NCBI GenBank assembly: GCA_033977065.1
Contig: JAXCHI010000003.1
Coordinates: forward strand, 640,001 to 704,000
Length of the DNA: 64,000 nucleotides
Reading direction: 5' to 3'
DNA from: Candidatus Algichlamydia australiensis
Lineage (GTDB): Bacteria > Chlamydiota > Chlamydiia > Chlamydiales > JAJFMI01
In this document: positions 1-64,000 of the stretch, piece by piece
How positions within the stretch are numbered: the first letter of the stretch is position 1
Layout of the letters: each line of letters starts with the position of its first letter
The notes under the pieces: model-generated
Databases searched by the model: none
What the model was told of the DNA's origin: nothing
The model's input: only the letters and a program-made list of their open reading frames with translations
Translations under genes and position numbers: made by a program

Positions 1-514
1 CATGTTGTCGTGAAACACTTAAATCCTGCAGGACAATATCACATGTATCAGGATCTTTTCCAATGATGAAGCTGCCCTCTTCCAAACCGAATTCTGCACC
101 TGCGTTAGGGCCAGAAATCACTTTGACACAAAAGCGCGCAGCTAAGCCAGGTGTAAATGAGAGAATGGGAGACTCTTCTTGAGGTTGCGAAAGAGAAGGA
201 GCGGAAACTTTTTCTGGTAAGGATGCGGTAAAGCGAAAAAATGTTCCACCAACTTGTAAAATGTCATCTTCAGAAAGAGTTGTTGGTTCAAAAAGTGCAT
301 TCCCATTTAGGGTTGCGGGATTAATTTCACTCGTGTTTTGTGCTACATACTCATCGCCTTCACGCGAGATTGTTAAGTGATGACGTGAAACAACGGGATC
401 TTCCAATACTTGGTTGGAGAGATCGGGATCGCGACCAATACGTATCTCCTCTTCATCTAAATTGATGATAAGGCCGGTGAGTGTACCTTCTTCTGCGACT
501 AAAAAAGCGCTCAT
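1..514 (-). CDS. cdsD: Type III secretion inner-membrane ring protein CdsD/SctD, 5' part (runs off window)
   Basis: Manual translation from ATG at 514: MSAFLVAEEGTLTG...IRIGRDPD...DPVVSRHH, then a second FHA (VISGPNAGAEF...IGKDPDTCDIVLQDLSVSRQH). Two FHA domains directly downstream of a CesT-type chaperone, as in the chlamydial scc4-cdsD operon. Not in ORF track. Confidence 0.88.
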   Translation of the reverse strand, partial: MSAFLVAEEGTLTGLIINLDEEEIRIGRDPDLSNQVLEDPVVSRHHLTISREGDEYVAQNTSEINPATLNGNALFEPTTLSEDDILQVGGTFFRFTASLPEKVSAPSLSQPQEESPILSFTPGLAARFCVKVISGPNAGAEFGLEEGSFIIGKDPDTCDIVLQDLSVSRQH

Positions 515-588
515 AATATTCTTTGAATTCGAGTCTTTATGATTTATTAATAATTAGATAAACCGTCTGCTAACTCACCACTATTATT

Positions 589-990
589 TCATATTGCGCC
601 ATTATCCGAAACTGTTTTGGACAAAAACATGCGCCAATAACCGAGGTAGTTTACAAAATTTTCAAGATCATCATGCAATACTTCTTTTGAAGCCTCAAAA
701 GGTTTGACAAAACGTAAAGTGATTTCTTTTTCATCTTTGGTCATACCGAGAATATTTCCACCAGTACCTTGTCCGAGTAAGTTTGCCTCCATTACATGCA
801 TCAAAGTATCTTCTTTGTTTTTTTGCGGAAGCTTCCCCGCTTTTGCAAAAAGTTCAAATCCCGGTTTAAGAGATTTAAGAGAGACCTTTACTTCAGGGTT
901 AATATGAACGGTAAACATCTCTTTCTTTTCTTTATCATCGAAAATAGTGAGGCCAACCTCATGCGCTAGTTCTAGTAATATTTCTTTCAT
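589..990 (-). CDS. CesT/Tir-family type III secretion chaperone (Scc4/CT663-like)
   Basis: 133 aa, MEANLLGQGTGGNILG motif and C-terminal LENFVNYLGYW helix; directly upstream of cdsD. Confidence 0.8.
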   Translation of the reverse strand: MKEILLELAHEVGLTIFDDKEKKEMFTVHINPEVKVSLKSLKPGFELFAKAGKLPQKNKEDTLMHVMEANLLGQGTGGNILGMTKDEKEITLRFVKPFEASKEVLHDDLENFVNYLGYWRMFLSKTVSDNGAI

Positions 991-1022
991 TTTGAATAGA
1001 CTTTTGAATTTACTTCTTCTAT

Positions 1023-1496
1023 ATGTTGGATAGAGAATTTGGAGATATTATGGAAGATGAGTTTAAGAAAATTTTGAAATTTTTTGATATGCCGATGGAA
1101 GAGAAGGCAGATAAACTCGATTCAGTTTTTGAAGAGACTTCCGTTTTTTTAGAGCGATTTAAGCATGTATTTGAGACAGGAACGCCTGAGGAAAAAAAGG
1201 CGATGATCGAAAAAGTACTTGAGCTGCAATCGCGGTTAAAGGGCGAAATGAAGCAACTAACAGAGGCTTCAGGGCTCACAGAAGAGCAAATTATGCAATT
1301 TGCGACAAACCCCAAAAATTTTAAAGAGGGGCAGTGGGACTCAATTGAATCGTCTCGAAAAAAGATTGAGGGACAGGCGAAAGATATCGCAAAAAATCTT
1401 CGCAAAGAGTTTGGTGGCAACAAGGATGAGGGCAGTGACGATGATGATAAGCCCCCATCAGCAGGTGGCGGCAAGAAGGGTTGGATTCCTGGCTAG
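1023..1496 (+). CDS. Hypothetical helical protein
   Basis: 157-aa ORF, K/E-rich; its TAG stop is the first bases of palindromic element A. Confidence 0.7.
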   Translation: MLDREFGDIMEDEFKKILKFFDMPMEEKADKLDSVFEETSVFLERFKHVFETGTPEEKKAMIEKVLELQSRLKGEMKQLTEASGLTEEQIMQFATNPKNFKEGQWDSIESSRKKIEGQAKDIAKNLRKEFGGNKDEGSDDDDKPPSAGGGKKGWIPG

Positions 1497-1660
1497 TACT
1501 TCGTAACAGAAATTTTTAGCATTATTTTTACGTCAAAGCCTCGGGATTGAACTATCGAAAATCACCTCGTATTTGATTAATACTAGGTGACTTGCGATAG
1601 CCCAATCGCGAGAGCTTTCACGTTAAAAAGAATAGTAAAAATTTCTGTTACAGAGTACTA
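1494..1660. mobile_element. Full-length palindromic MITE-like element, family A (167 bp)
   Basis: TAGTACTTCGTAACAGAAATTTTTA...TAAAAATTTCTGTTACAGAGTACTA; arms pair imperfectly to the centre (TCACCTCGTATT/AATACTAGGTGA); TA at both ends. Confidence 0.85.
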
Positions 1661-1881
1661 GTACTTTGTAACAGAAAAATTTTATTATCTAATTTAAAAA
1701 AACAGCCAATAGAGCGCATCGCGCGTTCATTCCCCACCCTCCACTTCGTTTCGGGTAGGGCCCCTTTCGCGTCGCTTGCGCGGCTGTTTTTTTTGTTTTG
1801 TAGAAAATTTTGTATGATCTAGACAGCGTCGTTAAATCCACGTGGTCACCTTATTTTGCACATTTGGGCTTCACTTTTACG
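1659..1881. repeat. Composite element A2: A-type end, GC-rich structured core and diverged B-type end
   Basis: Starts TAGTACTTTGTAACAG sharing the TA of element A; matches the reverse complement of about 35090-35446; 1820-1881 (TAGACAGCGTCGTTAAA...) resembles the family B left arm. Confidence 0.8.
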
Positions 1882-1883
1882 TT

Positions 1884-2595
1884 TTATAAGAGTTGGGGTT
1901 CTAGCAGGTTTTCCTGGGATAATTCATCGACAATAAGGTGAGTAGGAGTGTCGGGAAGATTTTTTAATTCTTTTTTTAGAAAGGTGGGAATAAGATGGAT
2001 TTTGTTTAATTGGTCTAAGTCAAACCATTTATACCTTAATGTAGTTTTCTCGTCTGAAAACTCTTCGGTTCCAATACCTTCCTTTTGAAAGTAGATAGGG
2101 GAATCCTTTTGAAGGTGTACTAGATAGTATAAAACAAGGTCATGATGGTTAATGTTTTTAGCAGAAAAGTGGTATAAGTCTTCTGTAAACCATAGCAGTC
2201 GATCAATAATAGGAACTTCACCAAGCTCTTCATAAATTTCTCTTTTTAAAGCTGTTTCAGAAGTTTCAAAAATTCCTGCTTTCCCTCCGGGAGTATACCA
2301 AAAATCAAAACGGTCTTCTTTAGAGAGTGTTTTCGAATGAACTTTCGTCGAGTTTTTGGATTATTTTGGCCGATTTTTGGACTCAATTTAAGAGGGGTAA
2401 TATCACCTTACGGATATGACCCTCTTAAATTGAGCCGAAAACTCGGCTCAAAAGAACCGAAAAATCGACTGAATTTTAATTCGAAGACACTCTCCTAACC
2501 AAAAGAATTTTATTCTCGTTAATAATAATTGACGCAACGCGATATCGAAAAGCACCATCTTTGCTTTTAATATGAATATCTCGAGGCTGCGACAT
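1884..2595 (-). pseudogene. Nudix hydrolase disrupted by palindromic element E
   Basis: Removing 2323-2497 (175 bp) gives 537 bp = 178 aa + stop: MSQPRDIHIKSKDGAFRYRVASIIINENKILLV|KEDRFDFWYTPGGKAGIFETSETALKREIYEELG, with an intact Gx5Ex7REUxEExG box. Confidence 0.9.
2321..2497. mobile_element. Full-length palindromic MITE-like element, family E (173 bp plus TA duplication)
   Basis: TA-GAGAGTGTTTTCGAAT...CTCAATTTAAGAGGG / CCCTCTTAAATTGAG...ATTCGAAGACACTCTCC-TA; TA duplication supported by ORF restoration. Confidence 0.92.
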
Positions 2596-2601
2596 TGAAT
2601 T

Positions 2602-3816
2602 TTAGCTTGCTTCTTCTTTTACAATTTCTGGATCAGCGTTTTCTGTTACACACTCTTTTGTGATGGTGATCTCTTTGATTGTAGGATCAGATGGTGTCTT
2701 GTACATCAAGTCAATGAGAAGACTTTCAACCATCATACGTAGAGCGCGCGCACCTGTACCTGCGTCTTTTGCTTTTTTTGCGATGGCAAAGAGGGCTTCA
2801 TCTGTAAAGTTTAGTTCTACATTATCCTCTTTAAAGAGAGATTTGTACTGGGAGATGATCGCATTTTTCGGTTTTGTAAGAATTTCAACGAGATCTTCAT
2901 GTGTAAGTTCTGCAAAGTGTGTAATGCTGTTGAAACGCCCGATAAATTCAGGGATTATTCCGAACTGGACAAGGTCAGAAGTCTCTACTTGTGAAAGAAG
3001 GTAGCTGCTCTCGTTGGGATCGAGATGTCGACTCTCTTCTAAGTCAAAGCCGATGACGCCTTTTCCCAGGCGTTTGGCAATGATTTTATCCAAGTTAACA
3101 AAAGCTCCACCCACGATAAATAGAATGTTTTCTGTATTGATTTTCAAATACTCTTGATTGGGGTGCTTGCGGCCTCCTTTTGGGGGGACATTGGCAACAG
3201 TTCCTTCAACAATTTTAAGAAGGGCTTGCTGCACGCCTTCACCAGAAACATCACGAGTGATAGAGACGTTAGAGGTTGTTTTGCGCAGTTTATCAATTTC
3301 ATCAATATAGATAATACCGTGTTCAGCCCAGCTCACATCGTATTCTGCATTTTGCAAAAGGCGGAGGATAATATTTTCGACATCTTCACCCACGTAGCCT
3401 GCTTCTGTAAGAGTCGTTGCATCAGCGATTGCAAAAGGAACATCCAAAATTTGCGCTAGTGTGCGTGCAATTAATGTCTTCCCTGAGCCGGTGGGTCCAA
3501 GGAGGAGCACGTTCGACTTTGAGTACTCGACTTCGCGGTTTTCTTGCATGGCGCGAATGCGTTTGTAGTGATTATAGACGGAGACAGAAATAGTGCGTTT
3601 TGCATCCTCTTGACCAATGATATACTTATCAAGTTGATCTTTGATCTCTTGTGGCTTGATTACCTTCAATTTATGCTTTGAAGGTTTTTTCATGACGATG
3701 TCCATACAAAGACGCACACATTTGTCACAAATATAGCAATTCGGTCCGGATATTAATTTTTCTACAATATTTTCTGCTCGTCCGCAAAAGGAGCAAGCGG
3801 GCTTTTGTTTGTTCAT
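2602..3816 (-). CDS. clpX: ATP-dependent Clp protease ATP-binding subunit ClpX
   Basis: CSFCG zinc finger, GPTGSGKT Walker [15 protein letters not shown]. Confidence 0.99.
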
Positions 3817-4451
3817 GGGGTAGTAGCTAATTCTACGGGTTCAACAACTTTATCGATAATTCCTAAAGGTCCATAATCGAGGGCTTCTTGCGGGTTCATA
3901 AAGAAATCGCGATCGGAGTCCTCTTGAACTTGCTCAACTGTTTTTCCAGTGTGAGTAGCAAGGATATTTGCGAGCATGGACTTTAATGTCAAAATTTCTT
4001 GAGCTTGTACGTGAATATCTGATGAGGTTCCGCCAACGCCTCCATGAGGTTGGTGGATCATAATACGAGAGTGGGGGAGAGCAAAGCGCTTTCCTTTTGT
4101 TCCAGCTGCAAGAAGGAGGGCGCCAAATGAGGCTGCCTGTCCAATGCAGTAAGTATTGATGTCGCAACCCAGGTAGCGCATTGTGTCGTAGATCGCAAGA
4201 CCTGCAGAGACGACTCCACCGGGAGAATTAATGTAAATATTCACATCTTTCTTGGCATCATCGGCGCGAAGGAAAATCAGCTGGGCAACAACGGCGTTGG
4301 CAACCTGATCGTTGATCTCTGTACCGATAAAAATGATGCGATCTTTTAGAAGACGCGAGTAGATGTCCATGGAACGCTCGCCTTGGCCTGTGTCCTCAAT
4401 AACGTAAGGGACTGAGTAGTAATTTTTTGGGCGATAGGGATCATTGCTCAT
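3813..4451 (-). CDS. clpP: ATP-dependent Clp protease proteolytic subunit
   Basis: [32 protein letters not shown]. Confidence 0.99.
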
Positions 4452-4501
4452 AGACTAAACCTCTTTTTCTTTTGCAGTATAGATACGATCATACAGAGGC
4501 G

Positions 4502-5776
4502 TCAAGAACTAAGAGTTTTGATCAAGTGATCTTGTGCTTTTTCCATTGTCAATCTTGAGTAGATTAAAGCTTCCTCTTCAGCTTGATTCTCCTTAGGAGC
4601 TTGCGCTAAGGCTTGAGCGATCTCTTCATCAGAAATCTTAATTCCTTCATCTTTCACAACTTTGCGGCAGATATAAAAGAGGCGAATAGCGCGTTCAGCT
4701 TCCTCTTTTAGATCATCAACTGCTTTTTTACGCTCCTCTTCACTCATCGCTTGCCACTCTTTCAAAAATTTTGGATCAGAGAGTAGCGAGCGTAGGCGGT
4801 AGTGGGTCTCTTTCTGTGTCAAAGATGATGGGGTTTCGAAAGGAAATGTTTCGACTAGTAGCTTTGAGATCTGCTCGCGATCTTTCTTTGCCGCAAACTC
4901 TTCGCCATGGCGAGTTAAAACTTCTTTTATATGATTGCGGAAGGCTTCGGGATCCTTTGCGCCAACTTTTTTGCAGAATTCATCATTAACCTCAGGGAGA
5001 TGTGCTTCCTCAATCCGTTGGACCGTTAAGCGAACTTTCTTCGGCTTAAAATCCTTCTTTTCTTCTTCGGTAAGGTGGTCGTCAGGTTCACTGATACCCT
5101 CTTTAGATTCACCTGTTTTTAAGCCCATAGCAAGATCTTGAATCCACTTGGCAGTCTTCTTCTCTCGCATTTCAAGACGGATAGAGCTAAAAGCTTTCTC
5201 TGGAGGATCTTTCTCCATGTCTTCAATGTCGGCCAAAATGTAATCGTTTTCTTTTACGGCGCGATCGGTGATCTCTTTCCAGTCTGCGTAAACAAGGAGA
5301 ATTTCGCGCAAACCACTGTCTACTTTTTCTTCTGTGATTTCGGGTTGTTCGGCCTTTTCAAACTTCATGGCCTCTTTTTTAATTTCAGGGACTACAGGTT
5401 CTGTCTCAAAGTTGATGGTGAAGGAGAGCTCTTCAGTTGTGGAAAAATTCTCCATATTAAATTGAATGGGAGTCTCGCGACTTTGAAGAGGAATATTAAT
5501 TTTTTCTTGAGCTTCGTCAAACGCGAGCTTAGCAAGTTTTTTCTTTGCTTCCTCGGTAAGGGCTTTTGCATAATTTTTTCGAATAAGATGAGCGGGAGCT
5601 TTGCCCTTGCGAAAACCGGGGATAGAGACCTCTTTAGCAATCACTTTTACGGCTAGGTCTTCCGCTTTTTCAGCAAGTTTTGCGCTACTTTTAATTTTTA
5701 GTTCGACCAGGCAATCAGGCTTGCGGTCAATTTCAAATTCTAAGTTTTCTGTTTTCTCTTTTGCTTTTGTATTCAT
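4502..5776 (-). CDS. tig: Trigger factor
   Basis: IPGFRKGKAP ribosome-binding signature; tig-clpP-clpX order. Confidence 0.95.
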   Translation of the reverse strand: MNTKAKEKTENLEFEIDRKPDCLVELKIKSSAKLAEKAEDLAVKVIAKEVSIPGFRKGKAPAHLIRKNYAKALTEEAKKKLAKLAFDEAQEKINIPLQSRETPIQFNMENFSTTEELSFTINFETEPVVPEIKKEAMKFEKAEQPEITEEKVDSGLREILLVYADWKEITDRAVKENDYILADIEDMEKDPPEKAFSSIRLEMREKKTAKWIQDLAMGLKTGESKEGISEPDDHLTEEEKKDFKPKKVRLTVQRIEEAHLPEVNDEFCKKVGAKDPEAFRNHIKEVLTRHGEEFAAKKDREQISKLLVETFPFETPSSLTQKETHYRLRSLLSDPKFLKEWQAMSEEERKKAVDDLKEEAERAIRLFYICRKVVKDEGIKISDEEIAQALAQAPKENQAEEEALIYSRLTMEKAQDHLIKTLSS

Positions 5777-5798
5777 GGGATAAATTGAATGAAGGATA

Positions 5799-5870
5799 AG
5801 CGGGTGATGAGATTTGAACTCACGACCCTCACGTTGGCAACGTGATGCTCTACCACTGAGCTACACCCGC
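5799..5870 (-). tRNA. tRNA-Gly(GCC)
   Basis: Reverse complement GCGGGTGTAGCTCAGTGGTAGAGCATCACGTTGCCAACGTGAGGGTCGTGAGTTCAAATCTCATCACCCGC forms a cloverleaf. Confidence 0.97.
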
Positions 5871-5888
5871 AGTTGTTCGATAGATTTT

Positions 5889-5918
5889 ATGATAGCGTTA
5901 AGGGGGTGTAAAAGTCAA
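5889..5918 (-). promoter_or_regulatory. Sigma66-type promoter for tRNA-Gly (probably also tig-clpP-clpX)
   Basis: TTGACT-N18-TATCAT just upstream of the tRNA. Confidence 0.55.
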
Positions 5919-6015
5919 TGCAATTTTCAACCCTTTGCGCCTCTATAAAGTATTTTTTTTGTTTTTTTTCTGGTTTTTCCTTGCAGGTTGCGCTAACATT
6001 CGCTAAAAATAGTAA

Positions 6016-6340
6016 CCTGAGTTGTTAACCAATTTCTCCTGCAAAGAGAAAGGGTTTCGATGAGATGTTTCGTTTCAAATTAAAGGAGTGTTAGATAGCG
6101 TCGTCAAAAGCATACAACCATCTTATTTTTCATGTTTGGGCTCCATTTTTGTGCTCAAATGAAGCGGAATTTACAAATTCAGCTTCAATTTCCGCACAAA
6201 AATAAGCTGCAAACATGAAAAATAATCTGATTATAGCCTTTTGACGACGCTATCTAAATGATCATTTCTGAAATTTTGAACGAAATAGATCGCGAAAAAA
6301 CTCCTCCCAGAGTGGGGGGGGAAGGGGTAGCAACTTGAGT
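6016..6340. mobile_element. Palindromic element family C (about 162 bp) interrupted in its loop by a family B copy
   Basis: CCTGAGTTGTTAACCAATTTCTCCT...AAAGGAGTGT[B]AATGATCATTTCTGAA...TAGCAACTTGAG; aligns with the reverse complement of uninterrupted 39038-39194. Confidence 0.8.
6092..6256 (+). mobile_element. Palindromic MITE-like element family B, copy 1 (165 bp incl. both TA)
   Basis: TAGATAGCGTCGTCAAAAG...CTTTTGACGACGCTATCTA; near-identical to 13840-14004 (inverted) and 27128-27292. Confidence 0.95.
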
Positions 6341-6377
6341 GGGTAAGTACTCTAACCAATAGGGACCAAATACGAGA

Positions 6378-9300
6378 ATGCTCAACTTTCGAAAACTAAA
6401 GCAAGATTTCTCTTCATCCACACTGCAAGAAGGGAAGGCAATTTACGATGAAAAAAAAGTGCAGTCTGCAAAGATTTTAGAGCTAGACGGGGCGATTGTT
6501 CGCATCCAAGCGATGATTGCGGGGCAGTTTGAAAAAGATTACTCGAGTGAGATTGAGATCGATCGTTCTGAGTGCGAAACGATCGACTCAAACTGCGACT
6601 GTCCCTATCACTGCGATTGTCAGCATTTAGCAGCTCTTCTCTTTTACTTGGAAGATAATTTGGATGAAATTCTGGTCAATTATTCCAACGAGAACGATAT
6701 GGAAGAGCACGAAGAGCTCTTGGAAGTTGTTAAAGAAGCCCAGGACAAGCAAGAGCAAAAACTTGATGAGGAGTATCGAAAACAGCTAATTGAGGAGTAT
6801 GCGCTCTCTTCAAAAGTTCTTTCCACCTCGCCCTTTTTTGTTCAAGAAGACAAAAAAGCACCAGAGCGTGCGGAGCTTGCTGTTTTTTTCTCCATGGAGA
6901 AAAAGGGGGTCCAGGTGCAGCTTGCCATGCGTCTTCCGTCGCGCTCCAAGCCGCTTCATATTCCAGAAATTTTTGCATTTGCTGATAGTGTTTGCTTTGA
7001 AGAACCAATTGAAATTGGTGGTAAACAGTACTTTTTCACTTATGATACTTTTCCTGAGCCGCAGCAAGAAATTTTGCGCCTTATCTTTGCCCATATGCGT
7101 CCGCTTCCTGGCAAAGAGAGTGAGAAGGCAAAGAAGTGCGGTGTGATTGAAAAAAAGACTTTTGGTGCTATTTTAGCCAAAGCGTATGCAATTGGGAAAG
7201 AGTGGATGCGAGGACACCCAGGCCGGTTCAGTGATGATGAACTCCCACGCCTTCCCTGCTTTTTTGAAGGGGGACTTGAGTCGCCTTTGCACTACTCTCT
7301 TAAACCTGCGCAGTTTGAGGTTGAGCTTGAGTATATCCAACCACCAGCTAAAAAAATTCTACTTAATCCAAGGCTTGACTTGGATGGAAAGCAGACAACT
7401 CTTGAAGAGGTTGAGTTTTTTCGCTCTCCAGAGCCGGGATTGCTGCACGATCACACTTATTGGCACTTCGATAAGACAATTACGCGTCGCCACTTAGAGG
7501 ATCTCTCCTCACTGCGTGAAATCACGATTCCAGAGCCGCTCTTTGGAACATTTGTAGAAAACTCTCTATCTGAACTCTTAAGCGTTGCGAAGGTAGCTGG
7601 GACAAAAATTTTGGAGAATTTCACGACTCTACCCTTTGTCGGAGAGTTGAAAGCGCGTTGTGACATCTCCTATCTAGAGGGGGAGTTTGATGCAACGCTT
7701 ACCTTCCTCTACGATGACCGTGAAGTGCCTGCAGCAAGGGCGATTTTGAATGGGGATCATGTCGAGCATTTTGTTACAGAAGAGGGAATCATTGCGCGTG
7801 ACCTCGTGGCAGAGCACAAGATTATCAAAGCCCTCTTTTCCGAATTTATCTTTTCAGAAGAGCAGGGGATCTTTATTGCCGGATCTGAAAAAGTCATTAT
7901 TGAGTTTATGACCGATATCATTCCGCGCTTCCAAGATCGCATCACTTTTAACTGCCCGCAAAATCTTCTCGATCAATTTATTTATGACGAAAGCCATTTC
8001 ACCTTAAAACTTTCTGAAACAGATCGGATGGATCTCTATGAGATTGATTTGAAAGTAGAGGGAAGCTTGAGGGGAGTTTTCTTAGAAGAGTTATGGGATT
8101 GCATTCTTTGTAAAAGGCCCTTTCTTGAGCTCAAATCTTCGAAAAAGAAGAGCGAGGCGAAGTTGCCAAAAATTTTAGTATTAAATTTGGATGTTGTGAC
8201 CGAATTCACGCAACTCTTTGATGAGCTAGGAATTGAAAAACTTGCGAACAAAAAGATCAAACGCCCTCTTTGGAGCTTGGCCAATATTGATGGGTCTCAA
8301 TTTGAGAGTCTGCCAGTTACCTTTACGATGACAGAGCGACTTCAAGAGATTCGTCAGCAGATGCTAGGAGTAAAACCCTTTGACTTTAGCGGTATACCAA
8401 AAGAGATTAAAGCAGATCTGCGCCCTTATCAGGTTGAGGGTGTGCAGTGGCTGGAGCGGCTGCGTTCGATGTATTTGAATGGAATTTTAGCAGATGATAT
8501 GGGTCTTGGAAAAACGCTGCAAGCCATTACTGCATTGACACAGAGTGGGATTGAACGCACAGCAATGGTTGTTTGCCCCACATCGCTTCTCTACAACTGG
8601 ATGGAAGAGCTGCACAAGTTCAATCCTAAAATTCGCGCGCTTGTCATCGATGGAATCCCGACACAAAGGAAAAAAATCATTGAGGGCCTAACAGATTACG
8701 ATGTGGTGATTACTTCCTACTCGCTTCTCCAAAAAGATATTGATCACTATCAGGAGATCCAATTCTCCTACCTTATTCTCGATGAAGCGCAACACATTAA
8801 AAACCGCGGTACACGGAACGCCAAATCGGTTAAGCAGGTTGGAGCAGACTATCGTCTCATCCTTTCTGGAACGCCAATTGAAAATTCCCTTGACGAGCTT
8901 TGGAGTCTCTTTGACTTCTTGATGCCCGGATTTTTGAGCTCGTATGAGCGCTTCATTGAGAAGTATGTGCGCGTCTCAAGAGAAGAACAAACAAAAAATT
9001 TGGCTTACCTCAAAAAGAAAGTCTCTCCATTTATTTTAAGACGCATGAAGGCAGACGTATTAAAAGATCTTCCTCCTGTTTCAGAAATTGTCTACCACTG
9101 CCAGCTTTCAAACGAGCAGAAAGAGCTCTATCGCTCCTATGCAAAATCGGCACGTGATGAATTGACCAAACTTGTGGAGCGCGATGGCTTTGATAAAGTC
9201 CAAATCCACGTTTTGGCTACCCTCACAAGGCTTAAGCAAATCTGCTGCCACCCCGCTATTTTTGCCAAAGAGCATCCAGAAGCTGGAGACTCTGCCAAGT

Positions 9301-9800
9301 ATGAAATGCTTCTTGAACTTTTAGAGACATTAATTGAAGGGGGTCACAAGACCGTCATCTTCTCGCAATACACCAAGATGCTCAAAATTATGCGCGATGA
9401 CTTTGATCGAAAAGGGATTCGCTACTCCTATCTTGACGGCACAAGTAAAAATCGCTTGGAAATTGTTGATGAGTTCAACAACGATAAAGAGATTCCAATC
9501 TTCCTCGTCTCCCTCAAAGCGGGTGGGACCGGCCTTAACCTTGTTGGCGCCGATACGGTTATCCACTACGATATGTGGTGGAACCCTGCTGTCGAGTCGC
9601 AAGCAACAGACCGCGTGCACCGTATGGGGCAAAAACAAGCAGTCTCTGTCTATAAGCTGATTACACTCTCCTCCATTGAAGAAAAAATTGTAGAGCTACA
9701 AAATCGCAAAAAGGGGATTGTAAAAAAAGTCGTGAGCTGCGATGAAGAGGCCATTGCCAAGTTAACTTGGGAAGATGTCCTTGAATTACTACAGACTTGA
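6378..9800 (+). CDS. SWIM zinc finger / SNF2-family helicase (CT708-like)
   Basis: [47 protein letters not shown]. Confidence 0.95.
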
Positions 9801-9820
9801 TGCTAACATGGGGATCACCT

Positions 9821-10909
9821 ATGAAAAACAGATCTGAGCTCCTGACGCTCAAAAAAATTGGCCAAATTCTCCTAAGCAAATGGACCGGCTTAACCGGGTA
9901 TTTCTCTAGTGATATTGGAATTGACTTAGGAACGGCAAACACACTCGTTTACGTGCGCGGGAAGGGCATTGTCCTTGCTGAACCCTCCGTTGTTGCCGTT
10001 GATTCGCTTACGAATGAAGTTCACGCTGTTGGTCATAAAGCCAAAGCGATGCTTGGAAAAACCCCTCGCAAAATTCACGCTGTACGCCCGATGAAAGACG
10101 GAGTCATCGCTGACTTCGAGATCGCAGAAGGAATGCTCAAGGCCCTCATAAGGCGCGTTACACCTAACCGATCGTTTTTTAGACCAAAAATTTTAATTGC
10201 CGTCCCTTCTGGAATTACAGGAGTGGAAAAGCGCGCTGTTGAAGATTCTGCTTTGCGCGCGGGTGCTCAAGAAGTGATTCTCATTGAAGAGCCGATGGCG
10301 GCAGCTATTGGAGTCGATCTTCCCGTACATGAACCATCCGGTAATATGATCGTGGACATTGGTGGGGGAACAACGGAGATTGCGATTATTTCTTTGGGCG
10401 GGATTGTAGAATCTCGTTCACTTCGCATTGGTGGAGATGAGTTCGATGAGTGCATCATCAACTACATGCGTCGCACCTACAATCTCATGATTGGTCCAAG
10501 AACAGCTGAAGAGATTAAGATGACCATTGGATCAGCTTACCCACTTGGCGACAATGAGCTAGAAATGGAAGTGCGTGGTCGCGACCAAGTTGCTGGCCTC
10601 CCGATCACAAAACGGATCAACTCCGTTGAAATTCGCGAATGCTTAGCTGAGCCTATCCAACAAATCATCGAGACCATCAAACTCACACTTGAAAAGTGTC
10701 CACCTGAACTTGCAGCTGACCTTGTCGAATGCGGCATGGTACTTGCTGGTGGTGGCGCGCTGATCAAAGGAATTGACAAAGCGCTCATCAAAGAGTGCGG
10801 TCTTCCCGTTATTGTTGCCTCAAGTCCACTGCTTGCTGTTTGCATGGGAACAGGAAAAGCGCTAGAATATCTGGATAAGCTAAAGAAAAGTAAATCCGCA
10901 GTGGCATGA
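9821..10909 (+). CDS. mreB: Rod shape-determining protein MreB
   Basis: [33 protein letters not shown] at 9821 preferred over TTG at 9797. Confidence 0.98.
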
Positions 10910-12684
10910 AAATTGAATTTTCGGGCTGGACCAACCATTCTGAGTTGATCTCTTGGATCAACGAAGTGGTTGCACTCACCCAGCCAGATGCTGTCCACCT
11001 CTGTGACGGCTCAAAAGAAGAGAATGACGCGCTCTGTCAAGAACTTGTTGAAAAAGGCGTCTTTGTTCCCCTAAAAAAACGACCAGGAAGTTACTGGTGC
11101 CACTCCGATCCAAAAGATGTCGCACGTGTAGAAGAGCGTACCTTCATCTGTTCGCAAACTCCCGAAAAAGCCGGCCCCACCAACAACTGGACCGATCCGG
11201 CTAAGATGAAAGAGAAACTCAAAACTCTCTTTGCTGGTTGCATGAAGGGACGCACCTGCTACGTTGTCCCTTTTTCTATGGGCCCAATCGAATCGCCCCT
11301 CTCGATTATAGGTATAGAAATTACGGACTCACCCTATGTTGTCGTCAATATGCGCATTATGGCACGCATGGGAAAAAAAGTTTTGGAACATCTCGGGGAT
11401 AGAGGAACCTTTATTCCCTGCCTTCACTCTGTTGGAGCACCGCTTAAAGAGGGCCAAAAAGATGTGGCTTGGCCCTGCCAGCCCGATCAAAAATACATTG
11501 TACACTTTCCTGAAGAGAGAGAAATATGGTCCTTTGGTAGCGGTTACGGAGGCAACGCACTCCTTGGAAAAAAATGTTTGGCTCTGCGCATCGCCTCCAG
11601 CATCGCACACGATGAAGGATGGCTAGCTGAGCATATGCTCATTGTGGGCATCACAAATCCTGAAGGCGAAAAACGCTACTTTGCCGCAGCCTTTCCTAGC
11701 GCCTGCGGCAAAACCAACCTTGCGATGTTGCAGCCCACGCTTCCCGGTTGGAAACTTGAATGCGTTGGCGATGATATCGCCTGGATGCGCATCGGACGCG
11801 ATGGCCAGCTTTACGCGATCAACCCCGAAGCAGGATTTTTTGGTGTCGCTCCTGGCACCTCCAATCGGTCAAATCCCAATGCAATGGCAACAATTGAAAA
11901 AAATAGCATTTTTACCAACACTGCCCTCACAGATGATGGCGACGTCTGGTGGGAGGGAATGACTGAAACACCGCCCGCCAAACTCACCGATTGGCAAGGC
12001 AATCCTTGGACGCCCGATTGCGGCCGCAAAGCCTCCCATCCCAATGCGCGCTTCACCACCCCCGCTATCCAATGCCCCGTCATTGACGAAGGCTTTGAAA
12101 AAATTGAAGGCGTACCCATCTCCGGAATTATTTTTGGTGGGCGCCGCCCCACTACCATCCCTCTTGTGATGGAAGCAAAAAATTGGGAACAGGGCGTACT
12201 TTTTGGAGCGGGCCTAAGTTCAGAACGCACCGCCGCCGCTGCAGGAAAAGTAGGTGAGCTACGTCATGATCCCTTTGCCATGCTGCCATTTTGCGGCTAC
12301 CACATGGCCGACTACTTTGCGCATTGGGTTAAAATGGGAAAGAAGGGGAGTCAACTTCCCAAAATCTACCTGGTTAACTGGTTTCGCAAAGATAACGAAG
12401 GCAATTTTCTCTGGCCCGGCTTTGGAGAAAACGTTCGCGTACTCAAATGGATCTTTGAGCGCTGTGCCAATACAGCTACCGCTCAAGAAACAGCTGTGGG
12501 GCTTACGCCAGAAACACTTGATATTACTGGCTTGCAACTCTCTCAAGAACAACTACAAGAACTTTTGAAAGTTGATCCCGCTTTGTGGAAAGAAGAAGTG
12601 ACAAAACAAAAAGAGTACTTTACACTTTTTGAAGAGAAATTTCCCACAGAACTACAAACAGAATTAGAAAAATGCGGCTCTTAA
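10906..12684 (+). CDS. pckG: Phosphoenolpyruvate carboxykinase (GTP)
   Basis: [33 protein letters not shown]. Confidence 0.98.
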
Positions 12685-13112
12685 TCCAGCGAGTCAGCCA
12701 AGCCTCAGTAACTGTTAAGAAAAAAACCGTTGGAAAAATTGGCAAAGGCTATCTGCTGCTTGTTGGTTTTCACCACGCAGATACAGAAAAATCGCTCGAC
12801 TATTTTGTACAAAAAACGTTAAATCTGCGCCTATTCACAGATGAAAACGACAAAATGAACCTCTCTCTCCAAGACATTGGAGGAGATCTGCTTGTCGTCT
12901 CGCAATTTACCCTCTACGCTGATGCGAGCAAAGGCCGCCGTCCCTCTTTTACAGAAGCAGCACCACCCGCGCAAGCGCTCACTCTCTACAACAAATTTGT
13001 AGAATCATTAGAAAATTCTTTTGGGAAAAAAGTACAAACAGGAGAATTTGGGGCCGACATGTCAGTTGACTTAACTAACGACGGCCCGGTAACTATTTTA
13101 CTTGAAAGCTAA
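12672..13112 (+). CDS. dtd: D-aminoacyl-tRNA deacylase
   Basis: [21 protein letters not shown]. Confidence 0.97.
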
Positions 13113-13527
13113 AAAGTTCCTTTTCAGAGAAGAAGAAAGGAATTTCTTGTGCAGCCGTTTCTGGGCTATCGGAGCCGTGAACTGCATTGGCATCAATGCT
13201 CTCTGCAAAGTCCGCGCGAATGGTTCCAGGTGCAGCTTTTTTCGGATCCGTCTCACCCATAATCTCGCGATTCAAAGCGATTGCATTTTCTCCCTCAAGA
13301 ACAGAGATGACAACAGGTCCAGAAGTCATAAATTCGACAAGCTCGCCGAAGAAAGGGCGCTCCTTGTGAACAGCGTAAAAATTTTGCGCTTGCTCCTCAC
13401 TTAGGTGAAGCATTTTGATTGCCGCAATGCGAAGACCTTTCTTTTCAAAACGGGCAATGATCTGTCCAATAACGTTTTTATTTACAGCATCAGGTTTAAT
13501 AATCGATAAAGTTTGTTGTTTACTCAT
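13093..13527 (-). CDS. ndk: Nucleoside diphosphate kinase
   Basis: [15 protein letters not shown]. Confidence 0.99.
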
Positions 13528-13594
13528 ATAGACTCCTTAAGTTATGTTTATCTTACCTTATTCATAGATAAAATGCAACCAAAGAAAATTTTAA

Positions 13595-14813
13595 TTGACT
13601 ACCATTTGCAGTCGTGAGAACTCTACACTTTACCCCTGTTTTATTCGAAATGGTCTCTTTAGAGATCCAAAAAAAGAGTATGGGCTTAATTTTGGAGATG
13701 TAGAAAAAGTAGAAAAAATTTGCACGCTTGGGCTCTTTGAGAAAGTCTTATATGGGGAGAAAACAGTTAAAAGTTTGCAAAGGAGAGTTTATTTCGACAA
13801 GAATCTTAGATTTGTTAATTTTAAAAACTTAGATATTTCTAGATAGTGTCGTCAAAAGGCTATAATCAGATTATTTTTCATGTTTGCAGCTTATTTTTGT
13901 GCGGAAATTGAAGCTGAATTTGTAAATTCCGCTTCATTTGAGCACAAAAATGGAGCCCAAACATGAAAAATAAGATGGTTGTATGCTTTTGACGACGCTA
14001 TCTAATTGTTGCACACATCATTACGAACCTGATCGTGAGATAGCTGAAACTTATCTCGAATTAGAAAAAGTTTTTGGAAAGTGGACCCTACCACTTGCGC
14101 GTTTACTGATTCAAGATACAGAAGTTCTCTCTAAGTGGGCGCCAATCCCAACCAAAATTCCCCTTGATAATAGAGAGATTGAATTTACCTGGTGCAAGGA
14201 AGAATTAGAAACTAGAGTAAAGAATGCATATAAAAACGAGGAAAGAGAGTTTTTTGTACAGATCATAAACTTCTGGAGTGAATTGGAGGGTCGAGAGTGG
14301 AATGAAGGGTTCTACTTTCACTGGATCTATATCGTCTATCGCATACGCACCATTTTGGAAAACAGTAAGGAAAATTGTGGTGAGGATTTTTGGATCTGCA
14401 TCCGTCACTTTGTCGACGGGGCGCAACTTTATGGTTGGTGGGATAAATTGCTTAATCTTGCAGAAGGAAGTGAGAAAGAAAAAGAGATTCAAAGAATTCC
14501 TTTTCAGGTGCGACAAATTTCAAAATTAAGACACGAAGACAAGCAAGCATTGCTGAGTCTTATGACGGAGGTTTTTTCTAATTCGGAATTGATAAGTGGG
14601 GTAGGAGATTGGGAATATTATAATGATTTTGAGGCATCTTCACTCCCGAATACTACAAACAAAAAGAAAGAGGGTAGAGCAAAAGTTCACCTTATAGCTG
14701 GTATTGCACTCATTACTTTTGGTATCATCGGGGGTCTATACTATTATGGAAAACTTGATCGACTTCTCCAATATACGAAAGATTTTAGTCGCAAAACTGC
14801 GCCACCACGGTGA
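13595..14813 (+). pseudogene. 351-aa hypothetical protein with C-terminal TM anchor, split by element B
   Basis: Excising 163 bp fuses ORF 13595-13846 and ORF 13983-14813 in frame (...NLDIS|NCCTHHYE...; 1056 bp); start codon uncertain. Confidence 0.85.
13840..14004 (-). mobile_element. Palindromic element family B, copy 2 (inverted)
   Basis: 165 bp, reverse complement of copies 1 and 3 with about 1 mismatch each; TA duplicated. Confidence 0.95.
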
Positions 14814-15831
14814 TGTTCTCTTAACTTCACCACTCTTTTCGCAACTTAAAAAAGTTTGTCCCCACGCGACTATTGATGCTTACCTCTACAAAGAGACACA
14901 TCCCATGTTAGCAGGCCACCCCGCTATCAACGATTTTCTTCTCTATGACAAATCCTGGAAAAAACTTTCCCTTCCTATGCGCCTACTTCAAGAGACGAAA
15001 CTGCTGCAGCGCATTCGCAAAGGAAACTATGACCTTGTTATCAACCTCACGGAAGGGGATCGCGGCGCTTTAGCTGCCAAAGTCTCCAAAGCGCGTTATA
15101 CAGTTGGCTTTGATGCAGAAGGTAGCGGCATGAAGGGAAAAAATAAATGCTACACCCATGTGGTACGCATCTGCCACAAACCGCGTCACACCGTTGAGCG
15201 TCACCTCGATGTGCTGCGCTGCCTTGGCATCTCTATTCCTGAGAACGAGCGAGATATCTTTTTTCATATTCCACAAGAGTGCAAAACAAAAATTGCCACC
15301 CTTGTTCCGAACGATTACACTCTCATTCACCCTGTTTCGCGCTGGCTCTTTAAAGCCCTGCCAACAAAAACAATCGCAAACCTGATCAAAGAGCTGCATG
15401 CCCAAGGTAAAAACATTGTTCTCTCCAGCAGCCCCGACCCGCAAGAACTTGCCATGTGCGAAGAAATCCTTGTACAAACAAAAGAAATTCCCATCTGCAA
15501 CTTAGCTGGTAAAACTTCCCTAAAAGAGCTGGGTGCGCTTATTGAACAAGCAGAACTTCTCATCACCGTCGACTCACTCCCACTCCATCTCTCTAGTGCC
15601 CTAAAAACCCCTGTTGTCGCAATCTTTGGCCCCACCTCAGATGAGACCTGGGCGCCTTGGTGCAATCCCAACAGCAGGATCGTGACAAAATCGATGCCTT
15701 GTCGTCCTTGCTACATGCCAGGTTGCGGAGGTAGTGGCCGTAGCGACTGCCTTGAAACTCTCGAACTTTCTAAAATTTTAAACGCTGTTAAACAGTTAAC
15801 ATCTACTTTTAGCAGATCTTCTTGCAGTTAA
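14746..15831 (+). CDS. GT9 LPS heptosyltransferase (RfaQ/WaaQ-like)
   Basis: ILVAKLRHHGDVLLTSP, LAGKTSLKELGALI, VDSLPLHLSSALKTPVVAIFGP. Confidence 0.9.
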   Translation: MENLIDFSNIRKILVAKLRHHGDVLLTSPLFSQLKKVCPHATIDAYLYKETHPMLAGHPAINDFLLYDKSWKKLSLPMRLLQETKLLQRIRKGNYDLVINLTEGDRGALAAKVSKARYTVGFDAEGSGMKGKNKCYTHVVRICHKPRHTVERHLDVLRCLGISIPENERDIFFHIPQECKTKIATLVPNDYTLIHPVSRWLFKALPTKTIANLIKELHAQGKNIVLSSSPDPQELAMCEEILVQTKEIPICNLAGKTSLKELGALIEQAELLITVDSLPLHLSSALKTPVVAIFGPTSDETWAPWCNPNSRIVTKSMPCRPCYMPGCGGSGRSDCLETLELSKILNAVKQLTSTFSRSSCS

Positions 15832-15854
15832 AAAAAGGATATTTTGGATGATTC

Positions 15855-16286
15855 TTACTCATTGATTTCTTCAATAATTTCTTCGATTAATTTAGATAAA
15901 GAGTCGTATGAAAAAACAACCCCATCTGGAGAAATGTAAACATGTTCATATGCTTTGATGGATCCATCTTCATATAAAATATAGCTTAATCCTGAAGAGT
16001 CCATTATTTTGATCCCTTTTTCGGCTCTTTTTTTATCTAACAGCCCAATCTCTTTGCTTTCTGTTTTACAGTTGCACAGACCTCCTGCTTTTCCTGTAGT
16101 CACAATCTCGTGCCCTCCAATGACTAGATTACCTATCTCTTCGATAAATGATCTGGTTTCTTTATCGAATTTAAAATCCAATTCTTTCTCTAAGTCGAGA
16201 AGGGCCTCTCTTCCATACTCTCCCCAGTACAAAATCTCTATCCCTTTATTGCTCATTTCTTTTTTAAAATTTTCTCTGTTCCACAT
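15855..16286 (-). CDS. SMI1/KNR4 (SUKH)-like immunity protein
   Basis: LLDLEKELDFKFDKETRSFIEEIG N-terminal motif and YDSLSKLIEE C-terminal motif; AT-rich. Confidence 0.65.
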   Translation of the reverse strand: MWNRENFKKEMSNKGIEILYWGEYGREALLDLEKELDFKFDKETRSFIEEIGNLVIGGHEIVTTGKAGGLCNCKTESKEIGLLDKKRAEKGIKIMDSSGLSYILYEDGSIKAYEHVYISPDGVVFSYDSLSKLIEEIIEEINE

Positions 16287-16383
16287 TTTCCTTCTCACTT
16301 TTACTTGATTTCCCTGTTACTTTTCATGACCTCGAGACAGCATAACATGTGGTATGTAAATTCAAAATATCAAATCTTAAAAA

Positions 16384-16517
16384 TGTCCGAATTATAACTA
16401 ATTCGGACAAAAATCTTCTAAGAACTGGCCGAAAACCCGTTAATTCGGACAAAAACAGGCCAAAAAATGTCCGAATTGTGATAATTCGGACAAAAATTAT
16501 CGAAAAGTGTCCGAATT
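16384..16517. repeat. Array of six TGTCCGAATT/AATTCGGACA sites
   Basis: Copies at 16384(+), 16400(-), 16442(-), 16468(+), 16483(-), 16508(+). Confidence 0.9.
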
Positions 16518-16660
16518 AATTACAGAACACTCGGTACTGTAGGGGCGTACATAAAGGCTTTTGATTAATCAATGAGGCTCAGGTTATTGAGCTTGGGGTT
16601 AATATAAAAAAATTGAAAAAAACAGAGAAAGAAAAATGCATGTTGGTCGATTGATTTCAG

Positions 16661-16873
16661 ATGGAGTTGAAGGGGCTTGGGGGCTTGTTTCATAGCTTGT
16701 TAAGAATAAAACTGATTAGCTTATATGATCCCGAAACTAGAGAGATGGACGAATGGTTTGATCCTTGCGTTTCTATGGATGCCACTGTTGCTCGGTTTAT
16801 TCCTCTCTTAAGGGGAGAAATTCATGAAAAATTAGGTAAAAAGAACAACCCGCCTTCAAAGAAAAAAAATTAA
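16661..16873 (+). CDS. Small hypothetical protein
   Basis: 70-aa ORF only. Confidence 0.35.
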   Translation: MELKGLGGLFHSLLRIKLISLYDPETREMDEWFDPCVSMDATVARFIPLLRGEIHEKLGKKNNPPSKKKN

Positions 16874-16905
16874 AACTTTTAGAGGTAGAAAACGAAATCT
16901 TATCA

Positions 16906-17130
16906 TTGGAATGCGCAATGGAAAATGAAAAACACCAAGCAAGGGTGAAGATGCGCCAGGCTCTGATTTATTATGGCGACTGTTTTCGAAAGTTGGTTGA
17001 AGGTGATCATGAATTTAAAGAGTGTTTCTCTCCATATGACTTATCACTAATAAAAAAACTAATTGAAGATTCTTCAAACGAATCAACAGTTTTAAAGGGC
17101 TTGTATTTTGGGGGAAATAGAGATAGTTAA
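16906..17130 (+). CDS. Small hypothetical protein
   Basis: 74-aa ORF only (ATG at 16918 possible). Confidence 0.4.
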   Translation: MECAMENEKHQARVKMRQALIYYGDCFRKLVEGDHEFKECFSPYDLSLIKKLIEDSSNESTVLKGLYFGGNRDS

Positions 17131-17135
17131 GGAGA

Positions 17136-17855
17136 CTATAACTGGAAATCTTCGCCAAGGTAGTAGCGTTTAGCATCGGGATTGGCAATGAGTTCGTCCA
17201 CTGTGCCCGACATCAGAACTTGGCCTTCGCGCATGAGATAGCTGCGATCGACAATCGAGAAGAGTTCGCGGGCGTTATGGTCCGTGATCAAGATGCTAAT
17301 CCCTTTTTTTTGCAGGTGGCGGATCATTTTTTTGAGGTCGCTGATGGTGATGGGGTCAACGTTGGCAAAGGGTTCGTCGAGGAGGAGAAGGGAGGGACTT
17401 GTGACAAGAGCGCGGGTGATTTCTAAGCGGCGTCGCTCACCTCCGGAGAGGGTTACAGCGCGCTTTTTGGCATGAGGTTTCAGATAGAGTTCGTCAAGTA
17501 GTTGGTTGCAGCGCTTCTTTCGCTGCTCCTTGTTCATTGGGAGAGTTTCAAGTACGGCGAGTATATTTTCTTCTACAGTGAGGGAGCGAAAGATCGAAGG
17601 CTCTTGAGCGAGATAACCCATGCCCATTTTGGCCCGCTTATGGATAGGAAGGTGAGTGATCTCTTGATCTTTAAAAATAACCTTACCTCCATCAGGAGAG
17701 ATGAGGCCGATTGTCATGTAAAAGGCGGTTGTTTTTCCCGCGCCGTTAGGGCCAAGTAGGCCGACAATTTCACCGGGGCCGACAGAAAAACTAAGGTCGG
17801 TAACGACGGACTTGCCGCTATATTTTTTTTTCAAATGGCGGATTTTTAAAATCAT
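17136..17855 (-). CDS. lptB: LPS export ABC transporter ATP-binding protein
   Basis: GPNGAGKTT, GYLAQEPSIF, LSGGERRRLEI, ITDHN. Confidence 0.96.
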   Translation of the reverse strand: MILKIRHLKKKYSGKSVVTDLSFSVGPGEIVGLLGPNGAGKTTAFYMTIGLISPDGGKVIFKDQEITHLPIHKRAKMGMGYLAQEPSIFRSLTVEENILAVLETLPMNKEQRKKRCNQLLDELYLKPHAKKRAVTLSGGERRRLEITRALVTSPSLLLLDEPFANVDPITISDLKKMIRHLQKKGISILITDHNARELFSIVDRSYLMREGQVLMSGTVDELIANPDAKRYYLGEDFQL

Positions 17856-18760
17856 CTTTTTGGGATTTCACCCTCTCCAAGGTAGATGTTGTCGGGAGTA
17901 GAATTCTCCCAAAAAAGATGTTGCTGTCGCCCTTTTGTGACAAGCAACATGGCATCCTCTTCAAGAGGAAAGTCTACCCGATCACAGAGAAGTGTGTCAA
18001 AAGAGATGTAGCGATCTTTGGATTCAATTCGAACTTCACCTTGAAGTTCAACGCGCACGGGGCGTAGTTTGTCATAGTGAAGAGTTAAGTTATCAGAAAA
18101 GAGCTTAAGTTTATCGGTTTGAAAGAGAATTTGCTCATCTTTTTTACTTGTCACTGTAAGAATTTGTTCTTGCGGCTTGTAGTGAAACTCATTGTTTGAT
18201 TCAAGAAAAAAGGGGGTAGGAGAGTCTTCTTGCAGAAGATCCATTTTCCCCATGACAAGTAGGTGGTTATTTTGAATTTGCAATATATTTTCTGCGTGAA
18301 GTTCCCCAAGCTCTGGAATAAGAAGGGTGATGGCGCCTTCTAAAATTAAACAATCTTTTTCTACATAGACTTTTTTTGCTTTGAGGGGTGACATGCTCTG
18401 ATCTAAAAAGTTGAGGTGGCCAGAGGTGTCTTGCAGTTCAAGGGAGTCTGTTTTTAAATTGTAGGAAAGATTTTGGTAATGCAGCTCTCCATTTTGAAAA
18501 TGACAAGTGCCGCCTTCAATATCTTCAAGCCACTGGTGCTGGAGATAGTGTAAAAATTCCGTTTCAATCACAATTTTATCTGCAAAGTAGGCCGTCACAG
18601 CCTCTTTTGCCTCTATTTTGTCGAGTCCTTGGCGTTTATCTATGGAGAGCTCTAATTTTTTGCTTTCAATGCGAAGAGTGTGATGGCCAATATGATCCTT
18701 ATATGTTGAGCTAAAGAGAAGAAAAGGAAGACAGAGACTACTCAAAAATCGCATGGGCAC
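17852..18760 (-). CDS. Exported beta-rich protein, probable LptA/OstA-like
   Basis: Signal peptide, beta-rich; position in kdsA-X-Y-lptB operon. Confidence 0.5.
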   Translation of the reverse strand: MPMRFLSSLCLPFLLFSSTYKDHIGHHTLRIESKKLELSIDKRQGLDKIEAKEAVTAYFADKIVIETEFLHYLQHQWLEDIEGGTCHFQNGELHYQNLSYNLKTDSLELQDTSGHLNFLDQSMSPLKAKKVYVEKDCLILEGAITLLIPELGELHAENILQIQNNHLLVMGKMDLLQEDSPTPFFLESNNEFHYKPQEQILTVTSKKDEQILFQTDKLKLFSDNLTLHYDKLRPVRVELQGEVRIESKDRYISFDTLLCDRVDFPLEEDAMLLVTKGRQQHLFWENSTPDNIYLGEGEIPKR

Positions 18761-19310
18761 GCTCCTTTGGAATGGTCACACGGAAGTGTTCCGCGTTCAT
18801 GCGAAGATCTTTATCTTCTAAACTGAGTTCCACGCTTTTGGCTTTGCCTCGCATGGCAACGCTCTCTTCATTCATTGCACTCGATTGTGCTTGATAGAAG
18901 GTCATCAACACTTCTTCAGTGCGGAATTTATGATCGGAGAGGGAGTAAGTACCGCGATTAGAGCTAAACTGACGCACATCGCACGCGCCATCATTTGCCT
19001 CTTCTTGCACATATCCTACTATACCATAAAGCTCTTCGTGTGCTCCTGTCTCCGAGGAGTAAGTTAAAAAACTTCCTTTGTGTGCAATTTGCACGTGCCG
19101 CTGCTGATTCTCTTCGGTTAGATAGAGATCTTTTTGTACCTCTTTTTTTACTTGATGTAGAGGGGAGTCGTGAGAAGGAGTTGTCTCACACTGTTTCCAC
19201 TGCAAAAAGTTCGCAATATCTTTTTCATTATAAGTGGTGAATGTATAGCTAGAGAAAGCTATTGCGCTAAGTAACAGAGAAAAAGTAATAAAAGCTGCTC
19301 TATTTAGCAT
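18738..19310 (-). CDS. Membrane-anchored protein, probable LptC-like
   Basis: N-terminal TM plus beta-rich domain directly after kdsA. Confidence 0.5.
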   Translation of the reverse strand: MLNRAAFITFSLLLSAIAFSSYTFTTYNEKDIANFLQWKQCETTPSHDSPLHQVKKEVQKDLYLTEENQQRHVQIAHKGSFLTYSSETGAHEELYGIVGYVQEEANDGACDVRQFSSNRGTYSLSDHKFRTEEVLMTFYQAQSSAMNEESVAMRGKAKSVELSLEDKDLRMNAEHFRVTIPKERAHAIFE

Positions 19311-20073
19311 GAATTACATCATAAAGTTTTTTCAATATCGGTAACAACTGGTCAAGCTCCTCAAAGGAAATTTGAGTTGTAGCATCACTCTTTGCTTTAA
19401 GAGGATTTTCATGAGCCTCCAAGTAAAGATAGTCACTACCTGCGGCAACAGCAGCCTTTGCTAATGTTGGTAAATATTCTCTCATACCGCCTGTAGTCTC
19501 ACCTAAGCCGCCAGGTAGTTGCAAGCTGTGCGTTACGTCAAAGCAGACAGGGCAGCCCAAGCTTTGCATAATGGGAATACTGCGCATGTCACTGACTAAA
19601 TTATTGTAACCAAAGCTTGTGCCACGCTCCTCTAAAATAATCTCCTTAGCGCCCGCTTCCTGGAGCTTGACCACAACATTTTTCATATCCCAAGGCGCCA
19701 TAAATTGCCCTTTTTTTACTTTCACAGGTCTGCCGGTTTTCGCAGCAGCAACAAGCAAATCTGTTTGGCGACAGAGAAATGCAGGAATTTGAATATAGTC
19801 GAGTACCTTGCCCGCAGCTTCTGCCTGAGATGGCAAATGAATATCGGAAAGAATCGGCAAACCCAACTCTGCCTTAATCCGTTCCAAAATCTCCAGCCCC
19901 TTCTCCAGACCGGGGCCGCGAAAGCTATGGATAGAAGAGCGGTTCGCTTTGTCATAACTCGACTTAAAAACAAAGTCGATCCCGTGTTTTGTAAAAATTT
20001 CCTTTAATTCCTTTGCCGCAGCAAAAGCAGACTCTTCGTTTTCAATGACACACGGGCCGCAAAAGATCAGCAT
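19300..20073 (-). CDS. kdsA: KDO 8-phosphate synthase
   Basis: GPCVIE, KSSYDKANRSS, QIPAFLCRQTDL. Confidence 0.98.
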   Translation of the reverse strand: MLIFCGPCVIENEESAFAAAKELKEIFTKHGIDFVFKSSYDKANRSSIHSFRGPGLEKGLEILERIKAELGLPILSDIHLPSQAEAAGKVLDYIQIPAFLCRQTDLLVAAAKTGRPVKVKKGQFMAPWDMKNVVVKLQEAGAKEIILEERGTSFGYNNLVSDMRSIPIMQSLGCPVCFDVTHSLQLPGGLGETTGGMREYLPTLAKAAVAAGSDYLYLEAHENPLKAKSDATTQISFEELDQLLPILKKLYDVIHAK

Positions 20074-20672
20074 AAAAAAAGTTCCTCTAGTGAATACAAT
20101 TTTGGGGGTTTGTGAATAATAATTTTAGCGCTTTCTAGAGCCATACGCGCGTAGAGCGCGCGTCCGAGAGCTCGATGAGAGATGGTGAGCTGTTCACCAG
20201 GAAGGCCTACATGTAGCTCGTGTGCACCAAAAGAGTCCTTCATCCGAATCGAGTGAATGGGCATCTCTTTGCCCAAAGCTTTTTCAATACTTAAAGCCGT
20301 ACCGCTGGGCGCATCGACCTTTTTCTCATGGTGCTCTTCGATCAAATCGAAACTGGCCTGATCACCTAAAAACTTCGAGAGCATCGTTGTCATCTGACGC
20401 ATCATCAAGACACCCAAACTAAAGTTTGCTGCATAGAGCAAAGGAATTTCTTTCGAAGCTTCTTCAATTTCTGAAAAATCCTCATGGCCAGTCGTGCCCA
20501 TCACAAGAGGCTTTTTTAAATCTAACAACCCCCTCGTTCTACTCGGATGAGAAAAATCGATAATCACATCAGCTTCTTCAAGTGAAGCCAAAACAGCCTC
20601 TGCATCCTCATCAACGCATTTGACAACTTCTTTACCGACACGCCCATTTCGTCCTGAAACTGCAATCCTCAT
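20067..20672 (-). CDS. dapB: 4-hydroxy-tetrahydrodipicolinate reductase (compact)
   Basis: IIDFSHP, GTTG, EEHHEKKVDAPSGTA. Confidence 0.93.
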   Translation of the reverse strand: MRIAVSGRNGRVGKEVVKCVDEDAEAVLASLEEADVIIDFSHPSRTRGLLDLKKPLVMGTTGHEDFSEIEEASKEIPLLYAANFSLGVLMMRQMTTMLSKFLGDQASFDLIEEHHEKKVDAPSGTALSIEKALGKEMPIHSIRMKDSFGAHELHVGLPGEQLTISHRALGRALYARMALESAKIIIHKPPKLYSLEELFLC

Positions 20673-20704
20673 CGCAGCAATGCTAACAAAAATTTATACG
20701 AAGA

Positions 20705-21199
20705 TCAAGATGCTAAAAGTTCAGAACATTCCTTGACGCGATAGAGCAAATAATCTTTTAGGATCTGCTCATGGTCAAATGCAAATTTGCCCCATGGGAG
20801 TTCATCAAGAGGTACGACCCAAGCCTCTGCAGCATCATCTCCTGCTTGAGGTTTTTTGAAAGCTTTTGCAATGTGAGCTACCTCAACAGAGTGGTGGCGA
20901 AAATCTCTCTTAGGATCTGAATAGACATGAAACTGTTTTAAATCATGCAATTCTAAACCTACTTCTTCCATCATCTCACGGCGCACAGCTTCTTCAACTG
21001 TTTCGCCATATTCAACTTTCCCGCCTGGAATAGCTTTCCCCCAAGGCGCCTTGCCGCGTTCAATTAATACAATGCCTTGAAAGTTTCCCTTTTCATATAT
21101 TTCGATGATGGCAGTTGTAGTTAAAATAGGCGGTTTATGCTCTTCTGCAAATCCAGCAGAAGAGATGAAAACAAAGAGCAGGGCTAAAGCTTTCTTCAT
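20705..21199 (-). CDS. Nudix hydrolase with N-terminal signal peptide
   Basis: MKKALALLFVFISSAGFA; GGKVEYGETVEEAVRREMMEEVG; AGDDA, FAFDH. Confidence 0.9.
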   Translation of the reverse strand: MKKALALLFVFISSAGFAEEHKPPILTTTAIIEIYEKGNFQGIVLIERGKAPWGKAIPGGKVEYGETVEEAVRREMMEEVGLELHDLKQFHVYSDPKRDFRHHSVEVAHIAKAFKKPQAGDDAAEAWVVPLDELPWGKFAFDHEQILKDYLLYRVKECSELLAS

Positions 21200-21289
21200 T
21201 TTTTTCTCCTCCACTAACAGGTTTACCACAAATAAGAGTTTTAAAAAGACTTGATGAAAAAAAAATCATTCGTTTACGATCTGTGATCA

Positions 21290-24200
21290 ATGAAAACATA
21301 TTTTTTTTCTTTTCTCTGTTTTCTGACACTTCTTGCAAACGAGCAGGCTCCCCCCTCCATTCTTCCGGCCCTAGAAGGCGAGCCCGCTGCTAACGTAGAT
21401 TCATGCGTTTCAGCTATCTCTGGTGCCTTTTATGTTGCAGAAACAGATATTGTTGTTCCTGGTCGTCAGCCAATTGCGATCCAACGAATTTTAAAAGATG
21501 GGGAGTGGAAATTCTTTTTGCATTTGCATCTTTTGGAAAAGTATAAAGAGTGCTGCAATAGCAAAGGAAAAGATCGCAAGCGATATGTTTTGCAAGCCTG
21601 TGATCCAACAGGGACTCGCATTAAATACTATCCCAAACATCACAGCATAACAGATGTTTTTTACCCTAGTGAAAGCAGTTTTACAGCTTTTACAAATACT
21701 TCCAGAGGTGCTCTTGGCGGACGGACAAACCCACGAAATCGAAAGGTTACCTTTGATGCAAAGAATAGTATTTATGAACTTCATTTAGGAGATGGAACAC
21801 GGCGTTATTATGGTTTAGCTCCCAAGCGGAAGAGAGAGAAGCGGATTCGAAAAAAAGGGCGAAAATTTGTTCTAATTCGGGAGAGATTAGCGAATGGCAA
21901 TCAGATCAAGTACTGCTACGATTCAAAAAAGCGTCCCATAGAGATCCGCTCGACAAATCCAAGTGGGGATCAAGTCTATGCGTGGGTAAAAATCAAGTAC
22001 TACGGCACCCACAATCCAAGTTTTTTTGTCAGAACAAGTGACGAGCACTCTTACCTCTATCACTACAAGCGTGTTGAAAAAACAGAAAATTACTACCTGG
22101 ATCTTATTTTTAAGGATGGTGAAGAGAGAGAAAGGATCCAATACAAGGATCCTGAGAATTTGGTTATAAAAGGGCGCTCATTTGGGGGAGATCGGTTCGT
22201 TGGAGCCTCTTTTTATCCGCTAGCAGAAGAGACAGACGTCGATGGCAAGCGGGTGAAACTTAAGCCAAATGATCCGCGTACGGGTCGGGTAAAAGTGTTG
22301 CGCGCCCCTAATTATGGAAGCGGAAAACAGAGGATTGCAAAGAAGTTTTTCTACCACTTAACAAAAGAAAAAGATGAAGAGAAAAGAATTGATCGTACGG
22401 ATGTAAAAGATTTTTACGGTAATCGCGTTACCTACCATTACACCGATAAAATGGTCCTGACGGGCATGGACTATCACGATACAAGATATAAATATCTGCT
22501 CTTTGAAAGGTATTTTTTTGAAAAAGGATTCCTAAAGTCAAAACTTTACAAAGATGGAAAGTATAAAAATCAACTTGCGCGCGCCTATGTCTACGATGAG
22601 CAAGGAAACGTTTTAGAGGATCAGCTTTATGGGAACCTATCAGGAGAGTGTCAAATTCCTCTTGAGATGGAAAAAAAGATGCCACTTGAGAATGGCATAG
22701 AGTGCTTTAAGACTGCATATCAATACAATAAGCAAAATCTCATTCAAAAAAAGATCGAATCTCATGGACGCGAGATCCTCTATTATTACCTTCCTGATAC
22801 TGATTTGATTGTAGGGCAGCTTGTTACATTTGAAGGTGAGATCAAAAGAAGAAAAATTTTTAAATATGATGAAAACCATCTTCTTGTAGAAAGTTATGAA
22901 GATGATGGCAGCTCTTTTGAACTTGACTCAGTAGCAGGTGTGACGCAGAGATCCATCACTCGGTATCACTATTGGGATGAGGGGGAGGGGCTTCATCTAC
23001 CGAAAGAGATTGCAACGTGGTATTGGGAAAAAGGAGAAGAAACATTTTTAGGCAAGGTTGCATTCGCGTACAACCAGAGCTGTCAGGTAACAAAGAAGGA
23101 AACCTATGATGCGGAAGGAAAATTCTGCTTTGCCGAAGAGTTCAACTACGATCGTGATGGGAACCAGATATATAGAAAAGATCCTTTAGGTTATGAGATT
23201 CGAGCACGGTATGACAAGTATGGGAATAAGATTCGTGAGCGAGAGGTAGCAACAAATCTTGTAACTAAGTATCGCTATAACGCTCACAATCAATTAGTGG
23301 CCAAAGAAGAGGTGGCTCCTGGTACAGGTGAAGTGAAGGGGGAGTACTTCAAATACAACTGCTCTGGGTATTTGTACGAGAAGCGAGATGAGCTTCGCAA
23401 CGTGACAAGATTTGCTAATGATTTTTTTGGAAACGTGCGCAAGTGTACCTACCCAGGAGGAGAGATTACAGAAACAGCGGCATACAATTTTCAAAATAAG
23501 CCCATAGAAGAGATCGATGCGAATGGAAACTGTAAAAAAACAGCGTACAATGCACGTGGAAAACCTATTGCCATCACTCATCCTGACAACACAAGAGAGA
23601 CATTTACTTATTATCTACATGGGAAAGTAAAAACTTATACCGATCGGATGGGGCGCACTACGACAACAACGTATGATTATGATTTGCGACCTCTTGTAGT
23701 GGAAACAAGAAGTTTAAACGGGGAACTCTTAAGTAGAGAAGAGTCTATTTACGATGCGTTTCAACTTCTTTCAAAAACAAACCATGTAGGCCTTACAACT
23801 GAATATAGCTATGATGGTGCGGGGCGCAAAATAGAAGAGCGGTTTATTACTCCCGATGGAGAAATAGTAACAAAAACAGAATATGACTCGAGAAGCCGTC
23901 CCTTTAAAACTACCCTTGTAGCAGAGGACTCTGAAGCCCAAGTTACTATCAAAAAATACGATGATTTGGGCCGAGTGATTGAGGAGCGAGATGAAGATGC
24001 ACATGGGAAAGTATTTAAAAAAGCAGCTTATGTTTACGATTCTCATGGGAATAAGACACAAGTACTTCAATATATAAATGAGAACAGTGCAAAAGAGTGT
24101 TTTCAGTATGACGTTTTTGATCGGTTGATTACGCATACGAATAGCTTGGGATATGCGACTCACATACAGTATAAAAAAATTGTTCCAAATAAAAGAGATC

Positions 24201-26605
24201 CAATTACGTTACAAAAAATTACTACCGGAGTCTGTCCAGATACAGTTGAGACCTACGATCAGTTTGGAAGAGTTGCTTCGAAGGAAATTTCCAACGAAAA
24301 CGGAGAACGAATCTTCTACGAAGAGTATTACTATGATGGGAAGGGGCAACTTGTTGAGCAGTTTAGCCATGTTTGTCCGACAGATATCATAAAAGCAACT
24401 CTCTATGTTTACGATGCAGATGGGCAAATTGTGCGACTGGAGGAGGCGTCTGGTAGTGAAGAACAGAGGGTGACACACTACAGCTACAATCCAGACGGCA
24501 ATCGCCTCACCCTTCTGAAACCCGATGGGACATCCCTGTATTACACCTATGATGCTTGGGGAAGAGAAAAAAGTATCATCTCAAGTCACAAAGATATTCA
24601 CTATGAGTTAGAGTACGACCTTTACGGAAATCTGATTGAGGCAAAAGACTTAGTGCAAGGCACCTCTACTACACGACAAGTAAATGCTTTAGGATTTCTT
24701 CTCAGTGAAAAAGGGGCGCACGGTCATACGATTCGCTATGAAACAAATACCTTAGGCCAACGCAAGACTTTGCATTTACCGGATCACTCTGCAATCAAAT
24801 ACCGCCACGATGCTTTCCACATGCGGAAAATTTTACGCTACAATGCAGCCGGTAAGAAACTTTACACGCACAGATACGATGACTATAACCTTTCGGGAAG
24901 CCCCCAAAGTGAAAAACTTATCTGTAACCTAGGTGAAAGCATCCATCAGTTTGATCCTTTACGAAGGGAAGTTCAGCGGATATCCCCCTTTCATTACGAG
25001 CGCTACGAGCAATTTGACCCAAGCGGAAACTTGCTGGTGAAAACACTTTCACTAGATAAAAGGCAAGCCCTCTACACCTACGATCTCCTTAATCAACTTG
25101 TAGAAGAGCAAGGGCCCTGGGAACACACCTACACATGTGATTCGCATAATAATCGTATTGAAAAAGATGACAGCGACTATGAAACAGATCAGCTTAACCA
25201 GCTCCACGCTACCGCTACAGCAGCCTACACCTACGACGCCAACGGCAATCCAATTTCAAAAAATGGAATTACCTTTGAATATGATAGTTTAGACCGCTTG
25301 ACTCGAGTTACGACTCCCACAGAAATCTATAATTATACCTACGATTATTTTCATAGACGTCTCATCAAAAACACTACCCATTACCTCTTTGATGGGGATA
25401 ATGAAATAGGATCTATACAAGATGGAGAAATTCAAGAGCTCCGTATTTTAGGGTTGGGCCGTGGAGCTGAAATCGGTGCTGCCATTGCTATTGAGTTAGG
25501 ACAAAATGTTTATCTGCCCCTTCACTCGATCCGAGGGGATCTAATCGCTCTTGTCGATCCTAAAACTAAACAAATTGTCACAACCATCAGCTACAGCGCT
25601 TTTGGAGAACATCTCCAAAAAGGGGAGGTCAACTCGCCTTGGCTTTTTCAATCTAAGCGCCTCGATCCTGAAACAGGATTTTTCTATTTTGGACGTCGAT
25701 TTTACGAACCAGAAACAGGGCGCTTTATCACACCTGATCCCAAGGGATTTACCGACATTCCCAACCTCTACCACTACGTTCTCAACAATCCACTGATCCT
25801 CATGGACCTCTATGGACTCGAAGTCTCTTACGAGTCCATAGAGGCATACAACGATTTCAGAAACCTTAAATATCAAATCATCCCTTATGTAGATCTTCGG
25901 CACCCAGCTCCACTCAATGAATTTGGGGATCCGCTCATTACAAAAATGGATTGGGAAACGAGCCTACCTGCTTCCCAGAGATCAAATATCTACTCCCTAA
26001 ATAGACCGGAGTTGCCAGGAGGGGATGACTACACAACATTCAACAATGGCATCTTGACAGATCGCAATGGGGCAGAGGGTCACGCAAAGCATATCGCAAA
26101 TTTTAACGATGATTATAATGTGCGATTTGTACACAATGCTTCACAGGGCGGATTAAAGGATGCACGTGAAGCGCGATTAAATTTATATTTAAAGGCAACA
26201 GAGCCTGTATATAAGGTAGTAGATATGTGGAGAGGTATATTCACAGAAAATCCAAGTGCACAAATTTTGCATTTTACCCACAGTCAAGGAGCGATACACA
26301 CAACCATGGCACTGATCCTTTCTCCTGCAGAATGGCGAAAGAGAATCACTGTTGTAGGAATTGCTCCCGCACTTCCTGTGTCAAAAGACTTGTGTAAAAG
26401 AGCAGTAAACTATCGCTCAAGAGATTTTGTTCCTTGGTTAGGTCAAAAAGGCTTTGGATACAAATTACCATACAAAAAAGGAGTGATGGAAATTTTGAGG
26501 CCTCATGCAGACGCTCCCATGCACGATCATAGCTTTCAAAGCCCAACCTTTAGAAATGTTATAAAGTCGGAGATTGAAAATAGAAATAGGAGGATTTTAT
26601 CATGA
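21290..26605 (+). CDS. RHS/YD-repeat protein with signal peptide and C-terminal alpha/beta-hydrolase-like domain
   Basis: YD repeats; RHS core DPETGFFYFGRRFYEPETGRFITPDP...NNPLILMDLYGL; tip contains THSQGA and HDH. Confidence 0.93.
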   Translation: MKTYFFSFLCFLTLLANEQAPPSILPALEGEPAANVDSCVSAISGAFYVAETDIVVPGRQPIAIQRILKDGEWKFFLHLHLLEKYKECCNSKGKDRKRYVLQACDPTGTRIKYYPKHHSITDVFYPSESSFTAFTNTSRGALGGRTNPRNRKVTFDAKNSIYELHLGDGTRRYYGLAPKRKREKRIRKKGRKFVLIRERLANGNQIKYCYDSKKRPIEIRSTNPSGDQVYAWVKIKYYGTHNPSFFVRTSDEHSYLYHYKRVEKTENYYLDLIFKDGEERERIQYKDPENLVIKGRSFGGDRFVGASFYPLAEETDVDGKRVKLKPNDPRTGRVKVLRAPNYGSGKQRIAKKFFYHLTKEKDEEKRIDRTDVKDFYGNRVTYHYTDKMVLTGMDYHDTRYKYLLFERYFFEKGFLKSKLYKDGKYKNQLARAYVYDEQGNVLEDQLYGNLSGECQIPLEMEKKMPLENGIECFKTAYQYNKQNLIQKKIESHGREILYYYLPDTDLIVGQLVTFEGEIKRRKIFKYDENHLLVESYEDDGSSFELDSVAGVTQRSITRYHYWDEGEGLHLPKEIATWYWEKGEETFLGKVAFAYNQSCQVTKKETYDAEGKFCFAEEFNYDRDGNQIYRKDPLGYEIRARYDKYGNKIREREVATNLVTKYRYNAHNQLVAKEEVAPGTGEVKGEYFKYNCSGYLYEKRDELRNVTRFANDFFGNVRKCTYPGGEITETAAYNFQNKPIEEIDANGNCKKTAYNARGKPIAITHPDNTRETFTYYLHGKVKTYTDRMGRTTTTTYDYDLRPLVVETRSLNGELLSREESIYDAFQLLSKTNHVGLTTEYSYDGAGRKIEERFITPDGEIVTKTEYDSRSRPFKTTLVAEDSEAQVTIKKYDDLGRVIEERDEDAHGKVFKKAAYVYDSHGNKTQVLQYINENSAKECFQYDVFDRLITHTNSLGYATHIQYKKIVPNKRDPITLQKITTGVCPDTVETYDQFGRVASKEISNENGERIFYEEYYYDGKGQLVEQFSHVCPTDIIKATLYVYDADGQIVRLEEASGSEEQRVTHYSYNPDGNRLTLLKPDGTSLYYTYDAWGREKSIISSHKDIHYELEYDLYGNLIEAKDLVQGTSTTRQVNALGFLLSEKGAHGHTIRYETNTLGQRKTLHLPDHSAIKYRHDAFHMRKILRYNAAGKKLYTHRYDDYNLSGSPQSEKLICNLGESIHQFDPLRREVQRISPFHYERYEQFDPSGNLLVKTLSLDKRQALYTYDLLNQLVEEQGPWEHTYTCDSHNNRIEKDDSDYETDQLNQLHATATAAYTYDANGNPISKNGITFEYDSLDRLTRVTTPTEIYNYTYDYFHRRLIKNTTHYLFDGDNEIGSIQDGEIQELRILGLGRGAEIGAAIAIELGQNVYLPLHSIRGDLIALVDPKTKQIVTTISYSAFGEHLQKGEVNSPWLFQSKRLDPETGFFYFGRRFYEPETGRFITPDPKGFTDIPNLYHYVLNNPLILMDLYGLEVSYESIEAYNDFRNLKYQIIPYVDLRHPAPLNEFGDPLITKMDWETSLPASQRSNIYSLNRPELPGGDDYTTFNNGILTDRNGAEGHAKHIANFNDDYNVRFVHNASQGGLKDAREARLNLYLKATEPVYKVVDMWRGIFTENPSAQILHFTHSQGAIHTTMALILSPAEWRKRITVVGIAPALPVSKDLCKRAVNYRSRDFVPWLGQKGFGYKLPYKKGVMEILRPHADAPMHDHSFQSPTFRNVIKSEIENRNRRILS

Positions 26606-27105
26606 AAAAAGTTTTGTTTTTATTACTTTCAATAGTGCTATTCTCATTTTATAAACCTTCTGTTCATGTCCAAATGGCCAATGAAATAATTGCGACCACT
26701 GCTCTCGAAATACAAAAAGAAACCCCCTTATATTTCTTTGGTGAGGGTGGAATGATGATGGATAACATTAAAGAGATAGAGATGTCTTTCCAAAAAATGG
26801 GGGAAATTTCTATTGAGCAAAGTAGAAGCTTAGTCATTCAATGTGCCAAATTATTATTAAATAATATAAATGAAAACGACCAAATACGTCCGCATTTAAT
26901 TTCATATCCATTTACTTCCGAAAATATTGCTTTATCGATATTTATATATAATAAACGAGGTGGTGATGTAGATTCTAAAAATCTATGTTTAGTGAGTCTC
27001 CGGAATGGAAAAATAAGATATTTGCGAGATTCGATACCACGTTTTGAAGAAGTTCACAGTGAAAGTTATGAAGAGGCCAAAGCAATTTTAGAGGCTTCTA
27101 AATAG
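26602..27105 (+). CDS. Exported protein, putative cognate immunity protein of the RHS tip
   Basis: ATGA overlap with RHS stop, signal peptide, AT-rich. Confidence 0.65.
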   Translation: MKKVLFLLLSIVLFSFYKPSVHVQMANEIIATTALEIQKETPLYFFGEGGMMMDNIKEIEMSFQKMGEISIEQSRSLVIQCAKLLLNNINENDQIRPHLISYPFTSENIALSIFIYNKRGGDVDSKNLCLVSLRNGKIRYLRDSIPRFEEVHSESYEEAKAILEASK

Positions 27106-27127
27106 AGAGAATTTATTAGAAAAGTTT

Positions 27128-27292
27128 TAGATAGCGTCGTCAAAAGCATACAACCATCTTATTTTTCATGTTTGGGCTCCATCTTTGTGCTCAAATGAAG
27201 CGGAATTTACAAATTCAGCTTCAATTTCCGCACAAAAATAAGCTGCAAACATGAAAAATAATCTGATTATAGCCTTTTGACGACACTATCTA
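27128..27292 (+). mobile_element. Palindromic element family B, copy 3
   Basis: 165 bp, about 2 mismatches to copy 1; TA flanks. Confidence 0.95.
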
Positions 27293-27328
27293 ATTTTTGT
27301 GAAAAGAAATTTGACTCCCTCTTAACCA

Positions 27329-27357
27329 TTGTCAAGAAGGATTTTCCTTAGTAGAAT
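27329..27357 (+). promoter_or_regulatory. Sigma66-type promoter for tRNA-Arg(TCT)
   Basis: TTGTCA-N17-TAGAAT. Confidence 0.65.
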
Positions 27358-27365
27358 GAGAGAAC

Positions 27366-27527
27366 AGGGGCATTGAATAACTGCTCTTTCAGGGAAGGGT
27401 TCAAAAATTGAGATGAAATTTGTTTTGGAGCACAGAGCTAACTTGATTAAAGTTAGCGAGTACGAAAAACAAACTTGAGCCAATTTTTGCATCCTTATCA
27501 GGAGGTCTGAGTTGTTCAGCGACTCCT
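27366..27527. repeat. Palindromic element family D (about 162 bp) in the tRNA-Arg leader
   Basis: AGGGGCATTGAATAACT...GCTAACTT/AAGTTAGC...AGTTGTTCAGCGACTCCT; related to 59091-59189. Confidence 0.82.
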
Positions 27528-27532
27528 TTAGT

Positions 27533-27606
27533 GGATTGGTAGCTCAGTTGGATAGAGCATCCGCCTTCTAAGCGGACGGTCGCAGGTTCGAGTCCTGCCC
27601 AATCCG
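27533..27606 (+). tRNA. tRNA-Arg(TCT)
   Basis: GGATTGGTAGCTCAGTTGGATAGAGCATCCGCCTTCTAAGCGGACGGTCGCAGGTTCGAGTCCTGCCCAATCCG. Confidence 0.97.
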
Positions 27607-27610
27607 TTAC

Positions 27611-27639
27611 GGAGCGACAGGTGTCGCTCCAAATTTTTT
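27611..27639 (+). terminator. Stem-loop after tRNA-Arg
   Basis: GGAGCGAC-AGGT-GTCGCTCC followed by AAATTTTTT. Confidence 0.55.
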
Positions 27640-27643
27640 AGTT

Positions 27644-30241
27644 ATGTACTTAGGCGAATACGCGTTTGAAAAAAAGTCTTTCCCAAATTTAGTAGATGTT
27701 TTTGCTGAGTTTAAGGGGCCGAAATTTGAAAAGCTCAATGAGCACATGCGGCGCTGTGCTGTTTCTCGCGCGCTTTGCCACTTGATTGAAGAGCAGGAAG
27801 AACCCTGCTTTTTGCTTCCCCATGTCATCGATTTCATTTCAAAGCTCCACGAGGAAAAAATTATTGGGTATTATACCTTCTCTAGTTTTGAACTCTGGTT
27901 GAATCAGTACTCTTCTTTGAGTGACGAAGAGAATTATCATGTGAGGGCAAAGATTGTAGGTGCGCGAGTACCCCGTGATGCTTATCAAGTTTACTTTCCT
28001 ATTGGTATGGGCAAGCGCTATGAAGGCTCCCATTTTGTCACGGCTCATAGCTCTCCCGATTTGGATACGACCGTTGCCTCTTTTTGGGGATGGGTCGATG
28101 CGTTTGGTGCAAGGGTTGGAAAGGGTTTGCATATTTGGAATGTTCCTGGCGGACCACCTGGAAATCAGATTGAAATTGGGATGCTTTTTTACGATTTGCT
28201 TGGCAAGGGAATTTTCTCTAACTTAGCCAAGGGTCGCTCGCGTCTAACGCTTTCAAGCTATGATTTAATGACCCAAGAGGGGCTAATTAAGAAATTGCCA
28301 CAGGAACCGGCACTCAGTCTTGACCACGAGAGAAATTTAAATGCGATTGTTTTGATCGATAAAGAGGGCTACTTTTTAGGGGATTGGCGCTATTTTGATG
28401 TGGAGGGTGTCCGTCAGGTTGTTACAGCTCTTGAAAATTGCTTGCGCTGGATCGAAAATGACATGCACTCGCGTATCATTACTTTTTTTGCCAAAAAGGA
28501 GTTAAAGAGAGAAGAGGTCCCGCCATTTGCAGAGTCCCTCATGTATGAGGAGATCAAGTCTTCTGAGCCGGGCCGCGATTTGACGCTCCGCCAGCAAAAA
28601 CTCTTGCAGCTCTACTTAGAAAAAGTTCTTCGTGTTGCTAGCGGTTTCAATTGCACATTCTTAGAGCTTGTTGATGCAATGGAGAGCGCTTCGATCGCAG
28701 ATTTCTCTAATTTCAAAAGGTATCTCAAGGAGCTAGAGACAAAGGGCTTTTTTGACTCTTCAGGCGCATTGATTGAAGATCGCCCCAAGCTCTTCTCGCA
28801 TATTGAAAAAATTATGAGCGCTCTTTCGGATGGGTTTCGCGAGATTCGTCTTTATGTTGAGCAATTGGAAATTGCGCTAAAAATTAAATCTAATGTTTTT
28901 GGTTACGCTCCGCAATATCTTGGTTACAGGGCAGATATTGAAGAGGTCAAAACAAAAATGGGCTCCTATCCTTATCTGACGGTAACATACCCAGATCCGT
29001 CTGGAAAAAAGATTCCTGTGGGGGTTGTTCACGCATCGAGTTTGCAAAAGCCAACTTTAGGGACTGTAACACTGCGCGATTTTTCAAACAGAGAAGAGAC
29101 TAAGGTACCCTCATTTTTAGAGGTGATCAGTGTCATCGACCATCACAAGAGCAACTTTTCAACTCAAGTACCTGCCACAATTATTGTAAGCGATGCGCAA
29201 TCGGCAAATGCACTTGTTGCTCAAGCAAGTTTTACAATTCATGATCGTTACTCCTCTTTTGGTTTTGATTCGAAAGCAGTTGATGCGCAAATTAACGAGT
29301 TACAGGGCAAAAAAGACCGAGAATCTCTACGCCTTCTGCAAAGGCTCTTACAACGTCAAGGCGTATCAGAAGAATATTATATCGCTAAAGATCGTCAGTT
29401 TATGGAGTATTTGCACTATCTCTTTGCGATTTTAGATGATACTGATCTTTTGACAAAACTCTCCTACCGCGATGTCTATACTGTTGCTTCTTTGGTCAAT
29501 CGTATGAAGTCGATTATCGAGGGCAAAGAGGTCGAGCTCATACACTTTGATGATATTCCTCAAGACCAAAAATTTGTGAAAAAGGCTGCAAAGCGTCTTC
29601 TGCAGTGTCACGATCTCCACTCTTTATATGCTAAAGTCTACGTGGCTCGCGAAAATGCTGTAGATGAGGAGATTGAAAAAGCTGCGAAGGGGGAAGAGAC
29701 GGGCTTTTATCTCGACACTAAGATTCAAAATAATTGCGTACGCGTGGGGCAGAGTAAACTTTTTCGCAAAAATTTGCCCTGTTTCAGCAAGCATGTTGAA
29801 GCCCTTCAAAAGCGCTGGTATGAGGAGAGTTTAGCTGCTTTTGAGAAAAAAGATGAACTGGATCTACATCTTCATATGATTTCTACGATTGCTTCTGCAG
29901 AGGAGCTTGTTAGTGGCAATGAAACAAGGTATGAGCATAAAGATGAGCTTTGGATTTTTATACCCAAAACAGATCTTGGTACAGAGCATTTGCGCCTCTT
30001 TCTAAGCGCTTTTCAAAATTCTCCCCAGATTGCGCATGCTGAGGTAGAAGGGGAGTTTGTGGGGGAAAACGCGGAAGAGCTTGCTACAATATTCAAAGAG
30101 AGTTTTCGCAATATTCCCATGAAAGTTGCAGAAAAGCCGCAAGGGCCTCCGATTGCAATTTTGCGTTATCCAGCAGGGACGATCAACTCACGCAAGAGCA
30201 TGATCACGCCCTACCTTCCTACTCATCACATCGCTAACTAA
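27644..30241 (+). CDS. Large DHH-superfamily protein (family II pyrophosphatase PpaC-like motifs)
   Basis: AHSSPDLDTTVAS, VIDHH, AILDDT resemble PpaC motifs; 865 aa. Confidence 0.6.
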   Translation: MYLGEYAFEKKSFPNLVDVFAEFKGPKFEKLNEHMRRCAVSRALCHLIEEQEEPCFLLPHVIDFISKLHEEKIIGYYTFSSFELWLNQYSSLSDEENYHVRAKIVGARVPRDAYQVYFPIGMGKRYEGSHFVTAHSSPDLDTTVASFWGWVDAFGARVGKGLHIWNVPGGPPGNQIEIGMLFYDLLGKGIFSNLAKGRSRLTLSSYDLMTQEGLIKKLPQEPALSLDHERNLNAIVLIDKEGYFLGDWRYFDVEGVRQVVTALENCLRWIENDMHSRIITFFAKKELKREEVPPFAESLMYEEIKSSEPGRDLTLRQQKLLQLYLEKVLRVASGFNCTFLELVDAMESASIADFSNFKRYLKELETKGFFDSSGALIEDRPKLFSHIEKIMSALSDGFREIRLYVEQLEIALKIKSNVFGYAPQYLGYRADIEEVKTKMGSYPYLTVTYPDPSGKKIPVGVVHASSLQKPTLGTVTLRDFSNREETKVPSFLEVISVIDHHKSNFSTQVPATIIVSDAQSANALVAQASFTIHDRYSSFGFDSKAVDAQINELQGKKDRESLRLLQRLLQRQGVSEEYYIAKDRQFMEYLHYLFAILDDTDLLTKLSYRDVYTVASLVNRMKSIIEGKEVELIHFDDIPQDQKFVKKAAKRLLQCHDLHSLYAKVYVARENAVDEEIEKAAKGEETGFYLDTKIQNNCVRVGQSKLFRKNLPCFSKHVEALQKRWYEESLAAFEKKDELDLHLHMISTIASAEELVSGNETRYEHKDELWIFIPKTDLGTEHLRLFLSAFQNSPQIAHAEVEGEFVGENAEELATIFKESFRNIPMKVAEKPQGPPIAILRYPAGTINSRKSMITPYLPTHHIAN

Positions 30242-30518
30242 TTGTTTCTGTTGAAGCGGCAGCCTCTTCAGATGGAGTCTCTTCTTCTTTTTCAAGAATT
30301 TCTAAATTGACTCGTACACCAGCGCGTGAAGCGACAGACATCAGAAGGGTGCGAATCGCATTGATTGTCTTCCCTTTCTTTCCAATGATTTTTCCAATGT
30401 CTGCTTTTTCAACGCTGAGCTCGATGATCTTGGTTTGAGAGCCACCAATTTCATTGATTTTGACACTGTCTGGATTGTCGACTAAATTTTTAATGATGTA
30501 TTCAACAAATTCTTTCAT
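30234..30518 (-). CDS. khpA: KH-domain RNA-binding protein (KhpA/YlqC)
   Basis: LVDNPD, DIGKIIGKKGKTINAIRTL. Confidence 0.9.
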   Translation of the reverse strand: MKEFVEYIIKNLVDNPDSVKINEIGGSQTKIIELSVEKADIGKIIGKKGKTINAIRTLLMSVASRAGVRVNLEILEKEEETPSEEAAASTETIS

Positions 30519-30531
30519 AGCTCGATACCTG

Positions 30532-31440
30532 TTAATCGTAGTAAGTGTTTATTATACTTGAAGATTTAATTTTAGGGAACTCCGAACTAGCTTCCAGCGA
30601 GATTTTTTCTCCTGTAAAGGGGTGGATGAAAGTGAGCCTGTGAGCGTGCAGCATCATTCTTGGAGCCTCATGCTTGGTATTCATTTTTTCAAATCCGTAG
30701 GTGCGATCTCCGAAAACGGGTGTACCAAGGCTCTGCAAATGGACGCGAATTTGGTGTGTGCGTCCTGTTTTTGGTTTTAAGCGAACAAGAGAAAAAGGCT
30801 CTTCAAATGAGAGGGTCTCAAACTCGGTTATTGCCTCTTTTCCTTTTTCTGTAATCGCCATCTCTTTACGGCGCAAGTGGTGGCGGCCGATTGGCTTATC
30901 AATTACCCCCGCTCCAGGATTGCCCACGCAGATGGCAAGGTACTCTTTTTGCATCTCTCTTTTTGCAAAAAGCTCGGTCAGTTTCTCATGTGCAATCCTT
31001 GTTTTAGCTGCAAGAAGTACTCCTGAAGTATCTTTATCTAAACGATGCACGATACCAGGGCGGTGCTCTTCTCCAACTTCAGAAATATTTTTGCAGTGAT
31101 AGAGCAGAGCATTGACAAAAGTGCCAGTTGGGTGACCTGGTGCAGGATGCACGACCATCCCAGCTGGTTTATGAACAGCGATGAGGTGCTCATCTTCAAA
31201 TAAAATGTTAAGAGGGATATTTTCTGGAACAAGCGCTATCTCTTCGACAGGGGGGAAGCGAACAGCAATTAAATCTCCGATTTGAGGAATGGTGCGCTTT
31301 TTTGCGATCTCTCCATTTAAAGTTACCCCACCATTAATAATAATTTCTTGAAAATAGGTGCGCGAACGTTCTGGGTAGCGTGAGACGAGAAGTAGGTCAA
31401 GTCGCAGAGGTGCTTCAACGGTGAAAGTTTCGCTATCCAT
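30532..31440 (-). CDS. rluD: RluA/RluD-family pseudouridine synthase
   Basis: S4 domain, KPAGMVVHP, IVHRLDKDTSG, TGRTHQIRVH. Confidence 0.9.
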   Translation of the reverse strand: MDSETFTVEAPLRLDLLLVSRYPERSRTYFQEIIINGGVTLNGEIAKKRTIPQIGDLIAVRFPPVEEIALVPENIPLNILFEDEHLIAVHKPAGMVVHPAPGHPTGTFVNALLYHCKNISEVGEEHRPGIVHRLDKDTSGVLLAAKTRIAHEKLTELFAKREMQKEYLAICVGNPGAGVIDKPIGRHHLRRKEMAITEKGKEAITEFETLSFEEPFSLVRLKPKTGRTHQIRVHLQSLGTPVFGDRTYGFEKMNTKHEAPRMMLHAHRLTFIHPFTGEKISLEASSEFPKIKSSSIINTYYD

Positions 31441-31467
31441 AGAGAAATAGCATAACAAAATTTCTTA

Positions 31468-31716
31468 TTAACCACCAGACCACATACGGCGCATGCGGCG
31501 GTTTTCTCTCTTCCATTGATCATTTTCTTTTTTAATTTCTAGAGAGATATTTTGCTCTAAGTTCTTCATGAACATCTGCCACTGCTTGGGGGTAAAGGTC
31601 ATATTACCCCAAACGTGTCCGCTCCCACCAGATGATGGGGGCTTTTGAAGCTCTGGGTGAGTTGCCTCTGCCTTTTGAGGGCTCGGCTCTGGGGAAGTAG
31701 GACCAACAGCAGACAT
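31468..31716 (-). CDS. Small hypothetical protein (positional equivalent of CT657)
   Basis: S/P-rich N-terminus; directly upstream of rluD. Confidence 0.6.
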   Translation of the reverse strand: MSAVGPTSPEPSPQKAEATHPELQKPPSSGGSGHVWGNMTFTPKQWQMFMKNLEQNISLEIKKENDQWKRENRRMRRMWSGG

Positions 31717-31749
31717 GCCCCTTTATTTATCAAATAAATAATTTAATTG

Positions 31750-32041
31750 CTACGCGCTACAAAGGTTGCTTCCATCTGAAGAGCCGCTTGTCAAATAGCT
31801 ATAGTATTGCTCTTCTATTTGCTCTTCTTGCTCTTTAGCATTGTCCCGCCCTTCAGAGGCCGTATTGTGAATATCTTTTAATTCCTTTCGCGCATCTGAT
31901 CGAATTGTCTCTCCGGAAACGTCTGAAAAAACGACAACGGAGTTATCTGGCAAAGTAGAGCCGGCTTCTGCAGCTCCGTATTGTCCATCACAATCGTAGA
32001 TGGTATAAGTAGCGCTGGGATCGGTGGTATAGGTTTTCCAT
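31750..32041 (-). CDS. Small acidic hypothetical protein with anomalous start (positional equivalent of CT656)
   Basis: Frame is open back to about 32046; the ATG at 32041 after AGGAAGG is 1 nt out of frame. Confidence 0.5.
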
Positions 32042-32111
32042 ATAATTCTATCCTTCCTTACTTTAATAATAACAAATTGTTAATAAAGTGTAAAATTATT
32101 TTTATTTTAAT

Positions 32112-32690
32112 ATGTTACTTACTTACAAAGAGTTAGAAAATAAACGTGATTTAATTCTCTTAATTGAAGGCGAATTTTGGAAAAAAGTTCGTAAATCACT
32201 CTTTATCAAAGAGATAAAAGATTTGCAGAAATGCCTTAGTATTAAGGATTTAGAAGAAGCTTTTTTCGAGCTCGAAAAAAAAGCGGCCTACCGAGTAGCT
32301 GTGGATCTTCTGAGTCGCGCCACACAGCTTGAAGGAGCTCTTAAGAGGAAGTTAAAAGAGAGGTTTCTCTCAGAAGAGGCGGCTGATTACGCCATAAGAC
32401 GCTTGCAGGAAATGGGCTATACGAATGAGAGAGATGATGTAGAACGGGCGATTGAGAGCTATTTTCGCAAAGGCTACGGTCCAAGAGGTGTTTTTGCCAA
32501 GCTACGCATGAAAACCTCCCTTTCTGATCAGGAGCTTCAAGCTAAAATTGCTTCTGCAGTCAGTGAGGAGGAGCAGCTAGAAAAAATGCGCGAGCTTCTT
32601 GAAAGGGGAAAGAGTTTGCGTTTTCTTGCCTCTCGTGGATTTCCTTTTCACCTTATTTCTCAGCTGGACGAAAGTGGGATAACCCGTTAA
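32112..32690 (+). CDS. recX: RecX-family regulator
   Basis: AVDLLSR, LQEMGY, GYGP, RFLASRGF. Confidence 0.8.
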   Translation: MLLTYKELENKRDLILLIEGEFWKKVRKSLFIKEIKDLQKCLSIKDLEEAFFELEKKAAYRVAVDLLSRATQLEGALKRKLKERFLSEEAADYAIRRLQEMGYTNERDDVERAIESYFRKGYGPRGVFAKLRMKTSLSDQELQAKIASAVSEEEQLEKMRELLERGKSLRFLASRGFPFHLISQLDESGITR

Positions 32691-32702
32691 ACTGCAGTTA
32701 AG

Positions 32703-33830
32703 ATGAGACGATTGTTCCTCCTGTTTTTTATTCCGCTTTTGCTTTTTGCTCAAGACGAGCAAGAGATCGATGATTCTATTATCATTGTGCCACGAGATCA
32801 GGTGATCAATGACGATTACTATGCATGGGGCGGTACAATAGAAATCGCGGGTGTGATCAATGGGGATCTTTACGTCACAGGGTCACAAATTTTTATTGAT
32901 GGAACGGTTAATGGAGATGTACTTGTTGCAGGAGGGAGTGTCAATATTTCTGGACAGGTTGTTGGAGATTTGCGTCTTCTCTCTGGCCAAACGTTGATCA
33001 CAGGGTCAATTGGTCGCAGTGCCACACTGGTTTCGGGGAATGTAGAGATGACATCGCCCGCTTCGATTGGTCGTAATCTTTCTGCTTTATGTGGGAACAT
33101 GGACTTAGCGGGACGTTTAGAGGGCAATGGTCATATCTACTCCTCAAGCTTGCGTCTTTCAGATAGGGTAGGGGGCAACATTGCGGCTTACGTAGGACGC
33201 ATGCGCGCAACTTCGACGACAAATATTCAGGGGAAATTAGAGTATTGGAGTGATCAGCTGGCACTCATCTCTCCTGGTGCTACAATCCAAGGCGGTCTCT
33301 TGCACCACCCCTCTTTTATTTATACGCTCTCACAGCATCCTTGGCTTAAGTGGTTACAAATTGGATCGAAGTTGGCAACACTGCTCATGAACTTTTTCTA
33401 CTCTCTCATTTTGGGATTTATTTTCATGCGTTACTTTCAGCATCGTCTTGATCGCGCATTTTCCGCGATGGAAAGAAAGCCACTCCAGTCGCTTATTACA
33501 GGGGCGCTTGTACTGATCGTCTTACCGCTTATCTCCCTTTTGCTCCTCATGACAATTTTAGGTGTGCCATTTGCTTTAACGCTTCTGGCAATTAATGTGA
33601 TCGGTTTCTATACAGGTAAAATCTTCACCATGCTCTTTGTTACTAGGTGGGGGTTAGGGAAACTGCACAAAGAGAAGTGGCGAAAAATAGGTTATATGCT
33701 CACACTAATTGGCTATTTTTTCCTGACTATGATTCCCTATTTTGGACAGGCACTTGTCTTTGCTGTTACGCTTTTTGGTCTTGGAGCGATTGTCACAGGT
33801 CGCGCCGATCTTGCTAAATCTCAGATGTAA
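32703..33830 (+). CDS. Membrane protein with bactofilin-like beta-helix repeats and C-terminal TM helices
   Basis: Signal peptide, repeated G(V/T)(I/V)NGD(L/V) units, about 4-5 TM segments. Confidence 0.75.
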   Translation: MRRLFLLFFIPLLLFAQDEQEIDDSIIIVPRDQVINDDYYAWGGTIEIAGVINGDLYVTGSQIFIDGTVNGDVLVAGGSVNISGQVVGDLRLLSGQTLITGSIGRSATLVSGNVEMTSPASIGRNLSALCGNMDLAGRLEGNGHIYSSSLRLSDRVGGNIAAYVGRMRATSTTNIQGKLEYWSDQLALISPGATIQGGLLHHPSFIYTLSQHPWLKWLQIGSKLATLLMNFFYSLILGFIFMRYFQHRLDRAFSAMERKPLQSLITGALVLIVLPLISLLLLMTILGVPFALTLLAINVIGFYTGKIFTMLFVTRWGLGKLHKEKWRKIGYMLTLIGYFFLTMIPYFGQALVFAVTLFGLGAIVTGRADLAKSQM

Positions 33831-33870
33831 TCTGTTGATAGTCAGTAAGTAATGCTTGGTATCTTCTTTT

Positions 33871-33974
33871 ATATGTTGGATTTTTTCCTGTTTTCCAACA
33901 TATCAAATGTGATATGTTGACTGAGTCAACATATTCTGATAATATGTTGAAAAATATGAAAAAATTCAACATAT
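33871..33974. promoter_or_regulatory. Six-site ATATGTTG/CAACATAT operator-like array upstream of fic
   Basis: Sites at 33871, 33896, 33912, 33927, 33942, 33967; three inverted pairs with spacers 17, 7, 17; last site overlaps the ATG. Confidence 0.8.
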
Positions 33975-35064
33975 GAAAAAGTTTGATCCTGACGCACCGT
34001 ACAACGAACTCCCTCTACTTCCTCCAAGATACTCCCTCGAAACGCCTGGTGTTTTAAAAGCTTGCATCGAAGCAAACAAGGAGTTGGCAAAACTAAAGAT
34101 TGCAGAACGCCTTATTCCAAATCAAACCGTTTTAATTAACTGTATACCTCTTTTAGAGTCTCAAGCAAGTTCTGCAATTGAAAATATTGTAACAACGACT
34201 GATGAGCTCTTTGAGTATGCTCAAAGTGTGCTAACAACAACACCTTCGGCTACGAAAGAGACTCTGCAATACAGGCAGGCATTAAACCTTGGATATAAAT
34301 TACTACAGAAAAGACCTTTGAGCACAGCTATTGTCTGTGAAATTTGTTCGACAATAAGACAAGTTGATGTGGATATTAGGGATTTGCCAGGCACAGTTCT
34401 TATGAATGATTTTTCTGGTGAAAAGATTTACACTCCTCCTGAAGGGGAAGGTAGATTAAGAAACCTCTTAGATAACTGGCTAGATTATCTTCATCAAGAT
34501 GATGATGGCATAGACCCGCTTATAAAACTTGCTGTTCAGCATTACCAATTTGAAGCGATACACCCCTTTTCTGATGGCAATGGTCGCACGGGACGCATTG
34601 TCAATTTGTTGTATTTGATACAGAGAGGCTTGTTAGATACCCCGATTCTCTACTTAAGCGGATATATTATTAAGAATAGGGCAGAGTATTACAAGCGTTT
34701 GTTAGATGTTACAGCTAGAGAAGCTTGGGAGGAGTGGATTCTTTACTTTCTAGACGCAATTTTCGAAACATCTAAGTGGACACTATCTAAAATTTTAGCA
34801 ATTCAAAAGCTATTAGATGAGTCCTGCGTGTTAATAAAGTTAAAAGCGCCTACAATTTATAGTAAAGAGCTTGTTGAACTGCTTTTTACACAGCCTTATA
34901 TCCGGATTCAAAACTTAGTAGAATCCGAGGGAATTGGTCGAGATACAGCATCTAAGCGCTTAAAAATACTTTCCGGAATAGGCTTTTTGCAAGAAGTAAA
35001 AAGAGGGAGGGACAGGCTGTTCATTAACCACAGATTTCTCAATCTTCTCAAACAAAAAGAATAG
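33973..35064 (+). CDS. Fic-family protein (class II) with C-terminal HTH-like region
   Basis: SSAIENI inhibitory helix and HPFSDGNGRTGR catalytic motif. Confidence 0.96.
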   Translation: MKKFDPDAPYNELPLLPPRYSLETPGVLKACIEANKELAKLKIAERLIPNQTVLINCIPLLESQASSAIENIVTTTDELFEYAQSVLTTTPSATKETLQYRQALNLGYKLLQKRPLSTAIVCEICSTIRQVDVDIRDLPGTVLMNDFSGEKIYTPPEGEGRLRNLLDNWLDYLHQDDDGIDPLIKLAVQHYQFEAIHPFSDGNGRTGRIVNLLYLIQRGLLDTPILYLSGYIIKNRAEYYKRLLDVTAREAWEEWILYFLDAIFETSKWTLSKILAIQKLLDESCVLIKLKAPTIYSKELVELLFTQPYIRIQNLVESEGIGRDTASKRLKILSGIGFLQEVKRGRDRLFINHRFLNLLKQKE

Positions 35065-35460
35065 CATTATTTTTACGTCAAAGCTCTCGCATAAAAATAG
35101 ATCCCAAACGTAAAAACAGGGTGACCAAAAGGATTTAACGACACTGTATAGAACATGCAAAGTTTTCTGCAAAACAAAAAAAACAGCCGCGCAAGCGACG
35201 TGAAAGGGGCCCTACCCAAAACGAAGTGGAGGGTGGGGAATGAACGCGCGATGCGCTCGATGGCTTCAGATTGGCTTTGAAAAATTGCGGTGCAGGAGGA
35301 AGAAGTAGTGCTTTGCACGGTTTTCCGACGAAACGCAATTTGGCATGCCAAGATGAAGCTCAAAGGGCAGCGGGGATTTGCCCGACTGTCTCTATTGGCT
35401 GTTTTTTTTTAAATTAAACACTAAGATTTTCTGTTACGGAGTACTAGTACTCTGTAACAG
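35062..35460. repeat. Composite element A2, long inverted copy, ending in a head-to-head A-end junction
   Basis: Reverse complement of 1659-1881 plus 134 extra bp (35259-35392); starts with an A-arm fragment TAGCATTATTTTTACGTCAAAGC; ends CTGTTACGGAGTACTAGTACTCTGTAACAG. Confidence 0.85.
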
Positions 35461-35467
35461 TTGCTCT

Positions 35468-36862
35468 TCAAAATTCTACTTGGCCGGGGACGCGTGGAAA
35501 AGCAATCACATCACGAATGTTTTCCATCCCTGTAACAAATTGCACAAGGCGCTCAAAACCAGCCCCAAAGCCACTGTGTGGCACTGAGCCATAGCGACGT
35601 AGGTCAAGGTACCACTTGTAGTGTTCTATATCGAGATCGTGCGCTTTGAATTTTGCTTCAAGAAGATCGAAGCGCTCTTCACGCTGTGATCCACCAATAA
35701 TCTCGCCCACTTTTGGAACCAAGATATCGAGCGCGGCTACAGTTTTGTGATCGTCATTTTCTCGCATATAGAACGCTTTAATCTCTTTAGGGTAGTCGGT
35801 TACAATGACCGGTTTTTTGGCGTGTTTTTCTGTGAGATAGCGCTCATGTTCGGTTTGTAGATCGATCCCCCATTTAGGTTCAAAGTCAAATTTTTCATTA
35901 GACTTTTGCAGAATTTCAACAGCTTCTGTGTAGGGGATATGAGCGAAGGGGGTATCTAAGATATGGTCGAGGCGTTTGTGCAAGCCTTTCTCTACCCACT
36001 TATCGAAAAAGTTTAGGTCCTCTTCGCAATTCTCTTTTGCATATTTCACAAGGTATTTGAGATACTCTTCGCCAATTTTAGCTGTATCTGCAAGATCTGC
36101 AAAAGCCATTTCTGGTTCAATCATCCAAAATTCGGCTAAGTGACGTGCCGTATGGGAATTTTCTGCGCGGAAAGTGGGGCCAAAAGTGTAGATATCTGAA
36201 AGAGCTGTGGCGTATGCTTCTCCATTAAGTTGACCGGATACGGTCAGGAAAGCAGGCTTTCCAAAAAAGTCTTTGGAAAAGTCAATGCTACCATCTTCTT
36301 TTTTTGGAGGAGCCTGCAAATCGAGTGAGCTCACCTGAAACATCTCACCAGCGCCTTCACAATCAGAGCTTGTGATGATTGGGCTTTGCAGATAGAGAAA
36401 GCCGTGTTCTTGAAAAAAACTATGAGTTGCAAAGGCAAGGGCATTGCGTACGCGTGCAACAGCGCCCTGTGTATTTGTGCGGGGGCGCAAATGCGCAATG
36501 GTGCGTAAAAACTCAAAGGAGTGACGCTTTTTTTGCAGAGGATACTCATCAGCAGGGCAGCTCCCAATAAGTTCAATGTTCTCAACCTGCATTTCAACTT
36601 GTTGTTTACCTCCGGGACTCTCTACAAGTTTACCTGTTGCACGAATGGCGGCACCTGTTGTCAGTTGTGAAATGAGTCCAGAATAACCGGGAAGTTCGCT
36701 CTGAACGACAAGTTGAAAGTTGGCAAGTGTTGAACCATCATTGAGCTCGATAAAAGAAAATGTTTTCTGTTCACGTTTACTACGAATCCATCCGGCGACT
36801 TGTACTTCTTCTCCGATTTTTGATTCTTTAATGAGTTGTTTAATTTTTGTTCTACTTGGCAT
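35468..36862 (-). CDS. asnS: Asparagine--tRNA ligase
   Basis: DCEGAGEMF, LTVSGQL, FRAENSHTARHLAEFWMIEPE. Confidence 0.98.
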   Translation of the reverse strand: MPSRTKIKQLIKESKIGEEVQVAGWIRSKREQKTFSFIELNDGSTLANFQLVVQSELPGYSGLISQLTTGAAIRATGKLVESPGGKQQVEMQVENIELIGSCPADEYPLQKKRHSFEFLRTIAHLRPRTNTQGAVARVRNALAFATHSFFQEHGFLYLQSPIITSSDCEGAGEMFQVSSLDLQAPPKKEDGSIDFSKDFFGKPAFLTVSGQLNGEAYATALSDIYTFGPTFRAENSHTARHLAEFWMIEPEMAFADLADTAKIGEEYLKYLVKYAKENCEEDLNFFDKWVEKGLHKRLDHILDTPFAHIPYTEAVEILQKSNEKFDFEPKWGIDLQTEHERYLTEKHAKKPVIVTDYPKEIKAFYMRENDDHKTVAALDILVPKVGEIIGGSQREERFDLLEAKFKAHDLDIEHYKWYLDLRRYGSVPHSGFGAGFERLVQFVTGMENIRDVIAFPRVPGQVEF

Positions 36863-37700
36863 AATCTCTTAAGATTTGGATCTCTTCGCTCCAAATTTCT
36901 GTGTTGGGTGTTTCAAGGTATTTTGGCAAATCACGTAATTTGGGATTCTGCATCATTGCTTTAAAGCCCTCATTTCCAATTTCACCTTTGCCCAGGCTGG
37001 CATGACGGTCTTTTCGGGCACCTAAAGGAAATTTAGAGTCATTTACGTGAATGGCGTAAAGATGCTTTAACCCGACCACTTCATCAAACTCTTTGAGCGT
37101 GGCATCCCACGCCTCTTTATTACGCAGGTCATAACCTGCTGCAAAAATATGACAGGTGTCAATGCAGACGCCGATCGGAATTTTCTTCTCTACACCTCTA
37201 ATGATGTGAGCAAGATGAGCAAATTCATGACCGACAGTACTGCCTTGACCAGCTGTTGCTTCCAAAAGTAGGCGAGTGGGCCCTTGGCTTGTTAACTCTT
37301 CAATTGTCAATAAACTCTCAATGATGCGATCGAGACACTGCTCTACGCTGTCTGTTAGCGCGGCACCGGGATGAAAGTTCATGTAGGAAAGTTCTAGCTG
37401 ATGGCAGCGCTCTACTTCATCAACTAAAGCTTTGCGACTTTTGATTAAATTTTCAGGATTGGGCGCACCTAGATTCATCAAATAACTTGCGTGACTCATG
37501 ATTTTTTTTAAACCAGTCTCTTCGCGCGCTTTTTTCCAGCGCTCTAACTCTTCAGTAGAGATCGGCTTTCCCGCCCACTGTCGCTGGTTGCTAGTAAAAA
37601 GTTGAATCGTTGTAGCGCCAATTCTTTGGCCATGAAGGAGCGCCTTGTGTGCACCACCAGCAGCTGAAGTATGCGCGCCGATTAAAAGTTTATCTGTCAT
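36852..37700 (-). CDS. nfo: Endonuclease IV
   Basis: IGAHTSAAGG, HASYLMNL, CIDTCHIFAAGYD, HVNDSK. Confidence 0.97.
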   Translation of the reverse strand: MTDKLLIGAHTSAAGGAHKALLHGQRIGATTIQLFTSNQRQWAGKPISTEELERWKKAREETGLKKIMSHASYLMNLGAPNPENLIKSRKALVDEVERCHQLELSYMNFHPGAALTDSVEQCLDRIIESLLTIEELTSQGPTRLLLEATAGQGSTVGHEFAHLAHIIRGVEKKIPIGVCIDTCHIFAAGYDLRNKEAWDATLKEFDEVVGLKHLYAIHVNDSKFPLGARKDRHASLGKGEIGNEGFKAMMQNPKLRDLPKYLETPNTEIWSEEIQILRDYAK

Positions 37701-37733
37701 AGAGGTCTATTTTCGCAGGTAGAAGCAGAAATT

Positions 37734-38189
37734 TCAAGGATTCTTCTTCTTTGCTGCTTTTCTGGATGTAAAAAAAGCGGCTGCAGAGAATACTCCTACG
37801 GCTAAAATGCGTGGGTTGCTGTGAATAAAAAAATTGCGCAGATAGGCAACCTGAGAAAGAGCAACTCCCTGAGTTAATAAAGCGCAGCTGGTAATTAGGC
37901 CTACCTTAGCGCTCTCTTTTTTTAGATTTTCATATTTTGAATGCTTGATTGCGTAACATAACAAGGAAGCGTCAGAGGCGAGCAGTATGGTGGCTGTGAT
38001 AATCCAATGAGGTTTAGGCAAAGAGTAGATATTTTTATCAATCAAAAGGGCAGTAGTTGCAGCGATGCCAACAAGAGAAGTTAGCGCTGCATTTTTTGCT
38101 ACATCACAGGAGTGAATTCCCTGATTCCAACTATCAAAAGTATGAACTGGTATTGCTAGCATAATTCCTCCCCAAGAGTGTTCTAGCAA
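37734..38189 (-). CDS. Small multi-TM hypothetical protein
   Basis: Four hydrophobic segments, basic tail. Confidence 0.6.
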   Translation of the reverse strand: MLEHSWGGIMLAIPVHTFDSWNQGIHSCDVAKNAALTSLVGIAATTALLIDKNIYSLPKPHWIITATILLASDASLLCYAIKHSKYENLKKESAKVGLITSCALLTQGVALSQVAYLRNFFIHSNPRILAVGVFSAAAFFTSRKAAKKKNP

Positions 38190-38223
38190 TGCATTTTTGA
38201 TGATTTCGGAAGTTTTTGTCTAG

Positions 38224-38258
38224 AAAAAAAACTGCACGTTCGTAAGAACATGCAGTTT
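38224..38258 (-). terminator. Rho-independent terminator downstream of rpsD
   Basis: AAACTGCATGTTC-TTAC-GAACGTGCAG-TTTTTTTT on the minus strand. Confidence 0.8.
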
Positions 38259-38396
38259 ATAAGAACTATGCTAAGGAGATACGAAACAATTTATTTGCCG
38301 ATTCCAATAACTATACCTAGTTATTTGTGGTCTCCAAAAACTGCCTTTTAGCATTTTCTGTTCGACCTACCGGCAAAACACTTGCTCAAATATTCC

Positions 38397-39017
38397 TTAA
38401 GTGGTGTGCGCAAGGAATTCGCAAACAAGAGGAACATTGATCGGAAGCGCAAGAGGAATCTGATCAAATTCAGGAGCATTTAAAAGCTTTCCTGAAAACT
38501 TGCCCTCTTCTACCTCCAAGTAGGGGGGAATTTCGATAGAGGTATTGCCTTGAGCCTCTTTAATTAACGCGTTGTTTTGCGATTTTTCGCGAATAGAGAC
38601 CACCATACCTGGTTTAACTTGGAAAGAGCGAACATCCACTTTTTTTCCATTCACAAGAACGTGTCCATGGGCAACGATTTGTTGTGCATGAAAGATTGTG
38701 GTGGCAAGACGTAGTCGGTAGACGATATTGTCTAAGCGGCACTCAAGCTGCTCTAAGAATGCGTGTGAAGTATTTTCTTTACGACGTACAGCCTCTTTGT
38801 AGTAACGTTTCAATTTTTTCTGCGACAGCATGCCGTAGACAGCTCTTAGCTTCTGCTTCTCATCAAGCTGTAGGCCGTAATCGGACTTTTTGCGGCGTCT
38901 TGCTCCGTGAACACCAGGAGGATTGGGTTTGTGAAGCATAGGATTGCGGCGGCGTCCAAAGATATTTACGCCATATTTTCGTGCGATACGATTTTTCGGT
39001 CCAGTATAACGGGCCAT
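38397..39017 (-). CDS. rpsD: 30S ribosomal protein S4
   Basis: MARYTGPK, SDYGLQLDEKQK, LECRLDNIVYR; true start 39017. Confidence 0.99.
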   Translation of the reverse strand: MARYTGPKNRIARKYGVNIFGRRRNPMLHKPNPPGVHGARRRKKSDYGLQLDEKQKLRAVYGMLSQKKLKRYYKEAVRRKENTSHAFLEQLECRLDNIVYRLRLATTIFHAQQIVAHGHVLVNGKKVDVRSFQVKPGMVVSIREKSQNNALIKEAQGNTSIEIPPYLEVEEGKFSGKLLNAPEFDQIPLALPINVPLVCEFLAHTT

Positions 39018-39037
39018 AAAACCTCTAAAGTTTTGTG

Positions 39038-39194
39038 CCCAAGTTGTCATCCACTTCCCCCTCTGGAGAGGTCCTTTTCGTGATCTTCTGGGTTTTGCTC
39101 TTCAGAAATGTTTAAAAACACTCCTTTCGAATCAAAGCCAAGAACCTCATCGAAAATCCCTCTCTCCATAGGAGAAATTGTTTTACACCTTAGG
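39038..39194. mobile_element. Palindromic element family C, uninterrupted copy in rpsD leader
   Basis: CCCAAGTTG...TTCAGAAATGTTT/AAACACTCCTTT...CTCATCGAAA...AGGAGAAATTG...CCTTAGG; homologous to 6016-6340 minus B. Confidence 0.8.
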
Positions 39195-39290
39195 CGTTTA
39201 ATTTGTTACCATCCATCATAGAACAAGCACATTTTTTCCACAATAGAGAACTTTTCGTAGATTCAAATAATTTTTAAGTCTTTTTGAAAA

Positions 39291-39306
39291 TACTACAAGT
39301 GTAGTA
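39291..39306. promoter_or_regulatory. BlaI/MecI/CopY-type operator
   Basis: TACTACAAGTGTAGTA (TACA-N2-TGTA core), 10 bp upstream of the repressor gene. Confidence 0.85.
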
Positions 39307-39316
39307 CTGTGGGCTC

Positions 39317-39691
39317 ATGAACGCTAAAAGAAAGTTTGGAGAGCTTGAACTTGAGATACTTAAGCTCATAACAGAACATGGAAGCGCAACTGTCAAAGAG
39401 ATTCAAAAAAGTCTTGGGAGCGGGGATAAGTATACCTCAATCATGACTGTGATGAGCCGCTTAGTTGAAAAGGGGGAGCTGCAACGTGAAAAAATTGGTT
39501 TGCAGTATCACTATAAGCTTTCTTTGAAGAAAGCGCAGCCTGAACTTCTTGAAAGAATTAAAAAGAAAATTTTTGGGAATAGGACTGCCCCGATGGTGAG
39601 TTTTCTTCTTGAAACTGATAGCAAAATTTCAGATGCAGAGCTTGCTGAGATTGAGAAAACGATACGGAAGCTAAAAGATGGAAAAAAGTAA
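39317..39691 (+). CDS. BlaI/MecI/CopY-family repressor
   Basis: GELELEILK, YTSIMTVMSRLVEKG. Confidence 0.93.
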   Translation: MNAKRKFGELELEILKLITEHGSATVKEIQKSLGSGDKYTSIMTVMSRLVEKGELQREKIGLQYHYKLSLKKAQPELLERIKKKIFGNRTAPMVSFLLETDSKISDAELAEIEKTIRKLKDGKK

Positions 39692-40733
39692 ACTTTTCTG
39701 GTTTTTGAGTTTTGACTTGATCACCAACAGTCTACTCGCTTTATTTACAGCGGTTATTTTGGTAGAATTCGTTCTCTTCATTTTTCGTGTTAAGAGCATA
39801 CGAGGCCGTATATTTGCTCGTTTGCTCCCTTTATTCAAACTTCTTCTTGATCCTTTTCTTTACGATTATTCGCGATGGTCACTGCTGCTTGGGAAACACC
39901 CTATTTTTGCGGAGAAGGGATCACGCTATTTGAGCGTTATTTTTTCAGATCCTATTACAGGTGTTTTCTCTAGGGGGTTTCGCATCGGCTTTTGTCTTGA
40001 AGATTGCTCTTCTTTTTCTCTTGGAGATCTGGTTGCGTTTTACCTTCCCTCCCACTCCATAAAATTTGCTGTAATCGTCTGTTTTGTTATTTCTTTTTTC
40101 CTTCTTGCATCCCGTTTAAAAAATGTTTTTTGCACAAAAAAGGTGCTACAAGCTTTTCCAAAAGAACCTTGTCAACGCTCTTTAAAGCATTCTCTTCTTT
40201 CAGAAAGTCTCAAGAAGAGATCAATTCAAATTTATGTTTCCGATGCGATTTCGGCTCCTTGTGCTATTGCCCCCAAAGCAATTCTTTTTCCAAAAAGAGG
40301 GCTAAAGAGTTTAACTGATGAAGAGTTTGCCGTTATTGTTGCACACGAACAGCAACATTTATGCTTTAAAGATAGCACGATTCGTCTTGGAGTCTACTTC
40401 TTTACAGCACTCTTTTGGTGGATTCCCAGCTGGGGATGGCAGAGGGGATTGGAGGCCATGCAAGAAAAAGCGGCAGATACTGGTGCTTTGCGTTGGGGAT
40501 TTTCAAAATTGGCTTTGGTAACAGCTATAGGAAAGTTTGCTATCCAGAAAAATGAGGAGAGCTATTCACTAATGACAAGCGCTTTCTGTCGTCGGTGGAG
40601 CGTGGTTCGGCGTCTCAAACAGATTGCAAAACTCAACGTTCCCAAAGAGAGAAAAATCGTATGTGTGCTGAAAGGATCACTTGTTATGATTCTTTTATTA
40701 GACATCCTTTTTAGTTCTCTTTGGATTTTATAA
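39678..40733 (+). CDS. M56-family (BlaR1-like) membrane metallopeptidase without penicillin-binding domain
   Basis: TM segments, IVAHEQQH (HExxH), QEKAAD; ends with a TM helix. Confidence 0.85.
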   Translation: MEKSKLFWFLSFDLITNSLLALFTAVILVEFVLFIFRVKSIRGRIFARLLPLFKLLLDPFLYDYSRWSLLLGKHPIFAEKGSRYLSVIFSDPITGVFSRGFRIGFCLEDCSSFSLGDLVAFYLPSHSIKFAVIVCFVISFFLLASRLKNVFCTKKVLQAFPKEPCQRSLKHSLLSESLKKRSIQIYVSDAISAPCAIAPKAILFPKRGLKSLTDEEFAVIVAHEQQHLCFKDSTIRLGVYFFTALFWWIPSWGWQRGLEAMQEKAADTGALRWGFSKLALVTAIGKFAIQKNEESYSLMTSAFCRRWSVVRRLKQIAKLNVPKERKIVCVLKGSLVMILLLDILFSSLWIL

Positions 40734-40749
40734 ATTTTTTAACCCTAAA

Positions 40750-40765
40750 TACTACAACTGTAGTA
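40750..40765. promoter_or_regulatory. Second BlaI-type operator
   Basis: TACTACAACTGTAGTA, 15/16 identical to 39291-39306, abutting the AGGAG RBS. Confidence 0.85.
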
Positions 40766-40776
40766 AGGAGATTTAA

Positions 40777-41184
40777 ATGAAAAAAATGCTATATGTAGCA
40801 ACTTTAGCTTTATCAAGTATGCTTTGCGCTGCAAAACCAGAGGTAATTTCTATAGAAGATATTAACCCAGAAATGATGGCTAAGCTACAAGAAAAAGAAC
40901 GTGCTAAACTCATTGTAAAGATGCCAAAAGGTATGGAGCTTCCTATGAGTGTCTTGATTTACGGAGACTTTTTCTCTGCAGGCACAGGAGGTGAAGAGGC
41001 ATTTACAGTAACTATAAAGCAAGATTTATTTTTAAAATTTTGTGGAGATGTCTTTTTCGCCAGTCTTGACGGAAAAAACTGGAAGAAGATGGAAGAATTT
41101 TTTACAGGCTCTTTTGGTTGGTCAGTTAATGATGAAACTGCAACAAAATTTGGCCTCTATTTAGAAGCTAATTTACGAAAGTAA
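40777..41184 (+). CDS. Small exported hypothetical protein
   Basis: Signal peptide MKKMLYVATLALSSMLCA, AGGAG RBS. Confidence 0.8.
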   Translation: MKKMLYVATLALSSMLCAAKPEVISIEDINPEMMAKLQEKERAKLIVKMPKGMELPMSVLIYGDFFSAGTGGEEAFTVTIKQDLFLKFCGDVFFASLDGKNWKKMEEFFTGSFGWSVNDETATKFGLYLEANLRK

Positions 41185-41195
41185 TCACGAACATT

Positions 41196-41225
41196 GAAGG
41201 CTCAAAATTTAATTTTTGAGCCTTC
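41196..41225. terminator. Inverted repeat after the BlaI locus
   Basis: GAAGGCTCAAAA-TTTAAT-TTTTGAGCCTTC. Confidence 0.6.
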
Positions 41226-41260
41226 TTGAGAATAAATGCAAAATAGGTTTTAATTTTCCC

Positions 41261-42217
41261 ATGGAACAGTATCAAGTCATTGCATTTTACGCATTTTTCT
41301 CGGTTGAAGATCCGCACTTAGAGGTGCGGCGTCAAAAGAAATTTTTAGGGGAGCGCGATGCGCGTGGCCGTATCTATATCTCTGAAGAGGGCTACAATGG
41401 CCAAATGAGCGCTTCTCCTCAAGCTGCTAAAGAGTATATTGCCTGGATGAAAGAAGATCCACGCTTTGCAAACGTGCAGTTTAAAATCCATTTTTACCAT
41501 GAGCATCCTTTTGATCGCATGACTGTCAAGTATCGCGAGCAGATTGTTGCTCTAGATGAAAAAGTTGATATGAAGCTGACTGGAGAGCATGTTTCTCCCG
41601 AGAAGTGGCGGGAGATGCTCGAGTCGCGCGATGAAAATACGATTTGTATTGATGTGCGCAATAATTATGAGTCGGAGGTCGGCCACTTTGAAGGAGCCGA
41701 GTGTCCTAACTTAGAGACATTTCGCGAATTTCCCGAATATGCAAATCAACTTGCCAAACGCTTAGATACAAAAAATACCAAAGTGATGATGTACTGCACT
41801 GGTGGTATTCGCTGTGAGCTCTATTCTGCTTTGATGAAAGAGCGCGGTTTTGAGAATGTCTACCAGCTTGACGGTGGTGTAATCAATTACGGCCTTCAAG
41901 AGGGAGCTAAGCACTGGAAGGGCAAGCTCTTTGTATTTGATGATCGTATGGTCGTGCCGATTAGTCAGGATAATGATGAAGTGCTCACTACATGCAAGGA
42001 TTGTGGCGCACCTTGCGATCACTATTTTAATTGCGCGCATATGGACTGCAATAAACTTTTTATTAGCTGTATGGAGTGTGCGAAGAAAGCGGACGGTTGC
42101 TGCTCTAAAAAATGTCTTGAAGAGGGTCGCGTGCGTCCCTTTGATCCTAGGCACGCACCTCGTCCTTACCGTCGTTTGAGTAAAGAGGAAAAAGAGCACC
42201 TTGTGGGAGCTGAGTAG
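41261..42217 (+). CDS. trhO: tRNA uridine(34) hydroxylase (YceA/UPF0176 rhodanese-like)
   Basis: GRIYISEEGYNGQ, DVRNNYE, YCTGGIRCE, FVFDDR. Confidence 0.92.
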   Translation: MEQYQVIAFYAFFSVEDPHLEVRRQKKFLGERDARGRIYISEEGYNGQMSASPQAAKEYIAWMKEDPRFANVQFKIHFYHEHPFDRMTVKYREQIVALDEKVDMKLTGEHVSPEKWREMLESRDENTICIDVRNNYESEVGHFEGAECPNLETFREFPEYANQLAKRLDTKNTKVMMYCTGGIRCELYSALMKERGFENVYQLDGGVINYGLQEGAKHWKGKLFVFDDRMVVPISQDNDEVLTTCKDCGAPCDHYFNCAHMDCNKLFISCMECAKKADGCCSKKCLEEGRVRPFDPRHAPRPYRRLSKEEKEHLVGAE

Positions 42218-44390
42218 AGCAAATGGGGCAAAGCGCTCCTTCGCTCTAACTTCTCCTCACGGTGACTATGAAGAAGTCGCAATGCGTGATGCGATTGCGC
42301 GTCTAAAAATACTTGCCATTTCTGGCGGTCTCTCCTGGAAAAAACAGAAGCTAATTTGTGACTTGCTCTCTCCCTATTTTTTGGAGCTTTCTGCATTAAA
42401 AGAGGGCGATGAAGTTCTTGTAGAAGCCTCCATTATTCGAGGAACAAGTAAGACCTCTTTGCAAAAATGTGTAGAGCTTTTTCCTGCTCCGATGCCTATC
42501 GCTCTGCTTCCCCCTTTTCTCTATTTTGTAGATGCCGATTTGCGTCTGATGCAAAAATTTCTTTCTGGTAGTGCACTTTTTTCTCATGCGGAATGGGAAG
42601 AGGTTAAGCGCGACTGTGATGAGAATGTTGCTATTGTTGAAGAGGGAGAGTCAGGGCCGTTACTCTCTCTGCCAAAATTGATTTTACAGGATGAAACAGG
42701 CGCTTTTGGGAAGACAGATGCCAAAGAGTGGGAAAACGATCTTCTTGAGGTTGGCTATCGCAAAGCTGCAGAAAAATTTTACTGTCCTAGCGATTGCGCT
42801 CGCTTAGCTATTTCTAAGCTCTTACAAAAAGGATGGGAAGTAGAAGATGCAAGGGGACGAAAGGTTCTTCTGCAAAGTGGTGTGAGTTACACAAGGTCTG
42901 ATGAGGGCGTGCGAGGAAAGGCCCATTTTGGAGAGGAGGAGAGGGATTTTTCTGATCTTGAGATGAAAATGCAATCGCCGCTTATCTCCTTATCAGAGAC
43001 GAGTGTAGGACTGCTTGATCGAGAAGAGCTACCACAAGAGTTTATGGGACGAAAAGCCGCGCTCTCCAATGTTGAGGCAGCAAGTATTGGGTTTAAGGGG
43101 ATAGATCCAGGCGAAGTGTCTCCAGGTCAGTATTTTATAGGAGAACTTTTTCCCTATCAACAGCAGGGAGTCAACTGGCTTCACCTAATTTATGCCAACG
43201 GCCTTAGTGGAATTTTGGCAGATGAGATGGGACTGGGAAAGAGTGTCCAACTCTTGGCATTTTTTTCAGGGTTAAATGTGCCACATTCACTCCTCATTGT
43301 GGCGCCCACTTCGCTACTTGAGAATTGGCAGCGTGAGGTCCAGAAATTTTGGCCAAATGGAAATCCCTATCTCTATTATGGAGAAGGGCGAGATCCTAGT
43401 AAGCTTAATAATCAAACACTTGTCTTAACCTCTTACGCGATTTTGCGGCGCGATTGTGAGGAGTTATCAAAAGAGAAGTGGGGAGCTATTGCACTGGACG
43501 AGGCCCAGGTGATTAAAAACCCTAAAAGCCAAACGTTTCAGGCTGTCCTTAAGCTTCAAGCTCCTTTTCGTCTTTCGATTACTGGCACGCCTATTGAAAA
43601 CCACCTTCAAGATCTCTTTACCCAGTTTCGCTTTCTCTTTCCTAAGAACCGATTTACACAGACAGAGCGCACTAAACCTTTTATCTTAAGGCGCACAAAA
43701 GAGGAAGTTGAGCTTGATTTGCCTGAAAAGCTCGAGCAGATCGTTTATGTAGGTATGAACGAGGAGCAGCAGTCTGCCTACGATGCAATGCTTGAGAAGA
43801 CACGTCAAGAAGAAGATCTTACCCAAATACAAGTTCTAGAGAGGCTCTTGAGATTAAGGCAGATCTGTTGCGATCCTAGGCTAATTGAGCCGGAAAATAA
43901 GCAGAGTGCAAAATTTGAGAGATTGCTTGCCGATTTAGAAGAGCTTGAAGGGAAGAAGGTTTTAGTTTATAGCCAGTTTACCCAGATGCTCTCTCTAATA
44001 GCGAAGGAGTTAGATAAAAGAGGCAAAAAAATTCTCTATCTTGATGGCAAGACAAAAAATCGAATGGAGCTTGTAGATCAGTTTCAAAATGATTCCAGCT
44101 GCAATATTTTTCTCATAAGTTTGAAGGCGGGCGGAGTTGGTCTCAATTTAACGGCGGCTGATTACATACTGATTTACGACCCTTGGTGGAATGAAGCCGT
44201 TGAAAATCAAGCGATTGACCGCGCCCACAGGATTGGCAGGAAGGGGACGGTCATCGCTCGAAGATATGTTACAATCGGCAGCCTAGAGGAGAAGATCATG
44301 CAGCTAAAAGAGCGCAAGCGCCTGCTTGTCGAGCAGTCTCTAAGTTCCGAATCTGTTCAATTTGAAGAGTTGAAAAATCTCTTATCCTAA
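42201..44390 (+). CDS. SNF2-family helicase
   Basis: LADEMGLGKS, LDEAQ, DPWWNEAVENQAIDRAHRIG; start uncertain. Confidence 0.9.
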   Translation: MWELSRANGAKRSFALTSPHGDYEEVAMRDAIARLKILAISGGLSWKKQKLICDLLSPYFLELSALKEGDEVLVEASIIRGTSKTSLQKCVELFPAPMPIALLPPFLYFVDADLRLMQKFLSGSALFSHAEWEEVKRDCDENVAIVEEGESGPLLSLPKLILQDETGAFGKTDAKEWENDLLEVGYRKAAEKFYCPSDCARLAISKLLQKGWEVEDARGRKVLLQSGVSYTRSDEGVRGKAHFGEEERDFSDLEMKMQSPLISLSETSVGLLDREELPQEFMGRKAALSNVEAASIGFKGIDPGEVSPGQYFIGELFPYQQQGVNWLHLIYANGLSGILADEMGLGKSVQLLAFFSGLNVPHSLLIVAPTSLLENWQREVQKFWPNGNPYLYYGEGRDPSKLNNQTLVLTSYAILRRDCEELSKEKWGAIALDEAQVIKNPKSQTFQAVLKLQAPFRLSITGTPIENHLQDLFTQFRFLFPKNRFTQTERTKPFILRRTKEEVELDLPEKLEQIVYVGMNEEQQSAYDAMLEKTRQEEDLTQIQVLERLLRLRQICCDPRLIEPENKQSAKFERLLADLEELEGKKVLVYSQFTQMLSLIAKELDKRGKKILYLDGKTKNRMELVDQFQNDSSCNIFLISLKAGGVGLNLTAADYILIYDPWWNEAVENQAIDRAHRIGRKGTVIARRYVTIGSLEEKIMQLKERKRLLVEQSLSSESVQFEELKNLLS

Positions 44391-44582
44391 TGGAGGCATG
44401 GGAGGCCGCGGATCATCGCTCTTGCGATCCAGCATCTCAAGCGCCGCCTCTTTAAGGGTTTTTAGGCCCTCTTCAAAGCCGATCTCTTTTAAAAGCTGAT
44501 CGAGGTAGCTACGCTCAGCTTGCAATTGATCACATAGGGATTCTAACTTGGCAACTTTTCTTTCCAAATGGTTTGTGGACAT
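44382..44582 (-). CDS. Small coiled-coil hypothetical protein
   Basis: AGGAG RBS, LERKVAKLESLCDQL heptads. Confidence 0.7.
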   Translation of the reverse strand: MSTNHLERKVAKLESLCDQLQAERSYLDQLLKEIGFEEGLKTLKEAALEMLDRKSDDPRPPMPPLG

Positions 44583-44649
44583 GGTTTTATTCTCCTGTTT
44601 TTGTTTATACAGAAGCAAAAACCGTGCCAAGTGGAAGAAATTTTAAAAA

Positions 44650-45096
44650 TTAATTCTTAAGATGCTGATTTTCAAAGGAGAGAATTTTTTTCTTCATCCA
44701 AACGCCAAAACCAAATCCTCCAATACTGCCATCTTTTGCAATTACGCGGTGGCAAGGAATAAATAGAGGGAGGGGATTGTGGTGGAGAGCCATGGCAACC
44801 GCCCTGCAGGCAGTCGGTCGGCCAATTTTTTCGGCTAAACCACTATATGAGATCGTTTGACCAAAGGGAATTCTAGCTGTCTCTTCAAGGACGATTCTTG
44901 AGAAAGGTCGAAGCGGAAGGGGCTTTAGGAGGTGGGCTAAATTTTTCCCTTCTAGATATTCTCCCATAAAAGAGAAAGGCTCCCCAATAATTTCAAATTG
45001 GGAAGCCTTTTCAAGTCTAGTTTTTACAATAACTCCATCCTCCTGAAAGATATGGAGTCGAATGGTTAACTTAGAAAGTGCCTTGTCCATTTGCAC
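44650..45096 (-). CDS. ogt: Methylated-DNA--protein-cysteine methyltransferase
   Basis: IPFGQTISY, RAVA, NPLPLFIPCHRV. Confidence 0.9.
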   Translation of the reverse strand: MQMDKALSKLTIRLHIFQEDGVIVKTRLEKASQFEIIGEPFSFMGEYLEGKNLAHLLKPLPLRPFSRIVLEETARIPFGQTISYSGLAEKIGRPTACRAVAMALHHNPLPLFIPCHRVIAKDGSIGGFGFGVWMKKKILSFENQHLKN

Positions 45097-46075
45097 GTTC
45101 TAACTGAATCGCGATATCGCGCTCACGCTGCAATAGCTCATCATATTTGTTTTTTGATACCATCTCATTGTTATAGAACCACTCTCGTTTTGTCTGTCCA
45201 TCAAGATAGACAATCGACACGCCGTGACGCTTTCCTGCGACCCACTGGTTCTCTTCAATAAGCTTGGTGCCATCCATGTAAAAGCGTTCAGGACCGTGCT
45301 TAAAACCGCTGTTGTAGCTCACCTCTAAATAGAGAACCCCATTTTGAAAGTAAGAGCATACACCGTGAGGTTGTCCCTTGTAGTAGTTCTCAATTGAGAC
45401 GGGTTCACCACTCTCAGCAAAAACTCTTTTCTCTCCGTGGTAAGTACCGCCTGCGAAAGAGACGATGCTGCTAGGTGTTCCATTTTTGTGGAATGTTTTG
45501 CGCATTGTGACAAAGCCCTCTTCAATTTTTTCACTTGAAAGAAGTAGACCTTTTGGATCGCGGGTAAGGCGTTCACCTTGGCCGTTAGTAACGCGCGCTT
45601 CGCACTCATTTTTTGTATTAAAATACTCAGCAGAAGCAAGAGCTTGATCTTGGTACTCTTCAACAGCTCTTGGCGAGCCTAATTTGTACCAGGAGGTCAT
45701 TTTCAGTCTGCTAGGGCTTAAGTGTTGCTCTTCACGAACGGGCAAGCCCTTCACATTGTAAAAAGTCTTTTTTGTTAGAATCCCATGAGAATAAATCTCC
45801 ACAGACTCCAACGTTTGGCTGTGAGGATGGGTATAAGTTGTAGGGCCGTCTAAAAATCCATCATCGTAAGTTGATGTGATCGTTACGCCATTGCGCATAG
45901 TTGTGATGACCTGGCCTGGATAGTGATTGTTTTGCCACTCATCCGGTGATACGTCATAGCCATACTTGTGAATATAGCGTTGAGAAACTACCTCGCTCTC
46001 GCGACTGCGATTATTATTGTCGTGGCAGCCAGCCAAGGCGAGAAGTGTAAATAGGGAAAGCATTTGCTTTTTCAT
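45071..46075 (-). CDS. MORN-variant repeat lipoprotein (CT476-like)
   Basis: Lipobox LAGC, YIHKYG, MORN-like repeats; upstream of ogt. Confidence 0.8.
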   Translation of the reverse strand: MKKQMLSLFTLLALAGCHDNNNRSRESEVVSQRYIHKYGYDVSPDEWQNNHYPGQVITTMRNGVTITSTYDDGFLDGPTTYTHPHSQTLESVEIYSHGILTKKTFYNVKGLPVREEQHLSPSRLKMTSWYKLGSPRAVEEYQDQALASAEYFNTKNECEARVTNGQGERLTRDPKGLLLSSEKIEEGFVTMRKTFHKNGTPSSIVSFAGGTYHGEKRVFAESGEPVSIENYYKGQPHGVCSYFQNGVLYLEVSYNSGFKHGPERFYMDGTKLIEENQWVAGKRHGVSIVYLDGQTKREWFYNNEMVSKNKYDELLQRERDIAIQLERANGQGTF

Positions 46076-46102
46076 GAATTACCTCAGAAAGTCGTCTTTC
46101 CT

Positions 46103-46699
46103 TTAAGAATTACGCAATGGGAGGTAAAATTCAAGAGTTTTTCCTGAGAAATAATAAAAGGGAATCACTGTAACTAGATAGAAAATTCTTTGTTGAAAAC
46201 TCGCAGGAGAATGAGGTGTTCTGAGTTTATATGGTTTTAGCAATGGAGAAAAGATAACAGCCATTCCCAAAATTCCCAAACCAATTTTGTTTATGCTCAT
46301 CTTATTTTGCTGCGCTCTACCTAAAACAAAGTTTTTTATTTGGTTTCTAAGTGGGGTAATAAAGGGAGAAAAAAAGAAAGAAGTAGCTCCAAAATTTAAA
46401 ATCATAAATTGTGCAATGCGCTTTGCGCTCTTGAGATGAGGAGCGCTACGATAAAAGAGGCAGGCTGATAAGACAAAAGCAAGAGGCGCAAAGGCTGCAT
46501 AAGGCGCATGAAGCTCTTTTTCATCGATGTAATCTCGTAAAAGTTTTCCAAGAGGTAAGCAGTGGAATGCTGTGGCACAAAGAGATGTAGCCGTTAGAAA
46601 TTGAGCTGAGCCAAATAAAGATTTGAGCCCGACTTCTTGTGTAATGACTTTTGTGTAGTAAAAGTGTGTCCCTATTGCTGTGATTCCAACTGCAGTCAT
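46103..46699 (-). CDS. Multi-TM hypothetical protein, paralog 5 (diverged) of tandem family
   Basis: AFHCLPLGKLL and LSACLFYRSAPHL match family motifs. Confidence 0.7.
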   Translation of the reverse strand: MTAVGITAIGTHFYYTKVITQEVGLKSLFGSAQFLTATSLCATAFHCLPLGKLLRDYIDEKELHAPYAAFAPLAFVLSACLFYRSAPHLKSAKRIAQFMILNFGATSFFFSPFITPLRNQIKNFVLGRAQQNKMSINKIGLGILGMAVIFSPLLKPYKLRTPHSPASFQQRIFYLVTVIPFYYFSGKTLEFYLPLRNS

Positions 46700-46708
46700 G
46701 AAGACAGT

Positions 46709-47752
46709 TTACATAACAGCGTTTTTTAATGCCCCCATATGTGTAAAAAGCAACTTGCTATGAGCGCGTTTGATTTTTCCAAATAAATTTCTTTGAATAA
46801 GCTCGCAAGCAAATGCCGAGGTACTAAGATCTGAAGAGAAATAAAGATAGCTCAAGGATGCTCCTCCAACGGCAACTGCCGCAGTTGTTTTGTACGGATT
46901 GCTCTCTTTTTTAAAACTAGAAGGGAGGACGGCGGCTTCTTGCTGCGGTTCAAAAGACTCGAGTTCTTCTTTAAGATCTCGAATAGTACGTGTAAGTAAT
47001 TTGATGTAGTGTTTCTTCTCTTTAGAAGTTAAAGTTTTAGGATCATAAAAGTCTGAAAAGTCTGCCAGTTGGTAAAATTCAGAGTTTAAGGGGTCATATG
47101 TGAGGTTAGTAATTCTGGCAATTAATTCTGCAACTGACGAATTTAATAGCCCCCAAAGTTGTTTGTTTCCTACATGGACTAAGGCGTCTTTGAACGTTTC
47201 TAAGTGTGAAAGACTCTGTTGATGGCAGACTACTCCTGCAACAAATGCTCCTATTGCGAACAGATAAGGAAGTGTTTCAAATATTTCCCCTTGCCACCCG
47301 TAGTCCGGTTCAGGGGGAATAGATTGTACTTGCTCCTGAACAAGCCTTTTGATTTTGTCTCTATTTGCTAGAATTGAGGTGCGCAAACGGTTGCGTTCGG
47401 AAAGCACGGGCTCTTTTGTTTCACGAAAGGCTGCTCGAGGTAGATCCTTCCAGTAATCTGATTCCGATTTATATGCGAAAGTTGCAATGGTTGTCGATTT
47501 TTTACCCAAAACCTTTTGAACGATCTTATTAACAGGAATCTGAGAAAAGGCTGCCATAGTTAGAACCTTTGCGCCCAAAAGCAGTAGCAAACCAGTGGTG
47601 GGATCAGAATAGTTTTCGGAAAGCAAAGAGTTATAAATTAAACAGGAGGCGGCCAATAATGAGATGGCTAGGACTCCCATTGACTCTTTGGATATTGTAT
47701 GAGGGCTTTGGTCTGTTGGGGTAGCGATTGTGTAAGCAAGTTCGGTTTTCAT
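46709..47752 (-). CDS. Membrane protein, paralog 4 of tandem family
   Basis: AFSQIPVNKI...TIATF, CHQQSL, FYQLADFSDFY. Confidence 0.8.
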   Translation of the reverse strand: MKTELAYTIATPTDQSPHTISKESMGVLAISLLAASCLIYNSLLSENYSDPTTGLLLLLGAKVLTMAAFSQIPVNKIVQKVLGKKSTTIATFAYKSESDYWKDLPRAAFRETKEPVLSERNRLRTSILANRDKIKRLVQEQVQSIPPEPDYGWQGEIFETLPYLFAIGAFVAGVVCHQQSLSHLETFKDALVHVGNKQLWGLLNSSVAELIARITNLTYDPLNSEFYQLADFSDFYDPKTLTSKEKKHYIKLLTRTIRDLKEELESFEPQQEAAVLPSSFKKESNPYKTTAAVAVGGASLSYLYFSSDLSTSAFACELIQRNLFGKIKRAHSKLLFTHMGALKNAVM

Positions 47753-47784
47753 ATTTATTATCTTGTTATTAATTTATAACAATA

Positions 47785-47813
47785 ATTATATATATTAAAT
47801 AATTTACTTGCAA
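47785..47813 (-). promoter_or_regulatory. Near-consensus sigma66 promoter
   Basis: TTGCAA-N17-TATAAT. Confidence 0.75.
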
Positions 47814-47844
47814 ATTGTTTTGCAAAAAATTGTAAATCAATTAC

Positions 47845-48903
47845 TTACAAAATAATAGATTTTAGTGCGAGGGCATGGAGTTTCACTTGCCTACTGAAAG
47901 GTTTTGCGACAATGTGGGCGTAGGGCATTGCTTTAATCTGATCTGCAACATAGGTAAAACCGCCATTTTTAGAGTAGGCGTAAGAGCAGGCTAAACCCAA
48001 AAGGCCTAAGCTGATTTTTGCAGTAGTTTTGAAATAAGAGCGCTCTTTTTTGGGAAGAGTGGGAGCTTGCAACTCTTTTTTATTCCATTTAAAAGAGTTC
48101 ACATCTTTTGTTATATCTCGAACTGCATGAGAGAGGAGAGCCGAGAGGTGTTGAATCTCCTTATCTGTTAGATTTTCCGTATTATAAAAATCAGAGACTC
48201 CAACAAGCTCATAAAAAGAGAGGTCGAAAGGATTTGGGATCAACCCCATAGTCACAGGATAAAACATCCTGCGAAAAACGTGTCTTTGGGTCATATGTCC
48301 TAGAGCAAGGCCAAATGTTGTGAGGGGAGGGAGGCTTTGTTGATAGCAAACTGTAGCGCCCAAAATTGCGATGATAGCGGCAAAGTAGGGTGCTAATGTC
48401 CACAGTTTTTCCTGAAATGTTGGTTCCACTTCGGGAGGCATTTTCTGGATTAAGTCATCTACACGCTTTTTAATTTCTTCTTTTTTTGAGAGGAGAAAAT
48501 CACGTAAGCGCTCCCGTTTTTCTAGTGCTTTTTTCCCAGAACCAGTGTAGTTGCCAAATAGAATATTGAGGTACTCATTGCGATAAAAGTCCCACTTAGA
48601 GCGGGGGGCAAAAGTCGCAACAGCAGTGGAGTCATTTTGTCCTGTGATAGAAGTCAAAATTTTACCTACGGGGATTGTGGTAAAAGCAAGCACCGTTATA
48701 ACTTTTGCTTGCATAAGCAGGAATGTCCCTGTAAAGGGCTCGGGCGAATTTTGCTGTATGAGGGTGCTATAAGAGAAGTATGAAGTAAGAAGAGCTGTAA
48801 CCGCTAAAGCAGTCAAACTCCATTTCGTAACGGAGGGAGGCTTTTCCTCAAGAGAGGGAGCTCTAATCGCATAGGAGGTGTCTCGGGAGATCATGCTCAT
48901 CAA
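47845..48903 (-). CDS. Membrane protein, paralog 3 of tandem family
   Basis: AFTTIPVGKI...AVATF, CYQQSL, FYELVGVSDFY. Confidence 0.8.
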   Translation of the reverse strand: MMSMISRDTSYAIRAPSLEEKPPSVTKWSLTALAVTALLTSYFSYSTLIQQNSPEPFTGTFLLMQAKVITVLAFTTIPVGKILTSITGQNDSTAVATFAPRSKWDFYRNEYLNILFGNYTGSGKKALEKRERLRDFLLSKKEEIKKRVDDLIQKMPPEVEPTFQEKLWTLAPYFAAIIAILGATVCYQQSLPPLTTFGLALGHMTQRHVFRRMFYPVTMGLIPNPFDLSFYELVGVSDFYNTENLTDKEIQHLSALLSHAVRDITKDVNSFKWNKKELQAPTLPKKERSYFKTTAKISLGLLGLACSYAYSKNGGFTYVADQIKAMPYAHIVAKPFSRQVKLHALALKSIIL

Positions 48904-50468
48904 ATGAAGTGCTCCCCAAGATCTGTAACGGTTTGCTGGAAGTAGCCACTTAAGGCGTCATCTAGCCACTCTTTCCAGCTGCCCTCCTTATCTCCCTTTG
49001 GGATTTGGCACATGTGATTTTCTAAATTTTCAAAAAGGGCTTCAACGTCTATCATCTCTATCAAATTTTTCATCTTTTCGGTGGGGGCAAGAGCCATTAA
49101 CAGTGTTTTTATTCCCCAGCTCACCGTCTCTATAAGGTTTTTCATTTTTTTGATGTAGGCAAGAACCATTAACAATGTTTTGACTCCAAAGGCTACTTGT
49201 TTCCAGACACCCTGAACTCGGGCTGTAGTGAGATCGCTGCGCTTTAAATACGCTCTCTTCTCTGTACTGAATTCTTCTGAAAGAGCTTGAATATTTTTAT
49301 AACTAGAGTGTTTTTGCTTAAGTTTGTGAATGGATTTCCGAATTTGCTTAAGCTCTTGCACAATTTTCTGTAAGTGTTTTTGCGACTCAACCCCACTTGC
49401 TGACTCTATCCAAGTTTGTAGTATTGGGGTGCTGCTAGGAATTGCTTTTGCGACCTCTTTGAGAGTAGATAAAAGTGTTTGGATGTCCTCTTTTTTTTGT
49501 GGGTTTGCTGCTAAGTCTTCAGCTTTTAGAAGAAGGGCAAAAGAGCTCTCTTCTCGCTCTTTGTTCATTTGCAAATGAATATTGCGAATTTTGTGAAGAT
49601 CCGCAGGCTCTGTTTTCCCGAGATCCTGATTTATCTTATCTCCCATCTCGTGTACAATCTTTTTCAAAATCTCAACTCTACGCTCTTTTTCCCATGAGTA
49701 AAGTTGATGAGCATGAGGTAGAAAATCCTCTAAGCTTACGAGCGTTTCGGGAGAGGCTTTGCCTGAGTACTCTTTGGAAATCAAGCCGTAGGTAAAATAG
49801 TTTCCAATGCTTGATAAAAGCTGTTCTCCTGCAATATAGGTAAGAGTTCTGCGAGTTGTTCCTAAGAAAATCAATGAGCTTTGAAAGAGATAGACCGCTC
49901 CGATAAAGGAGAGGACAGAGAGCGCAACGCGAATGATTTTTTCTTGCAGATTGTGGTGAATTTCATGATCAAGGTACTTATTTAAGATCTCGACACGATG
50001 TTCTTTTAGAAAAGAGTGCTTGAGGCGCTCTTTGTCACAAAAAAGTGTCACCTCATCTAAATTTTCAGCATTAGTTGTAAAATTTGCAATTGTTGTATCA
50101 ACCTCTCTTCCTAAAATCGTATCGATGACCTTCCCAACCGGAATGAGTACAAAGGCAAGAGTACAGAGAACATTTCCTCCTATATACCCCCCAATCTCAA
50201 TTGGGGATGAAACAGGAAAATAAGGAGCTGTATACTTCAAAAACAGAGCATATACTATTGTTGTTCCTGCTACGTAAGAAATTTTTGAAATTAAGGAGGA
50301 ACTAGGAGGTTTAGAATCAATTGCTGCTACGCGCAATTGGAGGTCAGGAGCACCTTTTTCTATAGAAATATTTTTAATATACTCAATGGCAGTCGAATTC
50401 CCATTTCCATAAATAGAAGGGGGGAGTCGATGAGAAGAAAACGAGGGAATAAGAGATGTTTCAGCCAT
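48900..50468 (-). CDS. Membrane protein with coiled-coil region, paralog 2 of tandem family
   Basis: AFVLIPVGKV...TIANF, LFQSSL, LVSLEDF...SWEK. Confidence 0.8.
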   Translation of the reverse strand: MAETSLIPSFSSHRLPPSIYGNGNSTAIEYIKNISIEKGAPDLQLRVAAIDSKPPSSSLISKISYVAGTTIVYALFLKYTAPYFPVSSPIEIGGYIGGNVLCTLAFVLIPVGKVIDTILGREVDTTIANFTTNAENLDEVTLFCDKERLKHSFLKEHRVEILNKYLDHEIHHNLQEKIIRVALSVLSFIGAVYLFQSSLIFLGTTRRTLTYIAGEQLLSSIGNYFTYGLISKEYSGKASPETLVSLEDFLPHAHQLYSWEKERRVEILKKIVHEMGDKINQDLGKTEPADLHKIRNIHLQMNKEREESSFALLLKAEDLAANPQKKEDIQTLLSTLKEVAKAIPSSTPILQTWIESASGVESQKHLQKIVQELKQIRKSIHKLKQKHSSYKNIQALSEEFSTEKRAYLKRSDLTTARVQGVWKQVAFGVKTLLMVLAYIKKMKNLIETVSWGIKTLLMALAPTEKMKNLIEMIDVEALFENLENHMCQIPKGDKEGSWKEWLDDALSGYFQQTVTDLGEHFI

Positions 50469-50498
50469 TTGTAATAATAATCGTTAATTTGAATTATT

Positions 50499-50527
50499 AT
50501 TATAAATAATTGAATAATTAATTGCAA
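50499..50527 (-). promoter_or_regulatory. Near-consensus sigma66 promoter
   Basis: TTGCAA-N17-TATAAT. Confidence 0.75.
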
Positions 50528-50555
50528 TAAGAGATTTGAAAATAAAGTAAAATTT

Positions 50556-53500
50556 TTAATATAATATATTTTCTATGCAAGATTTGAAGATGAAGTACAA
50601 TACATAATCCCCTACCCACTCTTTAGAGATGGTATTGACTTTCTTAAGGGGAGGGGAGAACTTAATCCCCTCAAGCATGCCAACAGCGTTTAGTATCCAT
50701 AATACACTAGCTGTGGCTTTTAGGGCCGTGACAGTTATGTTTTGCACTTTTTCACTAAGTGTAGAGGCACTGTCGTTTCTCTCGTCAATTTCATCTTTCA
50801 AAGATTCGATCTCTCTAGGAAGAGCAGTATAATCACCGTACTCATAGCTATCAAAGGTTTTATCGAGGTAGCTTGTAAGAGGTGCTTTTTCATTTCGAGC
50901 CTTTTCAAAGACTCTCTTTCTCTCTTCAGGTTTTTTCGAATTTGGGAGATATTTTTTGATCTCCTCACTCTCAGGTAAGTAGCGATCAAGATAGGCTATT
51001 TTTTCAAGGAGGGTCTCTTCGCTAGAATTACCGGCATTCAATAACTCAACAACTTCGGCTTTTATTGTTGTTGGAAGAAGTTTATGAAGAGCTTGTCTTA
51101 GCGCAGTTCGTTTTTTGCTTTTTTGTAATTTTTTCTCCATAAACTTTTCTTGGTCTGCCCAAGTGGAAGAGTTTGGAAAATAGTTTTTAAGCTCTTTGTT
51201 TTCAGGGTAATATTTTTGAAGCTCTGAAAGCTTTACCATTAAATCAAAGCGTTTTTCTTTCTTTTTTTTGTCACACTTGATCTCTTCATATAGTCCAACC
51301 TCTTCATGTAAATTATGCACAAGAGAAAGGGGAAGCTGTGCAATTTTCTTCAATCTCTCTTTTTTAAGTTCATCTGTACTTTTTTCTTTCTTATCAACAT
51401 GCCCACCACCAGCTTTTGAGATCTCATCGGCAAATTTGCTCTTTTCGGTTTCCAACTCCATAAGAAGAATTTCCATCTTTTTGCGGATACCTTTTGGATC
51501 GCTATCGGTTGTATTTTTGCTACAATCAAACGGGAGGGTCTCTTGGAGAGGGTTAAAAGTTTTGATAACGCTTTTTGCACCACTAGCTACTAGATTTTTG
51601 TAGTAGCTTAGGTGGTAAAATTCATCACTCGTTGTTTTAGGAACAAAGGTTTCAGGGAGTATCTTTTTTAAATCTTCCAATATTTTGGTTTTTGCGGATT
51701 GAATTTCCTTAGCGGCTTCGCTACCATCTTTGTTTGTCTCTGTATTTTTGATAAGGTTAAGTAAATCAGATTCTTTGCTGGGGTAAAAAGTAGCGAGTTT
51801 TTTAATATTTTTTAGGACCTCTTCTGCTTCAACTTGAGTTAGTTCTCCACTTAGTAATTTATAAGTTCTTTCCGTAACAGGGGTTTGCAAAAGTATCTTT
51901 CTTAAATCTTCCGATAAATTTCTATCTGTAGATTGAATTGTGCTAGTAGCTTTGCGCACCTCTTTGTCTGTTTTTGCATTTGAGATGAGGCTAAGTAAGT
52001 GGTCTGCTTTATCAGGATAAAAGATGGCAAGTCGCTGAATATTTTTTACCACTTCTTTTGCTTCGGGTTTCTTGGGCGTTCCCTGCAATAAACTATAAGT
52101 CCTTTCAGCGATTGCAATCGGAAGCTCTTTTTTTAGTTTTTCAATATCACTAGCTTTTTGATGAAGGTCTTTTGCCATGACAAGGTTATGCGAAAGTATC
52201 TTTCTTAAATCTTCCCTTGTTGTTTCTGTTGAAGATTGAATTGTCTTAGCAGCTTCGAGCAGCTCTTCACCTGTTTTTGCGTTTGATATGAGGTAAAGTA
52301 AGTGGCCTACTTTACCTGGATAAAAGATGTTAAGTTTCTGAATATTTTTTATGACCTCTTTTGCTTCAGTTTGATTTAGTTCTGCACCTAGTAATTTATA
52401 AGTTCTTTCTATAAAAGGGGGGTGCAAAAGTACCTTTCTTAAAACTTCCCTTGTTGTTTCTGTTGAAGATTGAATTGTCTTAGCAGCTTCGAGCACCTCT
52501 TTGTCTGTTTTTGCGTTTGAGATGAGGTTAAGCAAAGGATGTGCTTTATCTGGATAAAAGATGGCAAGTTTCTGAATATTTTTTACGACCTCTTTTGCTT
52601 CAGCTTGATTTAGTTCTGCACTTAGTAATTTATAAGTTCTTTCTATAAAAGGGGGTTGCAAAAGTATCTTTCTTAGAACTTCCCTTGTTGTTTCTGTTGA
52701 AGATTGAATTGTCTTAGCAGCTTCGAGCACCTCTTTGTCTGTTTTTGCGTTTGAGATGAGGTTAAGCATAAGCAAAGGATGTGCTTTATCCGAATATAAG
52801 GTGGCAAGTTTCTGAATATTTTTTACGACCTCTTCTGCTTTGAGTAGATTGAGCTTTCCCCGCAATAAGCTACAAGTGCTTTCCGCGATTCCAATTGGCG
52901 ATTTTTTCTTTAATTCTTCAACAAGGTTTTTCTCAATATTTTTTCGATTCTGCGCAATTGCGTCTGTTAAGCAGGTCACTTTGCGGTATTTTTCCCACGA
53001 GGAGAATTGTTCGATTTCTGCTTCGGAATAGAAGTCATTCAAATTGACCAACTCGTAATTACTTTTTTGGGGCGGGCGCATGAACGCTGACATAATTTCT
53101 TGAAGCGGATTTTTCGTAAGATTTGAAAGAGATATGTTTGCGAGTGCAGAGAGAGGTGAGGATGAGGAACCCACAGCTTCGTTAAATATATGATTAGAGC
53201 TGATGTATAAAAAAGCACGCGCTAAGTTACCAATATGCGGAAAGGCAGCCTGAAATAAGAGCGCTGATGCAAAAATAGAGATTACGACGAGTGTGATTTT
53301 TACAGCCGTGGCTTTATAAGAAATAAAGTTGTCTTCAAGCTCTTTGGCGGCATTTTTAATTTCCTCTTTGTAATTAACTAAAATCGTGTTTCGTAACTTT
53401 AGCTTTTCTAAAAAGGCTTCTGTTCGTGCTAGATCGTTTTCTCTCTCGTGCGCCTCGACTGTATCTTCAAGAGTATTCAAGAATTTGGGTTGTTGATAGT

Positions 53501-53888
53501 AAGAAAAAAGCGTTTCGCCCATTACAAACGCTGTAATTTTTTCGATAGTTGTGCGGTCTTCTTTTGGCTTTTCAGAAGTTTTTTCCTTTACAAATGCCAA
53601 AGAAGTGTTGCTGTCATTACCTGAAATAGCCGCAATCTTTTTACCGATTCCGAAGTGAGAAATAGTCAGGAAGAAGAGTGCGTTTGCACCTAAGTAGATA
53701 TTGATCCTTCTTAAATCTTTAAAAGGGTAGTAGTCGATCTTTTTAAAGAAAGTTTGATAAGCGAAAAAAGAGAGAGCAGCTAGGGAGGTGCGCCAAAGAG
53801 TATCTCCACTAAAAATTACTTCAGACAAGTGATAGGAGGTTGAGGGGTCTTTTTCGCTAAAAGTAATTCTCAAAATGCTGTTTTCCAT
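50556..53888 (-). CDS. Large membrane protein with five ~78-aa helical repeats, paralog 1 of tandem family
   Basis: HFGIGKKI...TSLAF, LFQAAF, YELVNLNDFY...SWEK; internal repeats. Confidence 0.85.
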   Translation of the reverse strand: MENSILRITFSEKDPSTSYHLSEVIFSGDTLWRTSLAALSFFAYQTFFKKIDYYPFKDLRRINIYLGANALFFLTISHFGIGKKIAAISGNDSNTSLAFVKEKTSEKPKEDRTTIEKITAFVMGETLFSYYQQPKFLNTLEDTVEAHERENDLARTEAFLEKLKLRNTILVNYKEEIKNAAKELEDNFISYKATAVKITLVVISIFASALLFQAAFPHIGNLARAFLYISSNHIFNEAVGSSSSPLSALANISLSNLTKNPLQEIMSAFMRPPQKSNYELVNLNDFYSEAEIEQFSSWEKYRKVTCLTDAIAQNRKNIEKNLVEELKKKSPIGIAESTCSLLRGKLNLLKAEEVVKNIQKLATLYSDKAHPLLMLNLISNAKTDKEVLEAAKTIQSSTETTREVLRKILLQPPFIERTYKLLSAELNQAEAKEVVKNIQKLAIFYPDKAHPLLNLISNAKTDKEVLEAAKTIQSSTETTREVLRKVLLHPPFIERTYKLLGAELNQTEAKEVIKNIQKLNIFYPGKVGHLLYLISNAKTGEELLEAAKTIQSSTETTREDLRKILSHNLVMAKDLHQKASDIEKLKKELPIAIAERTYSLLQGTPKKPEAKEVVKNIQRLAIFYPDKADHLLSLISNAKTDKEVRKATSTIQSTDRNLSEDLRKILLQTPVTERTYKLLSGELTQVEAEEVLKNIKKLATFYPSKESDLLNLIKNTETNKDGSEAAKEIQSAKTKILEDLKKILPETFVPKTTSDEFYHLSYYKNLVASGAKSVIKTFNPLQETLPFDCSKNTTDSDPKGIRKKMEILLMELETEKSKFADEISKAGGGHVDKKEKSTDELKKERLKKIAQLPLSLVHNLHEEVGLYEEIKCDKKKKEKRFDLMVKLSELQKYYPENKELKNYFPNSSTWADQEKFMEKKLQKSKKRTALRQALHKLLPTTIKAEVVELLNAGNSSEETLLEKIAYLDRYLPESEEIKKYLPNSKKPEERKRVFEKARNEKAPLTSYLDKTFDSYEYGDYTALPREIESLKDEIDERNDSASTLSEKVQNITVTALKATASVLWILNAVGMLEGIKFSPPLKKVNTISKEWVGDYVLYFIFKSCIENILY
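51655..52890 (-). repeat. Intragenic tandem repeat, five units of about 234 bp
   Basis: AGTTTCTGAATATTTTTT recurs at 52333, 52567, 52807 (periods 234, 240); unit ERTYKLL...EVVKNIQKL...LISNAKT...TIQS...LRKIL. Confidence 0.92.
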
Positions 53889-53924
53889 TGCTTCCTCTAT
53901 CAGTGAGCAAGCAATTATCGCATT

Positions 53925-56309
53925 TTATGAAGGAAAGGTCAAGGCAGTCTTCTCTACAATCTTACTGTGAATTTTTTCAACTGAGGAGGTTTCAAGAGTC
54001 TTCTTTTCGTGACGGTAGGTAAAGCGTAAAGTAATGCTTTTAAATTCACCTAGATCTTCACTCTCATAAACATCACGAAGTTCGATGTTTTTTAATAGAG
54101 GCGGGGCGGCGGATTTAACGACTGAGAGGATCTCCTTGAGCGTGACCTGCTTTTTTACCTTAAGGGTCAAATCACGAGTCACTCCTGGATAGAGTGGCAA
54201 TGGTTCCATTTTCACGTCCTCACCAAGGAGAGTAAGAATCATCTCTAGGTCAATTTCTGCAAAGAAAATGGGAGCTAAAAGGCCCATTTCTGCCGCAATA
54301 TTGGGGTGAACTTGTCCGATGGAGCCAATTTGTGCCTTACCATGCATGATGGCGGCTTGGATGTGGGGATGAAGGGAGCTTAGGGTTGATTGCTCCCAAG
54401 AGATTTTTTTTAGATTGAGGCTTGCGAAGAGCTCTTCTAAAATCCCCTTGGCGGTAAAAAAATCAGTTGCAGCTGGCTTGGGGTTGTAGTGGTAGGGACG
54501 CTCTTTTCCTGTCAGTGTGATTCCGACTACTCGCTTTTCAAGGTATTGATCAGCTTCTTTAAAGTGGATTTTGCCGATCTCAAATGCCTGGATATCGCTC
54601 CATTTGTGGTTCTGATTGAGTTTGAGAGCTTGTAGATGTCCAGGAAGAAGAGAGGTACGCAGGATAGATTGATCGACTGATGCGGGCTTTAAAACAGAGA
54701 TGAGCTTCTCCTCATGCATTTCATCTTCTAGGCAGAGCTTTGAAAGTTTAGGACTTAGTAGGTCGCAGGTAATGAATTCTTGCAGACCACTATTGATGAG
54801 TCTTGTGCGAAACTTTTTCTCAAGGAGGTAGAGCGGGGAGTGGGGGATTGTTGAGATGGTGACAAGAGGTTTAGAAGGGGTGATTGTGTTGTAACCGTAG
54901 AGACGCGCGATCTCTTCAATGAGATCGATCTCTTCTTTGATATCGTGTCGGTAAGCGGGCACGTCAACTTCAATTTTCTCTTTGCCGTCTGAGTTTACTT
55001 GCAGGTCGAGACGGCTAAGTAGGTTCTCGGCTTCGTTTAAAGAGAGTTTTGTGCCTAGGAGTTTATTAGTACGGGAGAGGCGCACGGAGAGTCTTCGAGG
55101 GGAGAACTCTTCTCTCTTGCAATCGATTTTTTCTTCTGCAATGCTGCCGCCGCAAATCTCTTTTAGAAGCATTGCTGCGCGATCGATCGCCGTGAGCGTC
55201 ATTTCTGGGTCTGTTCCCTTCTCGAAGCGGGCAGAAGAGTCGGTACGCAAGGAGAGGTTTTTGCTTCCGCTTCTCACAGTTGAAGGAGCAAAAAAGGCGG
55301 CTTCAAGTAAAACGTTTGTTGTTGTCTCAGTAACAGCTGAATCTGCACCTCCCATTACGCCTGCAACAGCAAGAGGTTTTTGGGCATCGCAGATCAGAAG
55401 GGTTTGCTCTGGAATTGTGCGCTCTACATCGTCTAGAGTTTTGAGTTGGCACTCTTTATTCGCCCTCTTCACGACAATCTTGTTTTCAGCAATCTTGTCT
55501 GCATCAAAAGCGTGCATCGGTTGGCCAAGCTCAAACATGATGTAGTTTGTGATATCGACAATCGCATTTTTTGGCTTGACGCCTACGCTCTCTAGTTTTT
55601 CTACGAGCCACTCTGGCGAATCACATACCTGAACATTTTCAACAAGGCGAGCTACGTAGCGCGGACACGCCTCTTGATCTTTTACATCTACAGAGATTTT
55701 TCGGGTAGAAGAGGAGGTCTCGATGGAAAAAGAGGGGGGAGTAAGTGGGATTTGGGTTAGAGCGGAGAGTTCACGCGCAATGCCGAAGAGGCTCATGCAG
55801 TGGCCGAGGTTTGGGGTGAGAGAGACTTCAAAAAATGTATCTCCAAAAACCTCTTCCAGAGGCTTACCGAGGTCGCCTTCATTTTCATATTCGGCAATGC
55901 CCGACTCTCTTTCAAGTGAGAATCCTAGCTCATCATTGCTGCAAAGCATTCCAAATGATTCTGCTCCACGCAGCTTGCCTTTTTTGATTGTGAATTCTTT
56001 GCCTTTGCTATCTGTGAGCTTGGCATCCACTTTGGCAAAAGCGGTAATCAGGCCCTCGCGGCAATTAGGTGCGCCGCAGACGACTTGGAAATTTTCTTTG
56101 CCATCTGTGACTGTTGCGATCCGAAGTTTATCAGCATCCGGATGTTGTTTGGCTTCAAGGACCTTTCCGAAGACTACGCCTGTAAAGGGAAATTTTTTCT
56201 TTTCAATGCCTTCGACTTCAAGGCCGGCTAGGGTCAGCAGGTCTGCGATTTCTTCAGGTGAGTGGTTGAGGTTTATCCACTCATTTAACCATTTTAAAGA
56301 GACTCTCAT
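53925..56309 (-). CDS. pheT: Phenylalanine--tRNA ligase beta subunit
   Basis: MRVSLKWL, HPDADKL, VVCGAPN, DLIEEIARLYGY. Confidence 0.98.
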   Translation of the reverse strand: MRVSLKWLNEWINLNHSPEEIADLLTLAGLEVEGIEKKKFPFTGVVFGKVLEAKQHPDADKLRIATVTDGKENFQVVCGAPNCREGLITAFAKVDAKLTDSKGKEFTIKKGKLRGAESFGMLCSNDELGFSLERESGIAEYENEGDLGKPLEEVFGDTFFEVSLTPNLGHCMSLFGIARELSALTQIPLTPPSFSIETSSSTRKISVDVKDQEACPRYVARLVENVQVCDSPEWLVEKLESVGVKPKNAIVDITNYIMFELGQPMHAFDADKIAENKIVVKRANKECQLKTLDDVERTIPEQTLLICDAQKPLAVAGVMGGADSAVTETTTNVLLEAAFFAPSTVRSGSKNLSLRTDSSARFEKGTDPEMTLTAIDRAAMLLKEICGGSIAEEKIDCKREEFSPRRLSVRLSRTNKLLGTKLSLNEAENLLSRLDLQVNSDGKEKIEVDVPAYRHDIKEEIDLIEEIARLYGYNTITPSKPLVTISTIPHSPLYLLEKKFRTRLINSGLQEFITCDLLSPKLSKLCLEDEMHEEKLISVLKPASVDQSILRTSLLPGHLQALKLNQNHKWSDIQAFEIGKIHFKEADQYLEKRVVGITLTGKERPYHYNPKPAATDFFTAKGILEELFASLNLKKISWEQSTLSSLHPHIQAAIMHGKAQIGSIGQVHPNIAAEMGLLAPIFFAEIDLEMILTLLGEDVKMEPLPLYPGVTRDLTLKVKKQVTLKEILSVVKSAAPPLLKNIELRDVYESEDLGEFKSITLRFTYRHEKKTLETSSVEKIHSKIVEKTALTFPS

Positions 56310-56478
56310 GAGGTATAATGATACTTTGTTTTGATTTTAGGTTGCAAGTAAGAGTTATAGGAGAAATTATTTGGCTCCATCTCGCTGTGCCAAATCGAAA
56401 ATCAGCCGCCACGCCGCTTCGCGTACTAAAAGTTTATATTTGAACCCGTTGCGCCGCTTTGCGCATCAACTAAAGTTT

Positions 56479-57207
56479 TTAGAGGGTCTCGAAGGGTTTT
56501 AGGTATTTTTCGTATAACCGAGGATAGGTCTTTTCTACTTTCTCGTCGTAGGCAATGAGGCGGTCTCGCGGTACTTGGTTTGAAAAATGTATGAATTTTC
56601 CACCTGTTCGTCCTCCTCTTTTATTGTGGCAATAGGCGCGGTGCTCTTCAAAGTTTTCTATAAAGTTGTCCCAGCGACTAAAGTCTTCTCCCAAAAAGTG
56701 AAGGGCTCTTTCAAATACTTCTTCAGGATTTTGAATGAGATCTTTGTAGTAGATAAGAAGGCGATTTTTAGGGTTCCATAGATCAAAGGCTGCGATGTTT
56801 CTGTAGTAGGTTGTGGCTTCGGGAAGGCCGTTGTTTTTTACAAGGCTATGAAAAAGATTTTCAAATTTTTCAGGTCCAAAACGGCCTATAAGATTTTCTT
56901 TATTATTCCGAAGAAGAAAGATGAGTTTATCTCTTTGAGGATTGAGTTTTTTTAAATTAATGCAGTGGTGTTGGTGGAAGAAAGGAGGTTTTTCTGAAGC
57001 GGCATTTTCAGGATCTTTTAATTGTGTCACCCATTTGGGTAGGACATTTTTCTCCCATGTGCGTCCTGTAAGCTGGGTAAGGCTGTAGACAAAGAAGCAG
57101 GTTCCCGAGCGAAAGTAGCTCAAGACTGCAACTCGTGGCTCGTCTTTTTCTGTGGCAAAGCCGAGATTTGTTAATGCAAAGGCAAGAAAAAAAATTCGAA
57201 TGAACAT
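56479..57207 (-). CDS. Sulfotransferase-fold protein with signal peptide
   Basis: SYFRSGT (5'-PSB-like), IFLLRN, YKDLIQNPEEVFERALHFLG. Confidence 0.7.
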   Translation of the reverse strand: MFIRIFFLAFALTNLGFATEKDEPRVAVLSYFRSGTCFFVYSLTQLTGRTWEKNVLPKWVTQLKDPENAASEKPPFFHQHHCINLKKLNPQRDKLIFLLRNNKENLIGRFGPEKFENLFHSLVKNNGLPEATTYYRNIAAFDLWNPKNRLLIYYKDLIQNPEEVFERALHFLGEDFSRWDNFIENFEEHRAYCHNKRGGRTGGKFIHFSNQVPRDRLIAYDEKVEKTYPRLYEKYLKPFETL

Positions 57208-57320
57208 CTTACGTTCTAGGATACTTGGGGCACGTTTTATCTCAAGTAAAATCTTTTTTCTTTTCCTTAAATTTTAAATTTGGCATGCTCCAGTCTTGAT
57301 GATTTTTTAATGGAGACCAT

Positions 57321-58046
57321 ATGAAGTCTTTTTTAGCATTAGTATTGGCAATGCCTCTTCTTTTTTGCTCTCAGAAAGGGGTTGAGCTGAAGTTTCACGA
57401 GGGCGGGAATCATAAGTATCAATTTTCTGGTTACATTCCTGCGACAACCTTTTCTAGCGAGCCAGGTAAAAGAGTGAAGGTTGAGGGAAAGATAGATCTT
57501 CAGATTGATGAGGTCTTAGATGATGGTAGCGCGAATCTTACAGCTACTCTTTCTAATTTTAAAGTTGATACCGAGACAGAGTTAGGCGATCAGCTTGTCA
57601 ATACCGTGCTTGAATCGATGGTAACTGGGGGGTCAGCCCTCTGGACTTTATCGCCCAAAGGAGAGCTGCTTGAGTTTACTTCAGACTCTTTCTTTTTCTC
57701 TGAATATGCGAACCAAATTATAGCTCTCGGGCTCTTCTCTCCGATGTTGCGCGGTGCTGTTGAACAAGGGCACTCTTCCCTAGCACATAATAAAAGTTTG
57801 AGTCAGTTTGAAATTGAATATGCGGCAGAAGAGGTCTCGGATAACGGAATGCTCATCTCTTTTCATATCAACTCTTCGCGGATTATTGAGGGAAAAGCGT
57901 CTGAGGTAGCAGCATTTCTGCGTGCGAACTTCGATCTTTCAAATGGGTGGGCCCGCGAAACTTATTTTGATATCCACTGCGAGCAGATGGGTAAGAAAAA
58001 TTGGGAGAGAAACCACTATACATTCATAATTAACAAGTGCGATTGA
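57321..58046 (+). CDS. Exported hypothetical protein
   Basis: GGAG RBS, signal peptide, beta-rich. Confidence 0.75.
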   Translation: MKSFLALVLAMPLLFCSQKGVELKFHEGGNHKYQFSGYIPATTFSSEPGKRVKVEGKIDLQIDEVLDDGSANLTATLSNFKVDTETELGDQLVNTVLESMVTGGSALWTLSPKGELLEFTSDSFFFSEYANQIIALGLFSPMLRGAVEQGHSSLAHNKSLSQFEIEYAAEEVSDNGMLISFHINSSRIIEGKASEVAAFLRANFDLSNGWARETYFDIHCEQMGKKNWERNHYTFIINKCD

Positions 58047-58072
58047 CATTTCCTGCATCTATAGAGTATAGT
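58043..58072 (+). promoter_or_regulatory. Sigma66-type promoter for tRNA-Leu
   Basis: TTGACA-N18-TATAGT. Confidence 0.65.
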
Positions 58073-58074
58073 GG

Positions 58075-58180
58075 CACAAGTTACTACTCTCTTCATAAGA
58101 GAAATTGGGCAGCAACTTGAGTTCTAGTACTCAGAAAGTGTAGGTGAGTTTTTGGATTATATTTTAATTTGAAGACTCTC
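58075..58180. repeat. Relics of palindromic families C and E (and an A-like end)
   Basis: 58075-58121 CAAGTTACTA...GAGAAATTGGGCAGCAACTTGAG = C ends; TAGTACTC; GAGTTTTTGGATTAT and ATTTTAATTTGAAGACTCTC = E pieces. Confidence 0.6.
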
Positions 58181-58190
58181 TTTTATTCTT

Positions 58191-58276
58191 GCGGAAGTGG
58201 CGGAATTGGCAGACGCGCTACCTTGAGGTGGTAGTGGGAATAACTTCCCTTGGGGGTTCAAGTCCCCCCTTTCGCA
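58191..58276 (+). tRNA. tRNA-Leu(GAG)
   Basis: GCGGAAGTGGCGGAATTGGCAGACGCGCTACCTTGAGGTGGTAG...GGTTCAAGTCCCCCCTTTCGCA, long variable arm. Confidence 0.96.
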
Positions 58277-58490
58277 ATTTTTTTGGGACGGGGTCGGCTC
58301 CCCCTTTATTCCAAGGGCCGCATTTCAAAACTCTTTTAGCTGTAAGCCAGCTTCCTTTCCAAAATCCCCACTCGCGGTAGGCGGCAATGCTGTAGGCCGA
58401 GCAAGAAGGGGTAAAGCGGCAACAGCTTCCCATCAAGGGGCTAATGAAGAGCTGATAGCCGCGAATGAAAAAAATCATGACCCATTTCAT
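58218..58490 (-). CDS. yidD: Membrane protein insertion efficiency factor
   Basis: [32 protein letters not shown]. Confidence 0.93.
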
Positions 58491-59056
58491 TCGTGAGAGA
58501 TCGCCCCCCAGAAGCGCGTTTCAATTTCTTTTTCCATGTCGTGCGTTATCACTATCTCATCAAGCTCTAAGAATTTTCGCACATCTGCCAATTTTTGCGC
58601 CTCAGTAAAAAATCTGCTTGGCATGTAGAGACCTTCATGTTTTAAAACTTTTAGTAAAAAGCTCATTTTTATTTGAGAGACTTCAGAGGTTGTTTTGAGC
58701 TCTTCTAGATAACAAATCAATAGTTGATAGAGAAGGGGAGAGGGTTTGCTGGGAAGTTGGGAACGCAGGAGGGTCTTGAGCCAGTATCCGGCACAGTTGA
58801 GCTTATCATAGTTGCTGCGTATTTCTGTGTAGAGATCAAGTGGGGTTACATCTTTAAGTGTATAGAGTTCGGAGGTTTTTCGCGTAAGTAGAAAGTTGCA
58901 GCGGCAAAGGGCAGAGAGGTAGCCACGTTTTTTTAATGAGATGTAACTGCTTGTGGAAAGCAGACCGCCCTCTTTGGAAAAAAGAGTAAGAATATTTTTA
59001 CGCTCGCCATAGGCGGTGGTGCGTAAAACGATTGCTTCTGTCGAGAGCTCTTCCAT
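58487..59056 (-). CDS. recO: DNA repair protein RecO (short)
   Basis: [12 protein letters not shown]...[10 protein letters not shown]. Confidence 0.85.
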
Positions 59057-59090
59057 TGATACTTAAGAAACTGTATACTTAATGATCTAC

Positions 59091-59189
59091 AGGAACCACT
59101 GAACAAGTGCTCTTTTTGAAAAGGACTTAAAAATTTAGGCCAACTTTTTTTAAGCCCTTTCAGAAATCGTGACTTATTCAGTGTTTCCT
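59091..59189. repeat. Palindromic element family D, internally deleted copy in tRNA-Arg leader
   Basis: AGGAACCACTGAACAAGT...ACTTATTCAGTGTTTCCT; both arms align to 27366-27527. Confidence 0.8.
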
Positions 59190-59192
59190 AAT

Positions 59193-59266
59193 GCACCGAT
59201 AGCTCAATTGGATAGAGTACCTGGCTTCGGACCAGGTGGTTAGAGGTTCGAGTCCTCTTCGGTGCG
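59193..59266 (+). tRNA. tRNA-Arg(TCG)
   Basis: GCACCGATAGCTCAATTGGATAGAGTACCTGGCTTCGGACCAGGTGGTTAGAGGTTCGAGTCCTCTTCGGTGCG. Confidence 0.96.
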
Positions 59267-59293
59267 TTTATTTTTTAAGTATGAGGTTGTCCT

Positions 59294-59923
59294 ATGTCAG
59301 AAGTCAATATTGGAGATGAGAAATATCGTCTTTCTATTTTTGGTCATCAAATTGAAGTTACAGAGCCAATTCGCGATTACATCAAGAAAAAGCTGTATCA
59401 TATTGAACATTTTACCGATCAAATTATCGATGTGGTTGTGCGCTTAGAGGTGCAAAAACTTGATCACCGCGCTGAGATTGTAATGAAATTCTCTCATTTC
59501 AAAGTTGTCGTGCATGCTACAACTACTGATCTCTATGCGACACTGGATAAGACTTTTGAAAGGCTCCAACATAAGCTGCGCCGTTGGAAGAGCAAGATGC
59601 AAGAGCATCACGCGCGCAAGCCTGTGATCAATCATATTCCTGTTGAAGTACTAGAGCAGCAAGAGCTTGATGAGATTAATGATCAAATTGAGGAAGAGAA
59701 TCTCAAGCAGATGGAAGAGATTATGCATATGCCAAGAGTAGGCAAGCAGAAAAGTATTCCTCTTAAAACTTTAAATATGAATGAAGCGATTATGAAGATG
59801 GAACTCTCTCGTGATCACTTTATGGTCTACCGCTGTGAAGAGAGCAAGCAGCTGCGCGTGATTTATCGTCGTCGCGATGGTAGCTACGGCATTATTTCTG
59901 CGGAGGAGCGCGCTGTTTCCTGA
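59294..59923 (+). CDS. hpf: Ribosome hibernation promoting factor (long HPF/RaiA)
   Basis: IEVTEPIRDYI, DLYATLD, EAIMKMEL, VIYRRRDGSYGII. Confidence 0.92.
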   Translation: MSEVNIGDEKYRLSIFGHQIEVTEPIRDYIKKKLYHIEHFTDQIIDVVVRLEVQKLDHRAEIVMKFSHFKVVVHATTTDLYATLDKTFERLQHKLRRWKSKMQEHHARKPVINHIPVEVLEQQELDEINDQIEEENLKQMEEIMHMPRVGKQKSIPLKTLNMNEAIMKMELSRDHFMVYRCEESKQLRVIYRRRDGSYGIISAEERAVS

Positions 59924-60299
59924 AGAGCGTGTGCGCCAGGCACTTTTGCAATTGATGAAGGGGCAGCTAGGCTACCCCTCTGCGATGTTGGTTGTAGAAA
60001 AAGAGCTATCTCAGCTCCCACACTTGCAAAAAAATAGCGCCTCTCTTCCGCAAAGACGTATTGATCTTCTTGTCTATCGCAAAAGTGGGGAAAATCTTTT
60101 GCCTTTGTTGCTTGTTGAGTGCAAAGCTGAGCACGCTGATCGCAAAGCAATTGAGCAGTTAATGGGTTACAATCACTATGTAGGCGCGCCCTTTGTTGCG
60201 GTCGTAAGCAAAACGGCGCAACTTACAGGGTGGCAGGGCAGGTCTGGTCTAGAATTTTCAGAGGGACTTTTTACTTATGAGCAACTCCTCAACAGTTGA
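59877..60299 (+). CDS. Stand-alone HsdR N-terminal-like (PD-(D/E)xK) domain protein
   Basis: PEERVRQ, GYP, RIDL, VECK, QLMGYN. Confidence 0.8.
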   Translation: MVATALFLRRSALFPEERVRQALLQLMKGQLGYPSAMLVVEKELSQLPHLQKNSASLPQRRIDLLVYRKSGENLLPLLLVECKAEHADRKAIEQLMGYNHYVGAPFVAVVSKTAQLTGWQGRSGLEFSEGLFTYEQLLNS

Positions 60300-61359
60300 A
60301 ATTCATTTAGATGCAGACTTTCTCCAAAGCTTGCCGGCAGATCCTACCCCCATTTTTAAACAGCTTGCATGGAAACATCTTTTTCAAAAACTCTCCTACC
60401 ACGCAACGCTTCCTGAGGCGCGTGCCTTAATTCCTCAGTTGCAGCACGTGGTAGAACAGGTCCACCTTGTTGCAAGCGATTATCGCGACTTGCGTATCCA
60501 AACCACGAAAAATTTGCTCAATTTCATTTCGTATCCTCAAGAGATTGCTTCTGGTGAGACTCTCTCTTTTTCCCATTATCCCGCGATCGTCTGTGGCTCT
60601 GGCCCCTCTTTAGAAAACTCTTTTCCTGTGCTGCAAGCGCTGCAGGGAAAAGCTCTTATTATCGGGTGCGGCTCCTCTCTACCAAAACTTTTGCGCGCAG
60701 GTATTATTCCTACTTTTGCAGCGTGCATCGACCCTAATCCTGAAATAGATCCTCTTTTTGCAGAAGCAAAGGTGCCCCTGCTCTTTCAAGAGCGTGTGGG
60801 ACAAAAGCTTTTTCAAACACTGCCAGGACCTAAAGTCTATATGGGAAGCTCCAGCGCGTTTCCGTTAGATCACTATCTGCTCAAAGCCGCCGGCATCAAA
60901 CCCTTCTTTTTAGATGCAGGTTGGGGGGCTGCAACGTTTGGGGCGGCTTGCGCGAAGCAGTGGGGCTGCTTACAAATTGCGATCTGCGGTGTTGATGGAG
61001 CAGAGCAACTGGATCGCGTGCATAGTCGCAAGTGGATGGAAAATATTGCTCTTACTCCACTCGATCAAATCACTCCTCGAGCGCTCCCTCCATTTGCGGT
61101 CAAAAAAATCAAGAGACAATCCCCAGAAAAACAAATGGCGCATCTTCGCCAAGAAATCATGCGACTTGATGCTCTAAAATCGGAGCCGCGTCCCATCTTT
61201 GAAGCAGAACTCTCAACCTCTCTGTTAAGTGAGCTCATCTTTGATCCTATTTGGCTAATCTACAAACATCTTTTTCTTCGTGAAAAAGGAGAAATTGGGA
61301 CTCATCAATTTTTCTTCTATCAACGCCTCCTCAACGCCTACAAAGAGGTCCTATGCTAG
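60277..61359 (+). CDS. Maf/DUF115 (MptE-like) family protein
   Basis: AIVCGSGPSL, GIIPTF, IDP, GCLQIAICGVD. Confidence 0.8.
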   Translation: MSNSSTVEIHLDADFLQSLPADPTPIFKQLAWKHLFQKLSYHATLPEARALIPQLQHVVEQVHLVASDYRDLRIQTTKNLLNFISYPQEIASGETLSFSHYPAIVCGSGPSLENSFPVLQALQGKALIIGCGSSLPKLLRAGIIPTFAACIDPNPEIDPLFAEAKVPLLFQERVGQKLFQTLPGPKVYMGSSSAFPLDHYLLKAAGIKPFFLDAGWGAATFGAACAKQWGCLQIAICGVDGAEQLDRVHSRKWMENIALTPLDQITPRALPPFAVKKIKRQSPEKQMAHLRQEIMRLDALKSEPRPIFEAELSTSLLSELIFDPIWLIYKHLFLREKGEIGTHQFFFYQRLLNAYKEVLC

Positions 61360-62894
61360 AGACCCGTTATCCGCAGCTGGCATTTCTTTTACGCATGACG
61401 GAACAAAAGAGTGCACCGCCACTGCTCCAACCTCTTCCAGAACTCAATTTAGAGGAGAAAGAGATTCTCTACCTCTTTGGTGTTGGACACTATGACAAAT
61501 TAAAAAGTTGGTTACATGAGAAAGAGGAGCGCAAACTGATCTATTTAGAAGATGACTTGCAAGCGCTGCACCACATCCAAGACTTTTCTTTCTTAAACGA
61601 TCCCCAGGTGCATTTGCGCGCCCTGATGCCTGATGCTCCAATTGAGACATTTGCAGAAGAGATTGCCCACACTTTTCCTTTTGACCAAATTGAAATTGCG
61701 GCTTTGAAAAAATCTCCCCGTTTTTCCGAACTCAAACTTCTTCTGCAGCGCAAAACCACCGTCCAGCACGCAATTTTTCAAGAGCGTTACTACTACCCAA
61801 AACTCGCAGCTAACCTTTTTGAAAATTTTCCCCAAATCCCAGGCTCTGCCTACGTCAACCAATGGGAAAATGCCTTTTCTCATCTGCCAGCCATTATTTG
61901 CGGTGCGGGGCCCTCTATCGAAACGATTCTGCCGCAACTTGCTCAACTGCAAAACCGCGCACTCATCATCGCAGGAGGAACTGCAATTACAGCCCTCACA
62001 AGAGCAGGCATCATCCCACACCTAGGCATTGCACTCGACCCCAACCCCGAGGAGTATCACCACCTCAAAGAACATCAAGCAGGCGACATGCCACTCATCT
62101 TTGCCTCACGTCTGCAACCTAAAGCACTGCGCCTCTTTTCCGGCAAAAAAATCTACTACCGCAGCTTTACAGGTGGGCCTTTGGAAACATGGCTTGAAGA
62201 ACAAATTGGTCTCACTGATCCGCCCTTACAAAAAACCGCGCACAAAGAGGCGCTCTCTGTTACCACCGCTGCTCTAAATATTGCCGCACATCTCGGTTGT
62301 AAACAGATCCACCTCGCAGGGGTTGACCTTGCTTACACAAACGGCTTGCGTTACCCAAAAGGAATCAAAGCGTTTCCCGCAAAAAGCAAACGCGTGCGTG
62401 ATGAAAAACTCCTCCGAACCAATTGGAAAGGGGAGGAGATAGAGACTCAAGTGAAATGGGTGATGGAAGCGGATTGGATTGCTGCCTTTGCCAAAACGCA
62501 TTCTGACTGTGTCGTTACCTCGTGTACAAACGGCGGTTTATGCCTTGGTATTCCTTATAAGCCGCTCAAGCCGTCAACTCTTCCCGTCCAAAATATTGAC
62601 GTTAACAGACAGATTAAAGAAACGATTCTTAACATTGATATCGAAGCCCCCTTGAAAAAACTATCTGAGAGCCTCATCCGCTGCAAAAAATTTATTGAAG
62701 AGCTAGAGGGGCCCCTCTACGATGTTGCTCTTCTAGACCTGCAAGCTGAGCTCGCTTATCCCATCTGCTTCAAACTCTTTCATGAAGCTGTGCAAAAGCG
62801 CTTCCCAACAAAAGCTAAGCAAATCCATTATCTGAAACTGGCCATAAAAGCATATTTCGAATTTAAAGATGCTTGTCTCTCACAGAGTCAATAA
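61353..62894 (+). CDS. Maf/DUF115 (MptE-like) family protein
   Basis: AIICGAGPS, GIIPH, LDP, LGCKQIHLAGVDLAY. Confidence 0.85.
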   Translation: MLETRYPQLAFLLRMTEQKSAPPLLQPLPELNLEEKEILYLFGVGHYDKLKSWLHEKEERKLIYLEDDLQALHHIQDFSFLNDPQVHLRALMPDAPIETFAEEIAHTFPFDQIEIAALKKSPRFSELKLLLQRKTTVQHAIFQERYYYPKLAANLFENFPQIPGSAYVNQWENAFSHLPAIICGAGPSIETILPQLAQLQNRALIIAGGTAITALTRAGIIPHLGIALDPNPEEYHHLKEHQAGDMPLIFASRLQPKALRLFSGKKIYYRSFTGGPLETWLEEQIGLTDPPLQKTAHKEALSVTTAALNIAAHLGCKQIHLAGVDLAYTNGLRYPKGIKAFPAKSKRVRDEKLLRTNWKGEEIETQVKWVMEADWIAAFAKTHSDCVVTSCTNGGLCLGIPYKPLKPSTLPVQNIDVNRQIKETILNIDIEAPLKKLSESLIRCKKFIEELEGPLYDVALLDLQAELAYPICFKLFHEAVQKRFPTKAKQIHYLKLAIKAYFEFKDACLSQSQ

Positions 62895-62916
62895 AATAAA
62901 AAAATGCATTACAAAA

Positions 62917-64000
62917 TTAATTTTTAAGCGAGTCAACTTCAGCTTGCAAAGCGTCTATTTTTTGATTTAGATCCAATTGAATTTGGCTAATTGCTGGTAA
63001 AATTTGCGCCATAACTTTTTCAGTTGCACTGGTAGCAACTGCATTTACTAGATCGCTGTTACCTAGTAGGCTGTTTTTTACTCCCTCTGTAATTCCTTCT
63101 GTTATTTCAGTTTGAACAATTCTTGGTAAGTCTCTCATGTAACTTTGTATTCTAACGTCCAGCTCGTTTACCTTTTTTTGTGCACTTATTTCTGTTAAAA
63201 CAGTTGTTTTTGCTTGAGCCTGTGCATTCATCGATTGCACTGATGTCATTAGGGATTGCAAATGCAACTTTAATTGTTTTACCTGTATTTCAAGTTGTGT
63301 AACCTCGTCTGATAGATGCAGGTGCATACCCCTGTTTGGGGGGGCTTCACCATCATCATTGATTTTTGGGACCCGATTGACAACTCCTCTAACCGTTATA
63401 TTTACTCCCGAAAGGTAATCACGATTTTTTATGGCTGCTATCCTCTTCTTTTCCTCTTGATCCCAGTGTATAATTCCTGGGTATGCCAGAATAATAGAAG
63501 TTCCCGTTACACGTCGCATAGAAATGTCTGTATGTAACCCTGCTGAAGGACCGATTTTTTCTAAAGACCACGTTGCATGATCGGGTACGGGGGATGAGTG
63601 TTTATACCATGAGAGAAGGTAAGGCTTGTTTTCAATAAATGGATTTAGATCTCTGTTATGGGGAACTTCTAAGTAGGCGTCTCCCTGAATAAAGCGGGTA
63701 TTAGAAACTATTGAAAAAGTTCCATCTTCGTTTTTAACAAGCCTCCATGATGCATGGGGGTTAGAATGAGGGTGCTCGTAAACGCCAACTTCTTTAGTTG
63801 CAACATCGTTTGTGTGTACAATCTCAAGCACCATATTGAAATGGTTAAGATTTCGAAAGAGGAAGCCATTCTCGACAGATATTGATTCCCAAAGATATTT
63901 TCTTGGTATGCGTTGTTCTTTTACTTTAATGTTTTCATTTCCACTAGCATACAAGTAGTGTCCATATTTCTTATTAACAATAACGCAAGAATCACTATCT
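62917..64000 (-). CDS. Hypothetical protein, possible beta-trefoil region plus C-terminal coiled coil (5' end outside window)
   Basis: Frame open to window edge (DSDSCVIVNKKYGHYLYAS...); WRLVKNEDGTFSIVS-type repeats; heptad-rich tail. Confidence 0.65.
   Translation of the reverse strand, partial: DSDSCVIVNKKYGHYLYASGNENIKVKEQRIPRKYLWESISVENGFLFRNLNHFNMVLEIVHTNDVATKEVGVYEHPHSNPHASWRLVKNEDGTFSIVSNTRFIQGDAYLEVPHNRDLNPFIENKPYLLSWYKHSSPVPDHATWSLEKIGPSAGLHTDISMRRVTGTSIILAYPGIIHWDQEEKKRIAAIKNRDYLSGVNITVRGVVNRVPKINDDGEAPPNRGMHLHLSDEVTQLEIQVKQLKLHLQSLMTSVQSMNAQAQAKTTVLTEISAQKKVNELDVRIQSYMRDLPRIVQTEITEGITEGVKNSLLGNSDLVNAVATSATEKVMAQILPAISQIQLDLNQKIDALQAEVDSLKN

Follow-up and report, generated by a model that had tools for sequence, protein, structure and literature searches.

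The window, the 64,000-nucleotide stretch of Candidatus Algichlamydia australiensis DNA analyzed here, contains the palindromic elements and apical cores listed in Table 1. The elements are genuine miniature transposons (MITEs), non-coding and folding as one long hairpin of about 160 bases, with terminal inverted repeats. All 11 element starts given by a first-pass annotation coincide with element ends, but its inventory of about a dozen missed the relics of families G and F, and its separate C copy at 6016, although C in sequence, is merely half of a C copy split by the B element at 6092.

Table 1. Elements, relics, and apical cores in the window (R2 and R3, core models trained only on other genomes; G001, a congener)
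Feature	Position	Strand	Remarks
Family A MITE	1494..1660	.	161 bp between CTAG repeats; IS630-type ends; class II (TATT/AATA) core
Class II apical core within A	1541..1612	-	R3, 71 bits, E 3e-14
A2 composite, truncated and internally deleted	1659..1882	.	TA common with A; not a rod
Family E MITE	2321..2497	.	TAA/TTA flanks; IS5-family-type ends; class II core
Class II apical core within E	2370..2445	+	R3, 39 bits, E 1e-6
Family C copy, first half	6016..6091	+	alignment to intact C copy
Family B MITE	6092..6256	- (better-folding strand)	at TA in C-copy apex; IS5-family ends
Split C copy, second half	6257..6340	+	same C copy as 6016..6091
Family B MITE	13840..14004	+	99% to other B copies; weak R2 match centrally
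Family B MITE	27128..27292	-	copy alignment, fold
Family D MITE	27366..27526	+	class I (GA-loop) core; site empty in G001
Class I apical core within D	27409..27483	+	R2, 62 bits, E 2e-13
A2 composite without left end	35062..35446	.	orphan A end next, 35445-35460
Family G relic	38280..38396	-	behind rpsD; class I core; absent in G001
Family C MITE	39038..39196	-	in rpsD 5' leader; site empty in G001
Family F relic	56352..56479	.	folding not above shuffles
Composite relic: centrally deleted C and E-like end	58075..58189	.	tRNA-Leu leader; empty in G001
Centrally deleted D copy	59091..59189	+	99-bp rod, upstream of tRNA-Arg 59193

Intact copies are rods of 157–171 bp between target duplications, in which no transposase gene fits, and no transposase Pfam match overlaps any copy. 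The end-to-end pairing claimed earlier stands for A, E, the three B copies, C at 39038, D at 27366, and the shortened D at 59091. These have rod fractions of 0.70–0.87 on the better strand (z −5.4 to −18 against dinucleotide shuffles), compared with a median of 0.05 and a maximum of 0.65 in 150 of 349 element-free intergenic windows. It fails for A2, a 408-bp composite with A ends and a rod fraction of 0.0–0.13; the copy at 1659 holds a B-related half at 1820–1879. Genome-wide, iterated nhmmer searches found about 170 near-full copies of ten families (A 18, A2 16, B 37, C 16, D 21, E 1, F 18, G 18, H 18, and I 11), which make up 2.1% of genome DNA. A de novo scan recovered 191 palindromic rods, 109 of them 160–179 bp long; on contig C2 it gave 48 rods versus 0 in shuffled sequence. 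Copies of A and B are 95–99% identical within the genome. Those of E, earlier thought young, are 85–172 bp long, mostly through central deletion, and are not clearly young. Full-length B has no match among 60 relatives. The Rfam check that the first-pass annotation had proposed matched no described RNA family above the gathering score: the whole window gave tRNAs only, with no catalogued family over the elements, and at 12 loci the elements drew only hairpin matches below threshold.

The elements bear several signs of mobility. Pattern-matched B copies are flanked by TA on the left in 30 of 30 cases and on the right in 29 of 30, A copies by CTAG, which contains TA, and E copies by TAA/TTA (3 bp, TWA), so the TA flanks ascribed to all three hold for B and A but not for E. 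Family C has 8–9-bp repeats, I has perfect 9-bp repeats in 7 of 10, and D-type elements have direct, TTAA-like 4-mers (of 27 flanks that are not palindromic, with counts on both strands, 11 are direct and 0 inverted), in favor of which a 3-bp TWA reading was dropped; for F a target duplication is not evident. The B element at 6092 sits within a C copy with TA duplicated, and other nested insertions with duplications are those of I in B and of a 1,108-bp insertion sequence (IS) in B. Copy number and empty sites, which the first-pass annotation had proposed to check, both speak for mobility, five tested element sites being empty in relatives. Sites in the rpsD, tRNA-Leu, and tRNA-Arg leaders are empty in G001, and we see no sign of the domestication suggested for C and D. 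The sites of B at 13840 and of D at 59091 gave no clean alignment to the congener, the latter being ambiguous. The D element at 27366 lies between a sigma70-like promoter (27329–27357) and tRNA-Arg (27533). Contig joints at elements were considered as traces of excision and rejected, as the joints reflect other copies and no excision was seen; the read-depth peaks there come from a run that is possibly the assembly source and hence are not independent.

The ends of A and B are identical to those of ISs. A's end bounds complete IS630 elements of 1,256 bp (L388; NF033545, 213 bits) and 1,225 bp (L383), and it also bounds 167–169-bp rods with three different cores. One such rod, L389, has the class I core described below, and another, L376, has the class II core and abuts an IS630 end. 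B's 16-bp end bounds 841–853-bp ISs in five genomes and 163–167-bp rods in five genomes, and a broken resident IS5 has the identical sequence as its left end; the B-ended ISs are two-ORF IS5-family elements (target TA within YTAR). E's end, judged by eye, lies before an IS5-like ORF. These matches agree with the earlier proposal of non-autonomous elements mobilized in trans, probably by IS630 and IS5 enzymes. As IS630 (PF13358) was not found in the 93.4%-complete assembly and the resident B-type IS is broken, the genome yielded no intact mover for the A and B copies. Pfam searches of the genome gave 0 matches to the IS630, IS200/Y1 (PF01797), ISL2-type, and IS701 (PF13546) families, and the statement that the window holds no transposase is upheld for the five Pfam families searched genome-wide. 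For C ends there was no IS partner among 251 genomes, nor for D ends at 30 loci from 201 genomes. An intact IS5 on contig C1 was discarded as a partner since its ends occur nowhere else in the genome. IS701-type ends have a YACT motif and a 4-bp repeat (PMC2266710), and A's end fits the motif partly; IS701 was nonetheless rejected as A's parent, as full elements with A's end encode IS630 transposases and PF13546 was not found. A REP/REPIN-RAYT or IS200/IS605 system was set aside because the Y1 (HUH) domain PF01797 was not found and target duplications are present.

Across environmental chlamydiae, two apical cores are shared among differently ended elements. The class I core, with the pattern GGA-N4-GNA-stem8-loop-stem8-GA-N4-GA, is found in 30 of 151 phylum genomes. 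The class II core, which A and E carry, occurs in up to 40 of 151 genomes, a count that leans high in that R3 is a 31-pair hairpin model that may match any near-perfect hairpin; of 25 R3 loci inspected, 19 pass the core regex and the other six show the apex by eye. The class I core is clear in D; for B and C the evidence is no more than suggestive. Against the class I model B scores weakly (14 bits, E 0.4), on the correct strand and at the center in 3 of 3 copies, and A, C, E, H, and I gave no match among the 150 of 440 genome candidates scored. In genome G000, R2 finds D, G, and six singles with different ends; each core occurs with several different ends, and its sequence recurs across genomes. 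The families once listed as five unrelated ones are thus connected, with A and E sharing one core, the D core recurring in many elements whose ends differ, and B and C perhaps grouping with D. Searches of 27 genomes from the order's 1.0–1.3-Mb family turned up neither core, and viral contigs gave 0 matches to the class I pattern. The hairpins show covariation: double-change cells number 104 in family D versus 35 after shuffling, and 131 versus 40 in the external class I core (0 of 500 shuffles in both cases, the shuffles ignoring relatedness). G-U pairs are in modest excess on the core strand (154 versus 116, p 0.024). By eye there are likenesses to 5S loop E, to kink-turns and BHB motifs, and to parvoviral GA/GAA bubbles, on which no conclusion here is based.

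We consider it probable that these are two-module, non-autonomous DDE-type miniature transposons that combine exchangeable IS ends with an ancient chlamydial hairpin core. The outer module, consisting of IS terminal repeats, would set the trans-acting transposase (IS630 for A, two-ORF IS5-family for B, and IS5-like for E) and the duplicated target, and the inner module would be either of the two old chlamydial cores, neither of them IS-derived. A new family would be born when a core is fitted with different IS ends; the likeliest route is a template switch, in which the hairpin guides the copying of a neighboring end into the other arm. Arm-to-arm copying does happen, to judge from copies with one arm the mirror of the other (L133, L174, and L305) and from arms extended into tRNA/tmRNA 3' ends. 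No end-capture event was caught with both parent states. The rod of about 160 bp and the core loops are probably maintained because they help the element to spread or to be tolerated, and not through a site-specific host function. More tentatively, the cores could themselves be selfish units of long standing. As structured single-strand modules, either RNA or ssDNA, to which a host factor probably binds, they would persist across Chlamydiota by repeatedly capturing resident IS ends, although we would not yet wager on this. If true, one parasite lineage would owe its movement to unrelated transposases and its orientation to the replication fork.

The fold could instead be selected as RNA for the host, with the rod masking 160 nt of inserted sequence within leaders and 3' regions (as protection from Rho, or in an RNase III/RNase P-compatible form) and old C and D copies partly domesticated as regulators. 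The gap in folding energy between strands, 8–21 kcal/mol with RNA parameters and 1–7 with DNA parameters, would fit such a role, as would the orientation of old copies of D, G, and C that lie no more than 40 nt from a gene start: the core strand is sense in 13 versus 2 (p 0.007, post hoc). Several copies also lie in tRNA and rpsD leaders, and MITEs are known to affect mRNA stability (PMC3184786). A search of sequencing runs listed no RNA run with the elements. Selection as host RNA nevertheless seems unlikely to us: the congener has no element at the three leader sites, gene direction is unlinked overall (48 same, 46 opposite, counts on which host-gene orientation was also rejected as the source of the strand asymmetry), and orientation tracks replichores, the better-folding strand tending towards the leading-strand template (102 of 153, 45 of 50, and 19 of 24), whereas genes are split about 51:49 between strands.

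Without any selection on the core, two ancestral MITEs might have diversified while template switching kept the palindromes and made "compensatory" changes, the orientation bias reflecting a replication-linked insertion preference of the transposases. Imperfect inverted repeats are corrected by template switching, which by itself yields double changes and weakens our covariation argument (PMC5941160). Mirrored-arm copies exist, family-specific IS orientation bias is documented (PMC3971601), and B (18 of 37), I (6 of 11), and the TA family of G013 show no replichore bias. Switching should leave no mismatches, but 10 families of the order retain the asymmetric GGA/GA and GNA/GA loops even though the neighboring stems vary; the length of about 160 bp is kept despite unrelated ends, and five biased lineages all agree in direction (sign test about 0.06). 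We give this account little credence. We regard as highly improbable an independent origin of each family from its own IS, by internal deletion or end mirroring, with convergence on 160-bp rods, and for A, E, and D it is already disfavored. Three unrelated interiors do occur behind B's end (B, a G227 rod, and G098-type rods have no mutual resemblance), a third core was found with A's end, and F, H, and I show little clear link to either core. However, the same core sequence occurs with different ends across genomes, and when B and five other B-ended rods were compared with six ISs, 35 of 36 scores fell within shuffle range, which argues against derivation of B-ended interiors from IS5-family bodies by internal deletion.

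According to two sources (PMC3184786, PMC3733652), bacterial MITEs such as Correia/NEMIS, ERIC, RUP, Nezha (130–170 bp), and YPAL/RU-2 (about 168 bp) are likewise non-coding, shorter than 200 bp, and equipped with IS-shared terminal inverted repeats, target duplications, long stable stem-loops, and both filled and empty sites. Whole-length pairing alone is not new because long stem-loops are a classic MITE feature (PMC3184786). Unlike those elements, the chlamydial ones form ten families of one length in one 1.8-Mb genome, and two conserved cores bear unrelated IS-family ends across the phylum; such core-by-end mixing is not described in the portions of the MITE literature examined (PMC3184786, PMC3733652). 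The bcr1 element of the Bacillus cereus group (about 155 bp) is similar in length, mobility, and compensatory changes that keep its structure, but it is a single family with a cruciform of two stem-loops and 5-bp direct repeats (PMC3184786), whereas ours are single rods with several end types. IS630 (NF033545) and IS5 (NF033580 type, DUF4096 + DDE_Tnp_1) have ends and target duplications identical to those of A and B, but the chlamydial elements have no transposase, and the B-ended interiors have no relation to the IS body. The elements earlier named the closest analogue, the Rickettsia palindromic elements (RPE, 105–146 bp), are also several palindromic families in an intracellular bacterium (PMC3733652, PMC3184786). 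That analogy does not hold well, as 0 of 174 copies lie within long ORFs by crude ORF calls, with no in-frame insertions seen, and the chlamydial elements do have IS-type ends and duplications. Integron attC sites are recombined by a tyrosine integrase within arrays (PMC5371416), whereas the chlamydial elements have DDE-type ends and duplications; that likeness is limited to orientation.

Bacterial MITEs are usually seen as shrunken ISs with an arbitrary interior, whereas here the interior appears conserved and the IS ends exchangeable. With a fixed length of about 160 bp and a conserved interior, both the origin of MITE interiors and long-rod folding become testable with small synthetic elements. 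Mobile DNA that carries no annotation can make up about 2% of a reduced chlamydial genome, where it lies in leaders of tRNA and ribosomal-protein genes and at stop codons. The TAG of the A element at 1494 is the stop codon of ORF 1023–1496, which in the congener ends in TAA and has no element beside it, and the TAG of the A2 composite at 35062 doubles as the stop of a Fic-family ORF (33973–35064).

The palindromic elements of Candidatus Algichlamydia australiensis (1.80 Mb, seven contigs, 93.4% complete) are real and belong to the MITE class. Every element start listed in the window (C3:640001–704000) by the first-pass annotation is an element end, and iterated nhmmer recovered near-full copies of families A (18), A2 (16), B (37), C (16), D (21), E (1), F (18), G (18), H (18), and I (11), with fragments besides. 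Jointly these families make up 2.1% of the sequence, with no copies on contigs C1 and C5; C1 (87 kb, lower GC, tRNA-free) is possibly a plasmid or island. Median pairwise identity within families is 0.99 in B, 0.98 in H, 0.95 in A, and 0.91 in I, and 0.62–0.72 in C, D, G, and F. Median end-to-end pairing is 0.64–0.87 in A, B, C, D, E, G, H, and I and 0.43–0.56 in F (median 0.05 in 150 of 349 control windows). In A2, annotated earlier as a hairpin element, it is 0.12–0.13, and A2 is instead a 408-bp composite with A ends. The supposed separate C copy at 6016 is genuine C sequence but only one part of a copy. An Rfam search of the elements returned no matches.

Scanned independently for palindromes, the genome yields 191 rods, that is, elements pairing end to end as one hairpin, of which 86 measure 160–169 bp and 23 measure 170–179 bp; contig C2 has 48, compared with none in shuffled C2. 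Between the duplications, length is 161 bp in A and B, 161–162 bp in D/G, 157–158 bp in C, and 171 bp in I. Among 111 rods in four other genomes, from 60 stretches picked around model matches, 97 are 150–185 bp long.

Features located in the window and elsewhere in the genome
Feature	Location	Observation
Family G relic	window 38280	iterated nhmmer; missed in first-pass annotation
Family F relic	window 56352	iterated nhmmer; missed in first-pass annotation
Family C copy	window 6016 with 6257–6340	one copy, split by B at TA
Site without rod	window 30230–30280	congener G001 has a rod between the flanking orthologues
GC-rich multi-hairpin repeat	window 35160–35400; family F, e.g. C3:92980–93130	without TIRs; part of A2
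SoFic-like Fic protein gene	window 33973–35064	stop codon from A2 remnant
Coding tandem repeats	window 51635–52921	234 bp (78 aa), in 1,110-aa ORF 50556–53888
Three direct repeats of 35 nt	window 16399–16516	intergenic gap; spacing 41–42 bp
AT-rich short-repeat palindromes like 16399–16516	elsewhere, e.g. window 33867–33978	
Single rods directly behind tmRNA, tRNA-Met, tRNA-Leu 3' ends	C2:206802–206961, C2:236833–237000, C3:566180–566351	far arm complementary to final 9–17 bases of RNA gene; then 9–10 bp direct repeat (tmRNA, tRNA-Leu)
1,108-bp DDE ISs	C2:397647–398754; C3:388891–389998	split ORFs; one within a B copy, 9-bp duplication
Broken IS5-family element	C2:415817	DUF4096 + DDE_Tnp_1; NF033580
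390-aa membrane protein	L003:3–1175 (C2)	adjoins IS5 remnant; sterol reductase-like by eye
Intact IS5-family element	C1:79605–81172 (L004)	416 aa, NF033578
Single-copy rod	C2:417748–417893	146 bp; fits neither core

Flanks of B read TA on the left in 30 of 30 and on the right in 29 of 30 pattern-matched copies (out of 37). CTAG lies on both sides of A in 17 of 19 matches, 7 of 10 I copies are flanked by perfect 9-bp repeats, and C has 8–9 bp repeats that are frequently decayed. For E, the TA flanks proposed earlier give way to a TAA/TTA duplication; E copies mostly lack their centre through a central deletion. Outside this genome, 32 of 54 flank pairs of D-type elements contain direct 4-mers, and their non-palindromic flanks (n = 27, both strands counted) are 11 direct versus 0 inverted. 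Elements also sit inside one another with duplications: a B inside C, an I inside B, and a presumably IS903-like DDE IS of 1,108 bp inside B. No copy (0 of 174) lies inside a long ORF by crude ORF calls; because the targets contain TAA/TAG, several copies provide the stop codon of a gene by the same calls. Empty sites, which the annotation had proposed seeking in relatives, do occur. The congener G001 is element-free at the rpsD leader, the G relic behind rpsD, the tRNA-Leu leader, the stop at 1494, and the tRNA-Arg leader, and the 6016 site is empty in G002 also. Sites 13840 and 59091 could not be aligned cleanly to the congener.

We consider it probable that these elements combine exchangeable IS ends with a conserved hairpin core, that DDE transposases supplied in trans would move them through those ends, and that the fold would be kept by selection for the element's own success. 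The terminal 16 bp of B are identical to the left end of the broken IS5-family element. Present in 20 of 301 genomes, the B end bounds both two-ORF ISs of 841–853 bp (G136, G132, G118, G183, G148) and rods of 163–167 bp (G227, G098, G118, G300, G161). The A end occurs at 28 metagenome loci, at some of which it bounds complete IS630 elements (L388, 1,256 bp, 381 aa, NF033545 at 213 bits; L383, 1,225 bp) and at others 167–169 bp rods. In G339 the E end lies, by eye, ahead of an IS5-like N-terminus where the contig stops; it bounds 163–170 bp rods in G290, G340, and G326. No IS with C ends was found, the ends matching in 2 of 251 genomes, both times as 152-bp elements with paired ends; nor was one with D ends among 30 inspected loci (ends in 5 of 201 genomes). 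PF13358 is absent from the assembly, and the mover of A is thus missing from it.

The B end is carried by three mutually unrelated interiors, and 35 of 36 scores comparing B and five other B-ended rods with six ISs lie within the shuffle range. By sequence, these B-ended interiors do not come from the ISs compared, and cores are common to several elements. Of 100 relatives, 13 have full-length rods that match a model of family D (28 candidates scored per genome); these rods have TTAA-, TA-, and CTAG-type ends and a single apex type. This class I apex reads GGA-N4-GNA-8 bp stem-loop-stem-GA-N4-GA. Across 43 cores from outside the genus, its alignment has 131 double-change cells versus 40 shuffled (0 of 500; slid-control maximum 23). 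A class I model built from external cores only gave 44 matches among the 150 of 440 candidates that were scored in the genome; these include D, G, and six singles with different ends. It also matched 30 of 151 phylum genomes and none of 27 in the 1.0–1.3 Mb family. In the window it scored D at 62 bits and the G relic at 24 bits, leaving A, C, and E unmatched; on the expected strand, all three B centres reached 14 bits (E 0.4), which is only suggestive of a class I core in B. Of 50 representatives, 20 have a GA-loop motif on the better-folding strand, C, H, and four B-ended rods among them, and none has it on the reverse; because the strand was chosen by energy, this count is partly circular.

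The class II core, GATCGYAA...TARTATT-loop-AATAY, was modelled from nine outside copies; it matched A (71 bits), E (39 bits), and up to 40 of 151 phylum genomes, an upper-leaning figure. The A/IS630 end occurs with class II in the window and at L376, with class I at L389 (agreeing with the L388 IS end at 40 of 41 initial bp), and with a third core at L375/L395. In G078 an A-like core is joined to a TATACC end, and in G001 to other ends. Beside such sharing, independent convergence of the families seems to us very improbable. The chlamydial label has indirect support: other genomes of the order carry the same elements, and a class I pattern run over one genome per species (185,579 species) found 49 loci in nine records, of which seven have Simkaniaceae, Rhabdochlamydiaceae, Parachlamydiales, Chlamydiales, or Neptunochlamydia in the title, one reads 'uncultured bacterium', and one 'Verrucomicrobia'. 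Both classes have a GATCG(T/A)A-like word 14–20 bp from the apex, possibly reflecting distant common origin or a shared binding site. The GC-rich repeat of family F lies behind stop codons, mostly antisense (13 versus 4), and its centre is the insertion point of A-like and class I rods in G001.

Covariation in family D amounts to 104 double-change cells versus 35 shuffled (0 of 500), in 34 of 65 pairs; G, C, H, and F covary similarly and B is almost invariant. The shuffles take no account of kinship. Mirrored-arm copies (L133, L174, L305), together with arms that run on into the 3' ends of tRNA-Leu, tRNA-Met, and tmRNA, indicate arm-to-arm copying, which is a possible route to end capture and equally a non-selective source of covariation; PMC5941160, in part, gives background on template switching that corrects inverted repeats. 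Purely mutational maintenance of the elements, on which this copying bears, we judge improbable. RNA-level host tolerance or domestication also appears unlikely. Single changes on the core strand favor G-U over A-C (154 versus 116 distinct types, p 0.024), with the direction reversed in A and B, and the between-strand folding-energy gap is 8–21 kcal/mol with RNA and 1–7 with DNA parameters. Element and gene direction show no overall link (48 same versus 46 opposite). Post hoc, old D, G, and C copies adjoining gene starts lie in sense (13 versus 2), and young A, B, H, and A2 copies near genes lean the opposite way (15 versus 32).

At 102 of 153 loci (p 5e-5; GC skew, tandems merged), the strand that folds better is the C-rich one, the leading-strand template: A 12/15, C 13/15, H 14/18, F 14/18, D 14/21, G 11/18, B 18/37, and I 6/11. 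The same bias appears in G301 (45/50, with 61 of 70 matches entered, tandem neighbors dropped, and 11 near skew switches excluded) and G066 (19/24, with 27 listed matches entered and 3 excluded), and none in the TA family of G013. Genes in our genome split 800:757 between strands. The bias could arise through loss of copies on the lagging-strand template, which PMC5371416 argues for attC, or through transposase preference, a source of orientation bias in PMC3971601.

Long stem-loops, IS-matched ends, and empty sites are already described for MITEs, as is compensatory change for bcr1 (parts of PMC3184786 and PMC3733652); an IS701-type end motif with a 4-bp repeat has background in part of PMC2266710. 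Rhabdochlamydia ISs are covered in PMC9723776, in passages of which 'MITE' and 'palindrom' do not occur. Literature listings covering few subscription journals showed no paper that treats chlamydial elements of this kind or the mixing of cores with ends. What is new is the shared cores, mixed ends, fixed length, and replichore bias; otherwise the elements belong to the MITE class. Sequencing runs with matching DNA are labelled dinoflagellate metagenome, and one may be the source of the assembly.

What the first reader, a model, noticed from the sequence alone, without database searches (positions are those of the whole stretch)
27329..27606. Both tRNA-Arg genes carry the same hairpin family directly in their 5' leader
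Seen: family D lies between a TTGTCA-N17-TAGAAT promoter and tRNA-Arg(TCT), ending 5 nt before it. A diverged, centrally shortened D copy (59091-59189) ends 3 nt before tRNA-Arg(TCG), in the same orientation, after a TATACT -10-like box. Stems are kept despite substitutions (TGAATAACT/AGTTGTTCA versus TGAACAAGT/ACTTATTCA). Inference: either targeting of tRNA 5' ends, where RNase P would release the hairpin as a free RNA at no cost, or a domesticated leader controlling tRNA-Arg maturation.
Basis: partly seen in the sequence, partly recalled or inferred. Interest (0 to 1): 0.72.

Follow-up and report, generated by a model that had tools for sequence, protein, structure and literature searches.

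The report
Mini-transposon lodged in chlamydial tRNA leaders
The hairpins in front of the two tRNA-Arg genes are copies of a small gene-less repeat scattered through this chlamydial genome, likely moved by an IS5-type transposase, that sits unusually often at the edges of tRNA genes and faces the same way as the tRNA, likely because tRNA processing would cut it off harmlessly rather than because it controls arginine tRNAs.

Summary
Observation confirmed: D1 (27366-27526, 161 nt) and a centrally deleted D2 (59092-59188, 97 nt) lie between a -10 box and tRNA-Arg(TCT)/(TCG). D is a MITE with 61 loci in this genome, partial pieces included. It makes 4-bp target duplications (13/44 here, 28/42 in G061), and its ends match IS5-family insertion sequences in two other chlamydial genomes. 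It is not Arg-specific: it also abuts tRNA-Cys, Gln (weak remnant), Lys and Trp and sits inside a tRNA-Ser pseudogene, while tRNA-Arg(CCT) and (ACG) lack it. The orthologous Arg leaders of 5/5 relatives are empty, and D2 has lost the conserved core, so a domesticated Arg leader is unlikely. Enrichment is real here (4/35 tRNA 5' ends; 0.1 expected; window chosen afterwards), and all 7 tRNA-linked copies are sense, against the family's lagging-strand bias. A younger burst in G061 hits 0/23 leaders examined. Best reading: tolerated, orientation-filtered insertions that RNase P would release. The central core recurs and covaries in ~160-nt chlamydial hairpins with other end types. No RNA data exist for this locus. 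Earlier scan notes reported hairpin MITEs in this genome and an IS5 MITE in tRNA leaders of another genome.

The parts
27329..27357 (+). sigma-70-type promoter-like site (TTGTCA-17-TAGAAT) of tRNA-Arg(TCT); position conserved in relatives, where the tRNA follows after 10-14 nt
   Evidence: activity not tested
27366..27526 (+). D1: full-length 161-nt MITE copy (subfamily S1), long imperfect hairpin; no intact target duplication at this copy
27427..27464 (+). central core of D1 (two internal loops and apical stem), shared with ~160-nt hairpin elements of other chlamydiae
27533..27606 (+). tRNA-Arg(TCT)
27611..27630 (+). terminator-like stem-loop after tRNA-Arg(TCT)
   Evidence: not seen at this place in G001
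38285..38407 (-). third D copy in the window: left ~120 nt only, between two protein genes, not near a tRNA
   Evidence: G000:C3:678285-678407
59074..59079 (+). -10-like box TATACT of tRNA-Arg(TCG); G001 and G002 have TACACT at about this place
   Evidence: no -35 passes the scan
59092..59188 (+). D2: 97-nt D copy with both arms and no central core (64-nt internal deletion)
59193..59266 (+). tRNA-Arg(TCG)

Best explanation
D is a 161-bp gene-less hairpin repeat with IS5-type ends and 4-bp target duplications, likely copied by an IS5-family transposase acting in trans, whose copies lie between the -10 box and the mature tRNA in this lineage only and likely persist because RNase P would cut the self-contained hairpin off the precursor. 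Shown: copy number, ends, duplications, matching IS5 ends in relatives, empty orthologous leaders, excess at tRNA edges, same-strand orientation. Inferred: (1) the AT-rich, easily melted DNA just behind strong tRNA promoters offers TWAA-like targets; (2) copies whose better-folding strand is transcribed leave the tRNA fold undisturbed and are kept, while flipped copies are lost; (3) retained copies then erode by central deletion (161, 97, 64, about 30 nt) while the base of the stem stays. The free ~165- and ~100-nt leader RNAs are predicted by-products.
For: 61 loci: 42 two-ended plus 19 profile hits, some partial; the reversed- and complement-genome controls gave 1 weak pair each. Exact 4-bp duplications in 13/44 vs 2.2 with shuffled partners and 28/42 in G061, mostly TTAA. 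IS5 transposases (NF033581; 320 and 277 bits, cut-off 140) sit in elements of G176 and G061 bounded by D-type ends; the G061 IS right end reads GGAACCTCTGGACAAGTG, as do that genome's MITE left ends. A G206 end identical to the D consensus precedes a 23-residue start resembling the N-termini of those transposases (by eye). IS5 duplicates a YTAR-like 4-mer and favours destabilised duplex DNA (PMC5493358, passages). Orthologous Arg leaders are empty in 5/5 relatives. tRNA 5' ends are occupied 4/35 (0.105 expected, P 5e-6), vs 22/1471 ORF stops (Fisher P 0.0025). 7/7 tRNA-linked copies are sense, whereas between tandem protein genes it is 18 sense vs 16 antisense. Non-tRNA copies favour the lagging strand 37/53, so P 5e-4 for all seven being sense. 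The sense strand folds better in 29/31 copies. RNase P RNA and RNase III are present.
Against: No transposase of the matching type is found in G000 (tblastn empty; assembly 93% complete), and D1 and D2 have no exact duplication. G061's younger burst (61 hits in the part fetched) occupies 0/23 tRNA leaders, and one of its nearest 3' neighbours (51 nt) is antisense. Families E and F of this genome have 0/77 copies within 10 nt of a tRNA, so tolerance alone does not put every MITE there. Pure neutral retention would need very many past insertions. In co-folding, flipping D broke the acceptor stem in only 1 of 3 loci. The 10-nt window was chosen after seeing the data, gene calls come from a crude ORF finder, and the Gln remnant is weak (E 0.003). 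No RNA evidence exists.
Confidence: 0.72

Rival explanations
1. Active targeting: the transposase is steered to tRNA transcription units (open promoter complexes or RNA polymerase) in a fixed orientation, so the excess arises at insertion, not by retention.
For: All six leader copies start about 8-12 nt behind the -10 box or lie in a tRNA spacer and end 4-8 nt before +1. Leader copies occur in three genomes of two families. IS5 hotspots lie in destabilised promoter DNA. E and F families show no such excess.
Against: The young G061 burst, which should show insertion preference best, has 0/23 leaders. 54/61 loci in G000 are elsewhere, many at stop codons. The spacing is forced by the short 10-14-nt leaders.
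Confidence: 0.13
2. The copies are kept because promoter plus RNase P deliver D as a free structured RNA whose conserved core has a function (protein decoy, or control of transposition).
For: The arms covary strongly: 70 and 43 double changes that keep a Watson-Crick pair, vs 21.8 and 12.9 double changes of any kind expected. The core is conserved and covaries across chlamydial families. The better-folding strand is the one transcribed at tRNAs.
Against: Several tRNA-edge copies (D2, Gln, G001 Ile, G155 Thr) have lost the core. Full-length tRNA-linked copies fold no better than the rest (P 0.49). Covariation is family-wide and can also come from copying between the arms. No expression data.
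Confidence: 0.08
3. Domesticated leader that controls maturation of tRNA-Arg.
For: Two Arg isoacceptors carry D in the same place and orientation with intact stems.
Against: Arg(CCT) and Arg(ACG) lack it, while Cys, Gln, Lys and Trp have it. It is absent from the orthologous Arg leaders in 5/5 relatives. D1 and D2 differ by a 64-nt deletion of the core. Predicted leader-tRNA cross-pairing is about nil (0.3-0.4 pairs).
Confidence: 0.04

Closest known systems
IS5-family (IS5 subgroup) insertion sequences and their MITEs
   Same: GG-starting inverted ends and a 4-bp YTAR-like duplication (PMC5493358 passages). The ends match IS5 elements of G176 and G061.
   Different: D's interior is not an internal deletion of those IS: no core or profile match beyond the ends. 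It is one 161-nt hairpin, and positions 3-8 of the two ends co-vary.
bcr1 of the Bacillus cereus group
   Same: About 155 bp, mobile, target duplication, transcribed, fold kept by compensatory changes (PMC3184786 passages; PMC6199540 passages; lead taken from an earlier scan note).
   Different: bcr1 is cruciform with a 5-bp TTTAT repeat. D is a single rod with a 4-bp duplication and a candidate IS5 partner. Sequence likeness was not tested.
YPAL/RU-2 and ERIC/IRU of enterobacteria; Correia/NEMIS of Neisseria
   Same: 100-170-nt long hairpins at gene edges, co-transcribed, with shortened forms; orientation matters for RNA fate in ERIC; RNase III acts on NEMIS (PMC2229807 parts 1-2 of 3).
   Different: ERIC and Correia have TA ends, and YPAL has variable duplications. 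The parts read describe effects on mRNAs, not on tRNA leaders.
Rickettsia palindromic elements (RPE)
   Same: 105-146-bp hairpins of an intracellular bacterium, found inside tmRNA and RNase P RNA genes with probably neutral effect (PMC2229807). D is likewise inside a tRNA-Ser pseudogene.
   Different: RPE often inserts in frame into proteins; no D copy lay well inside an ORF of 100 aa or more (0/61). A likeness of internal loops between RPE and the D core is recalled only and was not tested.

Membership tests
MITE | short, no transposase | tested here: met
   modal length 161 bp, far too short for the 318-aa partner-type transposase
MITE | terminal inverted repeats | tested here: met
   42 two-ended copies; 1 weak pair in each control genome
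MITE | target-site duplication | tested here: met
   4-bp exact in 13/44 vs 2.2 shuffled; 28/42 in G061; absent at D1 and D2 themselves
MITE | dispersed copies with filled and empty sites | tested here: met
   61 loci; empty Arg leaders in 5/5 relatives; Ala-Ile spacer filled in G001 and empty in G000
IS5-dependent MITE | ends match an IS5-family element | tested here: met
   G061 IS right end equals the first 18 nt of its MITE left end; the G176 IS has D-type ends and TTAA on both sides
IS5-dependent MITE | cognate transposase in the same genome | tested here: inconclusive
   none in G000 (93% complete); its one DUF772 IS5 has only partly similar ends and a different flank repeat; the G061 copy is frameshifted
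IS5-dependent MITE | mobilisation in trans | not testable with these tools
   needs a transposition assay
conserved cis-regulatory tRNA leader | kept at orthologous genes | tested here: not met
   0/5 relatives at either tRNA-Arg
conserved cis-regulatory tRNA leader | specific to one tRNA class | tested here: not met
   2/4 Arg genes; also Cys, Gln, Lys, Trp
described RNA family (Rfam 15) | score above gathering threshold | tested here: not met
   only tRNAs in the window; five loci with family copies gave only sub-threshold hairpin hits besides a tRNA
bcr1 / ERIC / YPAL / RPE | sequence homology | not tested
   their sequences were not fetched; end and duplication types differ

The most novel reading that the evidence does not exclude
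Chlamydiae carry a superfamily of ~160-nt hairpin elements in which one conserved, covarying structured core has been fitted with the ends of different IS families. The core is a functional single-strand module, and tRNA leaders act as launch pads where a strong promoter and RNase P turn a selfish insertion into a free small RNA with defined ends.
Probability: 0.12. Interest if true: 0.75.

Novelty: new variant of a known kind. Interest (0 to 1): 0.42.

Why it matters
It gives a concrete case of where mobile DNA can survive in a compact intracellular genome: the short processed leaders and trailers of tRNAs, in one orientation only. It ties an apparently undescribed chlamydial MITE to a candidate IS5 partner, which makes a mobilisation assay possible. 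It also raises a testable question: why hairpins with different IS-type ends keep one length and one covarying core. As a tRNA-Arg regulator it does not hold up.

Tried and rejected
RNA evidence: no public run held more than 7% of the words of 27300-27700. The four runs laid covered only the tRNA, with other organisms' flanks, so they say nothing on expression. Plain BLAST of D1 against 40 relatives gave only 3 short weak hits; a covariance model was needed (13/60 relatives). The G000 C1 IS5 (NF033578) was considered as partner and set aside: different end sequence and a 6-bp flank repeat. Other DDE hits in G000 have unrelated ends or none found. A 34-nt end query against plasmids gave only chance hits. 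The 3'-side pattern search found 0/22 genomes but missed the known G000 Lys and Trp copies, so it is uninformative. Replichore bias as the cause of tRNA co-orientation was rejected, because it points the other way. A general link of D to -10 boxes is weak: 4 sense vs 2 antisense of 44, and three of the four are tRNAs. G-U over A-C excess among single changes was significant in S1 (56:32, P 0.014) but not S2 (34:24, P 0.24), and does not separate RNA from single-stranded DNA. One ARAGORN call (C4 100-nt 'tRNA-Ser') was dropped as implausible on inspection before counting 35 tRNAs. Self-cleaving ribozyme families gave no Rfam match.

Full report
Observation. The window is G000:C3:640001-704000 of a 1.8-Mb, 7-contig genome. 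Related loci carry Chlamydiota record titles. D1 spans 27366-27526, starts 8 nt behind TAGAAT and ends 6 nt before tRNA-Arg(TCT). D2 spans 59092-59188, starts 12 nt behind TATACT and ends 4 nt before tRNA-Arg(TCG). Both fold as single long hairpins, better than all 200 shuffles. D2 aligns to a full copy with one 64-nt central gap. Rfam finds only the four tRNAs in the window.

Family. Iterated profile searches gave 55 hits at E<1e-5. A scan for paired ends gave 46 pairs against 1 in each control genome. My working list has 61 loci: 42 paired-end copies scoring 26 or more with profile support, plus 19 profile-only hits at E<=0.003, which include fragments and probably one element of a sister family. 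Most complete copies are 160-163 nt. Two subfamilies are about 75% identical within and 50% between. Exact 4-bp flank duplications occur in 13 of 44 copies against 2.2 with shuffled partners; 2-, 3- and 5-bp lengths show no excess. No copy lies well inside an ORF of 100 aa or more, and 22 of 1471 ORFs have D at their stop.

Partner transposase. A covariance model found matches in 13 of 60 relatives. An end pattern occurred in 19 of 401 genomes of the phylum, G000 included, with 37-38 hits each in three of them. Among the 30 loci returned, most ends bound ~161-nt hairpins or had no partner end in range. One (G176, L285) is the right end of a 1180-bp element with TTAA on both sides and an IS5 transposase gene. 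G061 holds a related, frameshifted IS5 whose right end equals the first 18 nt of that genome's MITE left end. G061 has a younger burst: 61 hits in contig C1 and two further stretches, with 28 of 42 near-complete copies showing an exact 4-bp duplication, mostly TTAA. IS5 duplicates a Py-T-A-Pu-like 4-mer and favours destabilised duplex regions (PMC5493358, passages). G000 has no detectable transposase of this type. The IS interiors do not contain D's core, so D is not a simple deletion derivative.

tRNA link. Of 35 tRNA genes, 4 have D within 10 nt of the 5' end (Cys, Arg-TCT, Arg-TCG and a ~30-nt Gln remnant at E 0.003) and 2 within 10 nt of the 3' end (Lys, Trp). About 0.1 per side is expected from uniform intergenic placement, and Fisher P is 0.0025 for 5' ends against ORF stops. 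The window size was chosen afterwards and the gene calls are crude; without Gln the count is 3 of 35. A seventh copy lies in the D loop of a tRNA-Ser pseudogene. Arg(CCT) and Arg(ACG) have none. In five relatives (G001 same genus, G002 same family, G045, G009, G013) both orthologous Arg leaders lack D. In the three aligned by eye, the tRNA follows the -10-like box after 10-14 nt. So D entered between promoter and tRNA in this lineage. Other leader copies: a 64-nt copy between tRNA-Ala and tRNA-Ile in G001 (26 tRNAs known; flanks scanned), and a 28-nt remnant before tRNA-Thr in G155 (30 of 36 tRNAs examined). Against a family-wide habit: G061 has 0 of 23 examined leaders occupied (of 34 tRNAs), with 3'-side neighbours at 23 nt (sense), 51 nt (antisense) and 119 nt (sense). 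The leader pattern matched in only 2 of 22 genomes and covers only some tRNA types. Families E (45 hits) and F (32 hits) of G000 have none within 10 nt of a tRNA.

Orientation. All 7 tRNA-linked copies in G000 are on the tRNA's strand (the Gln remnant is the least certain). Between tandem protein genes D is 18 sense and 16 antisense. Away from tRNAs D favours the lagging strand, as judged by GC skew: 37 of 53 in G000 and 46 of 57 on G061 C1. Six of the seven tRNAs are on the leading strand, so their co-orientation runs against this bias (P 5e-4). Replication-linked orientation biases are described for several IS families, with no fixed direction for IS5a (PMC3971601, passages). The D-sense strand folds better than its complement in 29 of 31 copies as RNA and 31 of 31 as DNA. 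In predicted co-folds the sense copy leaves the acceptor stem intact in 3 of 3 loci; flipping breaks it in 1 of 3. That is weak support for a folding filter.

Fold and core. At consensus Watson-Crick pairs, double changes that keep a pair number 70 (S1) and 43 (S2), against 21.8 and 12.9 double changes of any kind expected. Shared ancestry inflates these counts. The 80 titles shown are chlamydiae except three (two labelled Verrucomicrobia, one 'uncultured bacterium'), and two MAGs supply most rows. These cores sit in ~160-nt hairpins with at least three end types (TA-flanked TAC, TTAA-flanked GGA, and GAGG). Across 22 representatives the core has 81.5% paired cells and 13 of 16 pairs with two-sided changes, above all 500 shuffles. 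However, a one-column slide reaches a similar covariation score (0.289 vs 0.295), and many rows were selected by the pattern itself. What the core does is unknown; copying between the arms could explain part of the covariation. D2, the Gln remnant and the G001 and G155 leader copies lack the core, and full-length tRNA-linked copies fold no better than others. This argues against a core-dependent job in the leader.

Mechanism. Shown: MITE anatomy, IS5-type ends, lineage-specific gain, excess and co-orientation at tRNA edges. Inferred: insertion at TWAA-like sites in the AT-rich DNA behind strong promoters; co-transcription; removal by RNase P, whose RNA gene is present, as is RNase III; loss of flipped copies; erosion by central deletion (3 of 6 tRNA-edge copies shortened vs 6 of 37 other paired-end copies; suggestive only). 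That RNase P cuts at +1 regardless of leader sequence is my own background knowledge. No RNA data for this locus were found.

Known kinds and print status. The closest kinds are IS5 MITEs, bcr1, YPAL/ERIC/Correia and RPE. I read PMC2229807 parts 1-2 of 3 and passages of PMC3184786, PMC6199540, PMC3733652, PMC3971601 and PMC5493358; no supplements were opened. Nine full-text searches, of which I saw listings and abstract starts, showed no description of a chlamydial MITE of this kind or of MITEs enriched in tRNA leaders. In one search none of the 20 papers listed (of 266) contained 'miniature inverted-repeat'. Subscription papers are not covered, so this is weak evidence of novelty. Earlier AI notes of this scan describe hairpin MITE families of this genome and an IS5 MITE in tRNA leaders of another genome; they are not independent support.

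Verdict. The feature is real and the tRNA-edge excess is more than chance in this genome. It is best read as a by-product of an IS5-driven MITE, not a tRNA-Arg control element. Interest 0.42; new variant of a known kind.

Noticed in passing
G000:C2:358400-359700 (L053, L298): tRNA-Ser(TGA) region: a pseudo-tRNA split by D in its D loop and by a second GC-rich ~75-nt insert in its T loop, followed by the intact gene and tandem repeats of a T-arm-like unit carrying similar inserts. G001 has a similar array with a nested D copy (L101).
   Followed up: partly
window 27127-27292, 6091-6256, 13840-14005: Family E, a young TA-flanked ~164-bp hairpin MITE (45 hits in the genome, window copies 97-99% alike); one copy lies about 36 nt upstream of the tRNA-Arg(TCT) promoter.
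   Followed up: partly
window 1493-1661 and 1709-1857, 35113-35261: Further repeat families F (169 nt, CTAG ends, 32 hits) and G (149 nt, 21 hits).
   Followed up: partly
G061:C1 (L232-L251, L257-L274): D-type copies lie on the lagging strand in 46 of 57 cases, switch orientation at the GC-skew switch, and often form tandem arrays sharing one TTAA.
   Followed up: yes
G013 (L089-L100): At least 48 model hits; those viewed are mostly identical core-bearing hairpins with TACC ends and apparent 3-bp TWA duplications: a very young burst suited to finding its transposase.
   Followed up: partly
G000:C1:79605-81172 (L015:1230-2797): IS5-family element (416-aa ORF, NF033578) with TATGTA on both sides, apparently inside a nuclease-like gene.
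   Followed up: partly
G000:C3:186273-186595: D copy lengthened to 323 bp by a nested element of another hairpin family.
   Followed up: no
window 27611-27630: Perfect GC-rich stem-loop after tRNA-Arg(TCT), absent at this place in G001; its ends (GGAG...CTCC) resemble D ends.
   Followed up: no
window 51635-52921: Coding tandem repeats with a 234-nt (78-codon) period.
   Followed up: no
window 16399-16516: Three head-to-tail ~42-nt palindromic units.
   Followed up: no
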